DNA from: an uncultured virus (IMG/VR IMGVR_UViG_3300034061_005656)
Lineage: Duplodnaviria > Heunggongvirae > Uroviricota > Caudoviricetes
Virus record (IMG/VR): IMGVR_UViG_3300034061_005656
Length of the DNA: 64,000 bases
Reading direction: 5' to 3' (one strand)
This document shows positions 1 to 64,000 of the stretch, piece after piece. Position 1 is the stretch's first letter. Each line of letters begins with the position of its first letter. A program made the translations under genes and the position numbers. The notes beneath the pieces are model-generated. The model ran no database searches, was not told the origin of the DNA, and saw only the letters and a list, made by a program, of their open reading frames with translations.

Positions 1-1
1 A

Positions 2-136
2 CCAGTTGCCGCAGCTGCACCAGCGCCTGCACCAGCTCCTGCTCCCGCGGCTGCTCCAGCTGCAGAAGCGCCAGCACCAGCACCAGCGCCTGCACCAGTT
101 GCAGAAGCTGCTGCACCTCCAGCTGCTCCTTTCTGA
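2..136 (+). CDS. 3' end of a gene with a Pro/Ala-rich tail ending ...APPAAPF* (probably ssDNA-binding protein), partial
   Basis: Frame starting at base 2 reads PVAAAPAPAPAPAPAAAPAAEAPAPAPAPAPVAEAAAPPAAPF-TGA; a low-complexity tail ending in PF is typical of SSB C-termini. Confidence 0.5.
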   Translation, partial: PVAAAAPAPAPAPAPAAAPAAEAPAPAPAPAPVAEAAAPPAAPF

Positions 137-159
137 TTCGATAGGAAAAGCTCTGCTTA

Positions 160-201
160 ATGCGCCAGAGCTGTACCTTTCGAGGTATAGTTCTGGTGCA
201 T
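160..201 (+). terminator. Long stem-loop between the partial gene and the glycosyltransferase-like gene
   Basis: atgcgccagagctgtacct-TTCG-aggtatagttctggtgcat, ~19-bp stem with G-U pairs and a UUCG loop. Confidence 0.6.
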
Positions 202-226
202 CAGCATATTCACGAAAGACAGGTTT

Positions 227-1429
227 ATGAAAATTTTAATGACAGGTTTTACTGCGCTTCAGATTAACACTGAACGACGCACTATTCAAAAAATTGATGT
301 CCCAGCTTCTATTGTAAAAGCCCTCGAAGAATGTGGGCATGAAGTTGATTGGCGTCGAGTTACGCCAGGCGAAGATCTCTCAATGTACGATGTTATATGG
401 GTCAATCTTGCGCCACTAAACTCACTCAACGGCAGACAAGGCGCAATGGGCGCGCTGTATGCTCTTAGTTCTGGAATACCTGCGGTCGGATTTTTTGACG
501 ACTGGCAATTTAGTTCAGTGTTTAACGCATGTCGTGCGCTAAAAAATCACCCAGAGCTTCTTTACAAGTATCTTCTTAGTGGCCCGCGAGGCGATGAAGC
601 AGCGACGTACTACACTCTTCATGAGGCGCAAGCCGCAATTGAGCGTGTTCGTGCCAGCAACCCAGATGACGCAAACAAGTGCGCAGTAGGCCGATACTTT
701 TTTAATGACACAGACGAAAACATTAAGCAATACGAAAATCAACTTGTTGCTACGGCTGAGTCAATGCTAGGCGAGCGCTGGTCGCACGGTTTAGTTCCAG
801 CGTGCCCAATGTACTCATTTGGCGATCGTTCTTTAGTTCGTAAGCGTATGCCAAAGGAAATGTCTGGCATTGAAGCTCTAGATCCGAGCGCGACTATTTA
901 CGATATTCTGTCAACATCAGAGCCAAAAGATCCAGGTCTAAAAGAGCGCAAGTGGGTTCTTGGTGCTTTGATGCCTCATGACACTTGGCTTGAGCGCAAG
1001 AAACCAGAATGGCCTGTTGAAATTATTGGTAGTCGTAAGCTAATCAAAAAGTTTGGCGGACAGCGTCTTGACAGTGAAGCAGACGTTCTTGCTTTCTACA
1101 ATGACTACTGGGGTATCTTGTCGCCTCCATACCCTCATGCGGGCTCTGGCTGGTGGAGAAGCCGGTTTATGTATGCCGCAAGGGTTGGTTCTATTCTTGT
1201 AACAGACAAAGGCGAAGGCAACCCATTGGGCAAGCCTTACAAGTTAACAATTAAAGAAGTTGAAGCAATGTCAGACGCTGAACTTGCTGAGGCTGCAACC
1301 GCTCAAGGGGACGCACTGCGCCCGCACATGCCAGCGTATAGTTCTTTTGTTGAGCACTGTAATCGTATTGTTCATCGCGCGCTTGCTGAAGACAAAGGTC
1401 TTAAAATTAACCCAGATGGGACTAAGTAA
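227..1429 (+). CDS. Putative GT-B-fold glycosyltransferase (DNA beta-glucosyltransferase-like)
   Basis: MKILMTG start, 'ALEECGHEVD', 'GFFDDWQ', C-terminal 'WWRSRFMYAARVGSILVTD' pattern like GT-B sugar-donor domains; sits in a nucleotide/DNA-modification cluster. Confidence 0.5.
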   Translation: MKILMTGFTALQINTERRTIQKIDVPASIVKALEECGHEVDWRRVTPGEDLSMYDVIWVNLAPLNSLNGRQGAMGALYALSSGIPAVGFFDDWQFSSVFNACRALKNHPELLYKYLLSGPRGDEAATYYTLHEAQAAIERVRASNPDDANKCAVGRYFFNDTDENIKQYENQLVATAESMLGERWSHGLVPACPMYSFGDRSLVRKRMPKEMSGIEALDPSATIYDILSTSEPKDPGLKERKWVLGALMPHDTWLERKKPEWPVEIIGSRKLIKKFGGQRLDSEADVLAFYNDYWGILSPPYPHAGSGWWRSRFMYAARVGSILVTDKGEGNPLGKPYKLTIKEVEAMSDAELAEAATAQGDALRPHMPAYSSFVEHCNRIVHRALAEDKGLKINPDGTK

Positions 1430-1431
1430 AA

Positions 1432-2463
1432 GTGGCTAGAGTTTTTATAACGGGAATGACTTCTCCGCAGTCGTCTCGAAGGCTTAATGCAAAGTCCATG
1501 TCTTTTACTGGGGCAATTGTAAATATTCTTGAAAACCTCGGTCACCATGTAGAGTGGGGAAGCCCGTCAGTATCTGTGTCAAAGAAAGACTTTGACAACT
1601 ATGACATTATTATCATAGGCGTTGCTCCACCAATGAGCATTGCTTCTAACAACGCATTTAGCGCACTTAACATGGTTGACTTACTGTGGGACGACGAAAG
1701 ACTTAGGTTACTCGTTGATTCACCGTCACCTGAGTCAATTTTGGCTAATCTTCGTGCTGTAGATCGAGAAAGCTTTAGAATGTTTGCAAATTTTTATGCG
1801 CAAAGGAAACAATACGCAGAAGTAATGTCAAACCCTAAAGTACAGGAAAAAATAATTTCAGCAACCCGCAAGCTATTCGCTAAGACATGGCCAACTACGT
1901 TGTACCCAACTACACCGTGGTCTGACATGTCGTCTGTTTCAACAAAACTACCAAAAGGCGCTCAGTCATCGCTAGCAAGTCTTTGCATTGATTCTTACTA
2001 TCTTTCTTCTACAGCTGCATTATCGTCTTCAACAGTGACCAACTCTTGGGCGGTAGATACTAAAACAACTAAGTGGGCACTTTCAACAATGTCTTCTTTA
2101 ATGTTTCCGACAGCGCTTATGAAACCAGTCAGAACCGCTGACGATGACACAGTTCAAAAAGTACTATCTACTTCGTATGGAGCTTTAATTAGCCCGACAA
2201 ATAACGGAGCTATTCCTTGGAGTTACAGATGGGCACAAGCAATGAATTCTGGCACTCCAATTGCGAGTGACTGGAAGATTACATCAAGCATTGGTTCTTC
2301 GTGGTCTCATTTAGCAGCGGGCATTGAAGAAATGTCTTTAATTGATCGTTTTGAGCTTTCAGTATCTCAAATGGCAGATTATTTGAATGCTATACCACCA
2401 AAAAATATGGCTACAAACACATTACAAACAACGTTAGGAATAAAAAATGAAAGTACTATTTAA
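1432..2463 (+). CDS. Second GT-B-like protein, diverged paralog of 227..1429
   Basis: Same architecture: 'RVFITG', 'LENLGHHVEW', 'YDIIIIGVAP', 'WSYRWAQAMNSGTPIASD'. Confidence 0.45.
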   Translation: MARVFITGMTSPQSSRRLNAKSMSFTGAIVNILENLGHHVEWGSPSVSVSKKDFDNYDIIIIGVAPPMSIASNNAFSALNMVDLLWDDERLRLLVDSPSPESILANLRAVDRESFRMFANFYAQRKQYAEVMSNPKVQEKIISATRKLFAKTWPTTLYPTTPWSDMSSVSTKLPKGAQSSLASLCIDSYYLSSTAALSSSTVTNSWAVDTKTTKWALSTMSSLMFPTALMKPVRTADDDTVQKVLSTSYGALISPTNNGAIPWSYRWAQAMNSGTPIASDWKITSSIGSSWSHLAAGIEEMSLIDRFELSVSQMADYLNAIPPKNMATNTLQTTLGIKNESTI

Positions 2464-2911
2464 TAAATGGCTTGAAAAAACAAAGCAACTTCAGGTCGAC
2501 GTCTACGGCGCAGACTATACTCAGTTCCATAGCAATGCACCAGAAGATCTCAACGCTTTAATTGAGTATATTCGCTGGAACATGCTAGCTATCGATGATG
2601 AACTTGCAGAAGCACGGCAGGCAATTTCATGGAAGCCTTGGCAACATGATGAACCATACGCAGACAGAAAAGAATTAGTTAAAGAATGCGTTGATGTTTT
2701 GCATTTTGTGGCAAACATTCTGTGCGCCGCCGGCGCTACTGATGAAGAGCTCGATACGGAGTATCTTGCAAAAATGCAGAAAAACGCAGACCGCCAGAAA
2801 AACGGATACAGAGTTCTTGACCCAGGTATGAAATGCGTTAAGTGCACTCGCGCGCTCGATGACTACGACGTGGCAAGCTGTATAGAGTCCGACTGCCCGT
2901 CTAAGAAGTAG
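2447..2911 (+). CDS. All-alpha NTP pyrophosphatase (dimeric dUTPase/dCTPase-like, MazG superfamily) with Cys-rich C-terminus
   Basis: 'DELAEARQAISWKPW' and 'KECVDVLHF' motifs, 'KMQKNADRQ' tail. Confidence 0.75.
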   Translation: MKVLFNKWLEKTKQLQVDVYGADYTQFHSNAPEDLNALIEYIRWNMLAIDDELAEARQAISWKPWQHDEPYADRKELVKECVDVLHFVANILCAAGATDEELDTEYLAKMQKNADRQKNGYRVLDPGMKCVKCTRALDDYDVASCIESDCPSKK

Positions 2912-2913
2912 TC

Positions 2914-3144
2914 ATGGAAAAGTGGATTCAAGCGCACGCGACGAACACTAAAGCCGGCGATATAGTGCGAGTCAAAGAAAACACATTTTCAACAAAGCTT
3001 GGGCAATCTCATAACGGAAGAATCTGTGAAGTACTTGAAGTACGTGGAGGCGATTTTATTGTCAAGTCCATTGATGACAAAACACCTGTGTTGAAAAGAA
3101 CATATTATTCACCAAACATTTTAGAAAAAAGAGCAAGTCAATGA
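2914..3144 (+). CDS. Hypothetical small beta-barrel (SH3/KOW-like) protein
   Basis: 'KAGDIVRVK...GRICEVLEV' pattern; tightly packed in operon. Confidence 0.5.
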   Translation: MEKWIQAHATNTKAGDIVRVKENTFSTKLGQSHNGRICEVLEVRGGDFIVKSIDDKTPVLKRTYYSPNILEKRASQ

Positions 3145-3356
3145 GAGTATCAGTAAAGTTTCAGGCGTTTGGTAACACGCTTGAAGACATGACAGAAGAC
3201 GCTCGCAAACGCTGGGCAGAATTTGTCAATAATACAGAAGCTAAATTGCCCGCTAGCAGTGAGCTAAGCGTTGAGACTGAAACAGACAAATCTGGCAATA
3301 CGACGTACATAGCAACTGTCTATGCTCTTACAAAGGTAGATACCGATGAGCAATAA
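3141..3356 (+). CDS. Hypothetical protein
   Basis: ATGA overlap with the upstream gene, overlaps the downstream start. Confidence 0.55.
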   Translation: MRVSVKFQAFGNTLEDMTEDARKRWAEFVNNTEAKLPASSELSVETETDKSGNTTYIATVYALTKVDTDEQ

Positions 3357-3645
3357 AAGCAAAAATGGAAGACAGGTTTGTTTAGAAGAAGCTAGCAGAA
3401 TTGTTGACGGAGAACGTGACAAACAATACGGCGGCCCAGAAGATAACTTTACGCGTATTGCAAAAATTTGGTCTGTCATTCTTGGGATTGAAGTAACTCA
3501 AGAAGACGTTGCAATGATGATGGTCGGAGTAAAAGTTGCTCGCTACGCCAGCAAGTCTGGGTTTCAACCTGACACTTGGATTGACGTTGCTGGCTACGGT
3601 GCATGCGGCTATGAAGTTGGCGAAAAAATAGCCAGAAAAGCATAA
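3346..3645 (+). CDS. DUF6378-like phage protein
   Basis: 'EEASRIVDGERDKQYGGPEDNFTRIAKIWS...DVAMMMVGVKVAR...DTWIDVAGY' matches this common phage family as I recall it. Confidence 0.7.
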   Translation: MSNKSKNGRQVCLEEASRIVDGERDKQYGGPEDNFTRIAKIWSVILGIEVTQEDVAMMMVGVKVARYASKSGFQPDTWIDVAGYGACGYEVGEKIARKA

Positions 3646-3694
3646 CCTCGTGGTAGGATGTAATTCTGCAACACTGACTAGGTAGGTAAAAGCA

Positions 3695-4978
3695 ATGTCA
3701 AAACCGAATTTTATTGACTGTAACGGTCTCGCTGGATTTATGAGCTACGGCTTCGTAAACTCCGGAATGGAAATGTCTCTTCGCACTGGTACACTTAATT
3801 TTGGAAACCCAGTTGCTGAACTTAATAGAAAACATCTTGGAGACAAATGGGCTGCTTTTTTCTCTAATGACGAAGAAGATTGGCCAGTTGTAGACGCTGA
3901 CGTAGTACTAGGGTGTCCTCCGTGCTCTGGCTGGTCTGTTTGGTCAGGCCCAGCAAACCGCGGGCCAGACGCAGCAGCACACGAACATACGCGCGCGTTT
4001 ATGCGATATGCCGCTAAGGTAAAGCCCAAAATGATTATCTTTGAATGTGTGCAGCAAGCTTACACTCAAGGTAAAGAAGTCATGGGCCAGTATCGCCAAA
4101 TGGTTGAAGAACTTTCTGGCAAAGAGTACGACCTGTATCATGTCAAAATGAACAATCTTCAAGTCGGTGGATTTTCATACCGGCCGCGCTATTTTTGGAC
4201 TGCTGTTGAAAAAGGAATGCCTTTCGGCGCGTACGCCGAAGCTCCAAAAGAAATGCCGACAATGATGGATGTCATTGGCGACTTGGAAAACTGCGAAATT
4301 CAGTGGGAATCTCAGACCTACGGCGGAGAAGCTTCCAAATTCGTAAAAGGTTTACGCAACCAAAGCGGAACTGTAAATGGTCATATGGCCAAGCAAAATA
4401 TAAACGCTACTCGCATTAAAGAAATTTTTGACATTATCGGTTCTGACGACTGGAAACCCCGTCAAGCAATCAATACGGCTCTTAAAGACGCTGTAGACAA
4501 AAACGGTGGCAACTTCCCACAAAACTGGGTTTCAATCCAAGACAAGATTATTGATAATGATTTTTACATGGGATTTTCTATGCCGTCCCGATGGGACGCT
4601 AATTCTTGGTGCAACGTTTTAACTGGCAGCGCTCTAGACCATGTTATTCATCCGACACAGCCGCGACTGATTACTCACCGGGAAGCTGCCCGTATTCAAG
4701 GTCTTCCTGACGACTGGGAATTTGTTGAAGCTAGAGGCTACTCTGCTCTGGCGGCTACTTGGGGTAAGGCGGTTGCTGCTCAGGCAGCAGACTGGATCGG
4801 CGCTGCTGCTGTCGCATCTCTTAATGGTGAGCCTAACGGCCCACAAGGAGAGCTCATTGGAGATCGCGAGTGGTTGGTAGATACCGATAAAGGTTTCAGC
4901 CGCAATCATGTTGCAAAAACTTGGTACCCAGAGAAGTACAGCAAGCCAGGCGAAAAAATTGGTAAGCCAGCAAAGTAG
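3695..4978 (+). CDS. DNA (cytosine-5)-methyltransferase-like protein with variant motifs
   Basis: Catalytic motif IV 'GCPPCSGWS', motif VIII 'RPRYF', motif IX 'HREAARIQGLPDDW'; motifs I, VI and X deviate. Confidence 0.8.
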   Translation: MSKPNFIDCNGLAGFMSYGFVNSGMEMSLRTGTLNFGNPVAELNRKHLGDKWAAFFSNDEEDWPVVDADVVLGCPPCSGWSVWSGPANRGPDAAAHEHTRAFMRYAAKVKPKMIIFECVQQAYTQGKEVMGQYRQMVEELSGKEYDLYHVKMNNLQVGGFSYRPRYFWTAVEKGMPFGAYAEAPKEMPTMMDVIGDLENCEIQWESQTYGGEASKFVKGLRNQSGTVNGHMAKQNINATRIKEIFDIIGSDDWKPRQAINTALKDAVDKNGGNFPQNWVSIQDKIIDNDFYMGFSMPSRWDANSWCNVLTGSALDHVIHPTQPRLITHREAARIQGLPDDWEFVEARGYSALAATWGKAVAAQAADWIGAAAVASLNGEPNGPQGELIGDREWLVDTDKGFSRNHVAKTWYPEKYSKPGEKIGKPAK

Positions 4979-5039
4979 CAGTTGCTGTTTTTAGCAGCGG
5001 CAGTGATATAATGTACCAAACGACAAACGGACGGTACAT

Positions 5040-5552
5040 ATGCAATCATTTCTTACAAACACTCAGTCATTCGAACTGACGTCTGCCCACCTGGACAACA
5101 AGCGTCTACACAAACAGACCTTAGAAGCCTGGCAGTGCCTTCTCACAATGTGTGAGCTTGACCCTGAAGGCAATGACCGTAAGCCCAAAGGCTGGTCTAG
5201 TCATCCTGTTGTCAAAATGTGGCGCGGCCATGAAACACTGCTTGTTTCTTATATTTCAGCTACGTATTTTGAGTGGAAGTCTCGTGGCTACAGATCTACC
5301 TTGCTAGAAAAGACGTACCGTACCTATGACAAAGCCGTAGAACTTGGTCGTATTTCTTCAGAGCTTACGCTGCCTTCGTGGATGCAAGATCAGCAGTACT
5401 TTGAAAACCTGTGCTCCACGCACAGAACGGCTCTTCTTTGCAAACACTATGACTGGTACAAGCAATTTGGGTGGGCTGAAGACCCCGGTTTTGCTCCAGA
5501 AACCTACGAATATTTGTGGCCACACCAAGATGGGTACGTTGCGGCCGCATAG
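5040..5552 (+). CDS. Pyrimidine-dimer DNA glycosylase / MSMEG_6728-family protein
   Basis: 'MQSFL...LDNKRLHKQTLEAWQ...HPVVKMWRGHE...HRTALLCK...YLWP'. Confidence 0.8.
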   Translation: MQSFLTNTQSFELTSAHLDNKRLHKQTLEAWQCLLTMCELDPEGNDRKPKGWSSHPVVKMWRGHETLLVSYISATYFEWKSRGYRSTLLEKTYRTYDKAVELGRISSELTLPSWMQDQQYFENLCSTHRTALLCKHYDWYKQFGWAEDPGFAPETYEYLWPHQDGYVAAA

Positions 5553-5672
5553 CCTATTGTGAGAATCACTGAGAGCCTCTCTCAGGGTTGAAACCTGTAA
5601 ATCAATAAAGTTGGCAATAAATGCCAAAAAACACCTAAAGAGCGGCTTACACAGTATACAATTGTCTATACC

Positions 5673-6011
5673 ATGCGGGACCTAAGAACAGGCGAATGTC
5701 TGTGGTCTGAGTGGGTAGGTAGCGGGTTTACCTCAGATTCTTCTGAGCCCGTGTTCTTCACTCATGGCCATATTGACATTGAAAATGAAATAGTCAGCCG
5801 AGCACTCGCTTCCGCCTTGCAAAGAGACGGCTCAGCGGTAACCCTTGGGGACGGCTTTCAACTTGTGAACAAGGCAAAAGTGGTCCATGGCTACGCAGGC
5901 ATAGTCGACGCTGATATTGATTTTTCAGTGTGTGACGAGCATGGAGAGACGCGCGAAGGTGACGAAGTAGACGAGGTATTGGAAGTTACCTGGGTCATTT
6001 TTAGTGTCTAA
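5673..6011 (+). CDS. Hypothetical acidic protein
   Basis: 112-aa ORF, preceded by TACAAT, overlaps the WhiB start. Confidence 0.6.
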   Translation: MRDLRTGECLWSEWVGSGFTSDSSEPVFFTHGHIDIENEIVSRALASALQRDGSAVTLGDGFQLVNKAKVVHGYAGIVDADIDFSVCDEHGETREGDEVDEVLEVTWVIFSV

Positions 6012-6540
6012 ATTTGGAGATCTGTCCTGGCACGAAGATGCCGAGTGCCGCAAGCCAGCACATAAGAAGCTAAAGCCATATTTCTTTTCAAATGTTCCAA
6101 GTGAGAAATATGATGCAAGAAACTTGTGCTTTAGCTGCCCCGTAAGAAAGACGTGTCTCAAGTGGGCGCTTGATAATAAACAGATTTGGGGAATCTGGGG
6201 TGGAAAAGACGAAGCTGAAATTCGTCGCGCGCTGTCGGTTTCTCACACAGGGCAAGAAATTCGTCGTCAGCGATTTCCTAATTGCCCATACTGTGGCGCA
6301 CGTCCAATCAAACTCGATGTTGAAATGCGAGATGATCCAGACGGCGGACGCTGGACAACTGCTAAGTATGTAGTATGCTCAGAGTGTGAGTTCGAGTGGA
6401 AAAGCAGAACCAGTGCAAACGCGGTTAACGCGTACAAAGCTGCTAAGGCTGCAAAGAAAAAACCTAAGTCTTCTTCTAAAGTTACTGAGAAAGTTGAGTA
6501 TCTTCAAGAGACGGCTGACGATCAGCCTGAAGATTTTTAA
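6004..6540 (+). CDS. whiB: WhiB-family transcription factor fused to a C-terminal zinc ribbon
   Basis: C..CxxCPVRKTC..'WGIWGG'; extra CPYC...CSEC. Confidence 0.85.
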   Translation: MSKFGDLSWHEDAECRKPAHKKLKPYFFSNVPSEKYDARNLCFSCPVRKTCLKWALDNKQIWGIWGGKDEAEIRRALSVSHTGQEIRRQRFPNCPYCGARPIKLDVEMRDDPDGGRWTTAKYVVCSECEFEWKSRTSANAVNAYKAAKAAKKKPKSSSKVTEKVEYLQETADDQPEDF

Positions 6541-6628
6541 TCATTGCTTTTAGCATTGCAATTTGAAGAGTTTGCTGCTTATTGATTTCCAGTAGCTCTT
6601 CGATCAGGGCTTGTGCTTCAATGTCCAT
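6482..6628 (-). CDS. Small coiled-coil protein at the end of the tail operon
   Basis: Read by eye: MDIEAQALIEELLEINKQQTLQIAMLKAMIKNLQADRQPSLEDTQLSQ*, preceded by AAGGAAA; overlaps the WhiB 3' end convergently. Confidence 0.45.
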   Translation of the reverse strand: MDIEAQALIEELLEINKQQTLQIAMLKAMIKNLQADRQPSLEDTQLSQ

Positions 6629-6646
6629 TGTGTATGTTTCCTTTAT

Positions 6647-7708
6647 CTATTGTGTAAGTTCGTACCAACCCTTACCCCATAGAGTAAGAAGTCGTTTGAA
6701 GTATTTATCATACATCAAAGCAACGGTATCTAAACCGTATCTTTGCGTAGAATATTCGTGAATAGCTTTGCGGTCAAGATTTTCTGCTTTTTGCGCGGCG
6801 TCTATAAACTCTTGAAGTGTATGGCAGCGAAATCCTGTAACACCGTCAATGACGGTTTCAGTAAATGCACCCCAGTCAGTTGATATGACTGGCGAGCCAC
6901 AAGCCATTGCTTCAATAGCTACGGTGCCAAACGGTTCAACATAAATAGTTGGTGTAAATGTTGCTATTGCGCCGCCCATAAGCTTTGCGCGCTCTTCAGT
7001 GCCTACTACACCGACGTACTCGCCGTACTCTGGAGGAGTGCCTTGTCCTGCAATTACTAATCGCTTGCCCATACTTTTGCACACATCAACTGCAATTTGA
7101 TAGCCTTTACGCTCAATCAGTCTGCCAATGTATAGGTAGTAATCGTCAGCCGTTTCTTGCAAAGGAAAGTCTTTAACGTCAATGTAGCTTGGGATAACAG
7201 TGTCATAAAACTTACCGTCAAGAGCATGAGGGTCAGTTACTTTGGAGCCGTAGCAGGAGTGCATCCATGCGTAAGATTCAAAGACTTTGTATTTTGCGAA
7301 TGAGCCGCCGTACCCAATACCAAACTCTACGCTTAGCTCTTGAGGAAAAGCATCAGCAATCGGTTTAGATGCGTAGCCTGCGATAAGGCAAATAAAATCT
7401 TGGTGCTCGAGGCGCTTGCCTATTTCTTTTATAGCGTTGTTATTGAATGTTTGCCAGTGTGACAAGTTCCAGTCAAAAGATGCTGCCGAGTAGTGACTGG
7501 TTCCCACCGCTTCAAGACGCTGTTCTTCAGTAATACACATGATGTGCTCGTCGCAAGGCGCTTCGTTAAGCTCACATGCGTACAGATACACAGTGTGGCC
7601 AAGATTTTTCATCATGATGCAAAACTTGCGAACTTTTTCGGTATAGGCGCAAGCTGTAAATTCTTCTGTTGTGTTTGTGTGTGGTAGTGAAACTACGTGA
7701 AATCTCAT
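6647..7708 (-). CDS. Glycosyltransferase family 4 (group 1)
   Basis: 'YIGRLIERKG', 'EPFGTVAIEAMACGSPVI...GAFTETVIDGVTGF'. Confidence 0.9.
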   Translation of the reverse strand: MRFHVVSLPHTNTTEEFTACAYTEKVRKFCIMMKNLGHTVYLYACELNEAPCDEHIMCITEEQRLEAVGTSHYSAASFDWNLSHWQTFNNNAIKEIGKRLEHQDFICLIAGYASKPIADAFPQELSVEFGIGYGGSFAKYKVFESYAWMHSCYGSKVTDPHALDGKFYDTVIPSYIDVKDFPLQETADDYYLYIGRLIERKGYQIAVDVCKSMGKRLVIAGQGTPPEYGEYVGVVGTEERAKLMGGAIATFTPTIYVEPFGTVAIEAMACGSPVISTDWGAFTETVIDGVTGFRCHTLQEFIDAAQKAENLDRKAIHEYSTQRYGLDTVALMYDKYFKRLLTLWGKGWYELTQ

Positions 7709-7717
7709 GACTAGATA

Positions 7718-8341
7718 CTACGAAAATATTGTTGGAATTTTGGCCAAGACGGCGACGCCAAGCAGCCACAGCACAACAGAAAACATAACCAAGTAGGCAA
7801 CAAGGTTTTTAATTTTCATAACAGCAGTAATACCTAAAAGAAACAAGGCAACGGCAAATAGCCCTGTCAGCATTTGAAGCCGATTGCTATGCCCGCCTTC
7901 AGTGTTTGATAAATCTATCCAGTACTTACTACCTTCAAACTGTTTGTTATATGGCTCGTATAAAGCATCCATATAGGGTTTGCATTCTGGCAATTGCTTT
8001 TTGGGGTCTTCAATAAAACAAGGCATTGCAAATTCATACAATTCGCTAGAACCGTTAAATGTTTTTATGTCGCTATAAATATCATCAAGACTGACGCCGT
8101 CAATTAGTACTCGGACTTGCTTGTCTTTCCACACAGTTAGGTCGTCTCTGTATTTGACCTCTGAAGTAATCCACATTCTGTCTGCCTCTGACAAACTCAG
8201 TTGGTATTCAGAGTTAGCGTCCGCCGACCTTCCTCCATGCAGGGACGATTGAATTGCTGTCCAGGCTGCAGTTGTTGAAACCAGACCAAGCATGACAACA
8301 ATTAAAAGGTCGCCTGAAAATTTTTGAATAATCTTATTCAT
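7718..8341 (-). CDS. Membrane protein (three TM segments)
   Basis: One N-terminal and two C-terminal hydrophobic helices around a soluble loop. Confidence 0.65.
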   Translation of the reverse strand: MNKIIQKFSGDLLIVVMLGLVSTTAAWTAIQSSLHGGRSADANSEYQLSLSEADRMWITSEVKYRDDLTVWKDKQVRVLIDGVSLDDIYSDIKTFNGSSELYEFAMPCFIEDPKKQLPECKPYMDALYEPYNKQFEGSKYWIDLSNTEGGHSNRLQMLTGLFAVALFLLGITAVMKIKNLVAYLVMFSVVLWLLGVAVLAKIPTIFS

Positions 8342-8355
8342 TTGTACGTTACCAA

Positions 8356-8973
8356 TCAGGAGTTAGAATAATCTGCGTATACTACGAACGAGCTAAGAAT
8401 AAGTTTATCGCTAGACATCGGAACCATTGCTTGGTGAGGATAGGACCAGTGAGTTGGGAAAATAGCAACAGAGCCTTTAGTCGGTTTAACATTGACATCT
8501 TGATGTCTAAAGTATGTTTCTCCGCCTTCTTCTACGGTGTTTACATACGCAACTATCGCAAGAACTCTATCGGCAACGTGCGGAGACCAGCATTCACCGT
8601 CAATATGCTCTCGGTAGTAGCCTTCGCCTTTTTTGTAACCTTGCCATAGATAGCCGGTGTCAATCAAGTTTGGGCACTTTTTTATCCAGTCGTACTCTTC
8701 TACATACATAGAAACTGCGACTTTCATTGATTCATAGATTTTTTTATCAAACTCGTTATATGTTTGTTTTTGTTTTTCAGAAAAAGTGCTGGCAGTTTGC
8801 GCGAAGTCAAGAGTCTTTTTTGTGTCAGGGTAGAAGCCACCGGAAGTTTTGCCTTCAGTAGCACAGTCTATATTGGAGTAGTAGAAGTCCCATATGCCGT
8901 CGCACAGTTCGTCGCTAAGCGCATTATGATACACCCAGATTGCATCTGATATTTGCTCTGCTCTAATACTCAT
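8356..8973 (-). CDS. 2OG-Fe(II) oxygenase (prolyl 4-hydroxylase-like)
   Basis: 'EHID' HxD, 'YVNTVEEGGETYF', 'YPHQAMV', terminal K in 'DKLIL'. Confidence 0.85.
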   Translation of the reverse strand: MSIRAEQISDAIWVYHNALSDELCDGIWDFYYSNIDCATEGKTSGGFYPDTKKTLDFAQTASTFSEKQKQTYNEFDKKIYESMKVAVSMYVEEYDWIKKCPNLIDTGYLWQGYKKGEGYYREHIDGECWSPHVADRVLAIVAYVNTVEEGGETYFRHQDVNVKPTKGSVAIFPTHWSYPHQAMVPMSSDKLILSSFVVYADYSNS

Positions 8974-8999
8974 TTGTTATTGTCTTTTCTTAGGTTGCT

Positions 9000-9746
9000 C
9001 TATCTGGCTCCGTGCTCCCAGAGCGCTGGCTTTCCTACTATATTGTACCAGCACCAGGCGTCAAAATCAAGACTCATATCAGGAATTGTGAAAATATCTG
9101 AGCGCTCTCTTGCTGCTGAATCGCCTTTTAGAAATTTTGCGACTCGCTGCTCAGGCACTTCATCCCATAACCAATTTCTTATTGAATCTGGCATTTCCAA
9201 TTCTTGAAGAATTTCGTAAGCTAAAGTTGAGTACGTGTCTCTGCACTCAAGCTCAAGATAGCACCATTCCCACTCTAGCATGAGACGAAACAGCTCTTGA
9301 AGTGTTTTACCTAAGTTTTCAGAATAATGAAAATCACGATCTTCAAGCTCTTTACTGTTTAGTCGAAGATAGACAATAAATCCTTTATATCCTTGAATTG
9401 GTAAACGAAGAACTCTCGTGTTATTTAGCGAAGCAACGTGACTATTTGTTGTGGGGTATACCGGATCTGTGCTTCCGCAAAGTAGACATATTCCTGTTCT
9501 CTCATCGGTTTCATGAAGTGCAGTAGGCTTTGGTTTATTTTTTGGCGCTTGTGCGTCACATCTGGGAGTCATTGAAGCACTTACGCCTTCAAGATCAACT
9601 ATTTCTGGCTTAAACTCGTAGTCATAAACAGATTTAATAAAAGCAAAATAGCCGCGCTCATCTTCTCTTGTACCAGGTATTTTGTAGTAAACTCCAAACT
9701 GCTCAACGCCTTTTGGCTCATCGCGCAAGTACGATCTTTCTGTCAT
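9000..9746 (-). CDS. Hypothetical protein, paralog of 9743..10516
   Basis: Start moved to ATG 9746 (ATGA overlap); shares RCDA..P.PTALHE...CxxCGS, TTNSH, TLQELF.LMLEWEW. Confidence 0.75.
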   Translation of the reverse strand: MTERSYLRDEPKGVEQFGVYYKIPGTREDERGYFAFIKSVYDYEFKPEIVDLEGVSASMTPRCDAQAPKNKPKPTALHETDERTGICLLCGSTDPVYPTTNSHVASLNNTRVLRLPIQGYKGFIVYLRLNSKELEDRDFHYSENLGKTLQELFRLMLEWEWCYLELECRDTYSTLAYEILQELEMPDSIRNWLWDEVPEQRVAKFLKGDSAARERSDIFTIPDMSLDFDAWCWYNIVGKPALWEHGAR

Positions 9747-10516
9747 CGTGACCCGTACTTCCAGAGTTGCGGTGCAAACACCACTTGATGCCAGCACCAA
9801 GCTTCAAAGTCTGGATGCATATCTGGAATAGTAGAAGTATCAGGTCTGGCTCTTGCGTCTAAGTTGCCTTTTAAGAACTTAGCGACATGCATATCTGGTA
9901 ATTCATTCCACACCCAGTCTCTAATACTTTCTGGAACTTGCATTTCTTGCAGTATTTCATAGCAAAGTTTCGCGCAAACATCTTCAGAGTCTAAGTTTAA
10001 GTGTACCCACTCCCATTCAAGCATGAGCTTAAACAACTCTTGAAGTGTTCTTGTGACATTAGGATTTGTGTATACTTCGGTTTCTTCAATTTCTGCGTTG
10101 TTTAGTTCTAAATACGCGATAAACCCTTTTGGAGTATGAAAAGGAATTCTTAAAGTAGTTGCATTGCTTAAGGACGCGTAGTGGCTGTTAGTTGTGCCGT
10201 AAATTGGTTTGTCACTTCCACAAAACGCGCAAAGACCTGTTTCTTCATTTTCTTCATGAAGCGCTGTCGGCATTGGCATTGCCTTTGGCGCTGAAGCATC
10301 GCATCTTGTTGACAATCTTTGTTCATCATTGGCAATATGACTAACGTCTTCTTCATAAAAGCGATGATTATACATAGCTCTAATAAAAGCAAAATACCCG
10401 TGCGTGTCGTTTCCAGACCCTGGCAATTTATAAAGTCGCCCTACGCCATAGCTATGCGATGGCTCATATCGCAAATAATGAGGATCTTCATTCCAAGTAG
10501 GTATTTGCTCTTCCAT
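9743..10516 (-). CDS. Hypothetical protein, paralog of 9000..9746
   Basis: Colinear high similarity to the neighbour; AAAGAAAG upstream. Confidence 0.75.
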   Translation of the reverse strand: MEEQIPTWNEDPHYLRYEPSHSYGVGRLYKLPGSGNDTHGYFAFIRAMYNHRFYEEDVSHIANDEQRLSTRCDASAPKAMPMPTALHEENEETGLCAFCGSDKPIYGTTNSHYASLSNATTLRIPFHTPKGFIAYLELNNAEIEETEVYTNPNVTRTLQELFKLMLEWEWVHLNLDSEDVCAKLCYEILQEMQVPESIRDWVWNELPDMHVAKFLKGNLDARARPDTSTIPDMHPDFEAWCWHQVVFAPQLWKYGSR

Positions 10517-10532
10517 AATTTGTCTTTCTTTC

Positions 10533-11336
10533 TTAATACTTGATGATAAAGTAAATGGACTGCTTATTCACTGTGTGCGTATGATTTGCGCCCGAAGCAT
10601 TGCTCCCAATACTTACCGTGTTCCAGTTGTGACTGTGCGCATTAGGTACGTACGTATCGTAGGCATGGTCATGCCCATGAGACACTGCGCCTAGATTATG
10701 TTTATGGTTATGCGCTGTGTTTTCCACGTTGTGAGTGCCGTGGCCAACGTTATTAGTTGCATTGCTCGTGTTTCCACGCAGATAGTTGTGTTGGTGCGTA
10801 TTGCTTGGGCCGCCCGTATTGTGACTATGGTTCCATGAAGCTGTTGCAAGATTATGAGTGTGAGTATTTGCATTGCCAGTGTCATGGCTGTGGTCTTGCT
10901 GCGTAGTGCCGTTGCTCCCATACGTTGAAGACGTGTAGTTATGTAAATGCGAAGTTGAAGCTGATCCGAACAACGCTGTTGTCGTGCCCAGAGAGTCTCC
11001 AGCTGCACGACCAACAGGCGTAACGAACGAAGTAGAAGAAGTTAAGTCTGGCACATTCCAACTAGTGCTAACAGATCCTCCGTACGAAATACCAATCACA
11101 TCGCGCAGTCTTGTGTACGCAGACCACGAGTATGAAGCGCCATTACAAAGAAGCCATCCAGCCGGCGGCGTAGCAGTTCCTGCCCACATTTCAATACTAC
11201 CGACAGGCACAATGTCATACGGTGAGTAAGAAGTGCTGTCGTAAATAAGCGACTGCCCGTCTACTGCGCCTGCTGGAGAAATAATATAAGAATCTACTTC
11301 TGCGTCAGCGGATACTTTAAAGTCTTTTTCGCTCAT
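10533..11336 (-). CDS. Tail-collar domain protein with His-rich needle
   Basis: 'PVGSIEMWAG..PPAGWLLCNG...VIG..YG...VPDL', ~10 HxH motifs, ends 'FIIKY'. Confidence 0.85.
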   Translation of the reverse strand: MSEKDFKVSADAEVDSYIISPAGAVDGQSLIYDSTSYSPYDIVPVGSIEMWAGTATPPAGWLLCNGASYSWSAYTRLRDVIGISYGGSVSTSWNVPDLTSSTSFVTPVGRAAGDSLGTTTALFGSASTSHLHNYTSSTYGSNGTTQQDHSHDTGNANTHTHNLATASWNHSHNTGGPSNTHQHNYLRGNTSNATNNVGHGTHNVENTAHNHKHNLGAVSHGHDHAYDTYVPNAHSHNWNTVSIGSNASGANHTHTVNKQSIYFIIKY

Positions 11337-11337
11337 T

Positions 11338-12216
11338 TTATTGGTGCCTAATAATGAAGTAAAAACCAGAAGTATTTATACTATGCGAATGAGACACATT
11401 TTGGGCAGCTAAAGTTGCTTGAAATGAGTGCGAATGCACTGAGTTTGTTGACGGTCCGCCTGTTCCATGCGTATGAGTGCCAGAGTTTGAGTTGTGAGCG
11501 TGATTAGTAGTTGACTGCCCAGTACCGTGCTGATGGTTAGCGTTAATACCGCTACTTTCTACGAAGTTGCCGTTACCTGACAAGTAGTTATGCGCGTGCG
11601 CCAAGTTTGCGTTGCTTGTGTTGTGGTTATGCTCACCACCAGACGTCGCGTTTACCTGGTCAAAAGAGTGATTATGGTTGTCCGTTGCTGCGTTTGCATT
11701 ATGAGCGTGGGACAATGTTGAGCTTGTTGTCGAGTTTGCAACAAAACTGTTTCCTGTAGTATGCGTGTGACCAGTTGTGGCGTCGGCGCCTGTAGCAGCT
11801 GTATTTGTTGTCGCTGTTTGAAGAAAAACGCCCGCGTTTGCCACGTCATTTGCATCATCAATACCCAGAACAACAGGGTACGCTTTTCCAGCAGCGTTAA
11901 AAGACGGCAGACCAAATGTAGATCCATTCGGAGAAACCGTAAATCTATTTCCAATTACTGCGTAAAGTCTTGCGTATGTTGTTTGACTTAAGTCTTGTCG
12001 GCCGTCACAGATAAGATAGTCATCAGGCACCGTTGGGCTTGTTGACCCGCTTGCCCACATTCGCACCACTCCAACGGGGATGTTGCCATCTGAAGAAACG
12101 TACGATCCGCTTGAAGAAGAAAAAACAACACCGCCTGAAGAAGACGCAGAGCTAAGATCTATTTTGACATCGTCAATTACAATGCCATTTTCTACTTTAA
12201 AGTCTTTAATGCTCAT
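11338..12216 (-). CDS. Tail-collar domain protein with His-rich needle
   Basis: 'PVGVVRMWA...YLICDG...YARLYAVIGNRF...FGLPS', many HxH, ends 'FIIRHQ'. Confidence 0.85.
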   Translation of the reverse strand: MSIKDFKVENGIVIDDVKIDLSSASSSGGVVFSSSSGSYVSSDGNIPVGVVRMWASGSTSPTVPDDYLICDGRQDLSQTTYARLYAVIGNRFTVSPNGSTFGLPSFNAAGKAYPVVLGIDDANDVANAGVFLQTATTNTAATGADATTGHTHTTGNSFVANSTTSSTLSHAHNANAATDNHNHSFDQVNATSGGEHNHNTSNANLAHAHNYLSGNGNFVESSGINANHQHGTGQSTTNHAHNSNSGTHTHGTGGPSTNSVHSHSFQATLAAQNVSHSHSINTSGFYFIIRHQ

Positions 12217-12218
12217 AG

Positions 12219-13103
12219 CTATACACCGTGCTGTGCTTTAATGATAAAGAAAACTCTAACTGCTGAAAATCCGCTAGAGTGCTGATGTGACGAGTTATTC
12301 ATTGTCTGATTGGCGTCTGAAGTAGAAACTGTGACAGTGTGAGTATGGTTTAAACTTGTAGCATTGCCCTGATGCGTATGCGCTAAACTATTTGCACCAA
12401 GGTTTGCAGTATTTCCTGCGTGCGAATGATTCATTGACTCTGTGCTTATGTTGTGTGTGTGATTTGAGTCTGAACCAACAAAACTTGCGCCAACGTTGCC
12501 TTGCTTATGCTGGTGAGTGTGCTGGCCAGCGGCAAACAGTACGTGAGTGCCAGTTGAGCTCGATTCTCCAGAAGCTCCATGATTATGACCGGAGTTTCCA
12601 GTTGTGACGTTGTGCGTGTGATTAAGAAATTCACCGGCGCCGTTGCCCCATTCGCTTGAGTTATGTCCAGAAGTATGAGTGTGCGAACTTAGTGTGGTTG
12701 AATCAGTGCTAGAAGACAAAGTATTTGGCGCGTCAGTATTTGTTTGAATGTGTCCAATAGGTAGTTTTTCAGTCAAGTTTGGCAACCTAAAATGACTAGT
12801 TCCTGCACCGCCAGAGCCATTTGTGCGTGCTCCGTACCTTGTCCCTACGACAGTATCAAGATCTGGGTAAGAAGAAACCGCTGTTTCGCTACCGTCGCAA
12901 AGAAGCCATCCGGTTGGTACATTTGTTTTTGAACCGTCAATTAGCCCTGTGTACATTACTACAGTTCCGATAGGCGTTTCTCTTTTTGCTGTAACCGTGT
13001 TGCCTACGCGGTGCAGCGATGAGCCTAGCTGCGTTGCTGAAAGATCTACTGTGACGTCATCGACAACTATTGAGCCGTTGACTGCAAAATTTTTCTCGGC
13101 CAT
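12219..13103 (-). CDS. Tail-collar domain protein with His-rich needle
   Basis: 'PIGTVVMY..PTGWLLCDG...YPDL..VVGTRYG...FRLPNL', many HxH, 'FFIIKA'. Confidence 0.85.
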   Translation of the reverse strand: MAEKNFAVNGSIVVDDVTVDLSATQLGSSLHRVGNTVTAKRETPIGTVVMYTGLIDGSKTNVPTGWLLCDGSETAVSSYPDLDTVVGTRYGARTNGSGGAGTSHFRLPNLTEKLPIGHIQTNTDAPNTLSSSTDSTTLSSHTHTSGHNSSEWGNGAGEFLNHTHNVTTGNSGHNHGASGESSSTGTHVLFAAGQHTHQHKQGNVGASFVGSDSNHTHNISTESMNHSHAGNTANLGANSLAHTHQGNATSLNHTHTVTVSTSDANQTMNNSSHQHSSGFSAVRVFFIIKAQHGV

Positions 13104-13110
13104 GAGTCAA

Positions 13111-19467
<6,357 letters not shown>

Positions 19468-19516
19468 TCAACTCAATTTTCTGTAATGAATAAGTGCCCC
19501 TCAAGGCGCTTATTGT

Positions 19517-20860
19517 TTATCCGGTTACAACTACCCTGTATGAATTGCTTGCAGGGATAGCAGAAAATGAAATTGTAACATTGTTTGTGTCGGTACGGAC
19601 TACATCTGTTACAACAGTTTCGTATGTTGGAGACGCGCCGGTATCGTACACTTGCACGGTAACGTCTCTTGTACCAAGACCGTGCTGAACTGTGTAAGAA
19701 GTGTTTGTGCCGTCTCCGATTGTTAGTGCAACTGTACGAGAAAGTACTGGAGCAGAAACACCAGCACCTTGTGTACCGCCGGCAGCAAGATTTGTGCGCG
19801 CGTCGCCTGCTGTTGACGCTCCGGTACCGCCGTGAGCAACACCAACGTCTGTGCCTTCCCAGGTGCCTGTCCCGATTGTGCCCAGTGTTGTAATTGAAGT
19901 CTGACCAACGTAAGTAGAGGCAATGTCTACGGCGTCTGAGGTGACGCTAATGCGATCCGCGGTACCGACAACGTCGATTGTGTTTCCTGTTTTTGTAAGA
20001 CCATTGCCAGCAATGCTTTGGCCAGCAGACGAAAACTGAACAAACGTTAAGTTTGTTACTCCGAGGTTGATTGTCCCATCAGTTGTTAAAACCCAGCCGG
20101 AGTCTGACCACGCTGTGCCTTGTTCAACAAAAACAAACAACCCAGGTGTAACTTCGTCTCCCGAATTAGCATCGGCTGTTCGTGTAAGTACCCAGGGGGT
20201 GCTGCCGTCGCCAACTGTTGTTACTTCGTAAATTCCGTTAAACGGTGCATTTGTAGAAGTTTCGTTTTTAACAAGGATTCGATCTAAAGTGCTAGGAGTT
20301 GCACTGTCAATCGATAGTGCGCCATTTGCTGATGCGGTCAATACGCCTGTTGTGTGAGTAAAGGATGGAAGAGCCGCATTGGTTGCAAGTTTTACTGACT
20401 GCTTAGCGTCAAGACCAGAGCGTGCTGCGTCTACGTATGCTTTGTTAGCAGCGTCAAGATCCGCAGATGGAGCAGCGACTTGCAAACGTCCATTGGAGTC
20501 TCTCTTGGCAAGAGTACCGCCGGTGCTTGACGATGTTGCAGCATTTAAAAGACTAAAGAAAGTATCAGATAGTAAACCAGCTGAATCAGCATCAGCAAGA
20601 TTAAGAGTCAGCGTTATTGCACCATTTGACTCAGTAACTGTAAGAGCTTCAGCAATCCCTGCGCCACCGCCAGAGCTGATGCTGTGAATCATTTTTCGCC
20701 ATGCTGAACCTGAGTACACTTTAATAGTGTCTTCGGTAGTATTATAAATTAACCGACCTTCAAACAAGTCCGTTGACGGGTCAGTTCCTACTTTTTCGAA
20801 TGTACCGTTAAGAATCTGATTCTGCGTTAGGTTTAAGTTTGTAAGAAACTTAGTTGCCAT
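19517..20860 (-). CDS. Virion structural / tail-fibre-associated protein
   Basis: 'DAANKAYVD..GLDAKQSVK.AT', 'RILVKNE...NGIY', C-terminal 'VQHGLGTRDVTVQVYD' fibre module. Confidence 0.75.
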   Translation of the reverse strand: MATKFLTNLNLTQNQILNGTFEKVGTDPSTDLFEGRLIYNTTEDTIKVYSGSAWRKMIHSISSGGGAGIAEALTVTESNGAITLTLNLADADSAGLLSDTFFSLLNAATSSSTGGTLAKRDSNGRLQVAAPSADLDAANKAYVDAARSGLDAKQSVKLATNAALPSFTHTTGVLTASANGALSIDSATPSTLDRILVKNETSTNAPFNGIYEVTTVGDGSTPWVLTRTADANSGDEVTPGLFVFVEQGTAWSDSGWVLTTDGTINLGVTNLTFVQFSSAGQSIAGNGLTKTGNTIDVVGTADRISVTSDAVDIASTYVGQTSITTLGTIGTGTWEGTDVGVAHGGTGASTAGDARTNLAAGGTQGAGVSAPVLSRTVALTIGDGTNTSYTVQHGLGTRDVTVQVYDTGASPTYETVVTDVVRTDTNNVTISFSAIPASNSYRVVVTG

Positions 20861-20888
20861 ATTAATGTACTCCTATTCCTAACCAGAC

Positions 20889-22064
20889 TTACGTAAGGTA
20901 GGCAAATCCTGAAAATGGTGCCGTAAACAAGATAGTTATCGACGTATTACTATTGTACCGTATTTCTCCAATGACGACAGTTCCAGCGCTATCAACTACC
21001 ATGATAGAAGGCCTACCGCCCAAGGCATGAGTAACATTCCAAGTGTCTGATGCTACCGCTTGTGTGTGGATAAAACGCTGTGCTCCAAGCTGCGACGGTA
21101 CGTAGAATGGGCTAGAAGGCCATTCTCCATTTACTTTTGGCCCGTAAAAAGCGCCGTCAACTGCATCAATGTAAATATCGCCGTCAAATCCTACAGTTGA
21201 AACTGGTTCTCCTTCTCCAGAAATAACTCCAGGACCTCTTGGTCCAATAGATCCTTGACTTGATAAAGTGCTTCCCGTCAAAATCGGCTCTGATAATGAG
21301 CCGCTAAGGCTAATGTCACTTAAAAGATCAACTGGCGAGCCGTCCCCATATGGCAGAAAAGCGTAAAAATTTTGCGGTTTAACTCCGTAAAGTCGCACAC
21401 TTACTATGTATGCCCAACCTGACGGCGAAAGTAGTGCGTTGTCAGTAGTTGGAAGATCAATTTCAAAGAATCCGCTAGTGTCAAGAATCGCAGTAAGGGT
21501 GCCTTCAACCACCACTGCGTCGTTTGCATCAACGATGCGGCTACTCGGTGTAAAGGTTACTCGTCCTCGGGCGGACTCTCCATCAGCGGTGACGTACAGA
21601 CCAGTGACAGTTCTTGTAATAATGTCATTTGGCCACTCATCATTTTCACTTGACAAAGGGCCAGAGTACTCTGAAATGCCGCTACTTTGTGGCGCAGAAA
21701 TTGCTATAGTACTTGTAAGCGAGCTATCAGAAGTTCTATTTGTGGCAATATCAACTGTTGAGCCATTTCCGTACGGTAAAAACGCATAGAAACTTTTTGG
21801 TTTAACTCCGTGAAGTCTTACATTTACTTTGTAGGCCCAGCCTGATGGAGACAATAGTGCATTATCAGTAGTCGGCAAGTCTAGCTCAAACTGTCCGTTT
21901 TCGTCCAGTATCGCGACAATCGTATCTTCAACCACTACTGCATCATCTGCATCGACGACAGTTGTTGAAGGTGTGAAAGTTATTCGCCCTTTTGCTGGTT
22001 CTCCGGCAGCAGTTAAGTACGTGCCGGCAACAGTGCGTGTTATTACATCATTAGGCCAAGGCAC
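20889..22064 (-). CDS. Minor tail protein with tandem-duplicated N-terminal domain
   Basis: Two copies of 'WPND.ITRTV.G.Y.TA.GE.A.GR.TFTPS...LPTTDN..LSPSGWAY'; C-terminal 'W.VTHALGGRPSI' module. Confidence 0.7.
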   Translation of the reverse strand: MPWPNDVITRTVAGTYLTAAGEPAKGRITFTPSTTVVDADDAVVVEDTIVAILDENGQFELDLPTTDNALLSPSGWAYKVNVRLHGVKPKSFYAFLPYGNGSTVDIATNRTSDSSLTSTIAISAPQSSGISEYSGPLSSENDEWPNDIITRTVTGLYVTADGESARGRVTFTPSSRIVDANDAVVVEGTLTAILDTSGFFEIDLPTTDNALLSPSGWAYIVSVRLYGVKPQNFYAFLPYGDGSPVDLLSDISLSGSLSEPILTGSTLSSQGSIGPRGPGVISGEGEPVSTVGFDGDIYIDAVDGAFYGPKVNGEWPSSPFYVPSQLGAQRFIHTQAVASDTWNVTHALGGRPSIMVVDSAGTVVIGEIRYNSNTSITILFTAPFSGFAYLT

Positions 22065-22128
22065 AGCTACAAAATCTCCAGTCTACAACAAGGAAATTTT
22101 ATCAAAAGAACACAGGTTGGATTATGCT

Positions 22129-23130
22129 TTAGTCCAGCCAAACCGTGTATTCAGCGGTTACTCTACCTTTTATCGGATCAATAAAATGTAAACGCTGAGA
22201 CGGTTTTCCGACTGCGGCAATGACTTCTCGAGCGTACTCGTTGTGAGATTCTGGAGAACCAGTAATAAACACTCGACCGGCATTTGCCATTGTCATCGTA
22301 GTAGGGGTATGAAAGTGCCCCATGTACACATCTTGAAATGGCTCAACTACTCCAGTTGCCCAGGCATTTGCTTTTCGAAGAATACTTGACTGTCCTCGGC
22401 ACTCATCGCCGTGCACAAGCATGGCTTTGTAGTTTCCAATAGTGACCATTTGGTACCAGTCAGGGGACATTTGCCAAGTGACGTTTTTTAAGTCCCTAGT
22501 GCGGTCCTGAGTAATTCTGTATGAAATAGCGTCAATGTTGTCGTTTGCTGGCATTTCACCTTTACGGCCGAGGCGGCCATGATTGCCATATTCACAGACA
22601 ACGTTTACTTTGTCAAAAAATGCGGCAAACGTTCTTACTAGCGTTTCTTCAATTCGAACAGTTTCAAAAAGCTGTTCAAATAAATGTGCTTCAACTTCCC
22701 AGGCTTGCCCAGGGAAAATGGTAATTCCTTCTACCATGTCTCCACCAAACATTAAAGTACATTCGCGGACCGGGTGATGAGTGCGCTGTAAAGTCGTTAG
22801 TTCCATTACTTTTTCAGCAAACTGCACCATGCGTTCTGAGCACTTATTAATGTCATACGTCGCGCTCTTTTTACCATTTTGCCAGTCAGTGGCATGAACT
22901 AGCGCGACTTCTGGTTTAGTTTTACGCGCGTCCTTAGGCGGCGGAGCTGGTGGCTTAACAGCTTTGCCAAGACCGCACGCAAGAGCAGACTCTTTTGCAG
23001 CGTTAAACACGGCTTCTACTAAAGCTTCTCCTTTTCGCTTTGCCTTGTACTCTGCTTGCTGCGCAGATTTTAAAGCTCTACGCAGCTCGGCTATTTCGTC
23101 TTCCTTGTGGATATCGTCTGACAAGCTCAT
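22129..23130 (-). CDS. Calcineurin-like metallophosphoesterase
   Basis: 'TDWQ', 'GGDMVEG', 'GNHGR', 'HGD', 'GHFH' motifs. Confidence 0.8.
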   Translation of the reverse strand: MSLSDDIHKEDEIAELRRALKSAQQAEYKAKRKGEALVEAVFNAAKESALACGLGKAVKPPAPPPKDARKTKPEVALVHATDWQNGKKSATYDINKCSERMVQFAEKVMELTTLQRTHHPVRECTLMFGGDMVEGITIFPGQAWEVEAHLFEQLFETVRIEETLVRTFAAFFDKVNVVCEYGNHGRLGRKGEMPANDNIDAISYRITQDRTRDLKNVTWQMSPDWYQMVTIGNYKAMLVHGDECRGQSSILRKANAWATGVVEPFQDVYMGHFHTPTTMTMANAGRVFITGSPESHNEYAREVIAAVGKPSQRLHFIDPIKGRVTAEYTVWLD

Positions 23131-23366
23131 TTGATTTTTGTCGCCAATTCTCCACGACGATAACGACTAATTACGTTAATTGCAAGTTTATGCCCGCGCT
23201 TTGCAAGTGCTTTTGAGATGTTAGACGCAGGAATTGAATGATCATCAAGCGCCTTTAGCAAATCTTTTCTTTCGTCTACTGGCAAAGCGTCGAGTATTTC
23301 AGCAATACGAGACCTATTACCTTTTTTTGACTGTTCATTGGAAATATCGTCGAAGAGCGATCCCAC
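23127..23366 (-). CDS. Small putative DNA-binding (HTH-like) protein
   Basis: GGAGG SD before GTG; 'ASNISKALAKRG..INVISRYRRGE'; ATGA overlap with the phosphoesterase. Confidence 0.6.
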   Translation of the reverse strand: MGSLFDDISNEQSKKGNRSRIAEILDALPVDERKDLLKALDDHSIPASNISKALAKRGHKLAINVISRYRRGELATKIK

Positions 23367-23532
23367 GGTTGCCTCCCATATGTTAAGCGTAGTCCTATAA
23401 CAGTATCATATACTGTTCCATGTATTGTACATTTCTCTAAGAAAACAAAATGCAAAAGTATGATAATATTTTTTCCCACGCTTCAAAAAAATTCTTTTGA
23501 GAGTGCGGCAAAAAGACACTTTGTTTGTTATA

Positions 23533-23567
23533 GTGACCTAGTCACAAATGTCACAAATGTCACAAAT
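23533..23567. repeat. Three tandem GTCACAAAT 9-mers with an inverted GTGAC half-site
   Basis: gtgac-cta-gtcacaaat-gtcacaaat-gtcacaaat in the AT-rich divergent gap before the HTH/primase genes. Confidence 0.8.
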
Positions 23568-23593
23568 TAGCTTCTCCCAGCAACGGATTTTTA

Positions 23594-23809
23594 ATGCATA
23601 GTCAAGATGTCAATAAGCGCCTCAGTATTCGAAGAGTTGCTTTACTATTAGGTATTCCCGCCCGAGTGGTCGCAAGGGCGGTCGCCTCTGGAGAGCTCCC
23701 AGCACTTGTAACAAAAACAGAAACCGGAAGAGACCGAGTTTACATTTCTTACGAAGACGCGCAGTCGTGGCTTAGTTCACTTCAAAGTGAAACGAGCATA
23801 GCCAAGTGA
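23594..23809 (+). CDS. Excisionase-like HTH protein
   Basis: 'LSIRRVALLLGIPARVVARAVASGELPA' MerR/Xis-type pattern. Confidence 0.7.
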   Translation: MHSQDVNKRLSIRRVALLLGIPARVVARAVASGELPALVTKTETGRDRVYISYEDAQSWLSSLQSETSIAK

Positions 23810-26415
23810 GCGAGTGGGATAAAGCAGAAGGCAGACTAGGCCCAGCGGCTGAATGGTACGCGACTCATGGGTGGAAAGTTTTACCGTGCTACGGAATCGT
23901 AGGTGGACGTTGCACGTGTGGCGGTACTCACGCTGAGCCTAAGGACGTCGGCAAGCACCCAAGCATCGGAGAATGGAACAGTCAAGCAACGTCAGATGTT
24001 GAAACTGTAAAGCAGTGGTGGCAAAATAGTCCAGATCAAAACACTGCAGTATTTTGTCGCCCTAGCGGGTTTTTTGTAATTGACATCGATCCGCGCGCAG
24101 GCGGTCCAGATTCTTTTGAAAAGTTTGAATCATTAGTCGATGGTGCATTGCCACCCACTGTGGAAGCTATTACAGGCGAGTACTCTATGGGTGGCAAGAT
24201 TCAACGAGGCCGACATTTATTCTATAAATGCGACGAGTCTGAAGCGCTTGTAGGTAATCTTAAAAAAGCTGGCCTTGGCGGAATTGACATTAAACATAAT
24301 GGATATGTTCTTATAGCACCGTCGCGTCACTTTTCTGGCGTATGTTACGAATGGGCACCAGGCAAAGCGCCGTGGGAAATTGAAATTGCTCAAGCTCCAG
24401 AAGAACTTTTATCAGCGCTTCGCAAGAAAGGCCGTCGTGCCGAAACAGCTTTAGGCGAAGGCGACTGGGGCTTTTTAGATTCTCTTGATTTTGCTGGTGA
24501 CCGTGTTGATATTGACAGACTTCTTGCAGAAGGAATTGACGAAGGTTCGCGTGCTGTAGATATTTATGCGCTATCGTGCGCGCTTGCTAATAAGTTTCCA
24601 GTAAATACAGAAGCTGGCAAGCTTGCTGTTGAAACAATGATGATTCGTTTCAACGCTGAAAAAGTTCGTCCGCCGCTCGAGCTAGAAGGCCCTGGCGGTC
24701 TTCTTATGCACGTGCGACGCGCAATTCAATTTGTAATAGATAATCCAAAAACCGAAAAACTCTGGCCAGGGTTAAAGGATTGGGCAAATAAATCAACGGA
24801 GGAAAGCCGTGCGACAGTCGCAGCAACACAACAGGCGACGAGTTTTTCTCATACCATTGCGCCTAATAACCTTCCCGGTACTATTGGCGGCGCTGTTCAC
24901 AGCTCTATGGTTGATGGTGATTCGCTATCGTCGGCAACTAGCCTCACTAACATCGACGTACCACTTGACCCAGATGCTCTTGGTACGGAAGAAGGCGGAG
25001 AACCAGGGAAACGAAGTCTTACTGACACTGGTAACGGGCGACGATTGGTTGACTCTTTCGGACCAGCAATTAGATACACTCCAGGGCTTGGCTGGTTTCA
25101 TTGGGACGGCGGATATTGGAAGCCTGACGTTGAAAGTCTCGAAATGCGTGAGCTCTCTAAGAAAATTGCGCCGATTGTGGCAAGTGAGGTTGTCCATTAT
25201 CTTGATGACGCTGATAAGCAGTCGGAAGTAATTCGCTGGGCGCAACAGGCAAAATCAAACGCGCGCATCAATGGCACGATTGAAAGTGCGACATCAGACC
25301 CTCGTGTGCAAGTTGGCGTTGAAGCATGGGACAGCGATGAAACGCTTCTTGGTGTTGCAAATGGCGTAATTGATTTACGAACTGGTGAACTTCTTAAAGG
25401 GCGTCCCGACTTGTATATCACTCGTCGTGCGCCTGTAGCGTACAACCCAGGCATTAGAAATATTCGCTGGGAACAGTTTATTGACTTTGCTACAGGCGGC
25501 GATAAAGAATTACAAGAGTGGTTGCAAAAAGCTGCAGGTTACTCGCTGACTGGATTACGAACTTACGACATCATGTTTTTAGTTTATGGCCCGGCAGGCT
25601 CCGGTAAAAACACACTTGTAGAAGCTTTAGTAAAAGCAATGGGAACATCTCAATATGCTTGGCCGTTGGACTCAAGTATTCTTGCGCAAGGCGATGGTCA
25701 GGCTCACGGATCTGACCTGTATCACTGGGCAGAGCTTCGCGGACGACGTCTTGTATGGGTTGACGAGCTTCCAGAGTCTGAGCGTATGAAAGAAAACTCA
25801 GTTAAAAAGTTAACTGGCTCTTCCGAAATCTCTGCTCGCTCTCCTGGTGAAAAGCCATTTACATTTCAGTCTCGTGCAAAACTTTGGATTACAACAAACC
25901 ACAGACCAATTATCTCTGATGATGCGATGTGGCGACGTATTCGTCCAATTCCAATGACAAAAGTTCCAGAGATTCCTGACCCAGATCTTAAGCACTACTT
26001 GTTTGATCCTGAAGGCGGATTGCCTGCAGTTTTATCTTGGGCAGTTGAAGGCGCAATTAAGTTGCTTGGTTCTAGCGCGCGCGACGCACTGGGCTGGTGC
26101 TCAGTAGTAAGCGAAGCTGCAGAAATATATCGCAAAAACGAAGACCGTATTGGTTTCTTTCTCACCGAGGAAACTAAAGAAGTTGAAAACGCGTCAACGC
26201 CTATCAAGTCACTGTACGCAGTTTATAGAGTATGGTCAGAAGAACGTGGCGAACGTCCGATGACACAAATTGCATTTCAGCGTAAGCTTTCTGAGCGAGG
26301 CCTTGAAATCAATGGTCTTGGTTCACGCGCAGAAATACTAGGACGAATGCTAATGCCTAGGTCGGTTCCAACCGGGGAAGTTGACTGGGGAATTGCAAGT
26401 AGATTTGCAAAATAA
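23806..26415 (+). CDS. Bifunctional primase/polymerase fused to a D5/P4-type SF3 helicase
   Basis: Prim-Pol 'GKHP', 'VIDIDP', 'RGRHLFY', 'GYVLIAPS'; D5_N 'TDTGNGRRL'; Walker A 'GPAGSGKNT', 'WVDE', 'TTNHRP'. Confidence 0.93.
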   Translation: MSEWDKAEGRLGPAAEWYATHGWKVLPCYGIVGGRCTCGGTHAEPKDVGKHPSIGEWNSQATSDVETVKQWWQNSPDQNTAVFCRPSGFFVIDIDPRAGGPDSFEKFESLVDGALPPTVEAITGEYSMGGKIQRGRHLFYKCDESEALVGNLKKAGLGGIDIKHNGYVLIAPSRHFSGVCYEWAPGKAPWEIEIAQAPEELLSALRKKGRRAETALGEGDWGFLDSLDFAGDRVDIDRLLAEGIDEGSRAVDIYALSCALANKFPVNTEAGKLAVETMMIRFNAEKVRPPLELEGPGGLLMHVRRAIQFVIDNPKTEKLWPGLKDWANKSTEESRATVAATQQATSFSHTIAPNNLPGTIGGAVHSSMVDGDSLSSATSLTNIDVPLDPDALGTEEGGEPGKRSLTDTGNGRRLVDSFGPAIRYTPGLGWFHWDGGYWKPDVESLEMRELSKKIAPIVASEVVHYLDDADKQSEVIRWAQQAKSNARINGTIESATSDPRVQVGVEAWDSDETLLGVANGVIDLRTGELLKGRPDLYITRRAPVAYNPGIRNIRWEQFIDFATGGDKELQEWLQKAAGYSLTGLRTYDIMFLVYGPAGSGKNTLVEALVKAMGTSQYAWPLDSSILAQGDGQAHGSDLYHWAELRGRRLVWVDELPESERMKENSVKKLTGSSEISARSPGEKPFTFQSRAKLWITTNHRPIISDDAMWRRIRPIPMTKVPEIPDPDLKHYLFDPEGGLPAVLSWAVEGAIKLLGSSARDALGWCSVVSEAAEIYRKNEDRIGFFLTEETKEVENASTPIKSLYAVYRVWSEERGERPMTQIAFQRKLSERGLEINGLGSRAEILGRMLMPRSVPTGEVDWGIASRFAK

Positions 26416-26475
26416 AACTTGCTAAAAGTAGCCACTTGCTACCTATTTCATTGTATTATTTCATTTAGAAGGTTT

Positions 26476-26560
26476 GGCGCTTCGGGAGAGGGGCGTCTTA
26501 AGGCCGGGGATAGAGCGTCTTGATGACACGGTTTCAAGATTGCTTCCCCGGCCACCTTTT
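26476..26560. terminator. Double hairpin between convergent primase and recombinase genes
   Basis: ggcgcttc-GGGAGA-ggggcgtc then ggccgggga...tcttga...tcaaga...tccccggcc followed by a T-run. Confidence 0.6.
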
Positions 26561-27225
26561 TATTCTTTTTTGTCTAGATAATTTTTAACTGTTGTTGGGT
26601 GCCATTTTTTATTAAGCGCCGTTTTAGCTCCGTCTTTGTTAAGACGATCAGCAATCGCTTTGTAAGACATCCCTTTACTTCTGTATGTTTTTAAAGTTTC
26701 ATATAGTTGACTGTCAATTTTTGGTTTTGGCCCAAGATCTACGCCCCACTTAAGACCTTTTTCTCGTCTGTCTTTGTGAACGTCTTTTTGACGCTCTGCA
26801 ATAATTGCTCTTTCCATTTCAGCTAAAGCACTCATTACCGTCACAACGAAACGTCCCTGGTACGTTGCAGTGTCAAGATTCAAATCAAGCATGACAATTC
26901 GCCAGCCATTAGCATTTGCGCGATCTACGATACTGAGAAAGTCTTTTGTAGAGCGAGCAAGTCTGTCAATACGAGTTACAAAAATCGCACCAGCGTCTCC
27001 ACGATCGAGTCTATCTAGCGCTTCGCGAAGAACAGGCCGTCCTTGAATTGACTTGCCGGAGCGACCTTCTTCTCGCAGAAGCTCTATTTCAGTGAAGCCT
27101 GCGGCCTCGGCAGCACGACGAAGATCGCGCTCTTGAGCGCCTAAAGACATTCCGTCGTTTACTTGCATTTGCGTTGACACGCGTGCATATAAAAGAGCAA
27201 TTTCGCTTGTATTCTTTTTTGGCAC
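26560..27225 (-). CDS. Serine recombinase (resolvase-type catalytic domain plus C-terminal DNA-binding domain)
   Basis: 'LYARVST..Q', 'SGKS..GRP.L', 'RIDRLARS'; start taken as GTG 27225. Confidence 0.9.
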   Translation of the reverse strand: MPKKNTSEIALLYARVSTQMQVNDGMSLGAQERDLRRAAEAAGFTEIELLREEGRSGKSIQGRPVLREALDRLDRGDAGAIFVTRIDRLARSTKDFLSIVDRANANGWRIVMLDLNLDTATYQGRFVVTVMSALAEMERAIIAERQKDVHKDRREKGLKWGVDLGPKPKIDSQLYETLKTYRSKGMSYKAIADRLNKDGAKTALNKKWHPTTVKNYLDKKE

Positions 27226-27227
27226 TT

Positions 27228-28229
27228 TTATCGTTCCCAATGCTGAACCGTTGCCCAGCCATTTGTTTCTTTAAGAAGAGAAAATCCAAGAGCTTTAATT
27301 GACTCAACGATTCGCTGTTTTTCTTCTTGCTGATTTCGTTTGTTTTCAATTTCAAGCGCAATTGTTCGCAAGTCATTGCATACTGATAAGGCACTCCAGT
27401 CGTAGGTTAGCTCGGCGCCTTCTACGTCGACCTTAAGAACTGTAGGGTTGCAGTCCTTGAGCATCTGAGACCAAGAAACGACTGGTACGTTGACAGGCAG
27501 ACGGGCACCGCGAGTGCGATACAAAGAATGCAAAGCAGACCGGCCCGAGTCTCCATCGCCATCGGCATCAATCCACAGTGAAGCGAAGCCGGCGGACGCG
27601 AAGTCTGAGTCATCGGCAACTACAGCAGAGTTTACTGAACAGAACTTATTACCGTATAGCTTACCATTCATTTGCAAGATTTTATAGTTAATGGTTTCAG
27701 GCTCGTAGCAAACAACACTTGCATTGTTCATAAGCGCCGTTCGTGCAAAAATGCCAATGTGGGCGCCAACATCGAGAACTCTGTCATTTTCATTGATAAC
27801 GACTTTGTTGTACGAGTTTTCTCGCAGAATATACACGTCCCATCTTTGATTCCGATAGTAAAAGTCAAGACCGTCTTTCCAAGTTTTGCTTGTGATAGAC
27901 GCTAGTGGGTCAGCAACAGTAACTTCTGTAGTCACCTTTTCGTCAGCTTTTGAACAAGTAACTTTGTATGTTCCCGGCGGGACAAGCAAGTTGATTTGAC
28001 TAATGTGTTTGTCAAGAACTACACCGTCACTTGGGAAGCTATCGCGTGTTTCATAAACTAAAGCTTGAGACGGCAGTGGCGAAATAGTTACATGCGCCGA
28101 AGTCATGTAGCGACGCTTGCTATCCTTCATTCTGACCGACATTGGGTACAAACCGTCTGGCCACGGATCTGCCGAAATATTTTGCTTGAGCTTGTTTGTT
28201 TCCATGGCTTTCCTTGTTGTTTTGTACAA
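27228..28229 (-). CDS. FkbM-family methyltransferase
   Basis: 'VLDVGAHIGIF', 'YEPE..NY..L', 'LKVDVEGAE'; start uncertain. Confidence 0.8.
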   Translation of the reverse strand: MYKTTRKAMETNKLKQNISADPWPDGLYPMSVRMKDSKRRYMTSAHVTISPLPSQALVYETRDSFPSDGVVLDKHISQINLLVPPGTYKVTCSKADEKVTTEVTVADPLASITSKTWKDGLDFYYRNQRWDVYILRENSYNKVVINENDRVLDVGAHIGIFARTALMNNASVVCYEPETINYKILQMNGKLYGNKFCSVNSAVVADDSDFASAGFASLWIDADGDGDSGRSALHSLYRTRGARLPVNVPVVSWSQMLKDCNPTVLKVDVEGAELTYDWSALSVCNDLRTIALEIENKRNQQEEKQRIVESIKALGFSLLKETNGWATVQHWER

Positions 28230-28475
28230 CTTCTGTTGTATACCGTTAATGTTAATCCTATACGGAAGAAACCCTTGTGGTGTAACACTTTGATCAAAAA
28301 AGTAGGCTTAAAACCATAGATTACGGAAGAAACATTTTTTAGAAGTTTTTTTGTATACTTGGCAACGGTTAGAGCATCTTTATAATAAATCAGTTCGCTT
28401 TTGACCGCTCAAGTTGGTTATAGTGGATTTATCCCTAGAGGGCATCTCTCTCAGAAATACCTAGGAGTACCAATC

Positions 28476-29732
28476 ATGAAACTGCTAACTGCATTGCTAT
28501 TATCCGCTGCAGGAACCGTTGGAGTGAGCGGCGGAGCATTCGTGTCCGTTGTGAAAACTTCGGACCAGCCTAAGGAGCCTCCTAGTACCACTTCGGTGGT
28601 ACAGGTTCAGCACTCAACAAATCTAACTGCCAACCAAGCACCGGGAATTCTGGAGTCTCCAGAACCGACTTCTTCTGCCGTGCGCGAAATTCCACTTCCG
28701 ACAGAAGAATTCTGGGACAAGCTTGCCTGGTGTGAAACACATCAAGACTGGCAAAACGGCGGCCAGTGGGCTGGCGGTCTTGGCATTTACACAAGGAGTG
28801 AGTTCCCTAAGTCCGACATGGGTACATGGGAACGTTGGGGCGGCGAAGAGTTTGCCCCGTCTCCTGACAAAGCAACTCGCGAACAGCAAATCATTATTGC
28901 AGAGAGAATTGCAGTTCTTGGCTGGAGTAAAGAAATGACTCGCACTTCAGAGGATGCAGAACGTATGGGTGTTCCGATTAACTGGACATGGGATAGACCT
29001 GCTGTTGGTTTCAAAGGCTGGGGCGCATTGCACTGCGCGACAAACTCACCAATCAAGTCGCCCAAGAATCCTCCATTGTTTTATCATGAAGACTTAAATG
29101 TCGTTCTTGCAACGAAGTTTACAATGGGACAGACTGGTATTACAGTTCATGACTTGCAAGGTCTTATTGGTGCAAAGCAAGACAGTGTGTACGGGCCAAT
29201 TACTCGTAAGCTGCATCTTGCGTATTTAGAAAAGCACTCGCTTGACGTAAGCAAGGTTGCTGATATTCCAGTAAAATCAGCGTCAACCGGTGGAGGCGTC
29301 GTATCATCTCAGAGTGTTTCGTCGCAGAGTGTGTTGTCGCAGAGTGAAACCAAGGTTACGGGCCGTTGTCCTAAATGGGAAAAGAAACTTAGACAATACA
29401 AACTTCCAGTCAAAGAGTTTTCTTTTATTATGTGGAGAGAGTCAAAGTGTGTTGCGAAAGCCGTTGGTTGGAACTACCACAAAGAAATGAGTCACAGAGA
29501 CTGCAAACTTTCTCACGCACAAACTTATCGCAAGTGTAAAGCAGTCAAGTCTTATGATGTTGGGCTTCTCCAAATAAACAGCAGTTGGAAAACACTCACA
29601 GCGAAAGTATGCAAATCAAAACTTGGGGAAATGCTGGTTCTACAAGACCCCGACTGTAATCTAAAAGTTGCGAGCGTTCTTTATAAGCAAAGTGGACTAG
29701 CGCCTTGGCGAGGATCTTCGGCTAAAAAGTAA
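28476..29732 (+). CDS. Secreted muralytic protein: Rpf-like transglycosylase + peptidoglycan-binding segment + second lysozyme-like (SLT) domain
   Basis: Signal peptide MKLLTALLL..; 'WDKLAWCET..W...GGLGI...TW..WGG.EFAP.PD.ATREQQI.IAER'; 'DSVYGPIT'; 'MWRESKC...DVGLLQINSSW..PW'; AGGAG SD. Confidence 0.8.
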   Translation: MKLLTALLLSAAGTVGVSGGAFVSVVKTSDQPKEPPSTTSVVQVQHSTNLTANQAPGILESPEPTSSAVREIPLPTEEFWDKLAWCETHQDWQNGGQWAGGLGIYTRSEFPKSDMGTWERWGGEEFAPSPDKATREQQIIIAERIAVLGWSKEMTRTSEDAERMGVPINWTWDRPAVGFKGWGALHCATNSPIKSPKNPPLFYHEDLNVVLATKFTMGQTGITVHDLQGLIGAKQDSVYGPITRKLHLAYLEKHSLDVSKVADIPVKSASTGGGVVSSQSVSSQSVLSQSETKVTGRCPKWEKKLRQYKLPVKEFSFIMWRESKCVAKAVGWNYHKEMSHRDCKLSHAQTYRKCKAVKSYDVGLLQINSSWKTLTAKVCKSKLGEMLVLQDPDCNLKVASVLYKQSGLAPWRGSSAKK

Positions 29733-29745
29733 CTAGCCTCTAAAA

Positions 29746-29790
29746 GGGAGATGCCCTGCCGTCACCTCCGAGCGGCAGGGAACATCCCCC
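29746..29790. terminator. Hairpin between convergent genes; loop TCACCTCC
   Basis: gggagatg-ccctgccg-TCACCTCCGAG-cggcaggg-aacatcccc. Confidence 0.6.
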
Positions 29791-29895
29791 TAAGGTAGCG
29801 CTTAGATCTGCTACACTGTGAATTGAACTTTTCCGCCGCAGTTATTTCCTTTCAGATTCTGTGATCGACGGACGTGGCCAATGTTTCGTGTGTCG

Positions 29896-30114
29896 TTAGT
29901 CTTTCGATTTGTCGCGGTTCATGAGCGCTTCGTGACGCTTTTGTTTTGAACCTGCTGGGTTTCGATCGTGTGTGCGCAGTGGATGTCCTGGCGAAAGTAA
30001 CTGACGATTTTTTCCAGAGCGTGTACCAGGTACTGTTTCTGTTTCACCAGTTAATGGATTGATGCGAACGCGCTGTCCTGCGCGATCTTTACTTGATTTC
30101 TTTTTCTTGCCCAC
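29896..30114 (-). CDS. Small basic hypothetical protein
   Basis: GTG with a GGGGG upstream; Lys/Arg-rich. Confidence 0.5.
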   Translation of the reverse strand: MGKKKKSSKDRAGQRVRINPLTGETETVPGTRSGKNRQLLSPGHPLRTHDRNPAGSKQKRHEALMNRDKSKD

Positions 30115-30132
30115 TATTATTTCCCCCGTTAC

Positions 30133-30216
30133 TTATCTTTTACTTACTCTGCCGACTGTTAAGCCCAGAATCCACATAGTTACCAAAGCACTATAAATAG
30201 TTGCTTTGACTTTCAT
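30133..30216 (-). CDS. 27-aa hydrophobic peptide in the lysis cluster
   Basis: MKVKATIYSALVTMWILGLTVGRVSKR*, starts 2 nt after the upstream stop. Confidence 0.35.
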   Translation of the reverse strand: MKVKATIYSALVTMWILGLTVGRVSKR

Positions 30217-30218
30217 GT

Positions 30219-30470
30219 TTAGTCTAACTTTCCTGTGACATGGTCATTAATGTGTTGATCTAACTTACCTTCAGTGCGTAAAGACGTAGCTTCTACGCGA
30301 TCAATTGAGCGCCCGAGACTTTTACCCAGCTCATCGATTTTGTCTACAACAAAGTTGTGATCTGCTTTATTATCTTCCCATCGCTTATTACTTACGCGAC
30401 GAGCGGTTTCAACAAGAGCGACAACAATTAAACTAATTGCACTTATTGCTGCGACGGCTATTTCTGTCAT
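30219..30470 (-). CDS. Holin-like / single-TM lysis-associated protein
   Basis: N-terminal TM then coiled coil ending 'KLDQHINDH'; directly after the endolysin. Confidence 0.6.
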   Translation of the reverse strand: MTEIAVAAISAISLIVVALVETARRVSNKRWEDNKADHNFVVDKIDELGKSLGRSIDRVEATSLRTEGKLDQHINDHVTGKLD

Positions 30471-30496
30471 GGCGACTTTTTGTTTACTGACTTGCG

Positions 30497-31306
30497 TCAG
30501 CCAAACATCGCTTTCCATGTCTTAGGGCCAACTTTTGTCCCCTTGCCGAGTCCGTTTGCTTCACGCCACGCGGAAACTGCTTGCCCTGTTTTTGGTCCAA
30601 AGTCACCGTCAGCTTTTGCTCCGACCTTTGCTTGAACGAGTTTTACAGCCTCACCCTTTGAGCCAACATCAAGATCCCCAGGGAACGCTGGGCCAGCGGC
30701 TGGTGCAGGTGCAGGAGCGGCTGGGCGGCCAGCGTTTGGTGCTGTGGCGGGATTGGGCTTGATTATTTGCTTACCGCTTTTTACAACGTCTCCAGGAGCT
30801 GGAAGTGCATTCCATGCTGCTTGCAATTTTGCTGGATCGTTTGCCATTTCAGGAGACAGTTCGAAGTGTAGCCACTTTCCGCCGGGTGTCCCAGCGTTGT
30901 TTTTTTCGTCATAAATTTTGACGCCGGCAAGTCCTTCGCCACGGCTGCAACGGTAGCCAGCGCCCCAAGGCTTACCAGGTCCGCTGCCGTCTGGGTCAAA
31001 CGCATAGTCATGGATTTCTTCAATACCAAGTTCTTTGCTGTATTGCAAGCACCACTCCCACGCTTGAACAGCTGCCTTACGATCTTTGTAACCGAGGTCA
31101 CATGCACGTCCTGTGGCGTGAACCGATAAGTACTTTGGATTGTTTGGATCGGCTTTTGCAGCCGCGTTATTCATGCGACGATTTGAAAAGCTTCCAAGAT
31201 CGCTGAATCCCCAACGCTTACGCGCTAAGTCCATGAATAGCTTTAGCCCAGGCTTTGCGCCATTCTTGCTAAGTCCGTCCGAGTTTCCAGTGTATTTACG
31301 TGGCAT
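30497..31306 (-). CDS. Endolysin: M15-like Zn peptidase + peptidoglycan-binding domain
   Basis: 'SVHATGRACD' (SxHxxGxAxD), 'WLHFE', PG-binding 'GSKGEAVKLVQ...DGDFGPKT...VGPKTW'; GGAG SD before ATG 31306. Confidence 0.85.
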   Translation of the reverse strand: MPRKYTGNSDGLSKNGAKPGLKLFMDLARKRWGFSDLGSFSNRRMNNAAAKADPNNPKYLSVHATGRACDLGYKDRKAAVQAWEWCLQYSKELGIEEIHDYAFDPDGSGPGKPWGAGYRCSRGEGLAGVKIYDEKNNAGTPGGKWLHFELSPEMANDPAKLQAAWNALPAPGDVVKSGKQIIKPNPATAPNAGRPAAPAPAPAAGPAFPGDLDVGSKGEAVKLVQAKVGAKADGDFGPKTGQAVSAWREANGLGKGTKVGPKTWKAMFG

Positions 31307-31406
31307 GTCATACTCCATATAGGGAAGGTGAATATTTAGAACATTATAGTTCAAATTCAAGGCCACTATTCTGGCCTATGAGCTGGAATTGATGTAGAAT
31401 AACGGA

Positions 31407-32216
31407 GTGAGATCAAAACCGTATTTAGGAATTACCCAGACCGTTTTGGATGTCGTCAAGCCTTTATTAGACCACGGTGACTCGTATCATAAAGTTCACA
31501 AGGCCCGGCTTGCAAGAACCGCCCACATTGTAAGTGACCTGGTGGCGGAGGCCGGCGAAGGGTGCAAGGTTCTTGAGCTTGGCACCAGCGGATTTCTTCC
31601 AGTAACGCTAAAGTCACTTTTTCCGAGCGTAGCTATTGATGTAACTGAATACGAAAAGTCAGAAGACAGTAATGAAGTTTCTGTCAAACAAAAAGATGTT
31701 GGGATTGCTGACAAGACTGTGACCGTTACAACGTTTGGTTTGGATCTTGAGTATGGCACTTTGCCAGTGGACAATGAAACCTATGACATTGTTATTTGCT
31801 GTGAAGTTCTTGAGCATATGGAAATTGACCCAATGTTTATGCTCGCTGAAGTAAATAGAGTTTTGAAGACTGGCGGAAAGCTTATGCTAACAACGCCAAA
31901 CATTCTTAGCAGTCGTGCAATTACAAAAATGGTTCAAGGCTACGAGCCATACTTTTTTATGCAGTATCATAAGAGTAGAGAGTACAACCGACATAACTAC
32001 GAGTACTCTGCAAAAGGGTTATGGGCTATCTTAAAGTGCGCTGGGTTTGATCCAACAGTGTGGACAGAAGATTTATTTGAAGATTCGCTTCCGCATACTG
32101 TTGACATGTTGAACTATCATGGTTTTAAGATTGCTAACACTGGAGATAATCTTTTATCTATTGCGCCAAAGATTTCTGGTGTAGTTGAGAGGCACCCTCG
32201 TGGTCTCTACGTTTAA
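31407..32216 (+). CDS. Class I SAM-dependent methyltransferase (type 11)
   Basis: 'VLELG', 'YDIVICCEVLEHM', 'RVLKTGGKLMLTTPN'. Confidence 0.85.
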   Translation: MRSKPYLGITQTVLDVVKPLLDHGDSYHKVHKARLARTAHIVSDLVAEAGEGCKVLELGTSGFLPVTLKSLFPSVAIDVTEYEKSEDSNEVSVKQKDVGIADKTVTVTTFGLDLEYGTLPVDNETYDIVICCEVLEHMEIDPMFMLAEVNRVLKTGGKLMLTTPNILSSRAITKMVQGYEPYFFMQYHKSREYNRHNYEYSAKGLWAILKCAGFDPTVWTEDLFEDSLPHTVDMLNYHGFKIANTGDNLLSIAPKISGVVERHPRGLYV

Positions 32217-33129
32217 AGAATTAGGCGGAACAACACAACAAGTTCGCCGTCTCGTAGACAAAGACGTTAAGACATGGAGTGCGTTTAATCCGTCAATTGG
32301 CATTTCAGACAAAGGAAATCTTGCAGTTGCAATTCGCTCGAGCAATTACGTGATTCTTGAGCATGGCGAGTTAAGCATTACTACAAGCGGAGCAATTAAA
32401 AACCAAGTGTGGTTCTCTGAAATGAATGATCAGTTTGAACTAGAAAACTTGCGAAAGCTTGACTTTTCAGCCGCAAGTATTAAAGTAGAAAGAGGAGTCG
32501 AAGACCCTAAACTACTTTGGAGAGACGGAAGATGGATTTTCACTGGAGTATTTCTTGAGCGTGATACGCCTGTTGCGCGAAACTGTGTCTGCTATCCTGA
32601 CAAGAAAATGACAAAGGTTGAAAAGATTGAGCTGCTTCCTGGGATTGATGCTGGACGCCCTGAGAAAAACTGGATGACCGCGTACAAAAAACCAGAAAAC
32701 TTTGATTACATTTACGACGCAAATGCTGTTGTTGTCGGTGACAAAGTTATTCATACTCTGCGTGACAATAAAAACTTAAATGCGCTACGAGGAAACGCGC
32801 ACTTAGTTCCGTACGATAATGGCACATATCTTGGGCTAATGCATCAGCTTAAAATAAAGCGCTTTGACAAAGTTTCACAAACAACTTTTGGTGTAATGCA
32901 TCATGTTCACAAGTTTTACACACACGTGTTTATTAGATTTGACGAAAACGGCGCACCTATTGAAATGACCGATCATTTTAAGTTTGACGGAGACGGTATT
33001 GAGTTTGCAGCCGGATTAATTGAATACGGAAATGACTATGTTATTTCTTATGGTAGAGAAGACATGACATCTCATATAGCAACTATTCCGCAAAAGAAGG
33101 TTCGTCAGTCGCTGAAAAAGCTTGGCTAG
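32200..33129 (+). CDS. Beta-propeller glycoside hydrolase/phosphorylase-like protein (GH130/GH43 clan-like)
   Basis: 'AFNPSI', 'GVEDPKL', 'EKNWM', 'IEFAAGL...ISYG..D'. Confidence 0.65.
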   Translation: MVSTFKELGGTTQQVRRLVDKDVKTWSAFNPSIGISDKGNLAVAIRSSNYVILEHGELSITTSGAIKNQVWFSEMNDQFELENLRKLDFSAASIKVERGVEDPKLLWRDGRWIFTGVFLERDTPVARNCVCYPDKKMTKVEKIELLPGIDAGRPEKNWMTAYKKPENFDYIYDANAVVVGDKVIHTLRDNKNLNALRGNAHLVPYDNGTYLGLMHQLKIKRFDKVSQTTFGVMHHVHKFYTHVFIRFDENGAPIEMTDHFKFDGDGIEFAAGLIEYGNDYVISYGREDMTSHIATIPQKKVRQSLKKLG

Positions 33130-33147
33130 CAAGTATAATGGAAATCT

Positions 33148-33942
33148 ATGCCAGAGGGACACACGATAAGACACTTAGCGACTACTCATTCGTACGGGTT
33201 TGTCGGGACACAGATTAAAGCTATAAGCCCGCAAGGACGATTTGCAGAAGGTGCTGCAAAACTAAATGGTCAGACAATGACTGACACGACTGCGCATGGC
33301 AAACATTTGTTTCTTCATTTTGAAAAAGACATTCTTCATGTTCATCTTGGGCTTTATGGTTGGTTTACTCTTCGCAAGTTTAAGAATCAAGAAACTAAAG
33401 ACTCCACTCGCTTGCGCATGTTTAACGATGAGTATGTGTCAGATCTGGCTGGGCCAACAGCATGTGAGCTTATGACTCTTGAGCAAGTGATTGCGAAAAA
33501 AGCTAAACTTGGCCCGGACCCTATTCATGATGACGCAGACCCTGAGCAAGCCTGGGCGAAAATAAGCAAAAGTAAAAAAACAATTGGTGGACTGCTAATG
33601 GATCAGTCTGTCATTGCTGGCATCGGAAATGTGTATCGTGCAGAAATTCTTTTCTTAAACAATCTTTCTCCATTTATTCCCGGAAAAGATGTGACATATG
33701 AAAAGTTTCAAAGTATTTGGAAAGATTCTGTAAGTCTTTTGAAGCTTGGCGCAGAAGACGGAAAAATAATAACAGTAGATGAAAAGCATTTACTAATGCA
33801 CGGCGTTGAGCTTCATGGTTGTACGCAATACAGTTACGTTTATAAAAGAACAAATAATGCTTGTTTGCTTTGTAATTCTACGATTCTTTCAGATAGTTTG
33901 GATGGACGCACAGTATATTGGTGCCCATCATGTCAGAGCTGA
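33148..33942 (+). CDS. nei: Fpg/Nei-family DNA glycosylase (endonuclease VIII-like)
   Basis: N-terminal 'PEGHT', 'GKHLF', 'HLGLYG', H2TH 'LMDQSVIAGIGNVYRAE', zinc finger CLLC...CPSCQ. Confidence 0.92.
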   Translation: MPEGHTIRHLATTHSYGFVGTQIKAISPQGRFAEGAAKLNGQTMTDTTAHGKHLFLHFEKDILHVHLGLYGWFTLRKFKNQETKDSTRLRMFNDEYVSDLAGPTACELMTLEQVIAKKAKLGPDPIHDDADPEQAWAKISKSKKTIGGLLMDQSVIAGIGNVYRAEILFLNNLSPFIPGKDVTYEKFQSIWKDSVSLLKLGAEDGKIITVDEKHLLMHGVELHGCTQYSYVYKRTNNACLLCNSTILSDSLDGRTVYWCPSCQS

Positions 33943-34142
33943 TAGAAGAACAATTAAACGTAAACGCTGACGGCGACCACGACAAGTTTGCACACTACGT
34001 AGATAGAGACGAAGTGATGGAAGCATTTGTGTATGGAACTCCAGTTATGGCGCTATGTGGCAAGATATGGGTGCCTTCACGTGACGGGGAAAACTTTAAG
34101 CTCTGCCCAACTTGCGAAGAAATCTATAGCGAATTACGTTGA
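33930..34142 (+). CDS. DUF3039-family protein
   Basis: 'DGDHDKFAHYV...GTPVMALCGKIWVPSRD...CPTCEEIY'. Confidence 0.85.
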   Translation: MSELIEEQLNVNADGDHDKFAHYVDRDEVMEAFVYGTPVMALCGKIWVPSRDGENFKLCPTCEEIYSELR

Positions 34143-34211
34143 CAGCGTAATTGCCAAGTATAATTTTCTTTCTAATCATTTATCAAACACTTTAAGTCGG
34201 GAGTTCTCACC

Positions 34212-36260
34212 GTGTCATCGCTATTCTCATTTCGTATCAACGACGACTTTGTATCGGGGTACAGAGATAAGAAAGCGCCATTTGGATATCGCGATGCTGG
34301 CGGAAACTCTGTTGGAGAAATTACATTTCTTCGCACGTACTCTCGCTTAAAAGAAGACGGCACCAAAGAAACATGGTCTGACGTTTGTGAACGAGTCATC
34401 AACGGAATGTACTCGCTGCAAAAAGATCATTGCAAAACAAATCGTCTTCCTTGGAATGATGCAAAGGCCCAGGCAAGCGCCAAGGAGGCGTTCGACAGAT
34501 TGTTTAATCTGAAATGGACACCTCCGGGGCGCGGCCTTTGGGTTATGGGTACGCCGCTTGTTAATACACAGAAAAACTCTGCTGCTTTGCAAAACTGTGC
34601 GTTTGTTTCAACTGTTGAAATGACAAAGAACAATCCAGCAAAACCATTTGCGTTTCTTATGGAAGCATCAATGCTTGGTGTTGGTGTTGGTTTTGATGAC
34701 AAGGGCGCAGACAAAGACTTTACGATTTACAAGCCACTTGCTGATAAGAAAACTACACAAGTTATCCCAGACACTCGCGAAGGCTGGGTGCAATCAGTAA
34801 ATGATTTGATTAACTCTTATTTAAAGCCAGAACAAAGCGCTCTTGAATTTGACTATTCACTTGTTCGTCTTGCTGGTGAGCCAATCAAGACATTCGGTGG
34901 CACTGCCGCTGGCCCTGAGCCCTTAGTTAAATTGCATGAGCACGTTCGTAGAATCTTTACAGGACGTGACGGACAAAAACTTTCGCGCGTAGATATTGCT
35001 GACATTGGAAACCTCATCGGAGTATGTGTTGTCTCTGGAAACGTACGACGTTCTGCTGAGCTTTTGCTTGGGCGTTTGGACGATGAAAACTTTTTGAACT
35101 TAAAAAACTCTGCTGTATTTCCTGAGCGCAACTCTTACGATGCAAGCGCACCGGGTTGGGGCTGGATGTCAAACAACTCTGTTGAGACCAAAGTTGGTGA
35201 AGACCTTTCAGCAATTGTTGAAGGCATTGCATTAAACGGAGAGCCTGGTGTTATTTGGTTGGATGTTTCGCGCAAGTATGGTCGTCTTGCTGATCCAGCA
35301 AACAATAAAGACTGGCGCGTTGCTGGTTACAACCCATGCGCAGAACAATCACTTGAGTCATACGAGTGCTGTACGCTTGTTGAAACATATCTAAACCGTC
35401 ACGAAAATCTTGAGGACTACAAGCGCACACTTAAGTTTGCTTACTTGTATGCAAAGACAGTGACACTGCTTCCAACACACTGGGAAGAAACAAACGCAAT
35501 TATGCAGCGTAACCGACGCATTGGCACATCGATGTCTGGCGTTGCTAACTTTGCTGACAAAGTTGGACTGCCTGTTTTGCGTGAGTGGATGGACACTGGC
35601 TACAATACAGTTAAGAGCTACGACGTTACATATTCAGAGTGGCTTGGTATTCGTGAATCAATCAAGATGACAACTGTTAAACCTTCGGGAACAGTTTCTA
35701 TTCTTGCTGGAGAGTCTCCTGGAGTTCACTGGACACCAGGCGGAAAGTTCTTTAACCGAGCAATTCGTTTTTCAAACGAAGATCCAATGCTTCCTTTGTT
35801 CAAAATGGCTAATTACCGAGTTGAACCAGCATCTGAATCTCCAGAAACTACAAGCGTAGTGTTCTTTCCAATTAAGTCAGATGCCGAGCGTGCAGAACGA
35901 GACGTAACAATCTTTGAAAAAATGTCGCTTGCTGCTGTTGCGCAGCGCTATTGGTCAGACAACTCAGTATCTGTAACGATTTCATTTGACCCTGATTCTG
36001 AGTCTGAGCATGTTGGAACAGTTTTGCACATGTATGACGGGCAACTCAAGACAGTGTCATTTTTGCCTTCAGGCAATATGACATATCCTCAAATGCCATA
36101 CACACAGATTACTGAAGAAGAATACACGCAAGGCACAATGGAATTGTTCCCAATTGACTTTTCTGGTGTTTACGCTGGTATGGCAGCCGATGCAATTGGT
36201 GAAGCATACTGCACCACTGATGCTTGCGAAATTAAATTTGTAAGTGAGAACAACAAATAA
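34212..36260 (+). CDS. nrdJ: Class II (adenosylcobalamin-dependent) ribonucleoside-triphosphate reductase
   Basis: 'TPPGRGLW', 'LQNC', 'GNVRRSA', 'YNPCAEQSL', 'TVKPSGTVS', C-terminal CTTDAC. Confidence 0.93.
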   Translation: MSSLFSFRINDDFVSGYRDKKAPFGYRDAGGNSVGEITFLRTYSRLKEDGTKETWSDVCERVINGMYSLQKDHCKTNRLPWNDAKAQASAKEAFDRLFNLKWTPPGRGLWVMGTPLVNTQKNSAALQNCAFVSTVEMTKNNPAKPFAFLMEASMLGVGVGFDDKGADKDFTIYKPLADKKTTQVIPDTREGWVQSVNDLINSYLKPEQSALEFDYSLVRLAGEPIKTFGGTAAGPEPLVKLHEHVRRIFTGRDGQKLSRVDIADIGNLIGVCVVSGNVRRSAELLLGRLDDENFLNLKNSAVFPERNSYDASAPGWGWMSNNSVETKVGEDLSAIVEGIALNGEPGVIWLDVSRKYGRLADPANNKDWRVAGYNPCAEQSLESYECCTLVETYLNRHENLEDYKRTLKFAYLYAKTVTLLPTHWEETNAIMQRNRRIGTSMSGVANFADKVGLPVLREWMDTGYNTVKSYDVTYSEWLGIRESIKMTTVKPSGTVSILAGESPGVHWTPGGKFFNRAIRFSNEDPMLPLFKMANYRVEPASESPETTSVVFFPIKSDAERAERDVTIFEKMSLAAVAQRYWSDNSVSVTISFDPDSESEHVGTVLHMYDGQLKTVSFLPSGNMTYPQMPYTQITEEEYTQGTMELFPIDFSGVYAGMAADAIGEAYCTTDACEIKFVSENNK

Positions 36261-36261
36261 T

Positions 36262-36576
36262 ATGAAAAAGTTTCTTTCTCAGGAAGAGATTAGTTGGATT
36301 GAACAAGCAAAATGCAAAGGGCAAACTGAGTTATTTTTCGGTCAAATGAAAGAAAAGTCTTGGATTCGCGCTCGCCGCGAAGCTGCTGCCATTTCTATAT
36401 GTGGCTCTTGTACTGTAATGTACCAGTGCAGACAGTACGCTCGTGAAAATCATGAGCTAGGCGTCTGGGGTGGTGAAACAGAAGACGAGAGGTACCACGG
36501 CGGTTTTCTTAAAGATCCCAATGTGTCACGAAGGAATAAGCAACGCGTAAGACGGGAAAAAATGGCCGGCCTTTAA
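36262..36576 (+). CDS. whiB: WhiB-family transcription factor
   Basis: 'AKCKG..LFF..ICGSCTVMYQC..GVWGGETEDER'. Confidence 0.9.
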   Translation: MKKFLSQEEISWIEQAKCKGQTELFFGQMKEKSWIRARREAAAISICGSCTVMYQCRQYARENHELGVWGGETEDERYHGGFLKDPNVSRRNKQRVRREKMAGL

Positions 36577-36625
36577 TAAAGGCTAGAATACTTTTAGGGA
36601 GAGGGCTACCTTACAAGGAGCTCTC

Positions 36626-38023
36626 GTGCAAAGTAAAAAAGTATTGTCTCGCGTATTTATCGCCGCGGGGTTGTTTATTGGCGCATCTGCCTTTACAATT
36701 AAGCCATCTACAGTTGGGCCAGACTTTCTCAAAAGCGGTGCTGTAAGCGCTGTAGCCGGCGGGCCGATCGTTCTTGACGGAATGGACCCGGTTTGCCACT
36801 CTGGCTATGAAGGCACTGGCGGATACATTGCCCAGGTCTTGAAGCGAGCACATGATGGCGCCAATAATCTAAACAATGGCAAAATCGCAATCCTTGGCGC
36901 ACAAGGGGCTACAAACTCTTGTGGCGGAAACTGGAATACGCTTCTTTCCACGCAGTATCTTGCGTTGTTTAGCACGCAACCGGCTGTTGATTTTTACAAT
37001 ACAGAAGCGTCAGTAGTTACTTTCTTTGACTCTGTTATTTTTGCAGATACTCCAGCTGTCATTTGGCTACCAGATAACTGGAGTCGCTCGTCACAAGTAG
37101 AAAGCGTTTTTACTGCTAACGCTGAAAAGATTGCAGACTTTGTAAACTCCGGTGGAGCATTATTTGCCAACATGGGTTCGTATGGCTGGCTAACTGCGTT
37201 GCTGCCAAGCGCTGTCTATAATAACGGTGGATGTAACGGTGGGCCTGACGCCACAGCCGATGGTATTGCAGACTTTGAATTGACAAACACAATTGTTGCT
37301 GCCTGCTGGCATGGGTTCTTCACTGGTGACGTTGGGACATTAAAAGTTCTTGTTGACTACCCGTACCCAACCGCATCGGACACTCGCAAGGCAGTGTCTA
37401 TTGGCGGCGGAAGTGTCTCATTACCGAGCTCGTTTACGCTTGCAATTTCCCCAGCCAGTCCTCGAGCTGGAGAAGATCTTGTAATTACCGCTACTGCACA
37501 AACACTCGCCGGCGTCCCACAAGCGGGCGTAGTGGTCACAGTAACAGTAAGCAGCGGCCCTGATGCTGGCCAAACATTGACTGCAACAACTGACTCAAAT
37601 GGTATTGCAACAATTACAGTTCGCACAAATACAACTGGAACTGCAGTGTACACGGCAACAGCAACAGTTAATGGCGTAGCAAAGACAGTGTCCGCGACAG
37701 TCGAGTGGGCTGAACCAACTACTACTACTGGGGCGCCTACCACTACTACTGGGGCGCCTACCACTACTACTGAGGCACCAGCACCAGCACCAACTACTAC
37801 TGAGGCACCAGCCGTTGCGCCCGCTCCTACGGTTACTGAGCCGCCTGTGACGGTGACAACAGACGCCATTGTATTGCATGACCATTCAACACATGACCAT
37901 GGGCCAAAGCTCCCAACATCAGGGTCAAGTAACGCACGAATCATGCTCTGGATTTCAGCGCTATTGATTGCAATTGGCTTGCATCTTTCGACATTAAATA
38001 AACTTGCGAGTCGCAGAAAGTAA
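36626..38023 (+). CDS. Secreted, putatively sortase-anchored surface protein with Ig-like (Big_1) domain
   Basis: Signal peptide; 'ATTDSNGIATITV' Big_1 pattern; PT-rich linker; LPTSG + hydrophobic helix + RRK tail. Confidence 0.7.
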   Translation: MQSKKVLSRVFIAAGLFIGASAFTIKPSTVGPDFLKSGAVSAVAGGPIVLDGMDPVCHSGYEGTGGYIAQVLKRAHDGANNLNNGKIAILGAQGATNSCGGNWNTLLSTQYLALFSTQPAVDFYNTEASVVTFFDSVIFADTPAVIWLPDNWSRSSQVESVFTANAEKIADFVNSGGALFANMGSYGWLTALLPSAVYNNGGCNGGPDATADGIADFELTNTIVAACWHGFFTGDVGTLKVLVDYPYPTASDTRKAVSIGGGSVSLPSSFTLAISPASPRAGEDLVITATAQTLAGVPQAGVVVTVTVSSGPDAGQTLTATTDSNGIATITVRTNTTGTAVYTATATVNGVAKTVSATVEWAEPTTTTGAPTTTTGAPTTTTEAPAPAPTTTEAPAVAPAPTVTEPPVTVTTDAIVLHDHSTHDHGPKLPTSGSSNARIMLWISALLIAIGLHLSTLNKLASRRK

Positions 38024-38040
38024 CGCAAAGGAAGTATAAA

Positions 38041-38280
38041 ATGGAACAAGTAAAACAAATCACATGGAGAATTGTTGCTACATTTGCAGCGACAGGTCTT
38101 AGTGTTGTGGGGGCTGGCGCAATTGTCGATGTTCCACTAATTAAAGCTGTCTTGATGGCTGGAATTGGCGGAGTCGCTTTTGTTATTGAAGGTCTTGCAC
38201 GCGCGTACATGGACGATGGTAAGCTTACAACACAAGAGATCAATGACGTCTTCCGAAAGGTTGACAAAAAGAAAGACTAA
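38041..38280 (+). CDS. Small two-TM membrane protein (holin-like)
   Basis: Two hydrophobic segments then 'DDGKLTTQEINDVF'; AAGGA SD. Confidence 0.6.
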   Translation: MEQVKQITWRIVATFAATGLSVVGAGAIVDVPLIKAVLMAGIGGVAFVIEGLARAYMDDGKLTTQEINDVFRKVDKKKD

Positions 38281-38292
38281 CAGGGAGGCATT

Positions 38293-38595
38293 TTGACACT
38301 CAATTGCGATTGGATGTCGGAAGCTATTTGCAAAGGCAAAACTTCATTGTTTTTTATGCCTTACAAAGAGACAGTAAGGCAAAGAAGAATACGAGAGTCC
38401 GCTGCTAAAGTTATTTGTAATCAGTGTCCCGTAATGCACGAGTGTAAATCTTACGCTCGTGATGCTAATGAACTTGGTATTTGGGGCGGGGAAACTGAAG
38501 AAGAAAGATACTTCGGCGGATATCTCGATAACCCTGTTACAAATAAGTACTTTGCACGCAGAGTCAGAATTGAGCGCAATAGGCTATCTAACTAG
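38293..38595 (+). CDS. whiB: WhiB-family transcription factor
   Basis: 'AICKG..LFF..ICNQCPVMHEC..GIWGGETEEER'; GGGAGG SD; close paralog of 36262..36576. Confidence 0.9.
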   Translation: MTLNCDWMSEAICKGKTSLFFMPYKETVRQRRIRESAAKVICNQCPVMHECKSYARDANELGIWGGETEEERYFGGYLDNPVTNKYFARRVRIERNRLSN

Positions 38596-38878
38596 TTAGC
38601 GCTTCGTACATTCGCGCTGCTTTGCACCAGCTACAGTTGCTTTTATACAGACCGCTTTCAGCATAGTGCTCGCAAGGGATTGCGCCTAGTCCAAATACTA
38701 TGTCAGCAATTGCTCGATAGTCGCTGTAGTCTTTTGCGTGAAGCGCATTGTGCATGGCTTTTTTCATTTCATCAAAGTCTACCATTACATTCCTCGCATC
38801 CAGAGAACTATCTGCTTGATAGACCAGCCGGCAAGACCGCCGTAAATCATGTAAATGAGCAGTTTCATTTTGGGTCAA
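38588..38878 (-). CDS. Hypothetical protein
   Basis: Packed in a minus-strand run of small ORFs; CEH...CSWC. Confidence 0.5.
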   Translation of the reverse strand: MTQNETAHLHDLRRSCRLVYQADSSLDARNVMVDFDEMKKAMHNALHAKDYSDYRAIADIVFGLGAIPCEHYAESGLYKSNCSWCKAARMYEALTS

Positions 38879-39197
38879 TAAGCCCAGGGCGAGGTCTTTG
38901 AAGAGATTGTTTTTTATTGTCTTCTTCTACTTTTGCTGTTTCGTAAAATCTAATTGCTGGTTCTAGCGGAGACACTTCTCCGGACTCACGTGCGCGCTTG
39001 CAAGAAAAATATAGCATTTCTGCTGTTTGCTGCCATTTGCCGACTTCAGCTGTTTTGTCCTTTAGACTAATCATTGCTTCAGCAAGAAACTTGTCAACAA
39101 GATCAAATCGTTTTTGTAGTTCATCTCGTTCTTTAATGATTTCTTGTGTTTTGTCATAGTCACTAAGAGGCGGAGGCCAGATGTATTCGTCAGACAT
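38865..39197 (-). CDS. Hypothetical coiled-coil protein
   Basis: 110-aa ORF abutting its neighbours. Confidence 0.55.
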   Translation of the reverse strand: MSDEYIWPPPLSDYDKTQEIIKERDELQKRFDLVDKFLAEAMISLKDKTAEVGKWQQTAEMLYFSCKRARESGEVSPLEPAIRFYETAKVEEDNKKQSLQRPRPGLIDPK

Positions 39198-39198
39198 C

Positions 39199-39441
39199 TT
39201 AGTTGTTTTCTGTTTTGTTTTTGTAGTGGCCGATTACTTCGTCTTCTTGACGAATACCGTTTTTGTAATGGCTAACTTTGAAGCCTTTAAGCGCAAGTTT
39301 AGAAAGACCTTGAACGTCTGTTTCTAATTTTTTAATGTGCTTTTTCATATCTTTAATATCTGGCGTAATCCACCATCTATGAAATAGCAAACCGGCAACT
39401 GCGCCGAGCACGCTACCGAAAATAAATGTAATAACTGGCAT
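39199..39441 (-). CDS. Single-TM hypothetical protein
   Basis: GGAGG SD before ATG 39441; hydrophobic N-terminus. Confidence 0.55.
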   Translation of the reverse strand: MPVITFIFGSVLGAVAGLLFHRWWITPDIKDMKKHIKKLETDVQGLSKLALKGFKVSHYKNGIRQEDEVIGHYKNKTENN

Positions 39442-39443
39442 TG

Positions 39444-39635
39444 TTATTCCTCCGTGTCTGATTCCAGTTGTTCCCAATTTGCGTATTCGCCTTGAACTAC
39501 TACAGCGTGGCTATCTCCACCGTCAATAGAAACTCGTGTAGGCGATCCGTCTGGGCAATTGCATGTGACAAAATCATGTTTCATGCGCGAAACAAGAGTA
39601 GTGTTGCACGTCTTGCACTTAATTTTGTTTGTCAT
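39444..39635 (-). CDS. Small Zn-binding phage protein
   Basis: 'IKCKTC....S..HDFVTCNC....IDGG' pattern common in phages. Confidence 0.65.
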   Translation of the reverse strand: MTNKIKCKTCNTTLVSRMKHDFVTCNCPDGSPTRVSIDGGDSHAVVVQGEYANWEQLESDTEE

Positions 39636-39873
39636 CTTGCTTATACATTAGAGCTAAATTGTCTAAAGCTTTCCAAAGAGCTGGCCACTCTTCGCGGTGC
39701 TTACGCATGACATGGTCATGGTACTGTTCAACTCTGCCTTTGTCATTTATTGCTTTAATAATTTGACGAGCAGCTTCTTCTAAATTGCTATTTCTCTTCT
39801 TTAAAAAGAAATTGTTAATCCAAGCTTCAACAAGTTGAGCTTCAATGTCTTTTTCAGTTCTACGCCTGAACAT
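39619..39873 (-). CDS. Hypothetical protein
   Basis: Start taken as ATG 39873 (MFRRRTEK...) to avoid a long overlap. Confidence 0.5.
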   Translation of the reverse strand: MFRRRTEKDIEAQLVEAWINNFFLKKRNSNLEEAARQIIKAINDKGRVEQYHDHVMRKHREEWPALWKALDNLALMYKQDDKQN

Positions 39874-40339
39874 CTGACGCTCGCTGAATGTGTCTTTGAA
39901 CTCCGTAGTATAGCGGTCCAGCATTAGAAATGCCAAGACCTTTTGCAATAATAGAAAGTGATACGCCGTTTTCCTGGTATTCAACAGCAAGTTGTTCGTG
40001 GTACTTATGTGTCCCAAGTTCGCGTGCCTGACGGACGCGCTCTACTGCTGCGTCTGCTTCTTCTGGAGTTAGCTTTTTTCGCGCGCCTTTATTGTTTACT
40101 GAGGGTACTTCAGACATAAAGATGCGACGACGGAGCCCTGAGTAAGAAACTTCAAGCTCTCGTGCAAGCCCGATTAGACTTCCTTTTTTACCTGAAAACT
40201 CTACAAGCAACCGTGTGTATTCTTGGCTTGCCTGATGTGCAGGGGTATTTTGGCTTTTTGCGCCATACGCCTTTTGTGCAAGAGAAATCAAAGGTCGCAT
40301 TTTTTCTGCGTATTCTTTGATAGTGTCTTCGTTCTTCAT
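39860..40339 (-). CDS. Protein with two HTH-like repeats
   Basis: 'SLIGLARELEVSYSGLRRR' and 'SLSIIAKGLGISN'; AGGAG SD. Confidence 0.6.
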   Translation of the reverse strand: MKNEDTIKEYAEKMRPLISLAQKAYGAKSQNTPAHQASQEYTRLLVEFSGKKGSLIGLARELEVSYSGLRRRIFMSEVPSVNNKGARKKLTPEEADAAVERVRQARELGTHKYHEQLAVEYQENGVSLSIIAKGLGISNAGPLYYGVQRHIQRASDVQA

Positions 40340-40408
40340 TTTGCTCCTGTGTTGTGTATCGGGGGGATTTTTTTATTATACACACAGGAGTGTATAAAAG
40401 CGGAAAGC

Positions 40409-41077
40409 TTATGAAGATTTTTTAGCGCGAGACTTTTTGCGATGTTCTTCCCAAATTTCAAGATCTTCTGGAAAGTCAAAGTCTTCTGTCCAGTCGTTGA
40501 TTTCTACAAAATGAGAGTTTTCAAACATGCCTGAAGGAGCTGGGCCAATCATATAGCGATACAGTGCCCAGCCTGCTTGGCTTTGAATTTGTCCCATAGA
40601 TACTAGGTACAAAAGATTTTGGCCAATGGTTCTTGCCATGTTTTGATCAAATGATAATCCAAAGATTTCTTTCCATCGCGCACCTGATAGTTCAGACGGA
40701 CCTGTGCGAAGAAAAAACTTAAATGGATCTTTGTCTTTCATGATTGTCTTGACAGCTTCGCTAGTGAAGTAGACATCGCCAAACACAAGAACAGTGCGAC
40801 CGTCATTTAGCCAGAGATTCTTTGATGAAAGAAACTTTGCTGCGTCTCTCCAGTGCGTGTTTTGTGATTGTATAGTGTACAGGCTTGTGCCTTCGACTTT
40901 GTATCTTTCGTCAAGGCCAATTACGCAAACATCGTCGGTGTACTTTAAGAACTGCGAGCATGTGCGCTCGAGCAGAACTTTGCCCTCGATTTTAGTTAGG
41001 TGCTTTGGCGTTCCGCGAAAATCTTTCCAGCGTTCGCCACTGCCGGCGGCTAGGATAATTACGCGCGTTTTTGCCAT
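40409..41077 (-). CDS. Sugar/phosphocholine nucleotidyltransferase (NTP_transferase family)
   Basis: 'IILAAGSGERW...PKHL', 'FGDVYF', 'EDFDFPED'. Confidence 0.8.
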   Translation of the reverse strand: MAKTRVIILAAGSGERWKDFRGTPKHLTKIEGKVLLERTCSQFLKYTDDVCVIGLDERYKVEGTSLYTIQSQNTHWRDAAKFLSSKNLWLNDGRTVLVFGDVYFTSEAVKTIMKDKDPFKFFLRTGPSELSGARWKEIFGLSFDQNMARTIGQNLLYLVSMGQIQSQAGWALYRYMIGPAPSGMFENSHFVEINDWTEDFDFPEDLEIWEEHRKKSRAKKSS

Positions 41078-41093
41078 GTATTCATTATACGCC

Positions 41094-41357
41094 TTAAGGC
41101 TCTATAAAGATGCACTCTCCTGGGCATTCTTCAGCGGCATCAATTACATCACTAAGAAGATTATCGGGAACATCAGCAAGACCTTCTCCCATTTGATACT
41201 TTGGTCCAGGGCCAGAACCGTCAGGTCCCAGAAGATTTGGCCATGCTACTTCTTTAACATAAGCAAGCCCATCATCATGCATTGCAAATACATCGGAGCA
41301 AATTTCAGCGCAAAGGCCGTCACCGGTGCATAGATCTTGGTCAATCCAAACTTTCAT
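41094..41357 (-). CDS. Ferredoxin (actinobacterial single-cluster type)
   Basis: 'MKVWIDQDLCTGDGLCAEIC..VF...AAEECPGECI'. Confidence 0.9.
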   Translation of the reverse strand: MKVWIDQDLCTGDGLCAEICSDVFAMHDDGLAYVKEVAWPNLLGPDGSGPGPKYQMGEGLADVPDNLLSDVIDAAEECPGECIFIEP

Positions 41358-41377
41358 GATTGCTATTTTACCTTTAT

Positions 41378-43390
41378 TTATTCTTCGTCATTTTCAAGCA
41401 TGACATAGATATAGTGAACTGTCAGCGCTGCTGCTGTCGCAATCATTGCGATTCTTCGCGTGTCACCTGAAAGGGTGACAAACATGATTGCGCTACCAGC
41501 AAGCGTAAATGAAAGCGCTGCTGTTTCCTTGAGGAACTTTTTAATAAATCCAAGCATTGTGAACTCCTTTTGGTCGTTTTCTTTGTATATGTAAATGCTG
41601 TTTCGAGTGTTGAGATTCTTTTCTCTATCCTCGGGTCCTTCAAGACCACCAGCTTCTTCGTCTTCTTGCTCTTCTTCTCGGCGAGCGGCCTTATTAGAAT
41701 CGCTCGGTGAGCCGCCAGATCCGCCGCTATTGCCACCACTTGGGTGACCACCACCAGCTCCAGGAGCGGCTCCAGCCGCCGCTACACTAGCCATAACGGT
41801 TGTAACGGCAATGACGGAGCGGCGGGTTCCTACGTCAACTGATGAACCTTCTGGGACATATTCATCGAGCCCTGAGCCGTACACATCGACTGCTGATTCA
41901 AATGTGTTTTTTACTTCGCTTGGTGCGTCTGACAGTGTTGCAACAAGCACTGCTTCTTGCTCTGGAGAAAGATCGCTAATGGGTAATGATTCAAAGACTT
42001 CTGACAATTGGTCTTTTGGTAGTTCAATAAATGCAGCGTTTGTAACAAGCGCGACTGCTTGGTCTGGCTCTATTGTTTCGAGATCAACAGTTTCAACAAG
42101 TTTTTTAAGTTCATCAACTGTTTGAATTAGCGCAATTGTTGCTGCTTCTGGAACTGGCGCTTTTTGTTCTGGCGGAAGAGTCGTTGTTGTTGTTATCGGC
42201 GGCGGGAGCGTCGTCGTCGTTGTTTGCGGTTGTTCTGTTTGTTGTAGTAACGTAGTTTGAACTGGGACTGTGGTTGTGCTGGTTGTTGCAACTTCAGTCG
42301 TCTCCACAGTCACAGTCGGGATCGATGCAACCGTCGTAGTCGTAGTCCATACTGGTTCTGGCTCCTTTATTGTTGTCGTTGTTTCAATTATTATTGGTGG
42401 TAGAGTTGTCGTTGTTGGCGGAGTCGGATCTTCAACAAGAAGATCAATTGATTGTTCTGGACCATACTGGCATTGAAGATTTGAAGGCGCAAAACATGCG
42501 GCGGTTCCAGGGCGAATCTTAAATCTAATGTCTCCGTAACCTGTAGTTCCAGTCCACATCCAGGGCCCAAGATTGATAAGAGTATTGTCTGTCCAAATTC
42601 CCCAGCCGCCAGACTCGACACCTTGCTCAAGTTTAAAGAATGAAACAGTGTACGCAAATATGTCTAAGTTGCTTGGCGCTGGTTGCTCCCACGAAAGATC
42701 AACGCTACCGTCTGGCTTTGCAACGCCTTGCAGATTTGTGACTGGGTTAAAGTATGGAGCAAGAGTTGTAGTAGTTGGAGTAACTGTTGCTGTTTTAGTA
42801 AAAGCAGACGGAGGAACTATTTCCCAGCCATTGCCTAGATTCCAATAAAGAGTTGTCCATGCTCCACCGCCGTTTTCATAGTACCAATAAGTAAATGGTT
42901 TAGAAATTCCAGCGGTAAATGATTGAGGCTCTGTTATTTGGCCATCACCGCCTTTATCTACCCAGCTACCTGAGTCAATTAAAACGCCGTCAAGGTAGAA
43001 CATTGTTCCGTCATCTGCTTGCGGCCAAAACAAAATGTCGCCAGTTATTGGAGAAGTGATGTGGCCTTGATACTTAACAATGAAATCTTCGTACAGATTA
43101 AAAGGAGGGTTCGCGTCAAAATTTTGATTAATGTTTGCGTATGTCGTAGTACCGGTGACTGGTCTTCCGGAGACTTCTGGAAGCGGAGGAGATCCGTTAT
43201 AGCCAAAGTTGTCGTAAACTGTAACATCAATCCCAGGCTCTACCGAAGCCTGTGACACAGAAGAAAAGCCTGTAGATGTAGAGATAACAGATAACGCGAA
43301 GATTGGAGCTAAAATTAGCGATCCACGTCTTTTAAGTTTATTTTGTATGCCCTTTCGCCACCCGCTCCCCCAGGTCGCTTTTTGTGACAT
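41378..43390 (-). CDS. Membrane-anchored surface protein: PA14 domain, FN3-like domain, Thr/Pro stalk, C-terminal TM segments
   Basis: 'ADDGTMFYLDG...YYENGGGA' PA14; 'SVDLSWEQP...YTVS' FN3; T-rich linker; hydrophobic C-terminus. Confidence 0.75.
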   Translation of the reverse strand: MSQKATWGSGWRKGIQNKLKRRGSLILAPIFALSVISTSTGFSSVSQASVEPGIDVTVYDNFGYNGSPPLPEVSGRPVTGTTTYANINQNFDANPPFNLYEDFIVKYQGHITSPITGDILFWPQADDGTMFYLDGVLIDSGSWVDKGGDGQITEPQSFTAGISKPFTYWYYENGGGAWTTLYWNLGNGWEIVPPSAFTKTATVTPTTTTLAPYFNPVTNLQGVAKPDGSVDLSWEQPAPSNLDIFAYTVSFFKLEQGVESGGWGIWTDNTLINLGPWMWTGTTGYGDIRFKIRPGTAACFAPSNLQCQYGPEQSIDLLVEDPTPPTTTTLPPIIIETTTTIKEPEPVWTTTTTVASIPTVTVETTEVATTSTTTVPVQTTLLQQTEQPQTTTTTLPPPITTTTTLPPEQKAPVPEAATIALIQTVDELKKLVETVDLETIEPDQAVALVTNAAFIELPKDQLSEVFESLPISDLSPEQEAVLVATLSDAPSEVKNTFESAVDVYGSGLDEYVPEGSSVDVGTRRSVIAVTTVMASVAAAGAAPGAGGGHPSGGNSGGSGGSPSDSNKAARREEEQEDEEAGGLEGPEDREKNLNTRNSIYIYKENDQKEFTMLGFIKKFLKETAALSFTLAGSAIMFVTLSGDTRRIAMIATAAALTVHYIYVMLENDEE

Positions 43391-43393
43391 TAC

Positions 43394-43642
43394 TTAATAG
43401 TCATCATCCTCGTCGTCATCCCTAAACCCGGGAACCGGTGAATACTGCCACGCTATTTCTCTTACAGCCTCGGTGACATGATTTGCAATGTCAATGAGGT
43501 TTTCTACTGCAATGAGCAAATCTGCTCGTTGGTCAATATCTTCTGGGTCAAGAAGCTCATCTGCAATGGAGTAAAGGGTATGCGTGCAAGAAACAATTCG
43601 CCGCATCGCCCGTTCTTGGTCCGTCTCCTGAAGGAACGTCAT
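43394..43642 (-). CDS. Hypothetical acidic protein (leaderless)
   Basis: TAGAAT 6 nt before ATG. Confidence 0.55.
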   Translation of the reverse strand: MTFLQETDQERAMRRIVSCTHTLYSIADELLDPEDIDQRADLLIAVENLIDIANHVTEAVREIAWQYSPVPGFRDDDEDDDY

Positions 43643-43649
43643 GTGTTTA

Positions 43650-44435
43650 TTCTATATCGTCTGTCTTTGATGATTCGGTATCAATTTGTAAGTTTTTCTA
43701 TAAAACTGCCGCCGTGCCGCGAGCCGCCATGCCACGAGGTACAAAAAGTACCGGGCCTTGAAAGAGGCGGAGGCGGAGGGAGAAAGGGGGCTGTTTTTTG
43801 GCCGGGCAAGTATTTTAGTACTGCACCGGGAACCTTGCAAGAAAAGAGGGGAAAAGACGAGAAGAGAGGAAAAAGAGGGGCAACTGTGCTGAGAGCCATT
43901 GTTTTAGGGCTTAGAAAAAAGTTTAGAAAAAATGTAACATTTTGACCTGCAAGGACCCTTAAGGGGCCTTCTGGGAGCCCTGCAAGGAGTCGGAGGGCAC
44001 TTTTCCGGGCGTCAGTATTGTAAGAACGAAGACGAAAGAGAGGAGGACGAAGGGAAAAATTTTGTGTGGGGAGGCTGTGTTTGGGGTTGGGTAATGTACA
44101 ACTTCTGCAAGGTCTCGAGGAGGCTGGGTTGAGGTGGGTTTTCTTTTGCGATGCTCAAAACGACTTCGGGGAAGAAATCTTCGTCGAAAAGTACTAAGCG
44201 GAAATGAAAAAGAGTAGAGAGAAATGCGCTTAGTATGTCTGCAGATATAAAATATAAAACCGCAAAGAGAACTATATTTCTAATACGTGTATACGTATGC
44301 GTATCTACCTAACGAAAGAAAGGTTGAGTTTTCGGTTTCTGAATGTTTTAGGTAGTTTTATGTTTCATAAGTGACAAATCTATGTTACAATGAAAGTGTG
44401 TACAATGTACAAAAATCTAAGAGGAAAAGAAAGAC
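43650..44435. other. ~800-bp divergent non-coding region with purine-skewed tracts
   Basis: No credible ORF; long A/G runs on +, recurring (C/T)TGCAAG, AT-rich end. Confidence 0.6.
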
Positions 44436-44921
44436 ATGAGTGAAGAAAAGAAATGGGTGTCTGCTCAAGACGCTCTTGCGATGATGGGACTCACTACTGA
44501 TGATGTAGATGACGCTGATGCAGAACTTCTTGAGAAAAAGAAGCATGGAGTAGATCGTCAGATCTGCGCATGTGGTCATGCGATGTCTCGACATACAGTT
44601 GTTCATGGAGCTGTGTTCTGTAAACCTGCTCGTATGGAGTGTCCGTGCAAACATGTACGACCAGTTATTGAGACAGAAGATACTCGTATGTTTATCCGTA
44701 AGACAGACGGTGCAGGTTCAGCTCATGCTTTATCTCGTGGAATTCGTGCTGCTGCTGAAAAAGGAAAGTCAGTTGCGTGGATCGTGGATCTCGTTTGCGA
44801 TCGCTGTGGAACTGCAAACAATCGTGTTGTCCCAGTACCTGTTACGCAAAATGGTCACGCTACTTCCTATGCTACAGGTTATGATGCTTTGCTATGTCCC
44901 GAGTGCAGAATAGAAGTTTAG
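44436..44921 (+). CDS. Cys/His-rich (Zn-binding) hypothetical protein
   Basis: CACGH..H..C..CPC and CDRC...CPEC. Confidence 0.65.
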   Translation: MSEEKKWVSAQDALAMMGLTTDDVDDADAELLEKKKHGVDRQICACGHAMSRHTVVHGAVFCKPARMECPCKHVRPVIETEDTRMFIRKTDGAGSAHALSRGIRAAAEKGKSVAWIVDLVCDRCGTANNRVVPVPVTQNGHATSYATGYDALLCPECRIEV

Positions 44922-45001
44922 TGTGGATCCCATAGTTTTCTTTGTTGCAGTCATTGCGCTGTACTACGTTTTCTTAAAGAATAACGATAGAGGTCGCGGC
45001 C

Positions 45002-45664
45002 GTGATTGATGAGTATTACGAAGTCGTAATTGCAACACCTGGAAGAATGATGCACGCTGAATATGTGCAAAGTCTTACTGAGACAATTTCGTATCTTGCT
45101 CGTCAAGGAATTCGAGTTAAGTATCTAAACAAGTATTCTTCTTTTATACCAACCGCTCGTGAGTTGACTGCGTCTGACACTTGGTCACATGACTACTCTT
45201 CTAACAAAATTGCTGGCGGATCCTTTCTTTATAATAAAATCTTTTGGATTGACTCAGATATTGAGTGGACCGTTGAAGACTTTATGAAGCTTTACAACTC
45301 AGATCTTGACGTTGTGTCTGGGCTTTACGCTTTAGACCCTTACGGCAAAGTTGCAGTCGGCTACCCAAACAATCATGGAGTTCCGACAAGCGTGAGCAAA
45401 GTAGAGTTCATGCTTCATGAAAACCCAGTCGAAGTTGGCGGTGTCGGCTTTGGATTTGTCTGTATGAAGTCTGGAGTTTTTGAAAGCATTCCTCGCCCCT
45501 GGTTCCTCATTGGGAGAGTGCAATGGTCACCTGACTCAGACATGAGAGTGAATGTTGGAGAAGATTACTCTTGGTGCGGAAAAGCACAACAAGCCGGGTA
45601 TAAAATCTACGTAGACCCAACTGTTAAAGTTCGGCATCACAAAGAAACCGTTTACGAAGTCTAA
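45002..45664 (+). CDS. GT-A fold glycosyltransferase (GT2-like)
   Basis: 'FWIDSDI' DxD, 'GFGFV', 'GEDYSWC', 'H.K'. Confidence 0.8.
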   Translation: MIDEYYEVVIATPGRMMHAEYVQSLTETISYLARQGIRVKYLNKYSSFIPTARELTASDTWSHDYSSNKIAGGSFLYNKIFWIDSDIEWTVEDFMKLYNSDLDVVSGLYALDPYGKVAVGYPNNHGVPTSVSKVEFMLHENPVEVGGVGFGFVCMKSGVFESIPRPWFLIGRVQWSPDSDMRVNVGEDYSWCGKAQQAGYKIYVDPTVKVRHHKETVYEV

Positions 45665-45681
45665 AAGAAAAGAGAACCGTC

Positions 45682-45804
45682 ATGGCTGAGATTACACCAG
45701 AAGAAGAAATTAAGAATTTGCAAGCAGAGGTTGAAGATCTGATGATTCAGATTCAAGACCTCCGCGAAGAAAATGTGCGATTGAATTCGCTTATCGGCGA
45801 GTAA
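45682..45804 (+). CDS. 40-aa coiled-coil peptide
   Basis: MAEITPEEEIKNLQAEVEDLMIQIQDLREENVRLNSLIGE*. Confidence 0.5.
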   Translation: MAEITPEEEIKNLQAEVEDLMIQIQDLREENVRLNSLIGE

Positions 45805-45814
45805 TTATTCGCTC

Positions 45815-45886
45815 GCCGGATTAGCTCAGTGGTAGAGCAACGCACTTGTAATGCGTAGGTCCTCGGTTCAATCCCGAGATCCGGCT
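45815..45886 (+). tRNA. tRNA-Thr(TGT)
   Basis: GCCGGAT/ATCCGGC acceptor stem, D arm AGCTCAGTGGTAGAGC, anticodon arm ACGCA-CTTGTAA-TGCGT, T arm CTCGG-TTCAATC-CCGAG. Confidence 0.95.
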
Positions 45887-46107
45887 CCGGAACTTCCCGT
45901 TGTATCTTTCATACGTAGAATCTACGACGGGAAGTTCTACCCCCATTAGCTCCTCTACAAAAGCATTTTATTTCTATATAATGAAGACTCTCAAAACCAT
46001 TGTTTCTAAAAGAAAGTTCTCGTGGACCATCCAAGAGACTCTTCTCACGGAAAAAATCTCTTACCAATGACTCAGTATATAGTTTCTCTGGACCTAAGGA
46101 GGCCCTC

Positions 46108-46317
46108 ATGGAAAAACTATTGACCGCTCAAAATAAAGCAATCCTCGCATCGTATGCCCGCTCAGTACTCGGTGCAGGCGTTGCTACATACGTATCCACC
46201 CAAGACATCAAGTTGACCTTGAATGCCTTGTGGGCGGCCGCTCTTCCCGTTATCATGCGATACCTCAACCCTGGCGACAAAGCTTTCGGTAAGGGCGCAG
46301 AAGTCTCGGAAGACTAA
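46108..46317 (+). CDS. Small membrane protein (holin-like)
   Basis: AAGGAGG SD; 'ASYARS..AG.A.Y...AAALPVIMRYLNPGDKAFG'. Confidence 0.65.
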   Translation: MEKLLTAQNKAILASYARSVLGAGVATYVSTQDIKLTLNALWAAALPVIMRYLNPGDKAFGKGAEVSED

Positions 46318-46347
46318 ACCACACACAAAAGAAAGACAGTCACCTCC

Positions 46348-46665
46348 ATGACAGAGAAAAAGAAAACGCCGGCAAAGAAGACTTCTAAAGCTCCAGCCAA
46401 AAAATCAACGCCCGCGAAAAAAGCGCCAGCGAAGAATGCTCCTGCTAAGAAAGCTCCGGCGAAGAAGAAAGCACCAGCGAAGAAAGCAGCGCCTGCTAAA
46501 GCTCCTCAGGCTTTGACTGGCGCAGTTGCTCCTCAGACCAAGACATCAAATCCCGGTCACGAGAAGATTGTTCTTACAGTCGAAGCTCTCACGCCAGCAG
46601 CGATGCCTGAGCGAGCCGCAGAAGTAAAGAAACAAAGTTTCCTTAAGAAACTATTCAAACGCTGA
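46348..46665 (+). CDS. Histone H1-like / HupB-tail-like PAKK-repeat protein
   Basis: Repeated PAKK/APAKK. Confidence 0.7.
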   Translation: MTEKKKTPAKKTSKAPAKKSTPAKKAPAKNAPAKKAPAKKKAPAKKAAPAKAPQALTGAVAPQTKTSNPGHEKIVLTVEALTPAAMPERAAEVKKQSFLKKLFKR

Positions 46666-46677
46666 GCTGCAAAGCTC

Positions 46678-46720
46678 GAGGGTTCGCCGGACATTGCCCT
46701 CTCCCGCCCGGCGGACCCTC
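46678..46720 (+). terminator. GC-rich hairpin with pyrimidine-rich loop
   Basis: gagggttcgccgg-ACATTGCCCTCTCCCGC-ccggcggaccctc. Confidence 0.6.
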
Positions 46721-46744
46721 ACCCCAGTGTAAAGTGTACTTCAC

Positions 46745-47662
46745 ATGACAACAGCCTTAACTCCTTTCGATGACACTCCGGAGCCGGAGAAGCCCGAAAT
46801 CCAAATCGACGAGCCGGTCAATATTCGCCCGGTGCTCGCTGATCTTGGCATTGACGAAGTAGAGCGAGGCATCTGCCAAGACACATACGAAAACCGTGCA
46901 ATTCTCCGCCGGCACAAAATGAGCTGGGACTCTGTTTACGCATCCAACGGAGTGCCTACAGGTCTCATTCAGGCTCGCTCTCCGGAGATGGATAAAGCTC
47001 GCCGGCACCTTAGTCTCGCGGAGAAAAAACCAATTCTCGTTGATCCGGAGCGTCCGAACTCAGACTACCTCACCGGCTATGATCTCCTCGCAGAAAGCGC
47101 CACAGACTACCTTGTGCCTCCTTGGGTGCTGGGCGCAACCAAATCCTATATAAAAGAACAAGAAGACGGATCACCTCCTAAAGGCAAGCGTCAACCGGCA
47201 GCAATGCCAGTTCGTTGCCGTGCAGTTAAAGACGACGGCATTCGCTGTATGCTCTGGTCTTCAGGACGCGCGAAAGACGACGGTTACTGCCGGGTACATC
47301 TTGGGAGCATTCAACGTAAACCCGGCGAAGATATCGAGCGCGCAAGATCTAAACTTGTTCAGGCAGCTCCTTACGCCGTTGATGTTCTCGAAGATCTGAT
47401 GGAGAACGCAGCAAGCGAACCGATCCGCCTCAAAGCTTCAACAGAGATTCTTGATCGTGCCGGCGTTCGCGGCGGAATCGAGTTCGACGCAAACGTACAC
47501 ATCACAGACGGTCGCTCGCCAGCGCAGATCGTTGCCGAAAGACTTACGCGCTTAGCTTCTGGCGCAGCACAGATTACATCAATGCTGAACGAAGCTGGGA
47601 TTGAACTCCCAACCAAAGACGATAGCGACATCGAAGATGCTGAAATCGTTGAGAAAGAATAG
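46745..47662 (+). CDS. Possible terminase small subunit-like protein
   Basis: 'RC.A...G.RC.......GYCRVHLG' Zn motif, 'AVDVLEDLM...IRLKASTEILDRAG', acidic end 'IEDAEIVE'. Confidence 0.45.
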   Translation: MTTALTPFDDTPEPEKPEIQIDEPVNIRPVLADLGIDEVERGICQDTYENRAILRRHKMSWDSVYASNGVPTGLIQARSPEMDKARRHLSLAEKKPILVDPERPNSDYLTGYDLLAESATDYLVPPWVLGATKSYIKEQEDGSPPKGKRQPAAMPVRCRAVKDDGIRCMLWSSGRAKDDGYCRVHLGSIQRKPGEDIERARSKLVQAAPYAVDVLEDLMENAASEPIRLKASTEILDRAGVRGGIEFDANVHITDGRSPAQIVAERLTRLASGAAQITSMLNEAGIELPTKDDSDIEDAEIVEKE

Positions 47663-47669
47663 TATAATA

Positions 47670-47873
47670 ATGACCGCGGAGAAAATTAAGCAACTCGCAG
47701 AGGAGCTTGCAGGGCGTCTAAAAGATGACATTCATAAAGCAGGAAATCGAGAGTCGCACATTCGAGCATCAGCGCGCGCGAATGAAGCCGATCTTCTTCT
47801 ACAAGGTCTGAATCAAATGTTTGATTCTTCTACAATTCAGGATGACGATAATGACAATATTCAAGAAAACTAA
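47670..47873 (+). CDS. Hypothetical protein
   Basis: ATG 47670 after TATAAT. Confidence 0.5.
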   Translation: MTAEKIKQLAEELAGRLKDDIHKAGNRESHIRASARANEADLLLQGLNQMFDSSTIQDDDNDNIQEN

Positions 47874-48648
47874 ATCAAACCTCAATCCTGACCGTGACCG
47901 CTTCCTCGAGACGGTCCGATCACATCTCGGCTACAAAACTCGACCTTCCGGCCTGAGCGAGTTTGCAGTGCAGACGGGCTACAAAGGCGAGGCTATTCCT
48001 TGGTCCGGTGCGTTTCTAGATGTCTGCGCTCGTGATTCAAATGTATTCATGCCGGCATGCATTTACACACCGTCCGGCCTGGCGGAGTTTTCTGCAGACG
48101 GACGGGTTGTTTCTACACCCGAACCAGGCGACATTGTTTTTTACTCGTTCCCGACGGCTGAACAATTTGGGATGCCCCATTGCGGCGTGGTAGCCAGCGC
48201 AGACGAGTTCGAGCAGACGGGCATGTTTTCTGCGATCGAAGCTCAAGTCAATTCAGGCCTGCCGAAGGCGTCACAAAGCAAGACGGGCATCTTTGAGAGA
48301 GTTCGCTGGAAATACGAAGTTATTGCGTTTGTTCGTCCAGATTTTTCACGCAGGCCTGCTATAGAAAAACAAAAAGAGCAGACGGACAAGGTTTTGATCA
48401 AGCTCCGAAGCGTGCAGCCTGGTAGGCAGAACTCGAGCGTGCAGACGGTACAGAAAGCTCTGGCTCAAGTTGCCGGCTTGAAAAATGAAAACCCGACTGT
48501 GTTTGACGAAGCAACTCAGCTCGCGTACTCGAGGTGGCAGCGACAGATTGGTTTCGTGTACCCTGACTGTACTGGAGTACCGGATCGAGCAAGCTTGAGA
48601 TTACTGGGAAAAATTTCCGGAATGTTCAGTGCAGATTCTGAAAACTAA
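47851..48648 (+). CDS. CHAP-like domain + peptidoglycan-binding domain protein (catalytic Cys apparently replaced by Ser)
   Basis: 'PWSGAF', 'PEPGDIVFY', 'HCGVV', 'IEAQ'; C-terminal 'VQTVQKAL...AYSRWQRQIG...GVP..SL..LG'. Confidence 0.65.
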   Translation: MTIFKKTKSNLNPDRDRFLETVRSHLGYKTRPSGLSEFAVQTGYKGEAIPWSGAFLDVCARDSNVFMPACIYTPSGLAEFSADGRVVSTPEPGDIVFYSFPTAEQFGMPHCGVVASADEFEQTGMFSAIEAQVNSGLPKASQSKTGIFERVRWKYEVIAFVRPDFSRRPAIEKQKEQTDKVLIKLRSVQPGRQNSSVQTVQKALAQVAGLKNENPTVFDEATQLAYSRWQRQIGFVYPDCTGVPDRASLRLLGKISGMFSADSEN

Positions 48649-48690
48649 AGCTGATATAATGTAACTAACCTCACTACATAAGGAGACACA

Positions 48691-49179
48691 ATGACAGTAG
48701 TAAATAAGCGCACTCGCGTTAACAGCCAAGAAAAGACACGCAACGCAGTCCTTGCGACGCTAAAGCTTTCAGATCAGCCTTTGGTACTTAATGAAGTCCA
48801 AGCTCTTCTCGCAATGCGCGGCGTATCACTTCACGTAACATACGTTAGTGAAATTCTTAAGCAGCTTATTCAAGCCGGCAAAATTTCCCAGCGGAATGAA
48901 ACGCCAGCCGAGCGAGTTGTTCGTTTCGGCAGACACGAGCCACGCGGCGCACATTTTAAAGCAGTGTACTTCTGGGGCGAGCCTGGCAAAGTTCCAGCAC
49001 GCACAAAAGTAAGCAACATACACATGACGGGTCGGATAGCAAAAAAGACACGCAGGCCTGCTAAGGCAGCTCGAGTGCAGACGGGCACTAAAATCACTGC
49101 CCGCGAAAACTTGAGTCTTATGACGCGTGTTGCTGAGCTTGAAGCTCAGATTGCTGAGATGCGCAAAATTATTGGCTAG
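48691..49179 (+). CDS. Winged-helix-like DNA-binding protein
   Basis: 'VLATLK..QPL...EVQ.LL.......TYVSEILKQLIQAGKI'; AAGGAG SD. Confidence 0.55.
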   Translation: MTVVNKRTRVNSQEKTRNAVLATLKLSDQPLVLNEVQALLAMRGVSLHVTYVSEILKQLIQAGKISQRNETPAERVVRFGRHEPRGAHFKAVYFWGEPGKVPARTKVSNIHMTGRIAKKTRRPAKAARVQTGTKITARENLSLMTRVAELEAQIAEMRKIIG

Positions 49180-49282
49180 CGAACGCAGGCCTGCCAGGGA
49201 GCTTCCAAAAGCAGACGGACAGCCTGCTAGGGGGCTCCCTAAAAGCAGACGGGTCGCTCTTGAGTTGTGATAACGTGAACAC

Positions 49283-49546
49283 GTGATTCATCTTGCGCTG
49301 TACGTTGTTGAGGACGTCGAGGACGCTGCGCTCGCAGAGCGAAACGAGATCTTCGAGTTTGTCATTGATGGATCAGAATGCGAAAACTGCGGAATGGTGA
49401 TTGGCCCATCGCTTGATGCATTCTTCCCATGCGTTGTGATCGTTGATACAGACGAAAAACTCGATGTTGATAGCTGGGCAATTTGCCTAGACTGTGCTGC
49501 ACCTTTGATGTATCCCAATGAATGGGTTCTCAACCTCGAGCTGTAG
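49283..49546 (+). CDS. Acidic Zn-finger hypothetical protein
   Basis: CENC...CLDC. Confidence 0.5.
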   Translation: MIHLALYVVEDVEDAALAERNEIFEFVIDGSECENCGMVIGPSLDAFFPCVVIVDTDEKLDVDSWAICLDCAAPLMYPNEWVLNLEL

Positions 49547-49577
49547 AGTACAAAACTAAAGTTGTTATAATGATTCC

Positions 49578-49784
49578 ATGCAGCCAAACATTAATCATCA
49601 CGCCAACATTCATACAACGCTCGTTACACCTGCGAAGTCTTTCACATGTGACATCGAAGGCGAATTCCGAGTAGTCTGCACCTGCGGAGTGCTCGGCAAG
49701 AACGTCGTCTTTGCCAGCAAAGATCTCGCAGAAACTGCGGCGGCACAGCACCGTGAATTCGGTGTAAAACTAAAGTCGTTATAA
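49578..49784 (+). CDS. Cassette gene, leaderless, CxC..H motif
   Basis: ATG 6 nt after TATAAT; runs through the next repeat. Confidence 0.6.
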   Translation: MQPNINHHANIHTTLVTPAKSFTCDIEGEFRVVCTCGVLGKNVVFASKDLAETAAAQHREFGVKLKSL

Positions 49785-49792
49785 TAGCTTCC

Positions 49793-49957
49793 ATGGGACT
49801 TCTCCAAGCATACGCTATCTACAAATACGGCAAAAGCCGGCAGAAGAAGCGTCAACGTTTAGAAGAAGAGTACTGGGAAGAGATCTGCGATCTCTGTGGC
49901 TTCGCTCGTGCACAGCACGCTCGCGACGCTCAAGAGACGTGCCCAACCTACAGCTAA
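49793..49957 (+). CDS. Cassette gene, leaderless, 54 aa
   Basis: MGLLQAYAIYKYGKSRQKKRQRLEEEYWEEICDLCGFARAQHARDAQETCPTYS*; ATG 7 nt after TATAAT. Confidence 0.6.
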   Translation: MGLLQAYAIYKYGKSRQKKRQRLEEEYWEEICDLCGFARAQHARDAQETCPTYS

Positions 49958-50023
49958 AACTAAAGTTGTTATAATGATCTCATGCCGCAAGGCACAACCT
50001 ACAAAAAACGAAAGGACAATCCA

Positions 50024-50431
50024 ATGAGAAAACTCACTACTATCGAGGTGCATGGCGCTAAGATCGAGATCATGCCACGCGTCTACAGCGTTCACGATCG
50101 ACGCTCCGCGTACTCACAAGCTCCACGAATGTACGTCAGCGTTGCAGACGAGACTTTGTTTGACAACCTTGCCAATCGCAAGCGTCGTCCTTATAACGTC
50201 TACAAGACACTGATTCACGCGAGTGGCATCTCTGAGATTCTCGATCTCAGCCGCTTGAGCTGGTCCCAATACGCTGGGTGCACCTGCCCCTGCTCGCCGG
50301 GATTCATTCTCAATCGTCAAACACTCCGGTTCGAAGACGAAGTCTTTTTGAACTTTGATGTTTGGGTGACTCTCGAGTCTGCTCCTTCAGTTGATGAGCG
50401 AAAGGCGCCCCGCGTTCTCGCGGGCGTCTAA
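50024..50431 (+). CDS. Cassette gene, hypothetical ('WSQYAGCTCPCSPGF')
   Basis: GAAAGGAC SD before ATG 50024. Confidence 0.7.
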   Translation: MRKLTTIEVHGAKIEIMPRVYSVHDRRSAYSQAPRMYVSVADETLFDNLANRKRRPYNVYKTLIHASGISEILDLSRLSWSQYAGCTCPCSPGFILNRQTLRFEDEVFLNFDVWVTLESAPSVDERKAPRVLAGV

Positions 50432-50484
50432 GCTCAAAACTAAAGTTTATATAATAATCTCACCAACCTACGAAAGGACATATC

Positions 50485-50712
50485 ATGTCAACAGCAACTT
50501 CAATCGACTCTCACGTCAGAGTCAAGGGCATCACTCCCAATGTGAAAATTATTGACTGGGGCAGTCGCATTACGCTTCGCATCGAAGTCGGCGATGCCAG
50601 CATGACCTGGTACCTCAACCCGCTCACAGACGAAGCAATTGGTGACTACACTCAGCGTGTCATCGACGCGCTCGGTGAAGTCAAAATTGACTTGGCCTCC
50701 GCCGAAAACTAA
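50485..50712 (+). CDS. Cassette gene, hypothetical
   Basis: GAAAGGAC SD; stop codon inside the next repeat. Confidence 0.7.
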   Translation: MSTATSIDSHVRVKGITPNVKIIDWGSRITLRIEVGDASMTWYLNPLTDEAIGDYTQRVIDALGEVKIDLASAEN

Positions 50713-50755
50713 AATTGTTATAATCATTTCACCAACTACAAAAGGACAACCTACA

Positions 50756-51154
50756 ATGTTTCAACACGCAACAATCACACACCGAGATCGCAAAGTCACG
50801 ATGGCGTTCGATGGCCCAGTGCTCCCACAAGAAAAGGACGACATTGACGTCTGGCACGAGCGTGTCAAGGTGTCATGCTCACACAACAAAGACAAGAAAG
50901 TCTACGAGGCGCATGTGTCTTGGTGCAAGGCATCACAACGTAATGGCTTCGCAATGGAGCAGACTGCGATCTTTACTGATCCGCACATTCTGATCTCTCG
51001 TGAGCCTGCGGCTCGCTTCAATGAAAACAAATTTGCAACTTTTTGTGCGCAGGTTCGATTGCTTTGCGCAGCTGCAGCAGCAGATCAGAATAATGTCAGC
51101 GCCGCAGCTGAACTCCTGCGTAAGGCAGAGAGCTACAACCTCGTGAAAAACTAA
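50756..51154 (+). CDS. Cassette gene, hypothetical
   Basis: AAAGGAC SD; stop codon inside the next repeat. Confidence 0.7.
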   Translation: MFQHATITHRDRKVTMAFDGPVLPQEKDDIDVWHERVKVSCSHNKDKKVYEAHVSWCKASQRNGFAMEQTAIFTDPHILISREPAARFNENKFATFCAQVRLLCAAAAADQNNVSAAAELLRKAESYNLVKN

Positions 51155-51188
51155 AGTTGTTATAATAATTCCATAACGAAAGGACAAA

Positions 51189-51455
51189 ATGAGCTATCAA
51201 TTTATTTATGACGAAGAAGCGGTAATCCAAGACGCTGACATCGAAATGGCGCACGCCATCGCGCGAGGCAACTACCTTGCGGCCCTCGAGCGTCGCGGCA
51301 TCTGCGTGCACGATAGCGTCGTGGGCGTTTCCGCCACAGGCGAGATCTTCTACCCTGGACAGGTCGGCCTTGTTGGTGACCAGCAGCGATGCCAGGGCTG
51401 TGGAGTAGTTTTCGAAAGCTTCGAAGACTGGTGCGACACAACCAGGAATCTCTAA
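51189..51455 (+). CDS. Cassette gene, Zn-binding hypothetical
   Basis: GAAAGGAC SD; CxH...CxxC; followed by a hairpin. Confidence 0.7.
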   Translation: MSYQFIYDEEAVIQDADIEMAHAIARGNYLAALERRGICVHDSVVGVSATGEIFYPGQVGLVGDQQRCQGCGVVFESFEDWCDTTRNL

Positions 51456-51552
51456 GCGGTGAGGTCTGCCGGCACCGAAATGGTGTCGGCGTGGCCCGCC
51501 TGAAAACTAAAGTTGTTATAATGATCTTACACCTACTACAAAAGGACAAAAA

Positions 51553-51744
51553 ATGACACACGCACTTGACGAAGTTATCTTCGAAAGCAAACTCACAGTC
51601 GGCGGTCTCGTCGACCTTATCAACTACATGGGCGACGACTCCGAAGACGTCATCATTCCTGAAGACCTTCGCATGATTCTTGAGACACGTCTCTCAAACG
51701 CGGTACTTCAAGAAGTCTCAAGCTTTATCGAAGACTACTTCTAA
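51553..51744 (+). CDS. Cassette gene, acidic hypothetical
   Basis: AAAGGAC SD. Confidence 0.65.
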   Translation: MTHALDEVIFESKLTVGGLVDLINYMGDDSEDVIIPEDLRMILETRLSNAVLQEVSSFIEDYF

Positions 51745-51790
51745 ACTAATACCTAATACACACAAATACGTACAGCAAAAGGACAAAATA

Positions 51791-51955
51791 ATGGAAACAG
51801 CAAATAAAAAATACGTGGTAATTCACCTTCGCATAGACCAACAAATACCAGAAGACAAAGTTGACGAAACTATCAATCAATACATCGACGTACTTTCGCG
51901 CGCCGGTGGCGATTTGACGTGGAACTGTTGTGACTGGGACACGTTCGACGTCTAA
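51791..51955 (+). CDS. Cassette gene, acidic hypothetical
   Basis: AAAGGAC SD before ATG 51791. Confidence 0.6.
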   Translation: METANKKYVVIHLRIDQQIPEDKVDETINQYIDVLSRAGGDLTWNCCDWDTFDV

Positions 51956-52004
51956 AAACTAAAGTTGTTATAATAATCTTACACCCACTACGAAAGGACA
52001 CATC

Positions 52005-52376
52005 ATGGGAGACAGAGCAGTAATCGGATTCCAAAAGAGCAAGGAAGACATTCCAGTCTTTCTTTATGCACACTGGGGCGGCAGCGACAGATACGTCGAT
52101 GCGCAGCGCGCAGTCGAGGCAGCACGTCCTCGCTGGGACGACCCAGCCTACGCAACCCGGATTGGAATCTCGCAAATTGTCGAGAACTACTGGGCTGAGG
52201 AAACTGGGTTCGGAATCAGCGCCGGACACGACTCATTCGCACAGCCAGACTATGACGATGTCATTCTGATTAGCTGGGACGAGCGAGAGGTCTATGTCGT
52301 AAGTGCAGGCGACTCGCAGCACGTCACAGCGACGTTTTCATTCGAGCAGTTTACAACTATGCTCGCGATGAATTGA
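52005..52376 (+). CDS. Cassette gene, conserved phage hypothetical ('MGDRA...LYAHWGG')
   Basis: GAAAGGAC SD. Confidence 0.75.
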   Translation: MGDRAVIGFQKSKEDIPVFLYAHWGGSDRYVDAQRAVEAARPRWDDPAYATRIGISQIVENYWAEETGFGISAGHDSFAQPDYDDVILISWDEREVYVVSAGDSQHVTATFSFEQFTTMLAMN

Positions 52377-52427
52377 AAACTAAAGTTGTTATAATAATCT
52401 TATCAACCTAACCCGAAAGGACACATC

Positions 52428-52751
52428 ATGGCCACCATGACAAAAACCACAACGACAGTTTCAACAGAGACTTTCACCGTACTAGACCCTTCAGCAGAAG
52501 CGCTGATTGCTCAGTTCAATGACGCGAAAGCCGCGATCAAAGCAGCTGAAGCACTGAAGCAAGAAGCTGAAGCCAAGCTTCGTGAAATGCTCGCCGGGCA
52601 AGACGTCGGCGTAATCAATGGCGTCGAGCGCGTAAAAGTTCAGCATCGCAATCTGACCAAGGTCGATCGTGAAATGCTGAAGCTCGCGTTCCCTGAAGCG
52701 CACGAAGCAACGCTAGTCGTCTCGAGTTACACAGTTCTTCAAACGAAGTAA
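52428..52751 (+). CDS. Cassette gene, coiled-coil hypothetical
   Basis: GAAAGGAC SD. Confidence 0.7.
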   Translation: MATMTKTTTTVSTETFTVLDPSAEALIAQFNDAKAAIKAAEALKQEAEAKLREMLAGQDVGVINGVERVKVQHRNLTKVDREMLKLAFPEAHEATLVVSSYTVLQTK

Positions 52752-52764
52752 CTCGAGCAAGAAC

Positions 52765-52912
52765 TGGGTGGCCAGCCCTTGGCCAGGATATTACAAGGGC
52801 TGGCTAGCCGCAGCGGTGCGAGTTGTCTCGCTAAGTAAGGCACCTGCCACGCCAAGAGCATATCCTTCGGGGTCACTGCCAAGTCGCAAGCGCAGATCGT
52901 TAGCAGCCGCTG
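52765..52912 (+). ncRNA. Candidate structured RNA (3' UTR or sRNA)
   Basis: gccagcccttg/caagggctggc stem; loop AGGATAT complementary to ATATCCT at 52860; cagcgg/ccgctg closing stem. Confidence 0.4.
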
Positions 52913-52920
52913 AAACTCGC

Positions 52921-53164
52921 AAAACTAAAGTTGTTATAATGACAACATAACCTACCACAAAGGACAACCTACAAAATGACAAACAAACAAAAAAACTCAT
53001 CATCTTTTGGATTCTCGGTGCATCTCGAGTTTAGAAAAGTTACTGGCTCAGTGACGCGGGTTCGGAGACTTCGTCTCGTGCGCTTTAGCTCACTCAGGTT
53101 GCCAAGACTGCGCGGCTCCAATGCTGCTACCAGTCTTGTGTAGCAAGAATCTAAAACTAAAGTT
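52921..53164 (+). repeat. Cassette A copy 1 (identical to 60468-60711)
   Basis: Base-by-base identity from repeat to repeat; carries a 55-aa ORF 52976..53143. Confidence 0.92.
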
Positions 53165-53207
53165 TGTATAATAGCTACTACCAACCTATAAAAGGACAAC
53201 CTACAAA

Positions 53208-53702
53208 ATGACAACCACAAATTCTTCAACCACAATCGCCGGCAATGCGATTTACCTCGAGCTTGCTAAGCCAAACATAACAACTCAGATGCTTATCATG
53301 CCGGAAGGCACATCGTCTTCTCACAAGACAGTACCAATGACAGTCTATCGTCGCCGAATTACAGCACATGCTCCTCGTAGGACATGGAAAGCTGTAAGTG
53401 CGCCGACCACTGCTCGTCACCTTATTTCTTCAGCTCTTGACACAGAGCCAGCAGTCGCAATAAATGCAGTGCTTACTCCACTTCATCCGCTGTTTCGCTC
53501 AGTCGCGGCTAACGAGTACGTTCTCTGTAGACAACCAATCTACGTAGAAGTCACTCCTGAAGACTTGGAGCTGTGCATTACTGCAAAGACTCCATACAAA
53601 GTTCTCGGAAGAGTGATGAAAGTTCGCAAGTCTCTTGGATTCCCCAAAGAGATTATCCACGAACTATTGCCGCCAACTCCAGCCGCAACTTCAACTTTCT
53701 AA
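53208..53702 (+). CDS. Cassette gene, hypothetical
   Basis: AAAGGAC SD; stop codon inside the next repeat. Confidence 0.7.
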   Translation: MTTTNSSTTIAGNAIYLELAKPNITTQMLIMPEGTSSSHKTVPMTVYRRRITAHAPRRTWKAVSAPTTARHLISSALDTEPAVAINAVLTPLHPLFRSVAANEYVLCRQPIYVEVTPEDLELCITAKTPYKVLGRVMKVRKSLGFPKEIIHELLPPTPAATSTF

Positions 53703-53749
53703 AGTTGTTATAATAATTCCACAACCTACTATAAAAGGACACAAACACA

Positions 53750-54754
53750 ATGTTAGTTAACCAACCTCTCTCCGCTGAAGCAGAAAAGATTCACGCAGGG
53801 CTATCGTCAGTTCTTGCTGACTTCGCTGCTCAATCATTTAGCTCTGAAGCTGCAGATAGAATGAACGCGTTAGTCAGCGATAGCGGGCGCGCAACAGTTC
53901 GTAAAGCAGCAGAAAAGAAAAAGATTGCAATGGTAGAAACAGAAGCTCTTACTGGTGAATCACAATACTCTCGGCCAAATGGCGAAAAGTATTACTCGCG
54001 TGCATGGGGCGAGCACAACGATGTGCAAGTACTTCTCAATGCTCGAAGCATCAATGCGTATGTACTTCTGTACGGTGCGCCTGGCTGCGGAAAGACTGCA
54101 GCTATAGAAGCTGCGTTCGCCGATCAGCCCGGTGGCTTGTACACAGTGCTTGGCTCTGGAGATACTGAAGTATCCGACCTCGTTGGTGGGTACGTCCAGA
54201 CACCCAGTGGTGGATTCCTCTGGGAGGATGGACCTCTTGTCAAGGCAGCTGAAAAAGGCGGAGTGCTTCTCATTGACGAAGTCGGTCTCATCGATCCCAA
54301 GGTTCTGTCAATCGTGTACGGCCTCATGGATGGTCGCCGTGAGTACACAGTCACAGCGAACCCAGAACGCGGAACTGTCAAAGCAGCAGATGGGTTCTAC
54401 GTTATTGCGGCAACGAACCCGAACGCGCCAGGAGTACGCTTATCTGAAGCGTTGCTTTCTCGCTTTGCGATTCACGCTGAAATGACTACAGACTGGGCGC
54501 TGGCTCGCAAGCTTGGCTGCCCAGTCCCTGTTGTTACTGCAGCGCAGAATCTCAGCAAGAAGCAGCAATCTGCAGAAGTGTCCTGGGCGCCACAAATGCG
54601 TGAGCTTCTCGCATTCCGAGATCTTTCCAAGACGTTCGGCACAAAGTTTGCAATCGCAAACCTGCTGGCTGCTGCTCCAGAAATTGATCGGCCGGTCGTG
54701 GCAGATGTCTTCACCCGAGTCTTCGGTGAGGAATGCCGCCCAGCAAAGATCTAA
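53750..54754 (+). CDS. MoxR/CbbQ/NirQ-type AAA+ ATPase
   Basis: Walker A 'GAPGCGKT', 'WEDGPLVKA', Walker B 'LLIDE', 'AATNP', 'LSEALLSRF'. Confidence 0.9.
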   Translation: MLVNQPLSAEAEKIHAGLSSVLADFAAQSFSSEAADRMNALVSDSGRATVRKAAEKKKIAMVETEALTGESQYSRPNGEKYYSRAWGEHNDVQVLLNARSINAYVLLYGAPGCGKTAAIEAAFADQPGGLYTVLGSGDTEVSDLVGGYVQTPSGGFLWEDGPLVKAAEKGGVLLIDEVGLIDPKVLSIVYGLMDGRREYTVTANPERGTVKAADGFYVIAATNPNAPGVRLSEALLSRFAIHAEMTTDWALARKLGCPVPVVTAAQNLSKKQQSAEVSWAPQMRELLAFRDLSKTFGTKFAIANLLAAAPEIDRPVVADVFTRVFGEECRPAKI

Positions 54755-54760
54755 TGGTCT

Positions 54761-54802
54761 GCTCGGGGGTCAGCCTTGTAGGTTGGGCTGGCCCCTTTGA
54801 GC
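54761..54802 (+). terminator. Hairpin whose loop TTGTAGGTTG is the reverse complement of the leader motif CAACCTACAA
   Basis: ggggtcagcc-TTGTAGGTTG-ggctggcccc. Confidence 0.75.
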
Positions 54803-54854
54803 GAAAACTAAAGTTTATATAATGAACCTATACCCACATGAAAGGACAAACGAC

Positions 54855-56660
54855 ATGGGACACATCAAATACAAAAGCGAAACTCGCGCCGAAGCCACAG
54901 ACCCAAGGTGGTATGGAGTTGGCTCGCAGATTGGGCAACTCGTCAACCTGCTCAGCGATCGCTCAGATCTTATTGCGTACGTCGGCCCAGGTGCCGGCGG
55001 TGCAGCACCAGCGTGCTACACTCCTGCTACAGCAGAAGTTGAAATCAACGTTGACGTCGCTTTCGGCAAGAACGTCAACCCAGTAGATATTGGCGACATC
55101 CGCGAGCGTGACACTCAGTTTATGTGGCCAAAAGCAACTGGAGCTATTTTCCATGAAGCACTTCATGCTCGCTACTCTACGTGGAACATTGCAAAAGCTG
55201 CAGATGAACTCGAGCAAGACGAATTCATGGCTTTGATTCTTCTTGAGGAAGGACGCATTGAAGCGTTCGGCGTTGGTCAGTTCCCAGAAAATTCTGGGTT
55301 TCTTCGCGCTGCTGCTCTCGAGATTGTGCTCGCAGATCTTTCAGAAGAATTTCTGACAGAGTCAGACACACAAATGGCAGCTCGTCTTGCGGCACTTACG
55401 CTTGCTCGAGTGGATGCCGGCAGTCTTGAAGACAGCGACTGCGCTTCTCTCGCTGAAACAGTCGAGAACAAGCTCGGTACAGAAAGACTAGAAGCGCTTC
55501 GTCAGATTTGGCTTGCGGTGCAAATGCACAGCAATCACTATGATGTTTCAGCTCTGTACCCACTTGCTCGCGAATGGGCGCGCATTGTAAAAGATGCAGC
55601 AGAAGAGAATGGCGATGCACAGCAAGGCGAAGGCGAGCCCGGTGGCATGTCAACACCTGGTGGCTCATCAGGCGGCCCAAGCGAGTTCATGAAAGACTTG
55701 CTTGACGCTCTTGAAGAAGCAGCAGGCAACGCAGTGATTGGAGCGTTCGACCAACTTAGCGAGCAGCAAGAAATTGAACAGTGGACTAAGGAAGCGAAAG
55801 ATCGTGCAAGCGAAGCAAGACAAGAACAAGAGCACAAAGAAGTAGCAAGCGACGTTTTTGGCAAAGGCACTGGGCCAATGCCTGAAACTGACACACGCTC
55901 TACTAAAATTGTTTCTCGAGATGCAACGCCGGCTGAACGATCTGCAGCAGTCAAGATCGCGCAGATGCTCGACAAAGCAAAGTATCGCGAGCGCGACGAA
56001 ATTGACATCAAGTCAGTTTTGCCGCCGGGACGCTTACGCACTCGTGCAGTCATGCAAGGCGCAGCTCTCAAGTCAAAAGGTGTTATGACCCAGACAGAGC
56101 CGTGGCGTCGCACAGTGCGCAAGCACACTGACGACCCAACGCTCAGCATTGGCGTCATGGTGGACATTAGCGGATCAATGGGCGAAGCGATGGAGCCAAT
56201 GGCAACGACAGCGTGGGTCATGAGCGAAGCGGTGCGACGCATTCAAGGGCGTGCCGCAATGGTGTACTACGGTCAAGATGTTTTCCCAACATTGAAGCCT
56301 GGTCAGCACTTGACGCAAGTCGATGTCTACACAGCGCCTGACGGAACTGAAAAGTTCAACAAGGCGTTCATGGCGCTTAACGGTGGCATGAATCTGCTGC
56401 ACGGCAGCGGTGCACGGTTGCTTGTCGTCGTGAGCGACGGGTGCTACACAAGCGCCGAACGAATTGCGGCGAAGCGATGGGTTGCTGAATGCTCGCGCAA
56501 CGGCGTCGGTGTGCTATGGCTTACCTTTGACAACGGGTCGGATGTCAAGTCAATTACGAACGGCACCAATGCGGTTGTGTTGACGGGTCTGTCCAGTCCA
56601 GAGCTTGTAGCAATGGAGATCGGTTCGTCGGCCGCACGGGCGCTCTCAGTCGCTCAATAA
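54855..56660 (+). CDS. VWA-domain protein (CobT-like partner of the AAA ATPase) with N-terminal HExxH motif
   Basis: 'FHEALH', 'LEEGRIE', MIDAS 'DISGSM', 'VVSDG'; GAAAGGAC SD before ATG 54855. Confidence 0.85.
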   Translation: MGHIKYKSETRAEATDPRWYGVGSQIGQLVNLLSDRSDLIAYVGPGAGGAAPACYTPATAEVEINVDVAFGKNVNPVDIGDIRERDTQFMWPKATGAIFHEALHARYSTWNIAKAADELEQDEFMALILLEEGRIEAFGVGQFPENSGFLRAAALEIVLADLSEEFLTESDTQMAARLAALTLARVDAGSLEDSDCASLAETVENKLGTERLEALRQIWLAVQMHSNHYDVSALYPLAREWARIVKDAAEENGDAQQGEGEPGGMSTPGGSSGGPSEFMKDLLDALEEAAGNAVIGAFDQLSEQQEIEQWTKEAKDRASEARQEQEHKEVASDVFGKGTGPMPETDTRSTKIVSRDATPAERSAAVKIAQMLDKAKYRERDEIDIKSVLPPGRLRTRAVMQGAALKSKGVMTQTEPWRRTVRKHTDDPTLSIGVMVDISGSMGEAMEPMATTAWVMSEAVRRIQGRAAMVYYGQDVFPTLKPGQHLTQVDVYTAPDGTEKFNKAFMALNGGMNLLHGSGARLLVVVSDGCYTSAERIAAKRWVAECSRNGVGVLWLTFDNGSDVKSITNGTNAVVLTGLSSPELVAMEIGSSAARALSVAQ

Positions 56661-56664
56661 AATC

Positions 56665-56713
56665 TTACTCCCGGGACAGCGTGTTACTTGTCCTTTCCGC
56701 GTCCCGGGAGTAA
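56665..56713 (+). terminator. 13-bp perfect hairpin whose loop contains ACTTGTCCTTTC, the reverse complement of the cassette SD GAAAGGACAA(GT)
   Basis: ttactcccgggac-a-gcg-TGTTACTTGTCCTTTC-cgc-gtcccgggagtaa. Confidence 0.8.
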
Positions 56714-56865
56714 CCTTCTCAAAGACTTCAGGCCTGCCCTAGGAGTACGTATGCAGACGGACATGCTTTTCAGCGTCAGGCCTGCCATAGGGCCAGACAT
56801 GCAGACGGGCACGCTTTCTAAAGATTGTATAATAGAATTACAACCACAAACACAGGGGAGACACG

Positions 56866-57081
56866 ATGGCAGCAAGACCAACGATCGACGATGCAGTAAA
56901 CGCGCTACAGCAGATCGCAGAACTCGTACTTGAGCTCGGAATCGACGAAGTAGCGAAGCAGGCGAATCTAAAACCAAGACAAGTTCGCAAGTTCGTGAAC
57001 GATGTGCTCACGTCTAAAAACTCTGAGATTCGACTAATCTCAGCAGCAGTCGCTTCTATGAAGGAGCTGAACAAAAACTAA
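56866..57081 (+). CDS. Small HTH (XRE-like) protein
   Basis: 'GIDEVAKQANLKPRQVRKF'; GGGGAG SD; stop codon inside the next repeat. Confidence 0.6.
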   Translation: MAARPTIDDAVNALQQIAELVLELGIDEVAKQANLKPRQVRKFVNDVLTSKNSEIRLISAAVASMKELNKN

Positions 57082-57125
57082 AATTGTTATAATAGTCTCA
57101 GCAGCCCATGACGAAAGGACACATA

Positions 57126-57296
57126 ATGGACAAGCCAAACATCACATCCACCTATATTCATCACGCAGATTTTGATGAGCCAGTTCCCTTGAATTACAGA
57201 GACCCGATCCATTACGCGATCAGCGTGCTCTGCCTTGAAGGCAAGGCTCCAGAGTTCAAGATTCTGGTGGGCCCCCAAGTCGTGCTCCCGCGCTAA
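57126..57296 (+). CDS. Cassette gene, hypothetical
   Basis: GAAAGGAC SD; hairpin over the stop. Confidence 0.6.
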   Translation: MDKPNITSTYIHHADFDEPVPLNYRDPIHYAISVLCLEGKAPEFKILVGPQVVLPR

Positions 57297-57330
57297 GCGG
57301 GGCACAGCCCAAAACTAAAATTGTTATAAT

Positions 57331-57431
57331 GATCTCACCAGCCAGCCACAAGGGCAGGCCCTAATAAATAGCCGTGAGAGGGCGCTCGGCGGACCTGACC
57401 TAAGGTCCAAACAAAATGCCCAATGGAATCA
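57331..57431 (+). ncRNA. ORF-less cassette: candidate structured small RNA
   Basis: Flanked by two repeats, no SD or ORF above 10 codons; stems gggca/tgccc, gccg/cggc, gag/ctc, ggacc/ggtcc. Confidence 0.5.
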
Positions 57432-57832
57432 AAAACTAAAGATGTTATAATGAATTTATCAGCCACGATGGCTGGTAACGACGAAAGGACAAGTCAACAT
57501 GAACAAGAAATGGTCACTCCTCAAGAGCAGCGACATCGGCCCAATGGGACGCGGTCAGAATGGCAAGAAAAAGGTGTACGAAGTCACCCTTGATGGCCAA
57601 ACAGTCACCTTCGAATGGGGTATGGCTGAGATGACCCGCCGTCAGCGCCAGGTTCGCACCTTCAGCACCTCACAGGCCGCCATCAACGCGGCTTACGAAA
57701 AAGTGGGCGCAAAGCTGGATCGCGGATACTCGGTCGCCTACGCGGTCTAAGCGGTCAAGGAGCCGGGCCGGCGAGAGCCGGACCCGGCCCCGCCACTCCG
57801 CAAAACTAAAGATGTTATAATGATCTTGTACG
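57425..57832 (+). repeat. Cassette B copy 1 (identical to 60948-61355)
   Basis: 408 bp identical, spanning two repeats. Confidence 0.92.
57499..57750 (+). CDS. WGR-domain-like protein, copy 1
   Basis: 'KVYEV.LDG..V..EWG......Q..TFST.QAA..A...K..KLDRGY'. Confidence 0.7.
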   Translation: MNKKWSLLKSSDIGPMGRGQNGKKKVYEVTLDGQTVTFEWGMAEMTRRQRQVRTFSTSQAAINAAYEKVGAKLDRGYSVAYAV

Positions 57833-57851
57833 CATGACGAAAGGACAAAAT

Positions 57852-58133
57852 ATGCACACTACAGAAACACACGCCGTGGAGTTCTTGGTAACAGATTCAA
57901 TCTGCTACGAAGTAATTCGCCAAACAAACAAAACAATCTCACTGAGAAAATGTTTAAGCGGTGAAAAGGTCAGCGGAGAGTGGCCAGTGGTCTACTCAGC
58001 AGCGGTGAGCAACCCAGAAGGAGAAACCATTACATTGCGACTTCGCAAGGATGGGACCTTCCGCAGAGCAAACTGGGCGAATCCAATGCGCTTCACAAGC
58101 CAGCCAGCCTTCCGCACTGACTACGCCTTCTAA
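57852..58133 (+). CDS. Cassette gene, hypothetical
   Basis: GAAAGGAC SD; hairpin over the stop. Confidence 0.65.
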   Translation: MHTTETHAVEFLVTDSICYEVIRQTNKTISLRKCLSGEKVSGEWPVVYSAAVSNPEGETITLRLRKDGTFRRANWANPMRFTSQPAFRTDYAF

Positions 58134-58224
58134 GGCGTAGCCGGTGGCGGCCGGCGGTGCCGGCAGGAAAACTAAAATTGTTATAATGATTCCATGCCCA
58201 CAAGGGCGAAACGAAAGGACAAAA

Positions 58225-58530
58225 ATGAAGAACGTAACGACTACATGGAAAGCTTTCGGAAAGCCAACGTACTCGGTCATCATGATTGAAAACGACATGA
58301 CAGACCTCGAGATCTGCGAAGAGCTTTTCAAAGCGACCAACATCTACTCTGGCTGGCTGTGGGACGCACTCCAGTACGACATCCCTGCGGATCGCACGCA
58401 CACAGCGTTGTCTGTTGGCGATGAGATCAGCGTCGATGGCACGGTGTATCGCTGCGCCCCAGTCGGCTGGGAAGTTGTCGCAAAGTACGAAGTTGACAAC
58501 TTCGCTCTGTCGGAGAAAGACTTCCGATAG
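58225..58530 (+). CDS. Cassette gene, hypothetical ('ALSVGDEISVDG..YRC...GW')
   Basis: GAAAGGAC SD. Confidence 0.7.
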   Translation: MKNVTTTWKAFGKPTYSVIMIENDMTDLEICEELFKATNIYSGWLWDALQYDIPADRTHTALSVGDEISVDGTVYRCAPVGWEVVAKYEVDNFALSEKDFR

Positions 58531-58572
58531 AAACTAAAGTTGTTATAATAGTAAGTAACGAAAGGACAAAAA

Positions 58573-58821
58573 ATGAAAACAATTGAAGAAATGACAGTCG
58601 AAATGGAGCCGCGGCTCAATCGCGGTGGAATAAAAGTTCTCACTGTGAAAGCTCTCCTAGAAATTCTTATGGAGTGTGACCCAGAAGATGACGTGGTGAT
58701 CGGTGCTCACGCGGTTGGACTCGAGTGGCTAAATGTCTCCTCGGTGACTCTCCCTGATGGAGATGAGTACATCGCTCTCACTCTCAATGTCGAAGACACT
58801 TTCGACCACTGCCAATTCTAA
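58573..58821 (+). CDS. Cassette gene, acidic hypothetical
   Basis: GAAAGGAC SD. Confidence 0.65.
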   Translation: MKTIEEMTVEMEPRLNRGGIKVLTVKALLEILMECDPEDDVVIGAHAVGLEWLNVSSVTLPDGDEYIALTLNVEDTFDHCQF

Positions 58822-58873
58822 AAACTAAAATTGTTATAATAATCTTATCAACCTACAACAAAGGACACAAACA

Positions 58874-59107
58874 ATGAACTCAACAATCCACATCCCAGGA
58901 CGACTCACTGCAAAAATTAGCAATGGAAGAATTATTGGATATGTCTTTGATATTGCGGCAAATGACGCCGGATACTTTGGAGACGCTTTCAATCTTATTG
59001 AAGGTGACGAAATGACAGCAAATGAGTTCTCAGACTTAGTTACGGGTTCACTCATGTTTACTCAAGATCGCAAGTCCGCGTTCTTCTCGGTTGAGCTGGG
59101 CGCATAG
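58874..59107 (+). CDS. Cassette gene, hypothetical
   Basis: CAACCTACAA + AAAGGAC leader. Confidence 0.65.
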   Translation: MNSTIHIPGRLTAKISNGRIIGYVFDIAANDAGYFGDAFNLIEGDEMTANEFSDLVTGSLMFTQDRKSAFFSVELGA

Positions 59108-59165
59108 CTTCTAAAAACTAAAATTGTTATAATAATCTTACCAACCTACAACAAAGGACAACCCA

Positions 59166-59348
59166 ATGACACCTACAAAAGAACACAAGGCAATCGTGAA
59201 TGACATCATCGCATTCGCGAGCGACTTCCCACGCGAGATTGTGGATGAGGTAATTTCAGACTACATCCAGATGCTCAAGGACGCCGATGGGCTGAGCAAC
59301 CTCGATGTGGACGTCATCATCAGCATGCTCTGGGCGCGCGGATACTAA
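59166..59348 (+). CDS. Cassette gene, hypothetical (paralog of 61368..61547)
   Basis: CAACCTACAA + AAAGGAC leader. Confidence 0.65.
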   Translation: MTPTKEHKAIVNDIIAFASDFPREIVDEVISDYIQMLKDADGLSNLDVDVIISMLWARGY

Positions 59349-59393
59349 ACTAAAGTTGTTATAATAACATTGTCAATTACGAAAGGACACACA

Positions 59394-59795
59394 ATGACAG
59401 TAGATAGAGAGACGCTTCGCGCAATCGCGGACGAACTGACGCCCATCATCGAGGCAACGCTAAAACGACATGGTCTTGACACTCCCAAAATGCAGTGGAA
59501 GTATGGCGCAATGCTCGAGCTCAAGGCGACTGCGGCCGCGTTGAGCGAAGGCCCCAATGGAATCAACCTCGGCTCAAGAGAAGCTCAGTACTACACTCGC
59601 TTCGGCTTTCCCGGTCTTGACGCAAAACTTGGTACAGTGTTTAGCGTCAAAGGTGAAGAGTTTGCGTTCGCGGGAATTGCTGCATCACGCAGGAAGTACC
59701 CAATTTACGCTAAAAACATTGAAACCGGAGCTTACATTTTCTACACGGAAATGGTGATTCCTACAATCAACGCTGCCGCAAAAGCGGCAGTGTAA
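59394..59795 (+). CDS. Cassette gene, hypothetical ('RRKYPI')
   Basis: GAAAGGAC SD. Confidence 0.7.
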   Translation: MTVDRETLRAIADELTPIIEATLKRHGLDTPKMQWKYGAMLELKATAAALSEGPNGINLGSREAQYYTRFGFPGLDAKLGTVFSVKGEEFAFAGIAASRRKYPIYAKNIETGAYIFYTEMVIPTINAAAKAAV

Positions 59796-59804
59796 GGAGC
59801 GGTC

Positions 59805-60020
59805 ATGGGAAATGAAAAAACAATTGACACTTGCTGCGATTTAGTGCAAGATGACCAAGTTGAGTACGCGGTTGACTCGCTCGGTGAAATAGCGAAAATC
59901 CTCAGCCTGGCTGAGAACGCAGACAGCGTGACGGACATGCGTGGGCTCATTGCGGTAGCAATATTCAAGTCAAGCGAAGCCCGGTCACGGATCAAAAAGA
60001 TGAGCGAAATGCGTTTCTAA
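59805..60020 (+). CDS. Hypothetical protein
   Basis: AAGGAG SD, co-transcribed. Confidence 0.6.
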   Translation: MGNEKTIDTCCDLVQDDQVEYAVDSLGEIAKILSLAENADSVTDMRGLIAVAIFKSSEARSRIKKMSEMRF

Positions 60021-60259
60021 TGAGTCTTGCACACGGATCGAAGAAAGAGTCTCTCGCGAAGACCGCAACCTGGTATCTAAGCGATTTGTTGCTGACGGGC
60101 GTCATAGCGTTCGCTGTAACTCGAGACGTTTCAACTTCTTTGATAATTGCCGGCTTGCAGCAGACGTGGGAAGTTTTGCTCTATTACTTTCACGAAAGAG
60201 TCTGGGTCAAACTTCAGGCCCGCCGTGGGGCAGAAAATGCAGACGGGTCGGCTTTTTAG
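60020..60259 (+). CDS. DUF2061-like small membrane protein
   Basis: 'SLAKTATW...LYYFHERVW'. Confidence 0.7.
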   Translation: MSLAHGSKKESLAKTATWYLSDLLLTGVIAFAVTRDVSTSLIIAGLQQTWEVLLYYFHERVWVKLQARRGAENADGSAF

Positions 60260-60467
60260 CTTCAGGCCTGCCATAGGCCTGCAAGTGCAGACGGGTGCCA
60301 CTTTCATCCACTGAGGTTCTGAGCATGTTCAGAACCTGAAGTAGGCAGTAAATACCACAAAAGCCTCTTACAAGCTCCTGAGGTCTCAAAAAGCCGGTTT
60401 TTTGTCTAAAAACTAAAATTTATATAATGACGACATGACAAACGACATGACATGCCCAAAGGAACTG

Positions 60468-60711
60468 AAAACTAAAGTTGTTATAATGACAACATAACCT
60501 ACCACAAAGGACAACCTACAAAATGACAAACAAACAAAAAAACTCATCATCTTTTGGATTCTCGGTGCATCTCGAGTTTAGAAAAGTTACTGGCTCAGTG
60601 ACGCGGGTTCGGAGACTTCGTCTCGTGCGCTTTAGCTCACTCAGGTTGCCAAGACTGCGCGGCTCCAATGCTGCTACCAGTCTTGTGTAGCAAGAATCTA
60701 AAACTAAAGTT
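60468..60711 (+). repeat. Cassette A copy 2
   Basis: Identical to 52921-53164. Confidence 0.92.
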
Positions 60712-60761
60712 GTTATAATGTATTTATCAGCGACCCGCTGGTACCGACGAAAGGACAAAAC

Positions 60762-60926
60762 ATGCTCGGTGGAAAGCCATCAACACGACTTCACGAGGTC
60801 ATCGACACATCGTACCAATACACGATGATTGTTCACACAGGCTCAAAGAGCGCCTGTAACGCCTACTGGCTGAATCAGCCGGCCAAAAAGCGTCAAGACC
60901 TCGAGGTTCGAGTCGCCAAGCGCTAA
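60762..60926 (+). CDS. Cassette gene, 54 aa
   Basis: GAAAGGAC SD; MLGGKPSTRLHEVID...VRVAKR*. Confidence 0.6.
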   Translation: MLGGKPSTRLHEVIDTSYQYTMIVHTGSKSACNAYWLNQPAKKRQDLEVRVAKR

Positions 60927-60947
60927 CGCGCTTGGGGCTCCGGCCCC

Positions 60948-61355
60948 GGAATCAAAAACTAAAGATGTTATAATGAATTTATCAGCCACGATGGCTGGTA
61001 ACGACGAAAGGACAAGTCAACATGAACAAGAAATGGTCACTCCTCAAGAGCAGCGACATCGGCCCAATGGGACGCGGTCAGAATGGCAAGAAAAAGGTGT
61101 ACGAAGTCACCCTTGATGGCCAAACAGTCACCTTCGAATGGGGTATGGCTGAGATGACCCGCCGTCAGCGCCAGGTTCGCACCTTCAGCACCTCACAGGC
61201 CGCCATCAACGCGGCTTACGAAAAAGTGGGCGCAAAGCTGGATCGCGGATACTCGGTCGCCTACGCGGTCTAAGCGGTCAAGGAGCCGGGCCGGCGAGAG
61301 CCGGACCCGGCCCCGCCACTCCGCAAAACTAAAGATGTTATAATGATCTTGTACG
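60948..61355 (+). repeat. Cassette B copy 2
   Basis: Identical to 57425-57832. Confidence 0.92.
61022..61273 (+). CDS. WGR-domain-like protein, copy 2
   Basis: Identical to 57499..57750. Confidence 0.7.
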   Translation: MNKKWSLLKSSDIGPMGRGQNGKKKVYEVTLDGQTVTFEWGMAEMTRRQRQVRTFSTSQAAINAAYEKVGAKLDRGYSVAYAV

Positions 61356-61367
61356 GAAGGACACGAA

Positions 61368-61547
61368 ATGAAAACACAGAAGCAAATACAGCAGATCGCC
61401 AAGGACATCTTCGCGGACGCGAGTGAATACCCAGCGGACGTGCGGGACGAGGTTCTCGACGAGCTAATCAACATCTGGCTCCTCGATGAGGACCTCAGTG
61501 CCGGCGAGAAAAGCCAACTGATCATTGCGGTGTCGGCCCGCCGCTAG
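61368..61547 (+). CDS. Cassette gene, 59 aa (paralog of 59166..59348)
   Basis: AAGGAC SD; MKTQKQIQQIAKDIFADASEYPADVRDEVLDELI... Confidence 0.6.
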   Translation: MKTQKQIQQIAKDIFADASEYPADVRDEVLDELINIWLLDEDLSAGEKSQLIIAVSARR

Positions 61548-61594
61548 CGTGCCAGCACCTCGGTGCTGAAAACTAAAATTGTTATAATGTACTC

Positions 61595-61753
61595 ATGGCG
61601 AGTAACAAGAAATCAAAAACAGTGGTGAAGTGGTCAGACGAAGACCATCAAGCTTTTGCGGATCGTAACATCCTCCGCGCTCAGACGATTCCAAATAAAA
61701 AAAGAATCGCGAGTCGCAAGGCGTGTCGCGGTCGAGCGCGAGGAGAGTGGTAG
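61595..61753 (+). CDS. Cassette gene, leaderless basic 52-aa protein
   Basis: MASNKKSKTVVKWSDEDHQAFADRNILRAQTIPNKKRIASRKACRGRARGEW*; paralog at 63883. Confidence 0.7.
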   Translation: MASNKKSKTVVKWSDEDHQAFADRNILRAQTIPNKKRIASRKACRGRARGEW

Positions 61754-61816
61754 TCGCGGTGCCGGCTTGAATGTGCGGCGTAGCCTGCAGAAAACTAAAG
61801 TTGTTATAATGTATTT

Positions 61817-62029
61817 ATGAGCACCGACCAAATCACCACCAAACTTAACATCGACCTTAAATCCGGCTACTACCTCGCCGACCGATTTACTGCCGATACA
61901 AAACTCGCAATTATCGAACACGACTCGTACATGCGCCTTCTTGCCGTTCTTACGCCTGACCAGCACGCCCACCTTCTCGATCTTGCCAAAAACGACCAAT
62001 TCCACGCGATTTCCGGTCACGCTATCTAG
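61817..62029 (+). CDS. Cassette gene, leaderless
   Basis: ATG 6 nt after TATAAT. Confidence 0.6.
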   Translation: MSTDQITTKLNIDLKSGYYLADRFTADTKLAIIEHDSYMRLLAVLTPDQHAHLLDLAKNDQFHAISGHAI

Positions 62030-62094
62030 CCGGCCTCAATAAACATAAAACTAAAATTGTTATAATGATCTTATCAGGAAGGGATAAAATAAAA

Positions 62095-62352
62095 ATGGAA
62101 AAAGAGATAGTTAAATTCGAAGTCGACGTGGCGTTCGATGACGAAAGTTTTGAAGAAGTATTAGAGCGTTTGGGTAGAGAAGTCCCGAATGCGTTTTTGA
62201 GAATCGTGCGGCTAGTGGGATCTGGCGGTGGATGGCCAACTATCGAAGTGATGATTCCAAAAAACGAAATTCGTAAATTTGCGGAATGGTATTGCAAAGA
62301 CGATGCGGACGAGTTGGAAATCGGATTCTTGGAAGATGCGGTCGCCTTATAG
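62095..62352 (+). CDS. Cassette gene, acidic hypothetical ('GSGGGWP')
   Basis: AAGGGA SD before ATG 62095. Confidence 0.65.
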   Translation: MEKEIVKFEVDVAFDDESFEEVLERLGREVPNAFLRIVRLVGSGGGWPTIEVMIPKNEIRKFAEWYCKDDADELEIGFLEDAVAL

Positions 62353-62419
62353 GCGGCTTCATCTTCGGATCGGTAAAAACTAAAATTGTTATAATGTATT
62401 TATCAGGAAGGAATGAAAA

Positions 62420-62593
62420 ATGAGCAAGATGACAGCAGCGGAGCGAAAAGAAGCGAAAGAGTGGGGTGAGGCGTCAGAGCGGATCAGAACCCGCGAAGGT
62501 TGGAAAACCTATCAAAACGCACGTCTTGCCGGCTCCAGCCATTACGACGCGCTCGATCTCGCATTTCAAGCCGACATCATAGTGCCGGCTTGA
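62420..62593 (+). CDS. Cassette gene, 57 aa
   Basis: AAGGA SD; MSKMTAAERKEAKEWGE...DIIVPA*. Confidence 0.55.
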   Translation: MSKMTAAERKEAKEWGEASERIRTREGWKTYQNARLAGSSHYDALDLAFQADIIVPA

Positions 62594-62663
62594 AATAAAA
62601 ACTAAAATTGTTATAATGTATTTATCAGCCGCGGTGGCTGGTACAAAAAGAAAAAAGGACAAA

Positions 62664-62957
62664 ATGAACAAAATCACTTTTATGCAGGCAGTCGAATTGA
62701 TCGATATCGCGGCTCAAGAAAATCGCTTGTGGCACTACAATGGCGGATCAGGTTACGTCCGCGTGAGTGACTCATCGAACGTTTTGATGGTCATCGAGCA
62801 CGCTTCGTCGCAAGGTGCGAGCGTTACACTGCACGATGGCACTGAGTACTTCAAGGCGTACAATGGCACGCAGTTTGCGCAGTCAGAGGCGCATCGCAAT
62901 CGCGAGTCTCTCGTCGAGTTTTTCTCAACGCGGTTCGTCAACCCTGTGCTGCTATAA
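62664..62957 (+). CDS. Cassette gene, hypothetical
   Basis: AAAGGAC SD; stop overlaps the next repeat. Confidence 0.65.
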   Translation: MNKITFMQAVELIDIAAQENRLWHYNGGSGYVRVSDSSNVLMVIEHASSQGASVTLHDGTEYFKAYNGTQFAQSEAHRNRESLVEFFSTRFVNPVLL

Positions 62958-63008
62958 AACTAAAATTGTTATAATGTTTTTATCAGCTACAAATACAAAG
63001 GACACACA

Positions 63009-63317
63009 ATGAATGCAACAATTTCTGACGAACAACTAGCAGTGCGAGATGCGGTCACCGAGCTCATCAGCTTCATGGACTCAAAGACAAGCCTAGGCAC
63101 TTACAGACTCGATGGTGGTCGCAAGTACCTTCGCATCGTAAGCACGCTAAGCGTTCACTGCTTCGTGGAGGCTCGTACGGGCGACGTGTACATGGCAGCT
63201 TCATTTGCGAAGCCAATGCTCAATGGCGCACGCTACAATCTCCTGGACGCGGACTCATTCGAAAAGCTGAAAAGCGAGTGGGACGAGTTCGGCAGCTACC
63301 TCTACAAAAAGAAGTAG
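63009..63317 (+). CDS. Cassette gene, conserved phage hypothetical ('GRKYLRIV..SVHCFV...TGDVYMAAS..KP')
   Basis: AAAGGAC SD; motif recalled from small genes of large phages. Confidence 0.7.
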   Translation: MNATISDEQLAVRDAVTELISFMDSKTSLGTYRLDGGRKYLRIVSTLSVHCFVEARTGDVYMAASFAKPMLNGARYNLLDADSFEKLKSEWDEFGSYLYKKK

Positions 63318-63325
63318 CGCAAGAC

Positions 63326-63400
63326 CTAGACGATTCGTCGTCGTCTAGTGAGGTGCTTGAGCGCTGGGTTCTCCCCTTTCGTCCCCAGCGCTCGCACCTC
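63326..63400 (+). terminator. Two hairpins with loops complementary to ACGACGAA and GACGAAAGG leaders
   Basis: ctagacga-TTCGTCG-tcgtctag; gaggtgc-tt-gagcgctggg-TTCTCCCCTTTCGTC-cccagcgctc-gcacctc. Confidence 0.7.
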
Positions 63401-63444
63401 TTCAATCTTTTTCAGCAAAAACTAAAATTGTTATAATGGTATTC

Positions 63445-63804
63445 ATGAACACCATCACACTCAAAACCGAAACCCAAACCGAACTTATCTTCGAATTCAC
63501 ATTCGACTACGAATACGCGCTCACCACGCCCTTCGGCATCGACGAGCCATCCGACGTCCTCTCGTTCTTCTTCGACGACGACACACATCAAACTGTCACC
63601 TACGACCTCACCATTTTCACTGACCCTAACGATTACTACTTCGCGACCGGTCTCACCGAAAACGGCTACGGCTCCGACTGCTCCGACTACGACAGCATCG
63701 ACGACATCGCATACACCTTCGGCCACCCGATTATCGACATCGTCACTGCCGAACTTACGCGCCGCAACTTGCCGCTCGTCGCATCGCGCAACTGGCCTTC
63801 ATAA
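63445..63804 (+). CDS. Cassette gene, leaderless acidic protein
   Basis: ATG 7 nt after TATAAT; strongly C-ending codons. Confidence 0.65.
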   Translation: MNTITLKTETQTELIFEFTFDYEYALTTPFGIDEPSDVLSFFFDDDTHQTVTYDLTIFTDPNDYYFATGLTENGYGSDCSDYDSIDDIAYTFGHPIIDIVTAELTRRNLPLVASRNWPS

Positions 63805-63882
63805 ACACGCCGCTCTGCCGGCTGGCCTCGCGCCAGCCGGTCACAGCTCAACCCGCAAAACTAAAATTGTTATAATGTTCTT

Positions 63883-64000
63883 ATGAGCACGAACACCAAA
63901 AAACAAAAAACAAAAAACACATGGTCCGCCGCCGATCATCAGGCTTTCGCCGATCGCAACATTCTTCGGGCCCAAACAATTCCGAACAAAAAACGCATCG
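63883..64000 (+). CDS. Cassette gene, leaderless, partial; paralog of 61595..61753
   Basis: MSTNTKKQKTKNTWSAADHQAFADRNILRAQTIPNKKRI... Confidence 0.7.
   Translation, partial: MSTNTKKQKTKNTWSAADHQAFADRNILRAQTIPNKKRI

Follow-up and report, generated by a model that had tools for sequence, protein, structure and literature searches.

In a freshwater (lake) actinophage, a short putative promoter repeat precedes almost every small gene over at least 15 kb, and related phages gain, lose and duplicate genes at these repeats, in a manner resembling the known promoter cassettes of T4-type phages. The whole stretch of DNA that we analysed (64,000 nucleotides, hereafter the window) belongs to an uncultured phage related to Actinomycetia phage DSL-LC01. 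The repeats are confined to one strand of one part of it. Allowing at most three mismatches, the 20-mer AAAACTAAARTTGTTATAAT matches 35 times, on the plus strand only and always within 48641-63876, against a mean of 0.01 matches over 100 dinucleotide shuffles. The looser pattern CTAAAN5TATAAT is found 37 times on the plus strand (48645-63876) and never on the minus strand, with no match in the remaining 48 kb of the window and none before 48645. Spacings have a median of 342.5 nt, with 30 of the 36 falling within 150-550 nt, in agreement with a preliminary description of about 37 repeats in one orientation, mostly every 150-500 bp. When TATAAT hexamers were collected without presupposing an upstream CTAAA, all 37 on the plus strand of the 48.6-64 kb region had CTAAA at a fixed 5-nt distance, while none of the 18 outside it (nine on each strand) did, which marks the repeats as a distinct class of putative promoters. 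The resulting units are as follows:

Whole array within the window, 48641..64000, + strand: 37 promoter units, 39 predicted genes; continues past the window end
Unit 1, 48641..49551, + strand: promoter AAAACTAAAGCTGATATAAT, with the stop codon of an endolysin-like ORF (47821-48648) within its CTAAA; genes 48691-49179 (162 aa, winged-helix-like with a coiled coil; opens the array in every lineage) and 49283-49546 (87 aa)
Unit 2, 49552..49765, + strand: leaderless gene 49578-49784 (68 aa), its stop codon being the TAA inside the next unit's TATAAT
Unit 3, 49766..49955, + strand: leaderless gene 49793-49957 (54 aa); spacer GTCGT, hence no TG extension
Unit 4, 49956..50435, + strand: gene 49982-50431 (149 aa, counted from the leaderless ATG; in-frame alternative SD-led ATG at 50024); 5' hairpin TGCC-GCAA-GGCA
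Unit 5, 50436..50704, + strand: gene 50485-50712 (75 aa); spacer GTTTA
Unit 6, 50705..51146, + strand: gene 50756-51154 (132 aa)
Unit 7, 51147..51502, + strand: gene 51189-51455 (88 aa), then hairpin (-31.6 kcal/mol)
Unit 8, 51503..51954, + strand: genes 51553-51744 (63 aa) and 51791-51955 (54 aa)
Unit 9, 51955..52375, + strand: gene 52005-52376 (123 aa, phrog_31860)
Unit 10, 52376..52920, + strand: gene 52428-52751 (107 aa, matching the C-terminal part of the RecE-like family phrog_434); structured 169-nt 3' region
Unit 11, 52921..53152, + strand: gene 52976-53143 (55 aa)
Unit 12, 53153..53694, + strand: gene 53208-53702 (164 aa); spacer GTTTG
Unit 13, 53695..54803, + strand: variant CTTTCTAAAGTTGTTATAAT; gene 53750-54754 (334 aa, AAA_5, MoxR/CobS-like), then hairpin (-30.5)
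Unit 14, 54804..56813, + strand: gene 54855-56660 (601 aa, weak VWA match), then strong hairpin and two AGGCCTGC..GCAGACGG repeats
Unit 15, 56814..57073, + strand: degenerate CTTTCTAAAGATTGTATAAT; gene 56866-57081 (71 aa)
Unit 16, 57074..57310, + strand: gene 57126-57296 (56 aa)
Unit 17, 57311..57431, + strand: promoter without an ORF of at least 25 aa
Unit 18, 57432..57801, + strand: 5' hairpin; gene 57499-57750 (83 aa, WGR domain); hairpin (-34.4)
Unit 19, 57802..58167, + strand: gene 57852-58133 (93 aa)
Unit 20, 58168..58529, + strand: 5' hairpin; gene 58225-58530 (101 aa)
Unit 21, 58530..58820, + strand: gene 58573-58821 (82 aa)
Unit 22, 58821..59113, + strand: gene 58874-59107 (77 aa)
Unit 23, 59114..59345, + strand: gene 59166-59348 (60 aa)
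Unit 24, 59346..60408, + strand: genes 59394-59795 (133 aa), 59805-60020 (71 aa) and 60020-60259 (79 aa, DUF2061), then two GCAGACGG repeats
Unit 25, 60409..60467, + strand: promoter without ORF, spacer ATTTA; next promoter 59 nt downstream
Unit 26, 60468..60699, + strand: gene 60523-60690 (55 aa); copy of unit 11
Unit 27, 60700..60954, + strand: gene 60762-60926 (54 aa); 5' hairpin with a compensatory change in the stem
Unit 28, 60955..61324, + strand: gene 61022-61273 (83 aa, WGR); copy of unit 18
Unit 29, 61325..61568, + strand: gene 61368-61547 (59 aa)
Unit 30, 61569..61790, + strand: leaderless gene 61595-61753 (52 aa), paralogue of the unit 37 gene
Unit 31, 61791..62046, + strand: leaderless gene 61817-62029 (70 aa)
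Unit 32, 62047..62375, + strand: gene 62095-62352 (85 aa)
Unit 33, 62376..62597, + strand: gene 62420-62593 (57 aa)
Unit 34, 62598..62955, + strand: 5' hairpin; gene 62664-62957 (97 aa)
Unit 35, 62956..63417, + strand: gene 63009-63317 (102 aa, DUF7717), then hairpins
Unit 36, 63418..63856, + strand: leaderless gene 63445-63804 (119 aa), then hairpin (-25.4)
Unit 37, 63857..64000, + strand: leaderless gene from 63883, running off the window

The repeat is bipartite, with CTAAAG at -22..-17 and a -10 hexamer that is extended (TGnTATAAT) in 31 of the 37 units. Conservation starts abruptly at AAAA, with no information upstream of -26, so that a -35 element is lacking, as had been claimed beforehand; a -35/-10 consensus scan accepts just three of the 37 repeats. 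In each of the 35 units with a gene, the first one opens with ATG. This codon is led by a Shine-Dalgarno (SD) sequence in 28 units and lies 6-7 nt past TATAAT in seven, where it opens the sole ORF of its unit and leaves no room for a ribosome-binding site (RBS). Most promoter intervals hold one gene (32, with two in 2 and three in 1), and the earlier claim of usually one short ORF is borne out. Other early claims were too broad: an SD leader or leaderless ATG in every cassette fails for the two units without an ORF of at least 25 aa, and of the stereotyped leader the AAGGAC part is common (25/37) but the AACCTA-type part is limited to 11 of 37 units.

We infer that each repeat is a -35-less promoter for RNA polymerase carrying the host primary sigma factor, with TATAAT as the -10, usually a TGn extension, and, a helical turn further upstream (-22..-17), CTAAAG. 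Transcription would start 6-7 nt past TATAAT; seven units would then yield a leaderless mRNA that begins with the ATG itself, and 28 would have a 5' UTR of ~16-41 nt with a GAAAGGAC-type SD sequence. The extended -10, the leaderless starts and the failure to find a phage sigma factor or RNA polymerase all speak, at the level of sequence, for the promoter role proposed in the preliminary description.

T7-type promoters are near-identical over ~20 bp and present in many copies, and the near-identity of our ~20-bp repeat in dozens of copies resembles them. It is nevertheless very improbable that the 20-mer serves as promoter for an RNA polymerase or sigma factor encoded by the phage, its TATAAT likeness being a coincidence, as the motif ends in TGnTATAAT and the ATG follows at the spacing typical of sigma-70-type starts. 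No sigma factor or RNA polymerase family was found among the 91 window proteins. In DSL-LC01 and the related contigs G001, G002 and G008 there is no match to T7-type RNA polymerase (PF00940), a weak negative since the PF00940 control was also without any match, and none above the cut-off to Sigma70_r2 (PF04542), whose sole match, in G008, scores 12.4 bits. This absence from the relatives suggests that the repeats are read as host sigma-A promoters. On balance, it is likely that they are -35-less host primary-sigma promoters whose modules also recombine homologously, giving gene turnover.

Whether the host polymerase acts unaided is another matter. Across 46 between-lineage orthologous promoter pairs, anchored on the -10 alone, identity in CTAAAG reaches at least 80-90%, which equals the conservation of the -10 itself, with flanks at 20-30% (background). 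This points to a specific contact, and agrees with the earlier remark that the upstream part is conserved beyond what a -10 needs. CTAAAG is not known to be contacted in sigma-70-type holoenzymes, so the host polymerase alone may not suffice as an explanation. It is therefore possible, though we hold it only tentatively, that the promoters are factor-dependent, CTAAAG docking a dedicated class-wide switch protein, a reading that overlaps with that of host-sigma promoters. Such a factor could be phage-encoded, virion-delivered or of host origin, and either an activator replacing -35 recognition or an early-shut-off repressor. Besides the conservation of CTAAAG and its absence from the 18 other hexamers, this would agree with the lineage-specific consensus of the neighbouring -26..-23 and +1 region (AAAA in the window, GATT in DSL-LC01, gAAA in contig G003), with the three WhiB genes elsewhere in the window and the one in the array continuation, and with the retention of the first array gene (48691-49179) in all lineages. 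The winged-helix-like product of that gene is a candidate factor, having weak profile matches to Fur/Zur winged-helix regulators (E 0.016-0.022) and PadR/Fur/IclR-like structural neighbours (TM 0.41-0.49). However, its likeness to DNA-binding folds is weak, an array-made activator cannot act on the very first transcripts, and CTAAAG conservation could stem from contacts of the polymerase itself, through sigma region 3 or the beta-prime zipper.

The sites are also asymmetric, in one orientation and placed in short intergenic gaps, as would be expected of the operators or 'stoperators' of a temperate repressor (as in mycobacteriophage L5) that mainly silence a lysogen. DSL-LC01 is termed 'lysogenic' in a passage of its paper (PMC10611076), and the window encodes a 226-aa serine recombinase (26560-27240). 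This explanation is unlikely, as every site comes with a -10 that is perfect or nearly so, always equally far away, and seven are placed for a leaderless start, which makes them promoters first. A search for a tyrosine integrase found none, and the serine recombinase is resolvase-sized. Furthermore, the 20-mer gave just 30 single matches in 185,579 prokaryote genomes, none actinobacterial by record title and none in an array, so no prophage copy was seen in those genomes.

Returning to the units as host-sigma promoters with their genes, most do not appear to be insulated from one another. The upstream stop codon lies within or abuts the repeat at 13 of 37 junctions. A GC-rich hairpin between that stop codon and the promoter, said beforehand to occur often, is present at 13 of 36 junctions and missing from the others, and T-tailed terminators are not enriched in the array (17 observed vs 20.4 in shuffles). 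About one third of units end in a GC hairpin that lacks a T-tail, the remaining ones probably being read through. Adjacent promoters resemble each other more than promoters paired at random do (0.579 vs 0.544, p=0.0012), and copies with the G/A variant of the repeat are clustered by position (p=0.0016), both in the sense of concerted evolution.

No Pfam match was obtained for 30 of 36 array proteins. The cassette genes are real: ten of them shared with contig G006 (three ORFs were dropped from this count) differ by 23/9/83 substitutions by codon position, with 80 synonymous vs 28 non-synonymous codons. AAA+/VWA genes are present in the array as well, and genes for ThyX and WhiB in its continuation. 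That continuation, seen in G008/L024, takes the array past 64000 and beyond the 15 kb of the preliminary description. G008 is 100% identical to window 61229-64000 and then carries 12 further repeat copies over ~10 kb; the array probably comprises ~49 promoters over ~25 kb. The same architecture occurs in the complete 129-kb genome of DSL-LC01 (21 copies, all forward, all at 23590-40598) and in eight further IMG/VR contigs. The distant cultured relatives Pumpernickel and Zooman, both Microbacterium phages, have no such array (TGNTATAAT counts of 0 and 1, respectively), and no 12-mer is repeated more than three times in the 49 kb of Pumpernickel that include the AAA-ATPase homologue. The region is probably the promoter-dense, early, non-structural arm of the phage, the early timing of its promoters being probable by analogy; a search among RNA runs found no run holding the window sequence.

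Where close relatives differ structurally within the promoter-dense part, the junctions fall in the promoter-leader module in 5/5 cases, and both internal duplications begin and end in promoters: 52921-53172 (unit 11) is a 99% copy of 60468-60719 (unit 26), and 57425-57848 (unit 18) a 98% copy of 60948-61374 (unit 28). Two independent contigs, G001 and G008, break inside a duplicated segment. Relative to the window, G006 has one extra 350-bp cassette inserted at the unit 7 promoter and two missing units, namely the second gene of unit 8 (51744-51954), which a decayed AAACTAA remnant precedes, and unit 11; the edges lie in a promoter, leader or decayed motif. Homology between G008 and contig G005 begins exactly at a promoter, and a contig from lake metagenome X12 lacks unit 19 from promoter to promoter, with at least 255 letters on each side. 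Crossover points vary (5' half of the motif, promoter-leader boundary, RBS/start codon), which fits homologous recombination like that of T4 PeSLs rather than an integron.

The repeat is not required for gene turnover, as 2/2 gene-sized indels in promoter-poor operons (G008 vs G005) have no repeat at their junctions; moreover, it fills most intergenic gaps, so any gene-boundary indel falls near one. Shared families are mostly collinear (12/13, 16/20 and 10/13), and true reshuffling is therefore limited. Comparing cassette order and content among relatives thus upholds the repeat as a joint for gain and loss, and leaves only modest reordering of the reshuffling once proposed. The 20-65-bp promoter-leader module before nearly every gene would serve as short homology for general recombination, which would delete, insert, duplicate and occasionally move promoter-to-promoter units. 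The outcome would be a rapidly changing collection of small genes, most of them unknown, along a backbone that stays largely collinear.

Capture of cassettes by a dedicated site-specific recombinase acting on the repeat would also yield promoter-to-promoter units that are gained, lost and duplicated, and a serine recombinase gene does lie 21 kb upstream. Such capture is extremely improbable, given that crossover points differ among events, that the repeat is direct and without an inverted-repeat core, that no tyrosine integrase was found and that indels also arise without the repeat. The array shares with integrons single-gene cassettes in one orientation and whole-cassette gain and loss, but 'integron-like' is not a fitting term: there is no integrase, attI or attC-like inverted repeat, and each cassette has its own promoter rather than a common Pc.

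T4 middle promoters, read through sigma appropriation by MotA/AsiA, likewise combine a -10 with a phage-class-specific upstream box in place of the -35. The likeness is a functional analogy only, the MotA box being centred near -30 and the array box lying at -22..-17. Another parallel is the host-takeover module of Bacillus phage SPO1, for which the primary paper is Stewart et al. 1998. As summarized in a later account (PMC6873191), that module likewise groups small genes, for the most part functionally uncharacterized, in a single orientation, and its promoters and ribosome-binding sites are of the highly expressed type. Its 26 genes form a handful of operons in 12.4 kb of the terminal region, whereas the array has nearly one promoter per gene (37 for 39). 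Halovirus HF2 also has repeated intergenic sequences acting as promoters, although it is an archaeal virus with different promoter types (from a passage of PMC8707807).

The closest likeness is to the promoter-early stem-loops (PeSLs) of T4-type phages (Arbiol et al. 2010, PMC2839356; Comeau et al. 2014, PMC4122927). Compared with what the relevant sections of these papers describe, the actinophage lineage and host phylum are unrelated, the conserved core is ~20 bp rather than ~100 bp, and the -35 and AT-rich upstream region are replaced by CTAAAG at -22..-17. A stem-loop, without T-tail, is found in only ~1/3 of array units, and 1/5 of units are leaderless. Common to both are dozens of conserved host-type early promoters per genome directly 5' of ORFans in hyperplastic regions, the upstream gene's stop codon inside the module, and a module that bounds indels between close relatives, for which homologous recombination between modules has been proposed (PMC2839356, PMC4122927).

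When searched with up to three mismatches, the 20-mer AAAACTAAARTTGTTATAAT has 35 matches in the window, all of them on the forward strand and within 48641-63876 (dinucleotide shuffles contain 0.01 on average). The shorter form CTAAAN5TATAAT, taken here as the promoter, occurs 37 times on the forward strand and not once on the reverse, with no copy before 48645; the preliminary description, which had spoken of about 37 copies in one orientation, was thus accurate. TATAAT hexamers as such number 46 on the forward and 9 on the reverse strand, and a search that did not presuppose the upstream half of the repeat found CTAAA at the fixed distance from all 37 TATAAT within 48.6-64 kb and from 0 of the 18 others. 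With TATAAT placed at -12 to -7, the repeat is laid out as AAAA (-26 to -23), CTAAAG (-22 to -17), T/A-T-G-T (-16 to -13) and TATAAT. A TGn extension (TGnTATAAT) is present in 31 of the 37 units, and, judged by sequence, these 31 would qualify as extended -10 promoters (TG at -15/-14 before a TATAAT-like hexamer, the -35 being dispensable). Profiling the information content of 114 sites, taken from five arrays, shows that conservation begins abruptly at AAAA with none upstream of -26, and only 3/37 sites pass a scan for the -35/-10 consensus, which bears out the claim that there is no TTGACA -35. The 16-mer CTAAAGTTGTTATAAT was not found in the literature searched. No such array is described in the titles and abstract openings of the actinophage promoter-repeat literature, and the words 'promoter' and 'repeat' do not occur in the main text of the paper on DSL-LC01, a completely sequenced Actinomycetia phage related to the one studied here.

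The source of the window is a large, tailed actinobacterial phage. Three WhiB genes are present:

6004-6540, WhiB
36244-36576, WhiB
38293-38595, WhiB

It also has genes for a DUF3039 protein, a Prim-Pol/D5 primase-helicase, a class II RNR and tail fibres, as well as one tRNA-Thr (a tRNA being the sole match of the whole window in Rfam). The primase is 82% identical to its DSL-LC01 counterpart which, together with the WhiB and DUF3039 genes, argues that this is not a T4-type myovirus; identity drops to about 52% with the Microbacterium phages Pumpernickel, Zooman and A3Wally (genomes of 186-195 kb). DSL-LC01 is itself a 129-kb circular metagenome-assembled genome of lake origin, and the 24 public runs containing the stretch are all lake-water or unspecified metagenomes (0/24 being RNA runs). 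A megablast of 48000-64000 against GenBank phages gave no match. Two further genes of the window may be mentioned here, the first of which is probably the reason why DSL-LC01 was called lysogenic:

26560-27240 (-), serine recombinase of 226 aa, of resolvase size
13111-19461 (-), collagen-like tail-fibre protein of 2116 aa, in a region with a G+C of 0.53 against about 0.45 around it

Scanning the genome and related contigs for the motif, as had been proposed, showed that it is confined to the array in the window and that it recurs in DSL-LC01 and eight further IMG/VR contigs. DSL-LC01 has at least 21 copies (a lower bound, given the variants TATAGT and CTGAAG/CCAAAG), all forward and all within 23590-40598, between endolysin and terminase, with 0 in the remaining 112 kb; the eight contigs have 1-23 copies each, on a single strand every time. 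The motif was also found in at least 135 stretches of metagenome contigs where, among the matches listed, most are single and a few contigs carry several (7, 3, 3 and 2). Against 185,579 prokaryote genomes the 20-mer gave 30 matches, with no array and no record actinobacterial by title; being isolated and located in AT-rich, non-actinobacterial genomes, these were taken as chance. Neither array nor motif is present in the Microbacterium phages checked (TGNTATAAT occurs 0 times in Pumpernickel and once in Zooman), and in the 49 kb of Pumpernickel surrounding its homologue of an array ATPase, genes are tightly packed and no 12-mer is repeated more than three times. The promoter-per-gene layout is therefore a trait of the lake clade.

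Most intervals between promoters hold a single gene (one gene in 32, two in 2 and three in 1), and all 35 first genes start with ATG. This codon lies 22-47 nt past the hexamer in 28 units, preceded by a GAAAGGAC-type Shine-Dalgarno sequence, and 6-7 nt past it in seven (units 2, 3, 4, 30, 31, 36 and 37), where there is no space for a ribosome-binding site. The predicted geometry of 7/37 units is thus that of leaderless mRNAs (start about 6-8 nt after the -10, no Shine-Dalgarno sequence). Over the 114 sites of five arrays, ATG or GTG is found at offsets 5-7 in 25 (binomial p=4.7e-5). In 13 of 37 cases the preceding gene ends within the repeat or directly against it, its stop codon being the TAA of CTAAA, that of TATAAT, or else fused to the leading A's. 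A GC-rich hairpin without T-tail separates stop codon and promoter at 13/36 junctions, and T-tailed terminators are not enriched (17 versus 20.4 in shuffles). Hairpins opening the predicted leader were found in 6/37 units, as opposed to 3% of shuffled leaders:

49956-50000, 5' leader hairpin
57432-57480, 5' leader hairpin
58168-58210, 5' leader hairpin
60700-60745, 5' leader hairpin
60955-61003, 5' leader hairpin
62598-62640, 5' leader hairpin

One leader stem shows a compensatory change (CAGCC/GGCTG versus CAGCG/CGCTG), and these hairpins may stabilise the mRNA. Units 17 (57311-57431) and 25 (60409-60467) have a promoter and no ORF of 25 aa or more, and could be small RNAs or cassettes that have lost their gene; the 95-nt RNA predicted for unit 17 is no more structured than shuffled sequences (z=-1.1) and matches no Rfam family.

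Another repeat, unrelated to the first, is GCAGACGG, which has 14 copies on the forward strand of the window and none on the reverse, with a longer form, AGGCCTGC-N15-18-GCAGACGG, in six places. Its copies are located as follows:

47970-49245 (+), second-repeat copies
56753 (+), second-repeat copy
56801 (+), second-repeat copy
60239 (+), second-repeat copy
60287 (+), second-repeat copy
27497 (+), second-repeat copy
42804 (+), second-repeat copy

They are concentrated within and close to the endolysin-like gene and the neighbouring first gene of the array, and two further pairs, each 48 nt apart, stand a short distance upstream of promoters 15 and 25/26. Coding copies read RPA-x8-QTG, a peptide kept in homologues of the first array gene. 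This repeat could represent iterons or operator sites.

In ten genes common to the window and G006, a close relative known from a contig that is 92-97% identical, nucleotide differences are distributed 23/9/83 by codon position, and 80 synonymous codon differences were counted versus 28 non-synonymous ones, a bias which argues that the array ORFs are real genes. Left out of the count were F17, where an indel shifts the ungapped comparison out of register, and F36 (49293-49400) and F41 (52768-52950), whose patterns are non-coding-like and which are probably not genes. At E<=0.001, no Pfam match was obtained for 30 of 36 array proteins; likewise 29 of 35 have no match in PHROG, and five of the six matches are to families of unknown function. 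Four Pfam families exceed their curated cut-offs in the array:

53750-54754, AAA_5 (MoxR/CobS-like ATPase)
57499-57750, with a copy at 61022-61273, WGR
60020-60259, DUF2061
63009-63317, DUF7717

The 601-aa protein encoded beside the AAA_5 ATPase has a weak VWA match. This pair (53750-56660) is kept inside the array in all lineages, and the ATPase homologue of Pumpernickel is 54% identical. The match of the 107-aa cassette protein of 52428-52751 to phrog_434, a RecE-like exonuclease family, covers no more than the family's C-terminal part; DSL-LC01 has two members of this family, one annotated as an endonuclease. Two leaderless paralogues (61595-61753 and 63883-64000) have a lysine-rich N-terminus and a common DHQAFADRNILRAQTIPNKKR-like core.

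The array does not end with the window. Contig G008 (also L024) is 100% identical over window 61229-64000 and continues with 12 more promoters, so that the whole array likely comprises about 49 promoters and 80 genes in about 25 kb; 20 of the 80 predicted array genes of window and G008 belong to families shared with DSL-LC01. In this distal part operons are longer and promoters few. Besides DUF732 and DUF6011, the continuation encodes:

L024 8280-8963 (-), ThyX
L024 5504-5695 (-), a fourth WhiB

The array had been described as a library of mostly unknown small proteins, and this holds in that 30 of 36 have no Pfam match; ThyX, WhiB, DUF732 and DUF6011, however, show that it is not purely a collection of tiny 'takeover' peptides. 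The cassette proteins, mostly of no known family and under purifying selection, constitute defined candidates for host-takeover or counter-defence functions.

Several rearrangements coincide with the boundaries of units. G006 has one cassette more, of 350 bp and lying exactly between two promoters; the two alignments overlap at window 51147-51197 (promoter and leader). It lacks 51744-51954 (one gene), a gap bounded on the right by the first base of promoter 9 and on the left by a position inside a decayed AAACTAA remnant, as well as unit 11 (52921-53152), the exchange having taken place in a 24-nt leader/RBS/ATGACAA stretch common to units 11 and 12. Between G008 and the related contig G005, homology begins at the first base of a promoter. 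Finally, in a 1057-nt contig from the lake metagenome X12, the WGR cassette is followed directly by promoter 20, and unit 19 (57802-58167) is missing from promoter to promoter. This joint (61312 to 58168), with at least 255 letters on each side, is the only metagenome joint counted; the others were discounted, as their shorter side is mostly 21-35 letters, i.e. the promoter itself matching in another context.

Duplications follow the same units, 52921-53172 being a 99% copy of 60468-60719 (one unit and the next promoter) and 57425-57848 a 98% copy of 60948-61374. G001, another related contig, and G008 both end within the second of these, the usual behaviour of assemblers at genuine repeats. 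Summed contig depth in the lake metagenome X5 is about 16-18 over 60391-61424 versus about 7-10 in neighbouring bins, which fits a collapsed two-copy segment, although depth is not a copy number. Promoters next to each other resemble one another more than randomly paired ones do (p=0.0012), and the G/A variant of position 10 occurs in clusters along the array (p=0.0016); such similarity by position is the hallmark of local duplication or gene conversion. Since crossover points vary between events, recombination seems to be driven by homology rather than being site-specific.

The idea that the repeat is the joint for gain, loss and reshuffling of cassettes is therefore upheld in part. The module forms the boundaries of 5/5 events in the promoter-dense part and of 2/2 internal duplications, but both gene-sized indels between G008 and G005 that fall in promoter-poor operons (2/2) have no repeat at their junctions, and reshuffling is limited. 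The proposed comparison of cassettes between relatives shows content to differ at modules and order to be mostly collinear (12/13 shared families with contig G004, 16/20 with DSL-LC01 and 10/13 with contig G003), with one to four transposed families per comparison (e.g. F2, F8/F9, F1 and F27). Turnover thus consists mainly of genes being gained, lost or replaced while the backbone is conserved.

A more interesting question than the anatomy of the cassettes is what reads CTAAAG. In 46 orthologous promoter pairs between lineages, anchored on the -10 only, identity reaches 90% or more over CTAAA and 80% or more for the G that follows, compared with 30-60% at -26 to -23, 40-70% at -16 to -13 and 20-30% farther upstream, confirming the impression that the upstream part is more conserved than a -10 box needs. 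Flanking consensus sequences are lineage-specific (AAAA in the window, GATT in DSL-LC01, gAAA in G003), which argues that CTAAAG is under constraint and not merely copied along. We know of no base-specific contact of a sigma-70-type holoenzyme at -22 to -17, and the conservation of CTAAAG would imply that it is either contacted by the polymerase or read by a dedicated factor. Stoperators as in mycobacteriophages, where repressor sites are not themselves promoters, are an unlikely alternative, as every site has a -10 hexamer at a fixed distance.

Sigma70_r2 is absent above cut-off from DSL-LC01 (complete), G001, G002 (another related contig) and G008, and no sigma factor or RNA polymerase was found among the 91 window proteins scanned. 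A T7-type RNA polymerase profile had no match in the same four sequences, a weak negative as its control matched nowhere. Together with the TGnTATAAT core and the leaderless geometry, these results make the host primary-sigma holoenzyme the best candidate for the putative reader. The first array gene (48691-49179, 162 aa) heads the array in 4/4 lineages compared (window, G006, G002/G004 and DSL-LC01). Its product gives weak winged-helix signals, with profile E values of 0.016-0.022 to Fur/Zur and, among structural neighbours in the Atlas, TM scores of 0.41-0.49 to PadR, Fur and IclR models; this winged-helix-like protein is a candidate, and just that, for the factor reading CTAAAG. A bolder proposal, which we consider rather unlikely, is that CTAAAG is a new promoter element one helical turn upstream of the -10, where a lineage-wide factor would replace -35 recognition or shut the class off, the module doubling as homology for the turnover of about 50 units. 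If true, this would be a 'sigma appropriation' or class switch on actinobacterial RNA polymerase, not yet described for actinophages. The approximately 50 near-identical promoters without -35 form a clean natural set from a phage of abundant, hard-to-culture freshwater actinobacteria, in which CTAAAG, TG and TATAAT are held fixed while other positions drift, a promoter class testable in model actinobacteria.

Comparison with integrons, to which the array had been likened, fails on the defining features of these elements. Tyrosine integrase (PF00589) was found neither in DSL-LC01, G001, G002 and G008 (the control matched 14/14 genomes) nor among the 91 window proteins. Integron attC sites are imperfect inverted repeats bounding promoterless cassettes under one Pc, whereas the array repeat is direct and asymmetric, forms no attC-like structure and provides every unit with its own -10. 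Closer to the array are the promoter-early stem-loops (PeSLs) of T4-type phages. According to passages of PMC2839356 and PMC4122927, hyperplastic regions contain about 50 conserved early promoters of sigma-70 type with stem-loops, placed upstream of ORFans; 10/14 differential ORFans adjoin a PeSL, recombination between PeSLs is proposed, and mini-circles were shown experimentally. Like PeSLs, the array is concentrated in a variable region, its promoters stand directly upstream of genes without known homologues, and, among close relatives, its indels have the module at their borders. Unlike PeSLs, its promoters have no -35 and no AT-rich upstream region, with a new -22 to -17 element instead; the core is shorter, many units are leaderless, and phage group and host phylum are unrelated. 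Stem-loops, present in about a third of the units, make for a partial resemblance. The array works like PeSLs, the closest described system, without being a member of that class. In gene content, its closest analogue is SPO1's host-takeover module, for which a passage of PMC6873191 gives 26 early genes, small in size and equipped with strong promoters and RBSs, within 12.4 kb. The array is thus a new actinophage variant of the phage regulatory cassette, with a well-supported anatomy, and extends the idea of regulatory repeats as recombination joints for small accessory genes beyond the T4-type phages, whose hosts are Gram-negative, to a phage group that is unrelated and whose promoters are built differently.

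Follow-up and report, generated by a model that had tools for sequence, protein, structure and literature searches.

Loops of hairpins behind two early genes of an uncultured phage family covary with the leaders of their own messages and likely pair with them

Direct pairing between the 5' and 3' parts of a bacterial message has been described for a few chromosomal or plasmid genes, and published work on it leaves unsettled both whether the pairing occurs in cis or in trans and how it is timed relative to coupled translation. The icaR message of Staphylococcus aureus is described as having a long 3' UTR with a C/U-rich motif that pairs with the SD region of its own message, with a complementarity of approximately 40 nt and cleavage by RNase III, and as equally unsettled between pairing in cis and from message to message (PMC3868564). 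In hbs of Bacillus subtilis, a 5'/3' UTR pairing is reported beside a 3' terminal hairpin, targeting the leader ahead of the coding start (PMC5737220), and in the type I toxin mRNAs hok and aapA a 3' anti-SD closes on the SD post transcription (PMC6733600). RNAIII and RsaE are presented as seeding unpaired C/U-rich loops on SDs, in trans and on many host mRNAs (PMC3868564). T4-type PeSL cassettes combine a repeated early promoter and an adjacent GC-rich stem-loop among shuffled single-gene cassettes, the stem-loops being described as terminator or recombination elements (PMC2839356, PMC4122927); in PMC2839356 the word 'complementary' is absent and the roles described omit loop-leader pairing. 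The literature search returned only bacterial examples, with subscription journals outside its scope, and absence from print is weakly tested.

The DNA analysed here (the window, a stretch of 64,000 nt from IMG/VR record IMGVR_UViG_3300034061_005656) belongs to a family of uncultured actinobacterial phages and contains the following features.

48641..63876, + strand: cassette array with one early promoter, 35 copies within the window, each heading a single-gene cassette, with homogenised leaders
53153..53207, + strand: early promoter and leader of gene U, with a 10-nt match to loop (i)
53208..53702, + strand: gene U, 164 aa
53697..53749, + strand: AAA promoter and leader, -10 hexamer at 53709-53714
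53750..54754, + strand: AAA gene, MoxR/CobS-like AAA+ ATPase, 334 aa (Pfam AAA_5, PHROG 249)
54766..54795, + strand: hairpin (i), 10-bp stem, loop at 54776-54785
54804..54854, + strand: VWA promoter and leader, SD tag GAAAGGACAA at 54840-54849
54855..56660, + strand: VWA gene, VWA_CoxE-like protein, 601 aa, HExxH motif (HEALH)
56665..56713, + strand: hairpin (ii), 13-bp stem, 23-nt loop
63009..63317, + strand: DUF7717 gene, preceding element (iii)
63326..63348, + strand: hairpin (iii-a), loop TTCGTCG, with similar first hairpins in lineages L007, L009 and L178
63350..63400, + strand: hairpin (iii-b), belonging to a portable family whose bulged basal stem is conserved and whose anti-SD loop core, CCTTTC at 63375-63380, is invariant

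Gene U lies upstream of AAA in 38/38 lineages and belongs to no Pfam or PHROG family. Its predicted fold (pLDDT 87.8) had zero Foldseek matches at E<=0.001 and a best structural Z of 5.4, with WGR-domain rows at Z 4.2-5.0 and no clear match. The VWA protein has no solved relative by sequence. Within the gene U leader, CAACCTACAA occupies 53197-53206, between the start codon and the SD, and the AAA leader carries the tag CAACCTAC at 53722-53729, where the message is predicted to begin.

The first-pass annotation had read the loops of hairpins at three sites as antisense copies of leader and SD words, and its cited word positions were exact in 20/20 cases (seven for CAACCTACAA, nine for GAAAGGACAA, and four for GACGAAAGG). 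The hairpins fold as it described, with z-scores of -4.95, -5.64, and -5.96 for (i), (ii), and (iii), respectively (200 shuffles each). Genome-wide, these words occur 7, 10, and 8 times in the forward sense and once each in reverse (at 54776, 56688, and 63375), such that the reverse complement of each is single-copy in 139 kb and located inside one of these loops; ACGACGAA occurs nine times forward and five times in reverse. Loop (i), which is G/U-rich and aimed at a non-SD tag, is complementary to the AAA tag over 8 nt and to the U tag over 10 nt, while loops (ii) and (iii-b) expose a C/U-rich anti-SD, which in loop (ii) (56688-56697) is complementary to the VWA leader over 10 nt. Predicted net pairing energies for hairpins (i) and (ii) are -6.4 and -9.9 kcal/mol. 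Tested against 40 leaders with 1000 loop shuffles (the leader at 62095 was trimmed to nothing), the proposed enrichment over shuffled loops held for (i) and (ii), with P(best match) of 0.008 and 0.001, and was marginal for element (iii) when judged in this genome alone (0.048 for iii-a and 0.096 for iii-b, with a mean-match P of 0.026 for iii-b). None of the nine other hairpin loops of the region was enriched against leaders (P(best) 0.2-1.0), so an anti-leader loop is absent from most hairpins of the region. By duplex energy in this genome, the own leader ranked 9/40 for (i) and 5/40 for (ii) and was not the best partner. Rfam returned seven weak matches across 48000-64000, all far below the gathering score, and the terminator scan included none of the three hairpins.

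Across the phage family the complementarity is gene-specific. In a cross-phage matrix of match lengths (38 lineages, 20000 permutations), the AAA 3' region matched its own AAA leader over 7.74 nt, compared to 5.55 nt against other phages and 5.50 nt against the VWA leader of the same phage; the corresponding values for the VWA 3' region were 8.76 nt with its own leader, 6.22 nt against other phages, and 6.66 nt against the own AAA leader. Neither cognate diagonal was reached by any permutation (0/20000), and the VWA 3' region against the AAA leader also exceeded the raw permutation null (p 1e-4). Covariation of loop and leader in relatives, a check proposed from the single genome, was found when 19 disjoint nearest pairs were swapped (scored as own>swap : own<swap), with 14:0 for AAA and 11:0 for VWA, as against 7:9 and 8:2 for the crossed combinations; swaps with the gene U leader scored 15:1 for the AAA 3' region and 6:4 for the VWA 3' region. 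The loop 3' of AAA changes together with the leaders of both AAA and gene U, which lies upstream, and the loop 3' of VWA with the VWA leader. Own-leader percentiles were 0.855 for AAA and 0.871 for VWA (37 lineages), with the own leader strictly top in 4/37 and 9/37 lineages and top or tied in 17/37 and 21/37; no 7-nt match was present in 9/38 AAA and 6/38 VWA regions. Own-leader tails as a rule for all cassettes were rejected, as 494 other genes had a percentile of 0.498 and only 14 matched over at least 8 nt. Hairpin (i) stems showed double-sided changes in 8/11 pairs, while for hairpin (ii), the stems of which are out of register in the alignment, MAFFT/RNAalifold recovered only four pairs and stem covariation is read from single folds.

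The VWA match overlaps the SD in 22/32 lineages, and the AAA match begins 6-9 nt past the -10 box in 11/29 lineages and overlaps the SD in 9/29. In predicted folds, the matched bases were unpaired at fractions of 0.67 and 0.79, compared to 0.35 and 0.41, and the + strand fold was the more stable for 31/38 AAA and 26/38 VWA hairpins (G-U pairs in the strand comparison, 95 vs 29 and 98 vs 82, respectively). Complementarity, gene-specific covariation, loop exposure in the predicted folds, and + strand bias, all observed for hairpins (i) and (ii), support selection of the loops for leader complementarity, single-stranded in predicted folds and favoured in the RNA sense. Gene order and promoter position predict leader and hairpin on one transcript; U-tracts are rare at the hairpins (2/24 and 1/32) and the message ends there are therefore putative. 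Folding the full-length AAA message with nested pairs leaves this pairing out (P 0.03); it would need a pseudoknot, outside the program's model.

On balance, hairpins (i) and (ii) are conserved 3' elements of U-AAA and VWA whose loops covary with the own leader and probably pair with it after message completion, which would cut further ribosome loading. The GC-rich stem would present 7-13 unpaired bases for loop-to-single-strand pairing, masking the SD in VWA and, in AAA, the predicted first message bases, likely a standby site; where a lineage lacks a separate AAA promoter, the pairing would often mask the SD. Because the loop is the last part to be transcribed, the nascent message would accept ribosomes freely and exclude them later, giving a short, capped burst of the ATPase/VWA module from a very strong promoter. 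The partner of the loop could be the same molecule or a second copy of the same message. Repression as the direction of effect is proposed by analogy, and base pairing between the two ends of each message is likely, which would damp output of its own protein rather than silence many genes.

The first-pass annotation had instead proposed that stable 3' hairpin RNAs pair with many cassette leaders and shut off SD-led cassettes jointly. Loop (ii) does match 31/40 leaders of this genome over at least 7 nt and loop (i) 10/40, and as a general account such multi-target action in trans retains a small but real chance, unlikely for (i) and (ii) and plausible for (iii). Against it for (i) and (ii), the loops covary with their cognate leader but show no such link to the leader of the neighbouring gene, the own leader outranks the remaining leaders of each phage by a wide margin, and leaders downstream and upstream match the VWA loop alike at background level (6.63 vs 6.67, respectively). 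The VWA loop follows minority SD variants of its leader (in L020, 14 leaders with CGAAAGG vs three with CGGAAGG; L026, 9 vs 1; L036, 7 vs 2) and private variants with no copy among the other leaders (L013, 0/40; L003, 0/22; L033, 0/38; L034, 0/37). A 12-nt match of loop (ii) to the WGR cassette leader is real in this genome and is not conserved; the WGR cassette was rejected as a conserved special target, with a percentile of only 0.63 in 12 lineages vs 0.87 for the own VWA leader. No other leader family exceeded percentile 0.71 for the VWA loop, and the family of the leader at 50024 was on a par with gene U as a match to the AAA loop (percentile 0.77). Matches to non-cognate cassettes are best read as largely by-products of shared leaders.

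For element (iii) the balance is different. The DUF7717 leader matches it over only 5 nt, and cognate pairing thus does not fit here; DUF7717 homologues at six other loci all lack the element. Pattern matches to (iii) were mostly chance and were filtered with model R1, and the (iii-b) family, with a basal stem conserved in sequence and an invariant anti-SD core, was found after unrelated genes. Its own-gene match is also poor in L177, and the L007 copy is preceded by a promoter-like site with no ORF. On the other side, (iii-b) matches its own leader over 8-10 nt in 11/13 well-called-gene rows (near-duplicates counted), albeit through a word that is the phage-wide SD. The likely reading of element (iii) is an independent, portable anti-SD hairpin that cassette shuffling placed after DUF7717 and that acts on GACGAAAGG-type leaders or is now idle; it is a plausible trans-acting candidate. 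A more speculative and rather doubtful extension is a two-tier RNA timer, in which private pairing would limit U-AAA and VWA to one translation burst each and RNA of family (iii) would silence classes of SD-led early or host messages in trans, sparing leaderless ones. Under that scheme the family (iii) RNA would sometimes be separately transcribed and accumulate, its invariant core complementing the common actinobacterial SD.

Cognate pairing could also have a different or opposite outcome, with a closed loop raising output by protecting the 5' end against RNases or by recycling terminating ribosomes. The AAA loop aims at the predicted first message bases rather than the SD in the 11 lineages noted above, and in several lineages the anti-SD starts 1-4 nt past the stop codon, within the stretch that a terminating ribosome would melt; the hbs interaction is reported to modulate RNase cleavage instead of blocking the SD (PMC5737220). 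The SD-spanning pairing of most VWA lineages argues against raised output, as the same arrangement inhibits initiation in icaR and type I toxin mRNAs, and this outcome appears improbable.

Much less probable still is an origin at the DNA level without RNA function, as inverted cassette remnants, recurrent template-switch copies of leaders, or recombination sites. The region does reshuffle, as exact duplications of 232 and 384 bp indicate, and its promoter-plus-stem-loop layout resembles that of PeSLs, but an inverted promoter is absent (51/51 early-promoter motif matches genome-wide are on the + strand), the matches are short loop cores within unrelated stems, the + strand fold and its G-U bias point to RNA, and the phenomenon is confined to two core genes. 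That the loops are RBSs of minus-strand genes is largely refuted, for while a minus-strand start follows 5/9 SD-like AAA matches at a distance of 3-13 nt, these are TTG starts from conserved last AAA codons opening ORFs of 11-91 aa, a start lies near only 3/27 VWA matches (none in the window), and the minus strand carries no promoter copy.

On the best reading, cognate 5'-3' pairing takes the form here of a family-wide, compact, loop-presented phage device, and dozens of natural compensatory loop/leader pairs are at hand. If true, it would show a phage metering single products while one strong promoter drives every early gene, and would offer a portable module of 40-50 nt to tune actinobacterial expression.

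Among the systems as described in the sources above, the PeSL cassettes share the repeated early promoter and intergenic stem-loop, with only some cassettes here carrying the stem-loop, and differ in host and phage group. RNAIII and RsaE, cited as precedents by the first-pass annotation, offer the best analogy for element (iii) and fit (i) and (ii) less well, as those covary with the cognate leader; the 3'-to-5' fold-back of type I toxin mRNAs, also cited, suits (i) and (ii) better. Yet hok and aapA are described with a small toxin, an antisense antitoxin, a helix extending end to end, and activation through trimming of the 3' end (PMC6733600), whereas the ORFs here span 334 and 601 aa (1-1.8 kb) and the minus strand holds no copy of the phage promoter. 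The hbs message shares leader-directed 5'/3' pairing beside a 3' hairpin and provides a precedent for an effect on stability, but through a 14-bp linear duplex upstream of the terminator of a chromosomal gene rather than a loop-presented seed (PMC5737220). As in icaR, a 3' segment is complementary to the leader of the same gene, here with natural covariation supporting the pairing. Unlike icaR, the core is 7-13 nt, a loop segment within a short GC-rich hairpin directly past the stop codon, in a phage, with covariation across 38 lineages and an AAA target that is often the 5' end rather than the SD.

The loops of two hairpins, located directly after the AAA and VWA genes, are complementary to the leaders (the 5' stretches before the start codons) of those same genes, and across related phages loop and leader covary.

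53208..53702, + strand, gene U
53750..54754, + strand, AAA gene
54766..54795, hairpin (i), after AAA
54855..56660, + strand, VWA gene
56665..56713, hairpin (ii), after VWA
63326..63400, element (iii), comprising hairpins (iii-a) and (iii-b), behind a DUF7717 gene

The window is part of a 139-kb single-contig genome whose two ends (-61991 and 76948 in window numbering) each carry tandem ACGTCTAC repeats of 8 bp. Its VWA protein shares 56% identity with a protein of Actinomycetia phage DSL-LC01, a lake metagenome assembly with Actinomycetia as predicted host (available text of PMC10611076), and 32–37% with Microbacterium phage proteins. The window contains 35 copies of a promoter motif that ends in TATAAT, where 0.06 are expected, and a looser genome-wide scan returned 51 matches, all 51 on the + strand and 49 within 48.6–74.0 kb. 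Most copies precede one small gene whose leader is short and A/C-rich and whose SD is of the GAAAGG type, a layout like the PeSL cassettes of T4-type phages, as far as the available text of PMC2839356 and PMC4122927 describes them. Two promoter-to-promoter cassettes are exactly duplicated (52921-53152 = 60468-60699; 57432-57815 = 60955-61338). Promoter copies at 57311-57431 and 60409-60467 lack an SD-led ORF behind them and possibly yield short RNAs. An operator-like word, AGGCCTGC-N-CAGACGG, has six copies (48352, 49054, 49187, 56730, 56778, and 60264), mainly intergenic and directly ahead of promoters, with two preceding a small gene (56866-57081); it is found too in the related loci L007, L022, L024, and L074.

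The first-pass annotation had proposed that the loops of (i)–(iii) shut off many SD-led cassettes together in trans. Its coordinates and sequence words were exact on re-check, the hairpins are strong, and three leader words each have one reverse-complement copy genome-wide, located in these loops. Against 40 leaders, enrichment over shuffled loops held for (i) (P 0.008) and (ii) (P 0.001) and was marginal for (iii-a) (P 0.048) and (iii-b) (P 0.096). Nine other hairpin loops had no enrichment over shuffles against the same leaders, and a loop past the window end (64576-64585) complements the next cassette leader (64664) over 7–8 nt, at chance level (P 0.53). As loop partner, the own leader ranks 9/40 for (i) and 5/40 for (ii), other leaders of this genome pairing equally well or better; because the leaders are homogenised, trans cross-talk is physically possible, even with selection on the cognate pair.

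An AAA protein query gave 70 loci, which with the window and L001 resolved into 38 lineages, five truncated loci being left out; L060 was then removed (AAA and VWA abut), DSL-LC01 was added as L072, and start codons of four lineages were corrected by eye. Most lineages have a hairpin directly 3' of AAA and of VWA; the loops of these hairpins are related, their stems are not. A near-identical loop, TTCTTCGTCGTT, sits in unrelated stems after AAA in L020, L039 (in tandem copies), and L045, and after a RecE-like gene in L072. In L029, a ~190-codon ORF, by appearance a homing-type insertion, separates the AAA stop from the hairpin; the AAA 3' end appears repeated behind the ORF, the hairpin thereby being kept, and this stretch was used as the 3' region.

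Match was scored as the length of the longest uninterrupted complementary run shared by the 3' region (≤80 nt) and a leader of 40 nt. The AAA 3' region matched its own leader over a mean of 7.74 nt (other phages' AAA leaders, 5.55; same phage's VWA leader, 5.50) and the VWA 3' region over 8.76 nt (others, 6.22; AAA leader, 6.66), with sense, reversed, and complement-only controls at 4.6–6.1. As a test against kinship, leaders were exchanged in 19 disjoint nearest pairs, which were chosen greedily on the VWA tree and are not all strict sisters; cognate swaps lost match in 14 (AAA) and 11 (VWA) of the 19 pairs and gained it in none, and crossed swaps, loop against the neighbour gene's leader, gave own-better to swap-better ratios of 7:9 and 8:2. 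Within each phage, the own leader's percentile was 0.855 for AAA and 0.871 for VWA (37 lineages), versus 0.498 across 494 further genes that have 3' space, as called by a simple in-house caller. Among 26 protein families, each in at least eight lineages, the VWA loop preferred VWA (0.87; next family, 0.71) and the AAA loop AAA (0.86), followed at 0.77 by both U and the 50024 family. In every lineage U lies upstream of AAA; the leaders of the two genes have a tag in common (11.2 nt), and the U leader covaries 15:1 with the AAA loop, so hairpin (i) appears to serve the U-AAA pair. The own leader is strictly the best partner in only 4/37 (AAA) and 9/37 (VWA) lineages, and 9/38 and 6/38, respectively, have no 7-nt match. 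Where the SD of the VWA leader is a minority variant or a private one, the loop tracks that variant and not the phage-wide word (13 hand-picked lineages; in the exception, L072, the loop matches an upstream part of the leader), which is the main evidence against trans shut-off of many cassettes by (i) and (ii).

The complementarity of (i) and (ii) to their leaders is real, and by analogy with icaR (PMC3868564) and type I toxin messages (PMC6733600), in their available text, the loop of a completed message would pair with its own leader and repress it. The main alternative outcome of pairing would be a stability effect, as the available text of PMC5737220 describes for hbs. Pairing covers the SD in 22/32 lineages for VWA and 9/29 for AAA, the latter chiefly lineages in which AAA has no promoter of its own, where the loop complement often starts ≤4 nt after the stop; in 11/29, AAA pairing begins 6–9 nt past the -10 box (the predicted 5' end). 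Repression might conceivably meter a module made up of a MoxR-type ATPase, its VWA/HExxH partner, and U (a small protein with no recognised fold), proteins that may need fixed ratios or be harmful in excess. In predicted folds, leader-matched bases are unpaired at higher rates (0.67 and 0.79, against 0.35 and 0.41), and 31/38 (AAA) and 26/38 (VWA) lineages have the more stable fold on the + strand. Once opening costs are subtracted, the predicted net energy of pairing in this genome is -6.4 kcal/mol for (i) and -9.9 kcal/mol for (ii); in the modelled full AAA message, tag and loop are both largely open and their pairing would be a pseudoknot. U-tracts are rare at the hairpins, so these are putative message ends. 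A reading of the loops as minus-strand RBSs fails on examination.

Hairpin (iii-b) belongs to a family of 12 distinct variants (model built from seven) in which the basal stem is shared and has a bulge of two bases, the inner stem varies (double-sided changes at 6/14 pairs), and the loop invariably contains CCTTTC. The family occurs behind at least five unrelated gene kinds, partly judged by eye from translations, and mostly complements the preceding gene's leader over 8–10 nt, the matched word being the phage-wide SD. In the window, (iii) matches its own leader over only 5 nt, and its best partners are eight GACGAAAGG leaders; the match is likewise poor in L177, and L007 has the double hairpin ~60 nt behind a promoter-like site without an ORF. 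In L178, (iii) comes immediately after a structured stretch that has homology to 52752-52920 of the window, with the junction at CGCAAGACCTA, the same word that opens (iii) in the window, suggesting relocation by shuffling. Element (iii) could be a cis element now orphaned, or it could be portable and act in trans. The stretch at 52752-52920, structured and ORF-less after a RecE-like gene, is a candidate undescribed RNA with no match in an Rfam search; its motif, GCGGTG-hairpin-CTAAG-AGG ... GCCGC, recurs in L022, L083, L144, and L178.

A literature search of limited reach found no phage case of 5'-3' UTR pairing, which is itself already known. New here are the crossed swap test setting AAA/U apart from VWA, the private-SD test, and the portable family of (iii). 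The pairing predicted here from sequence is like that of icaR, hbs, hok, and aapA, in which the 5' and 3' UTRs pair.
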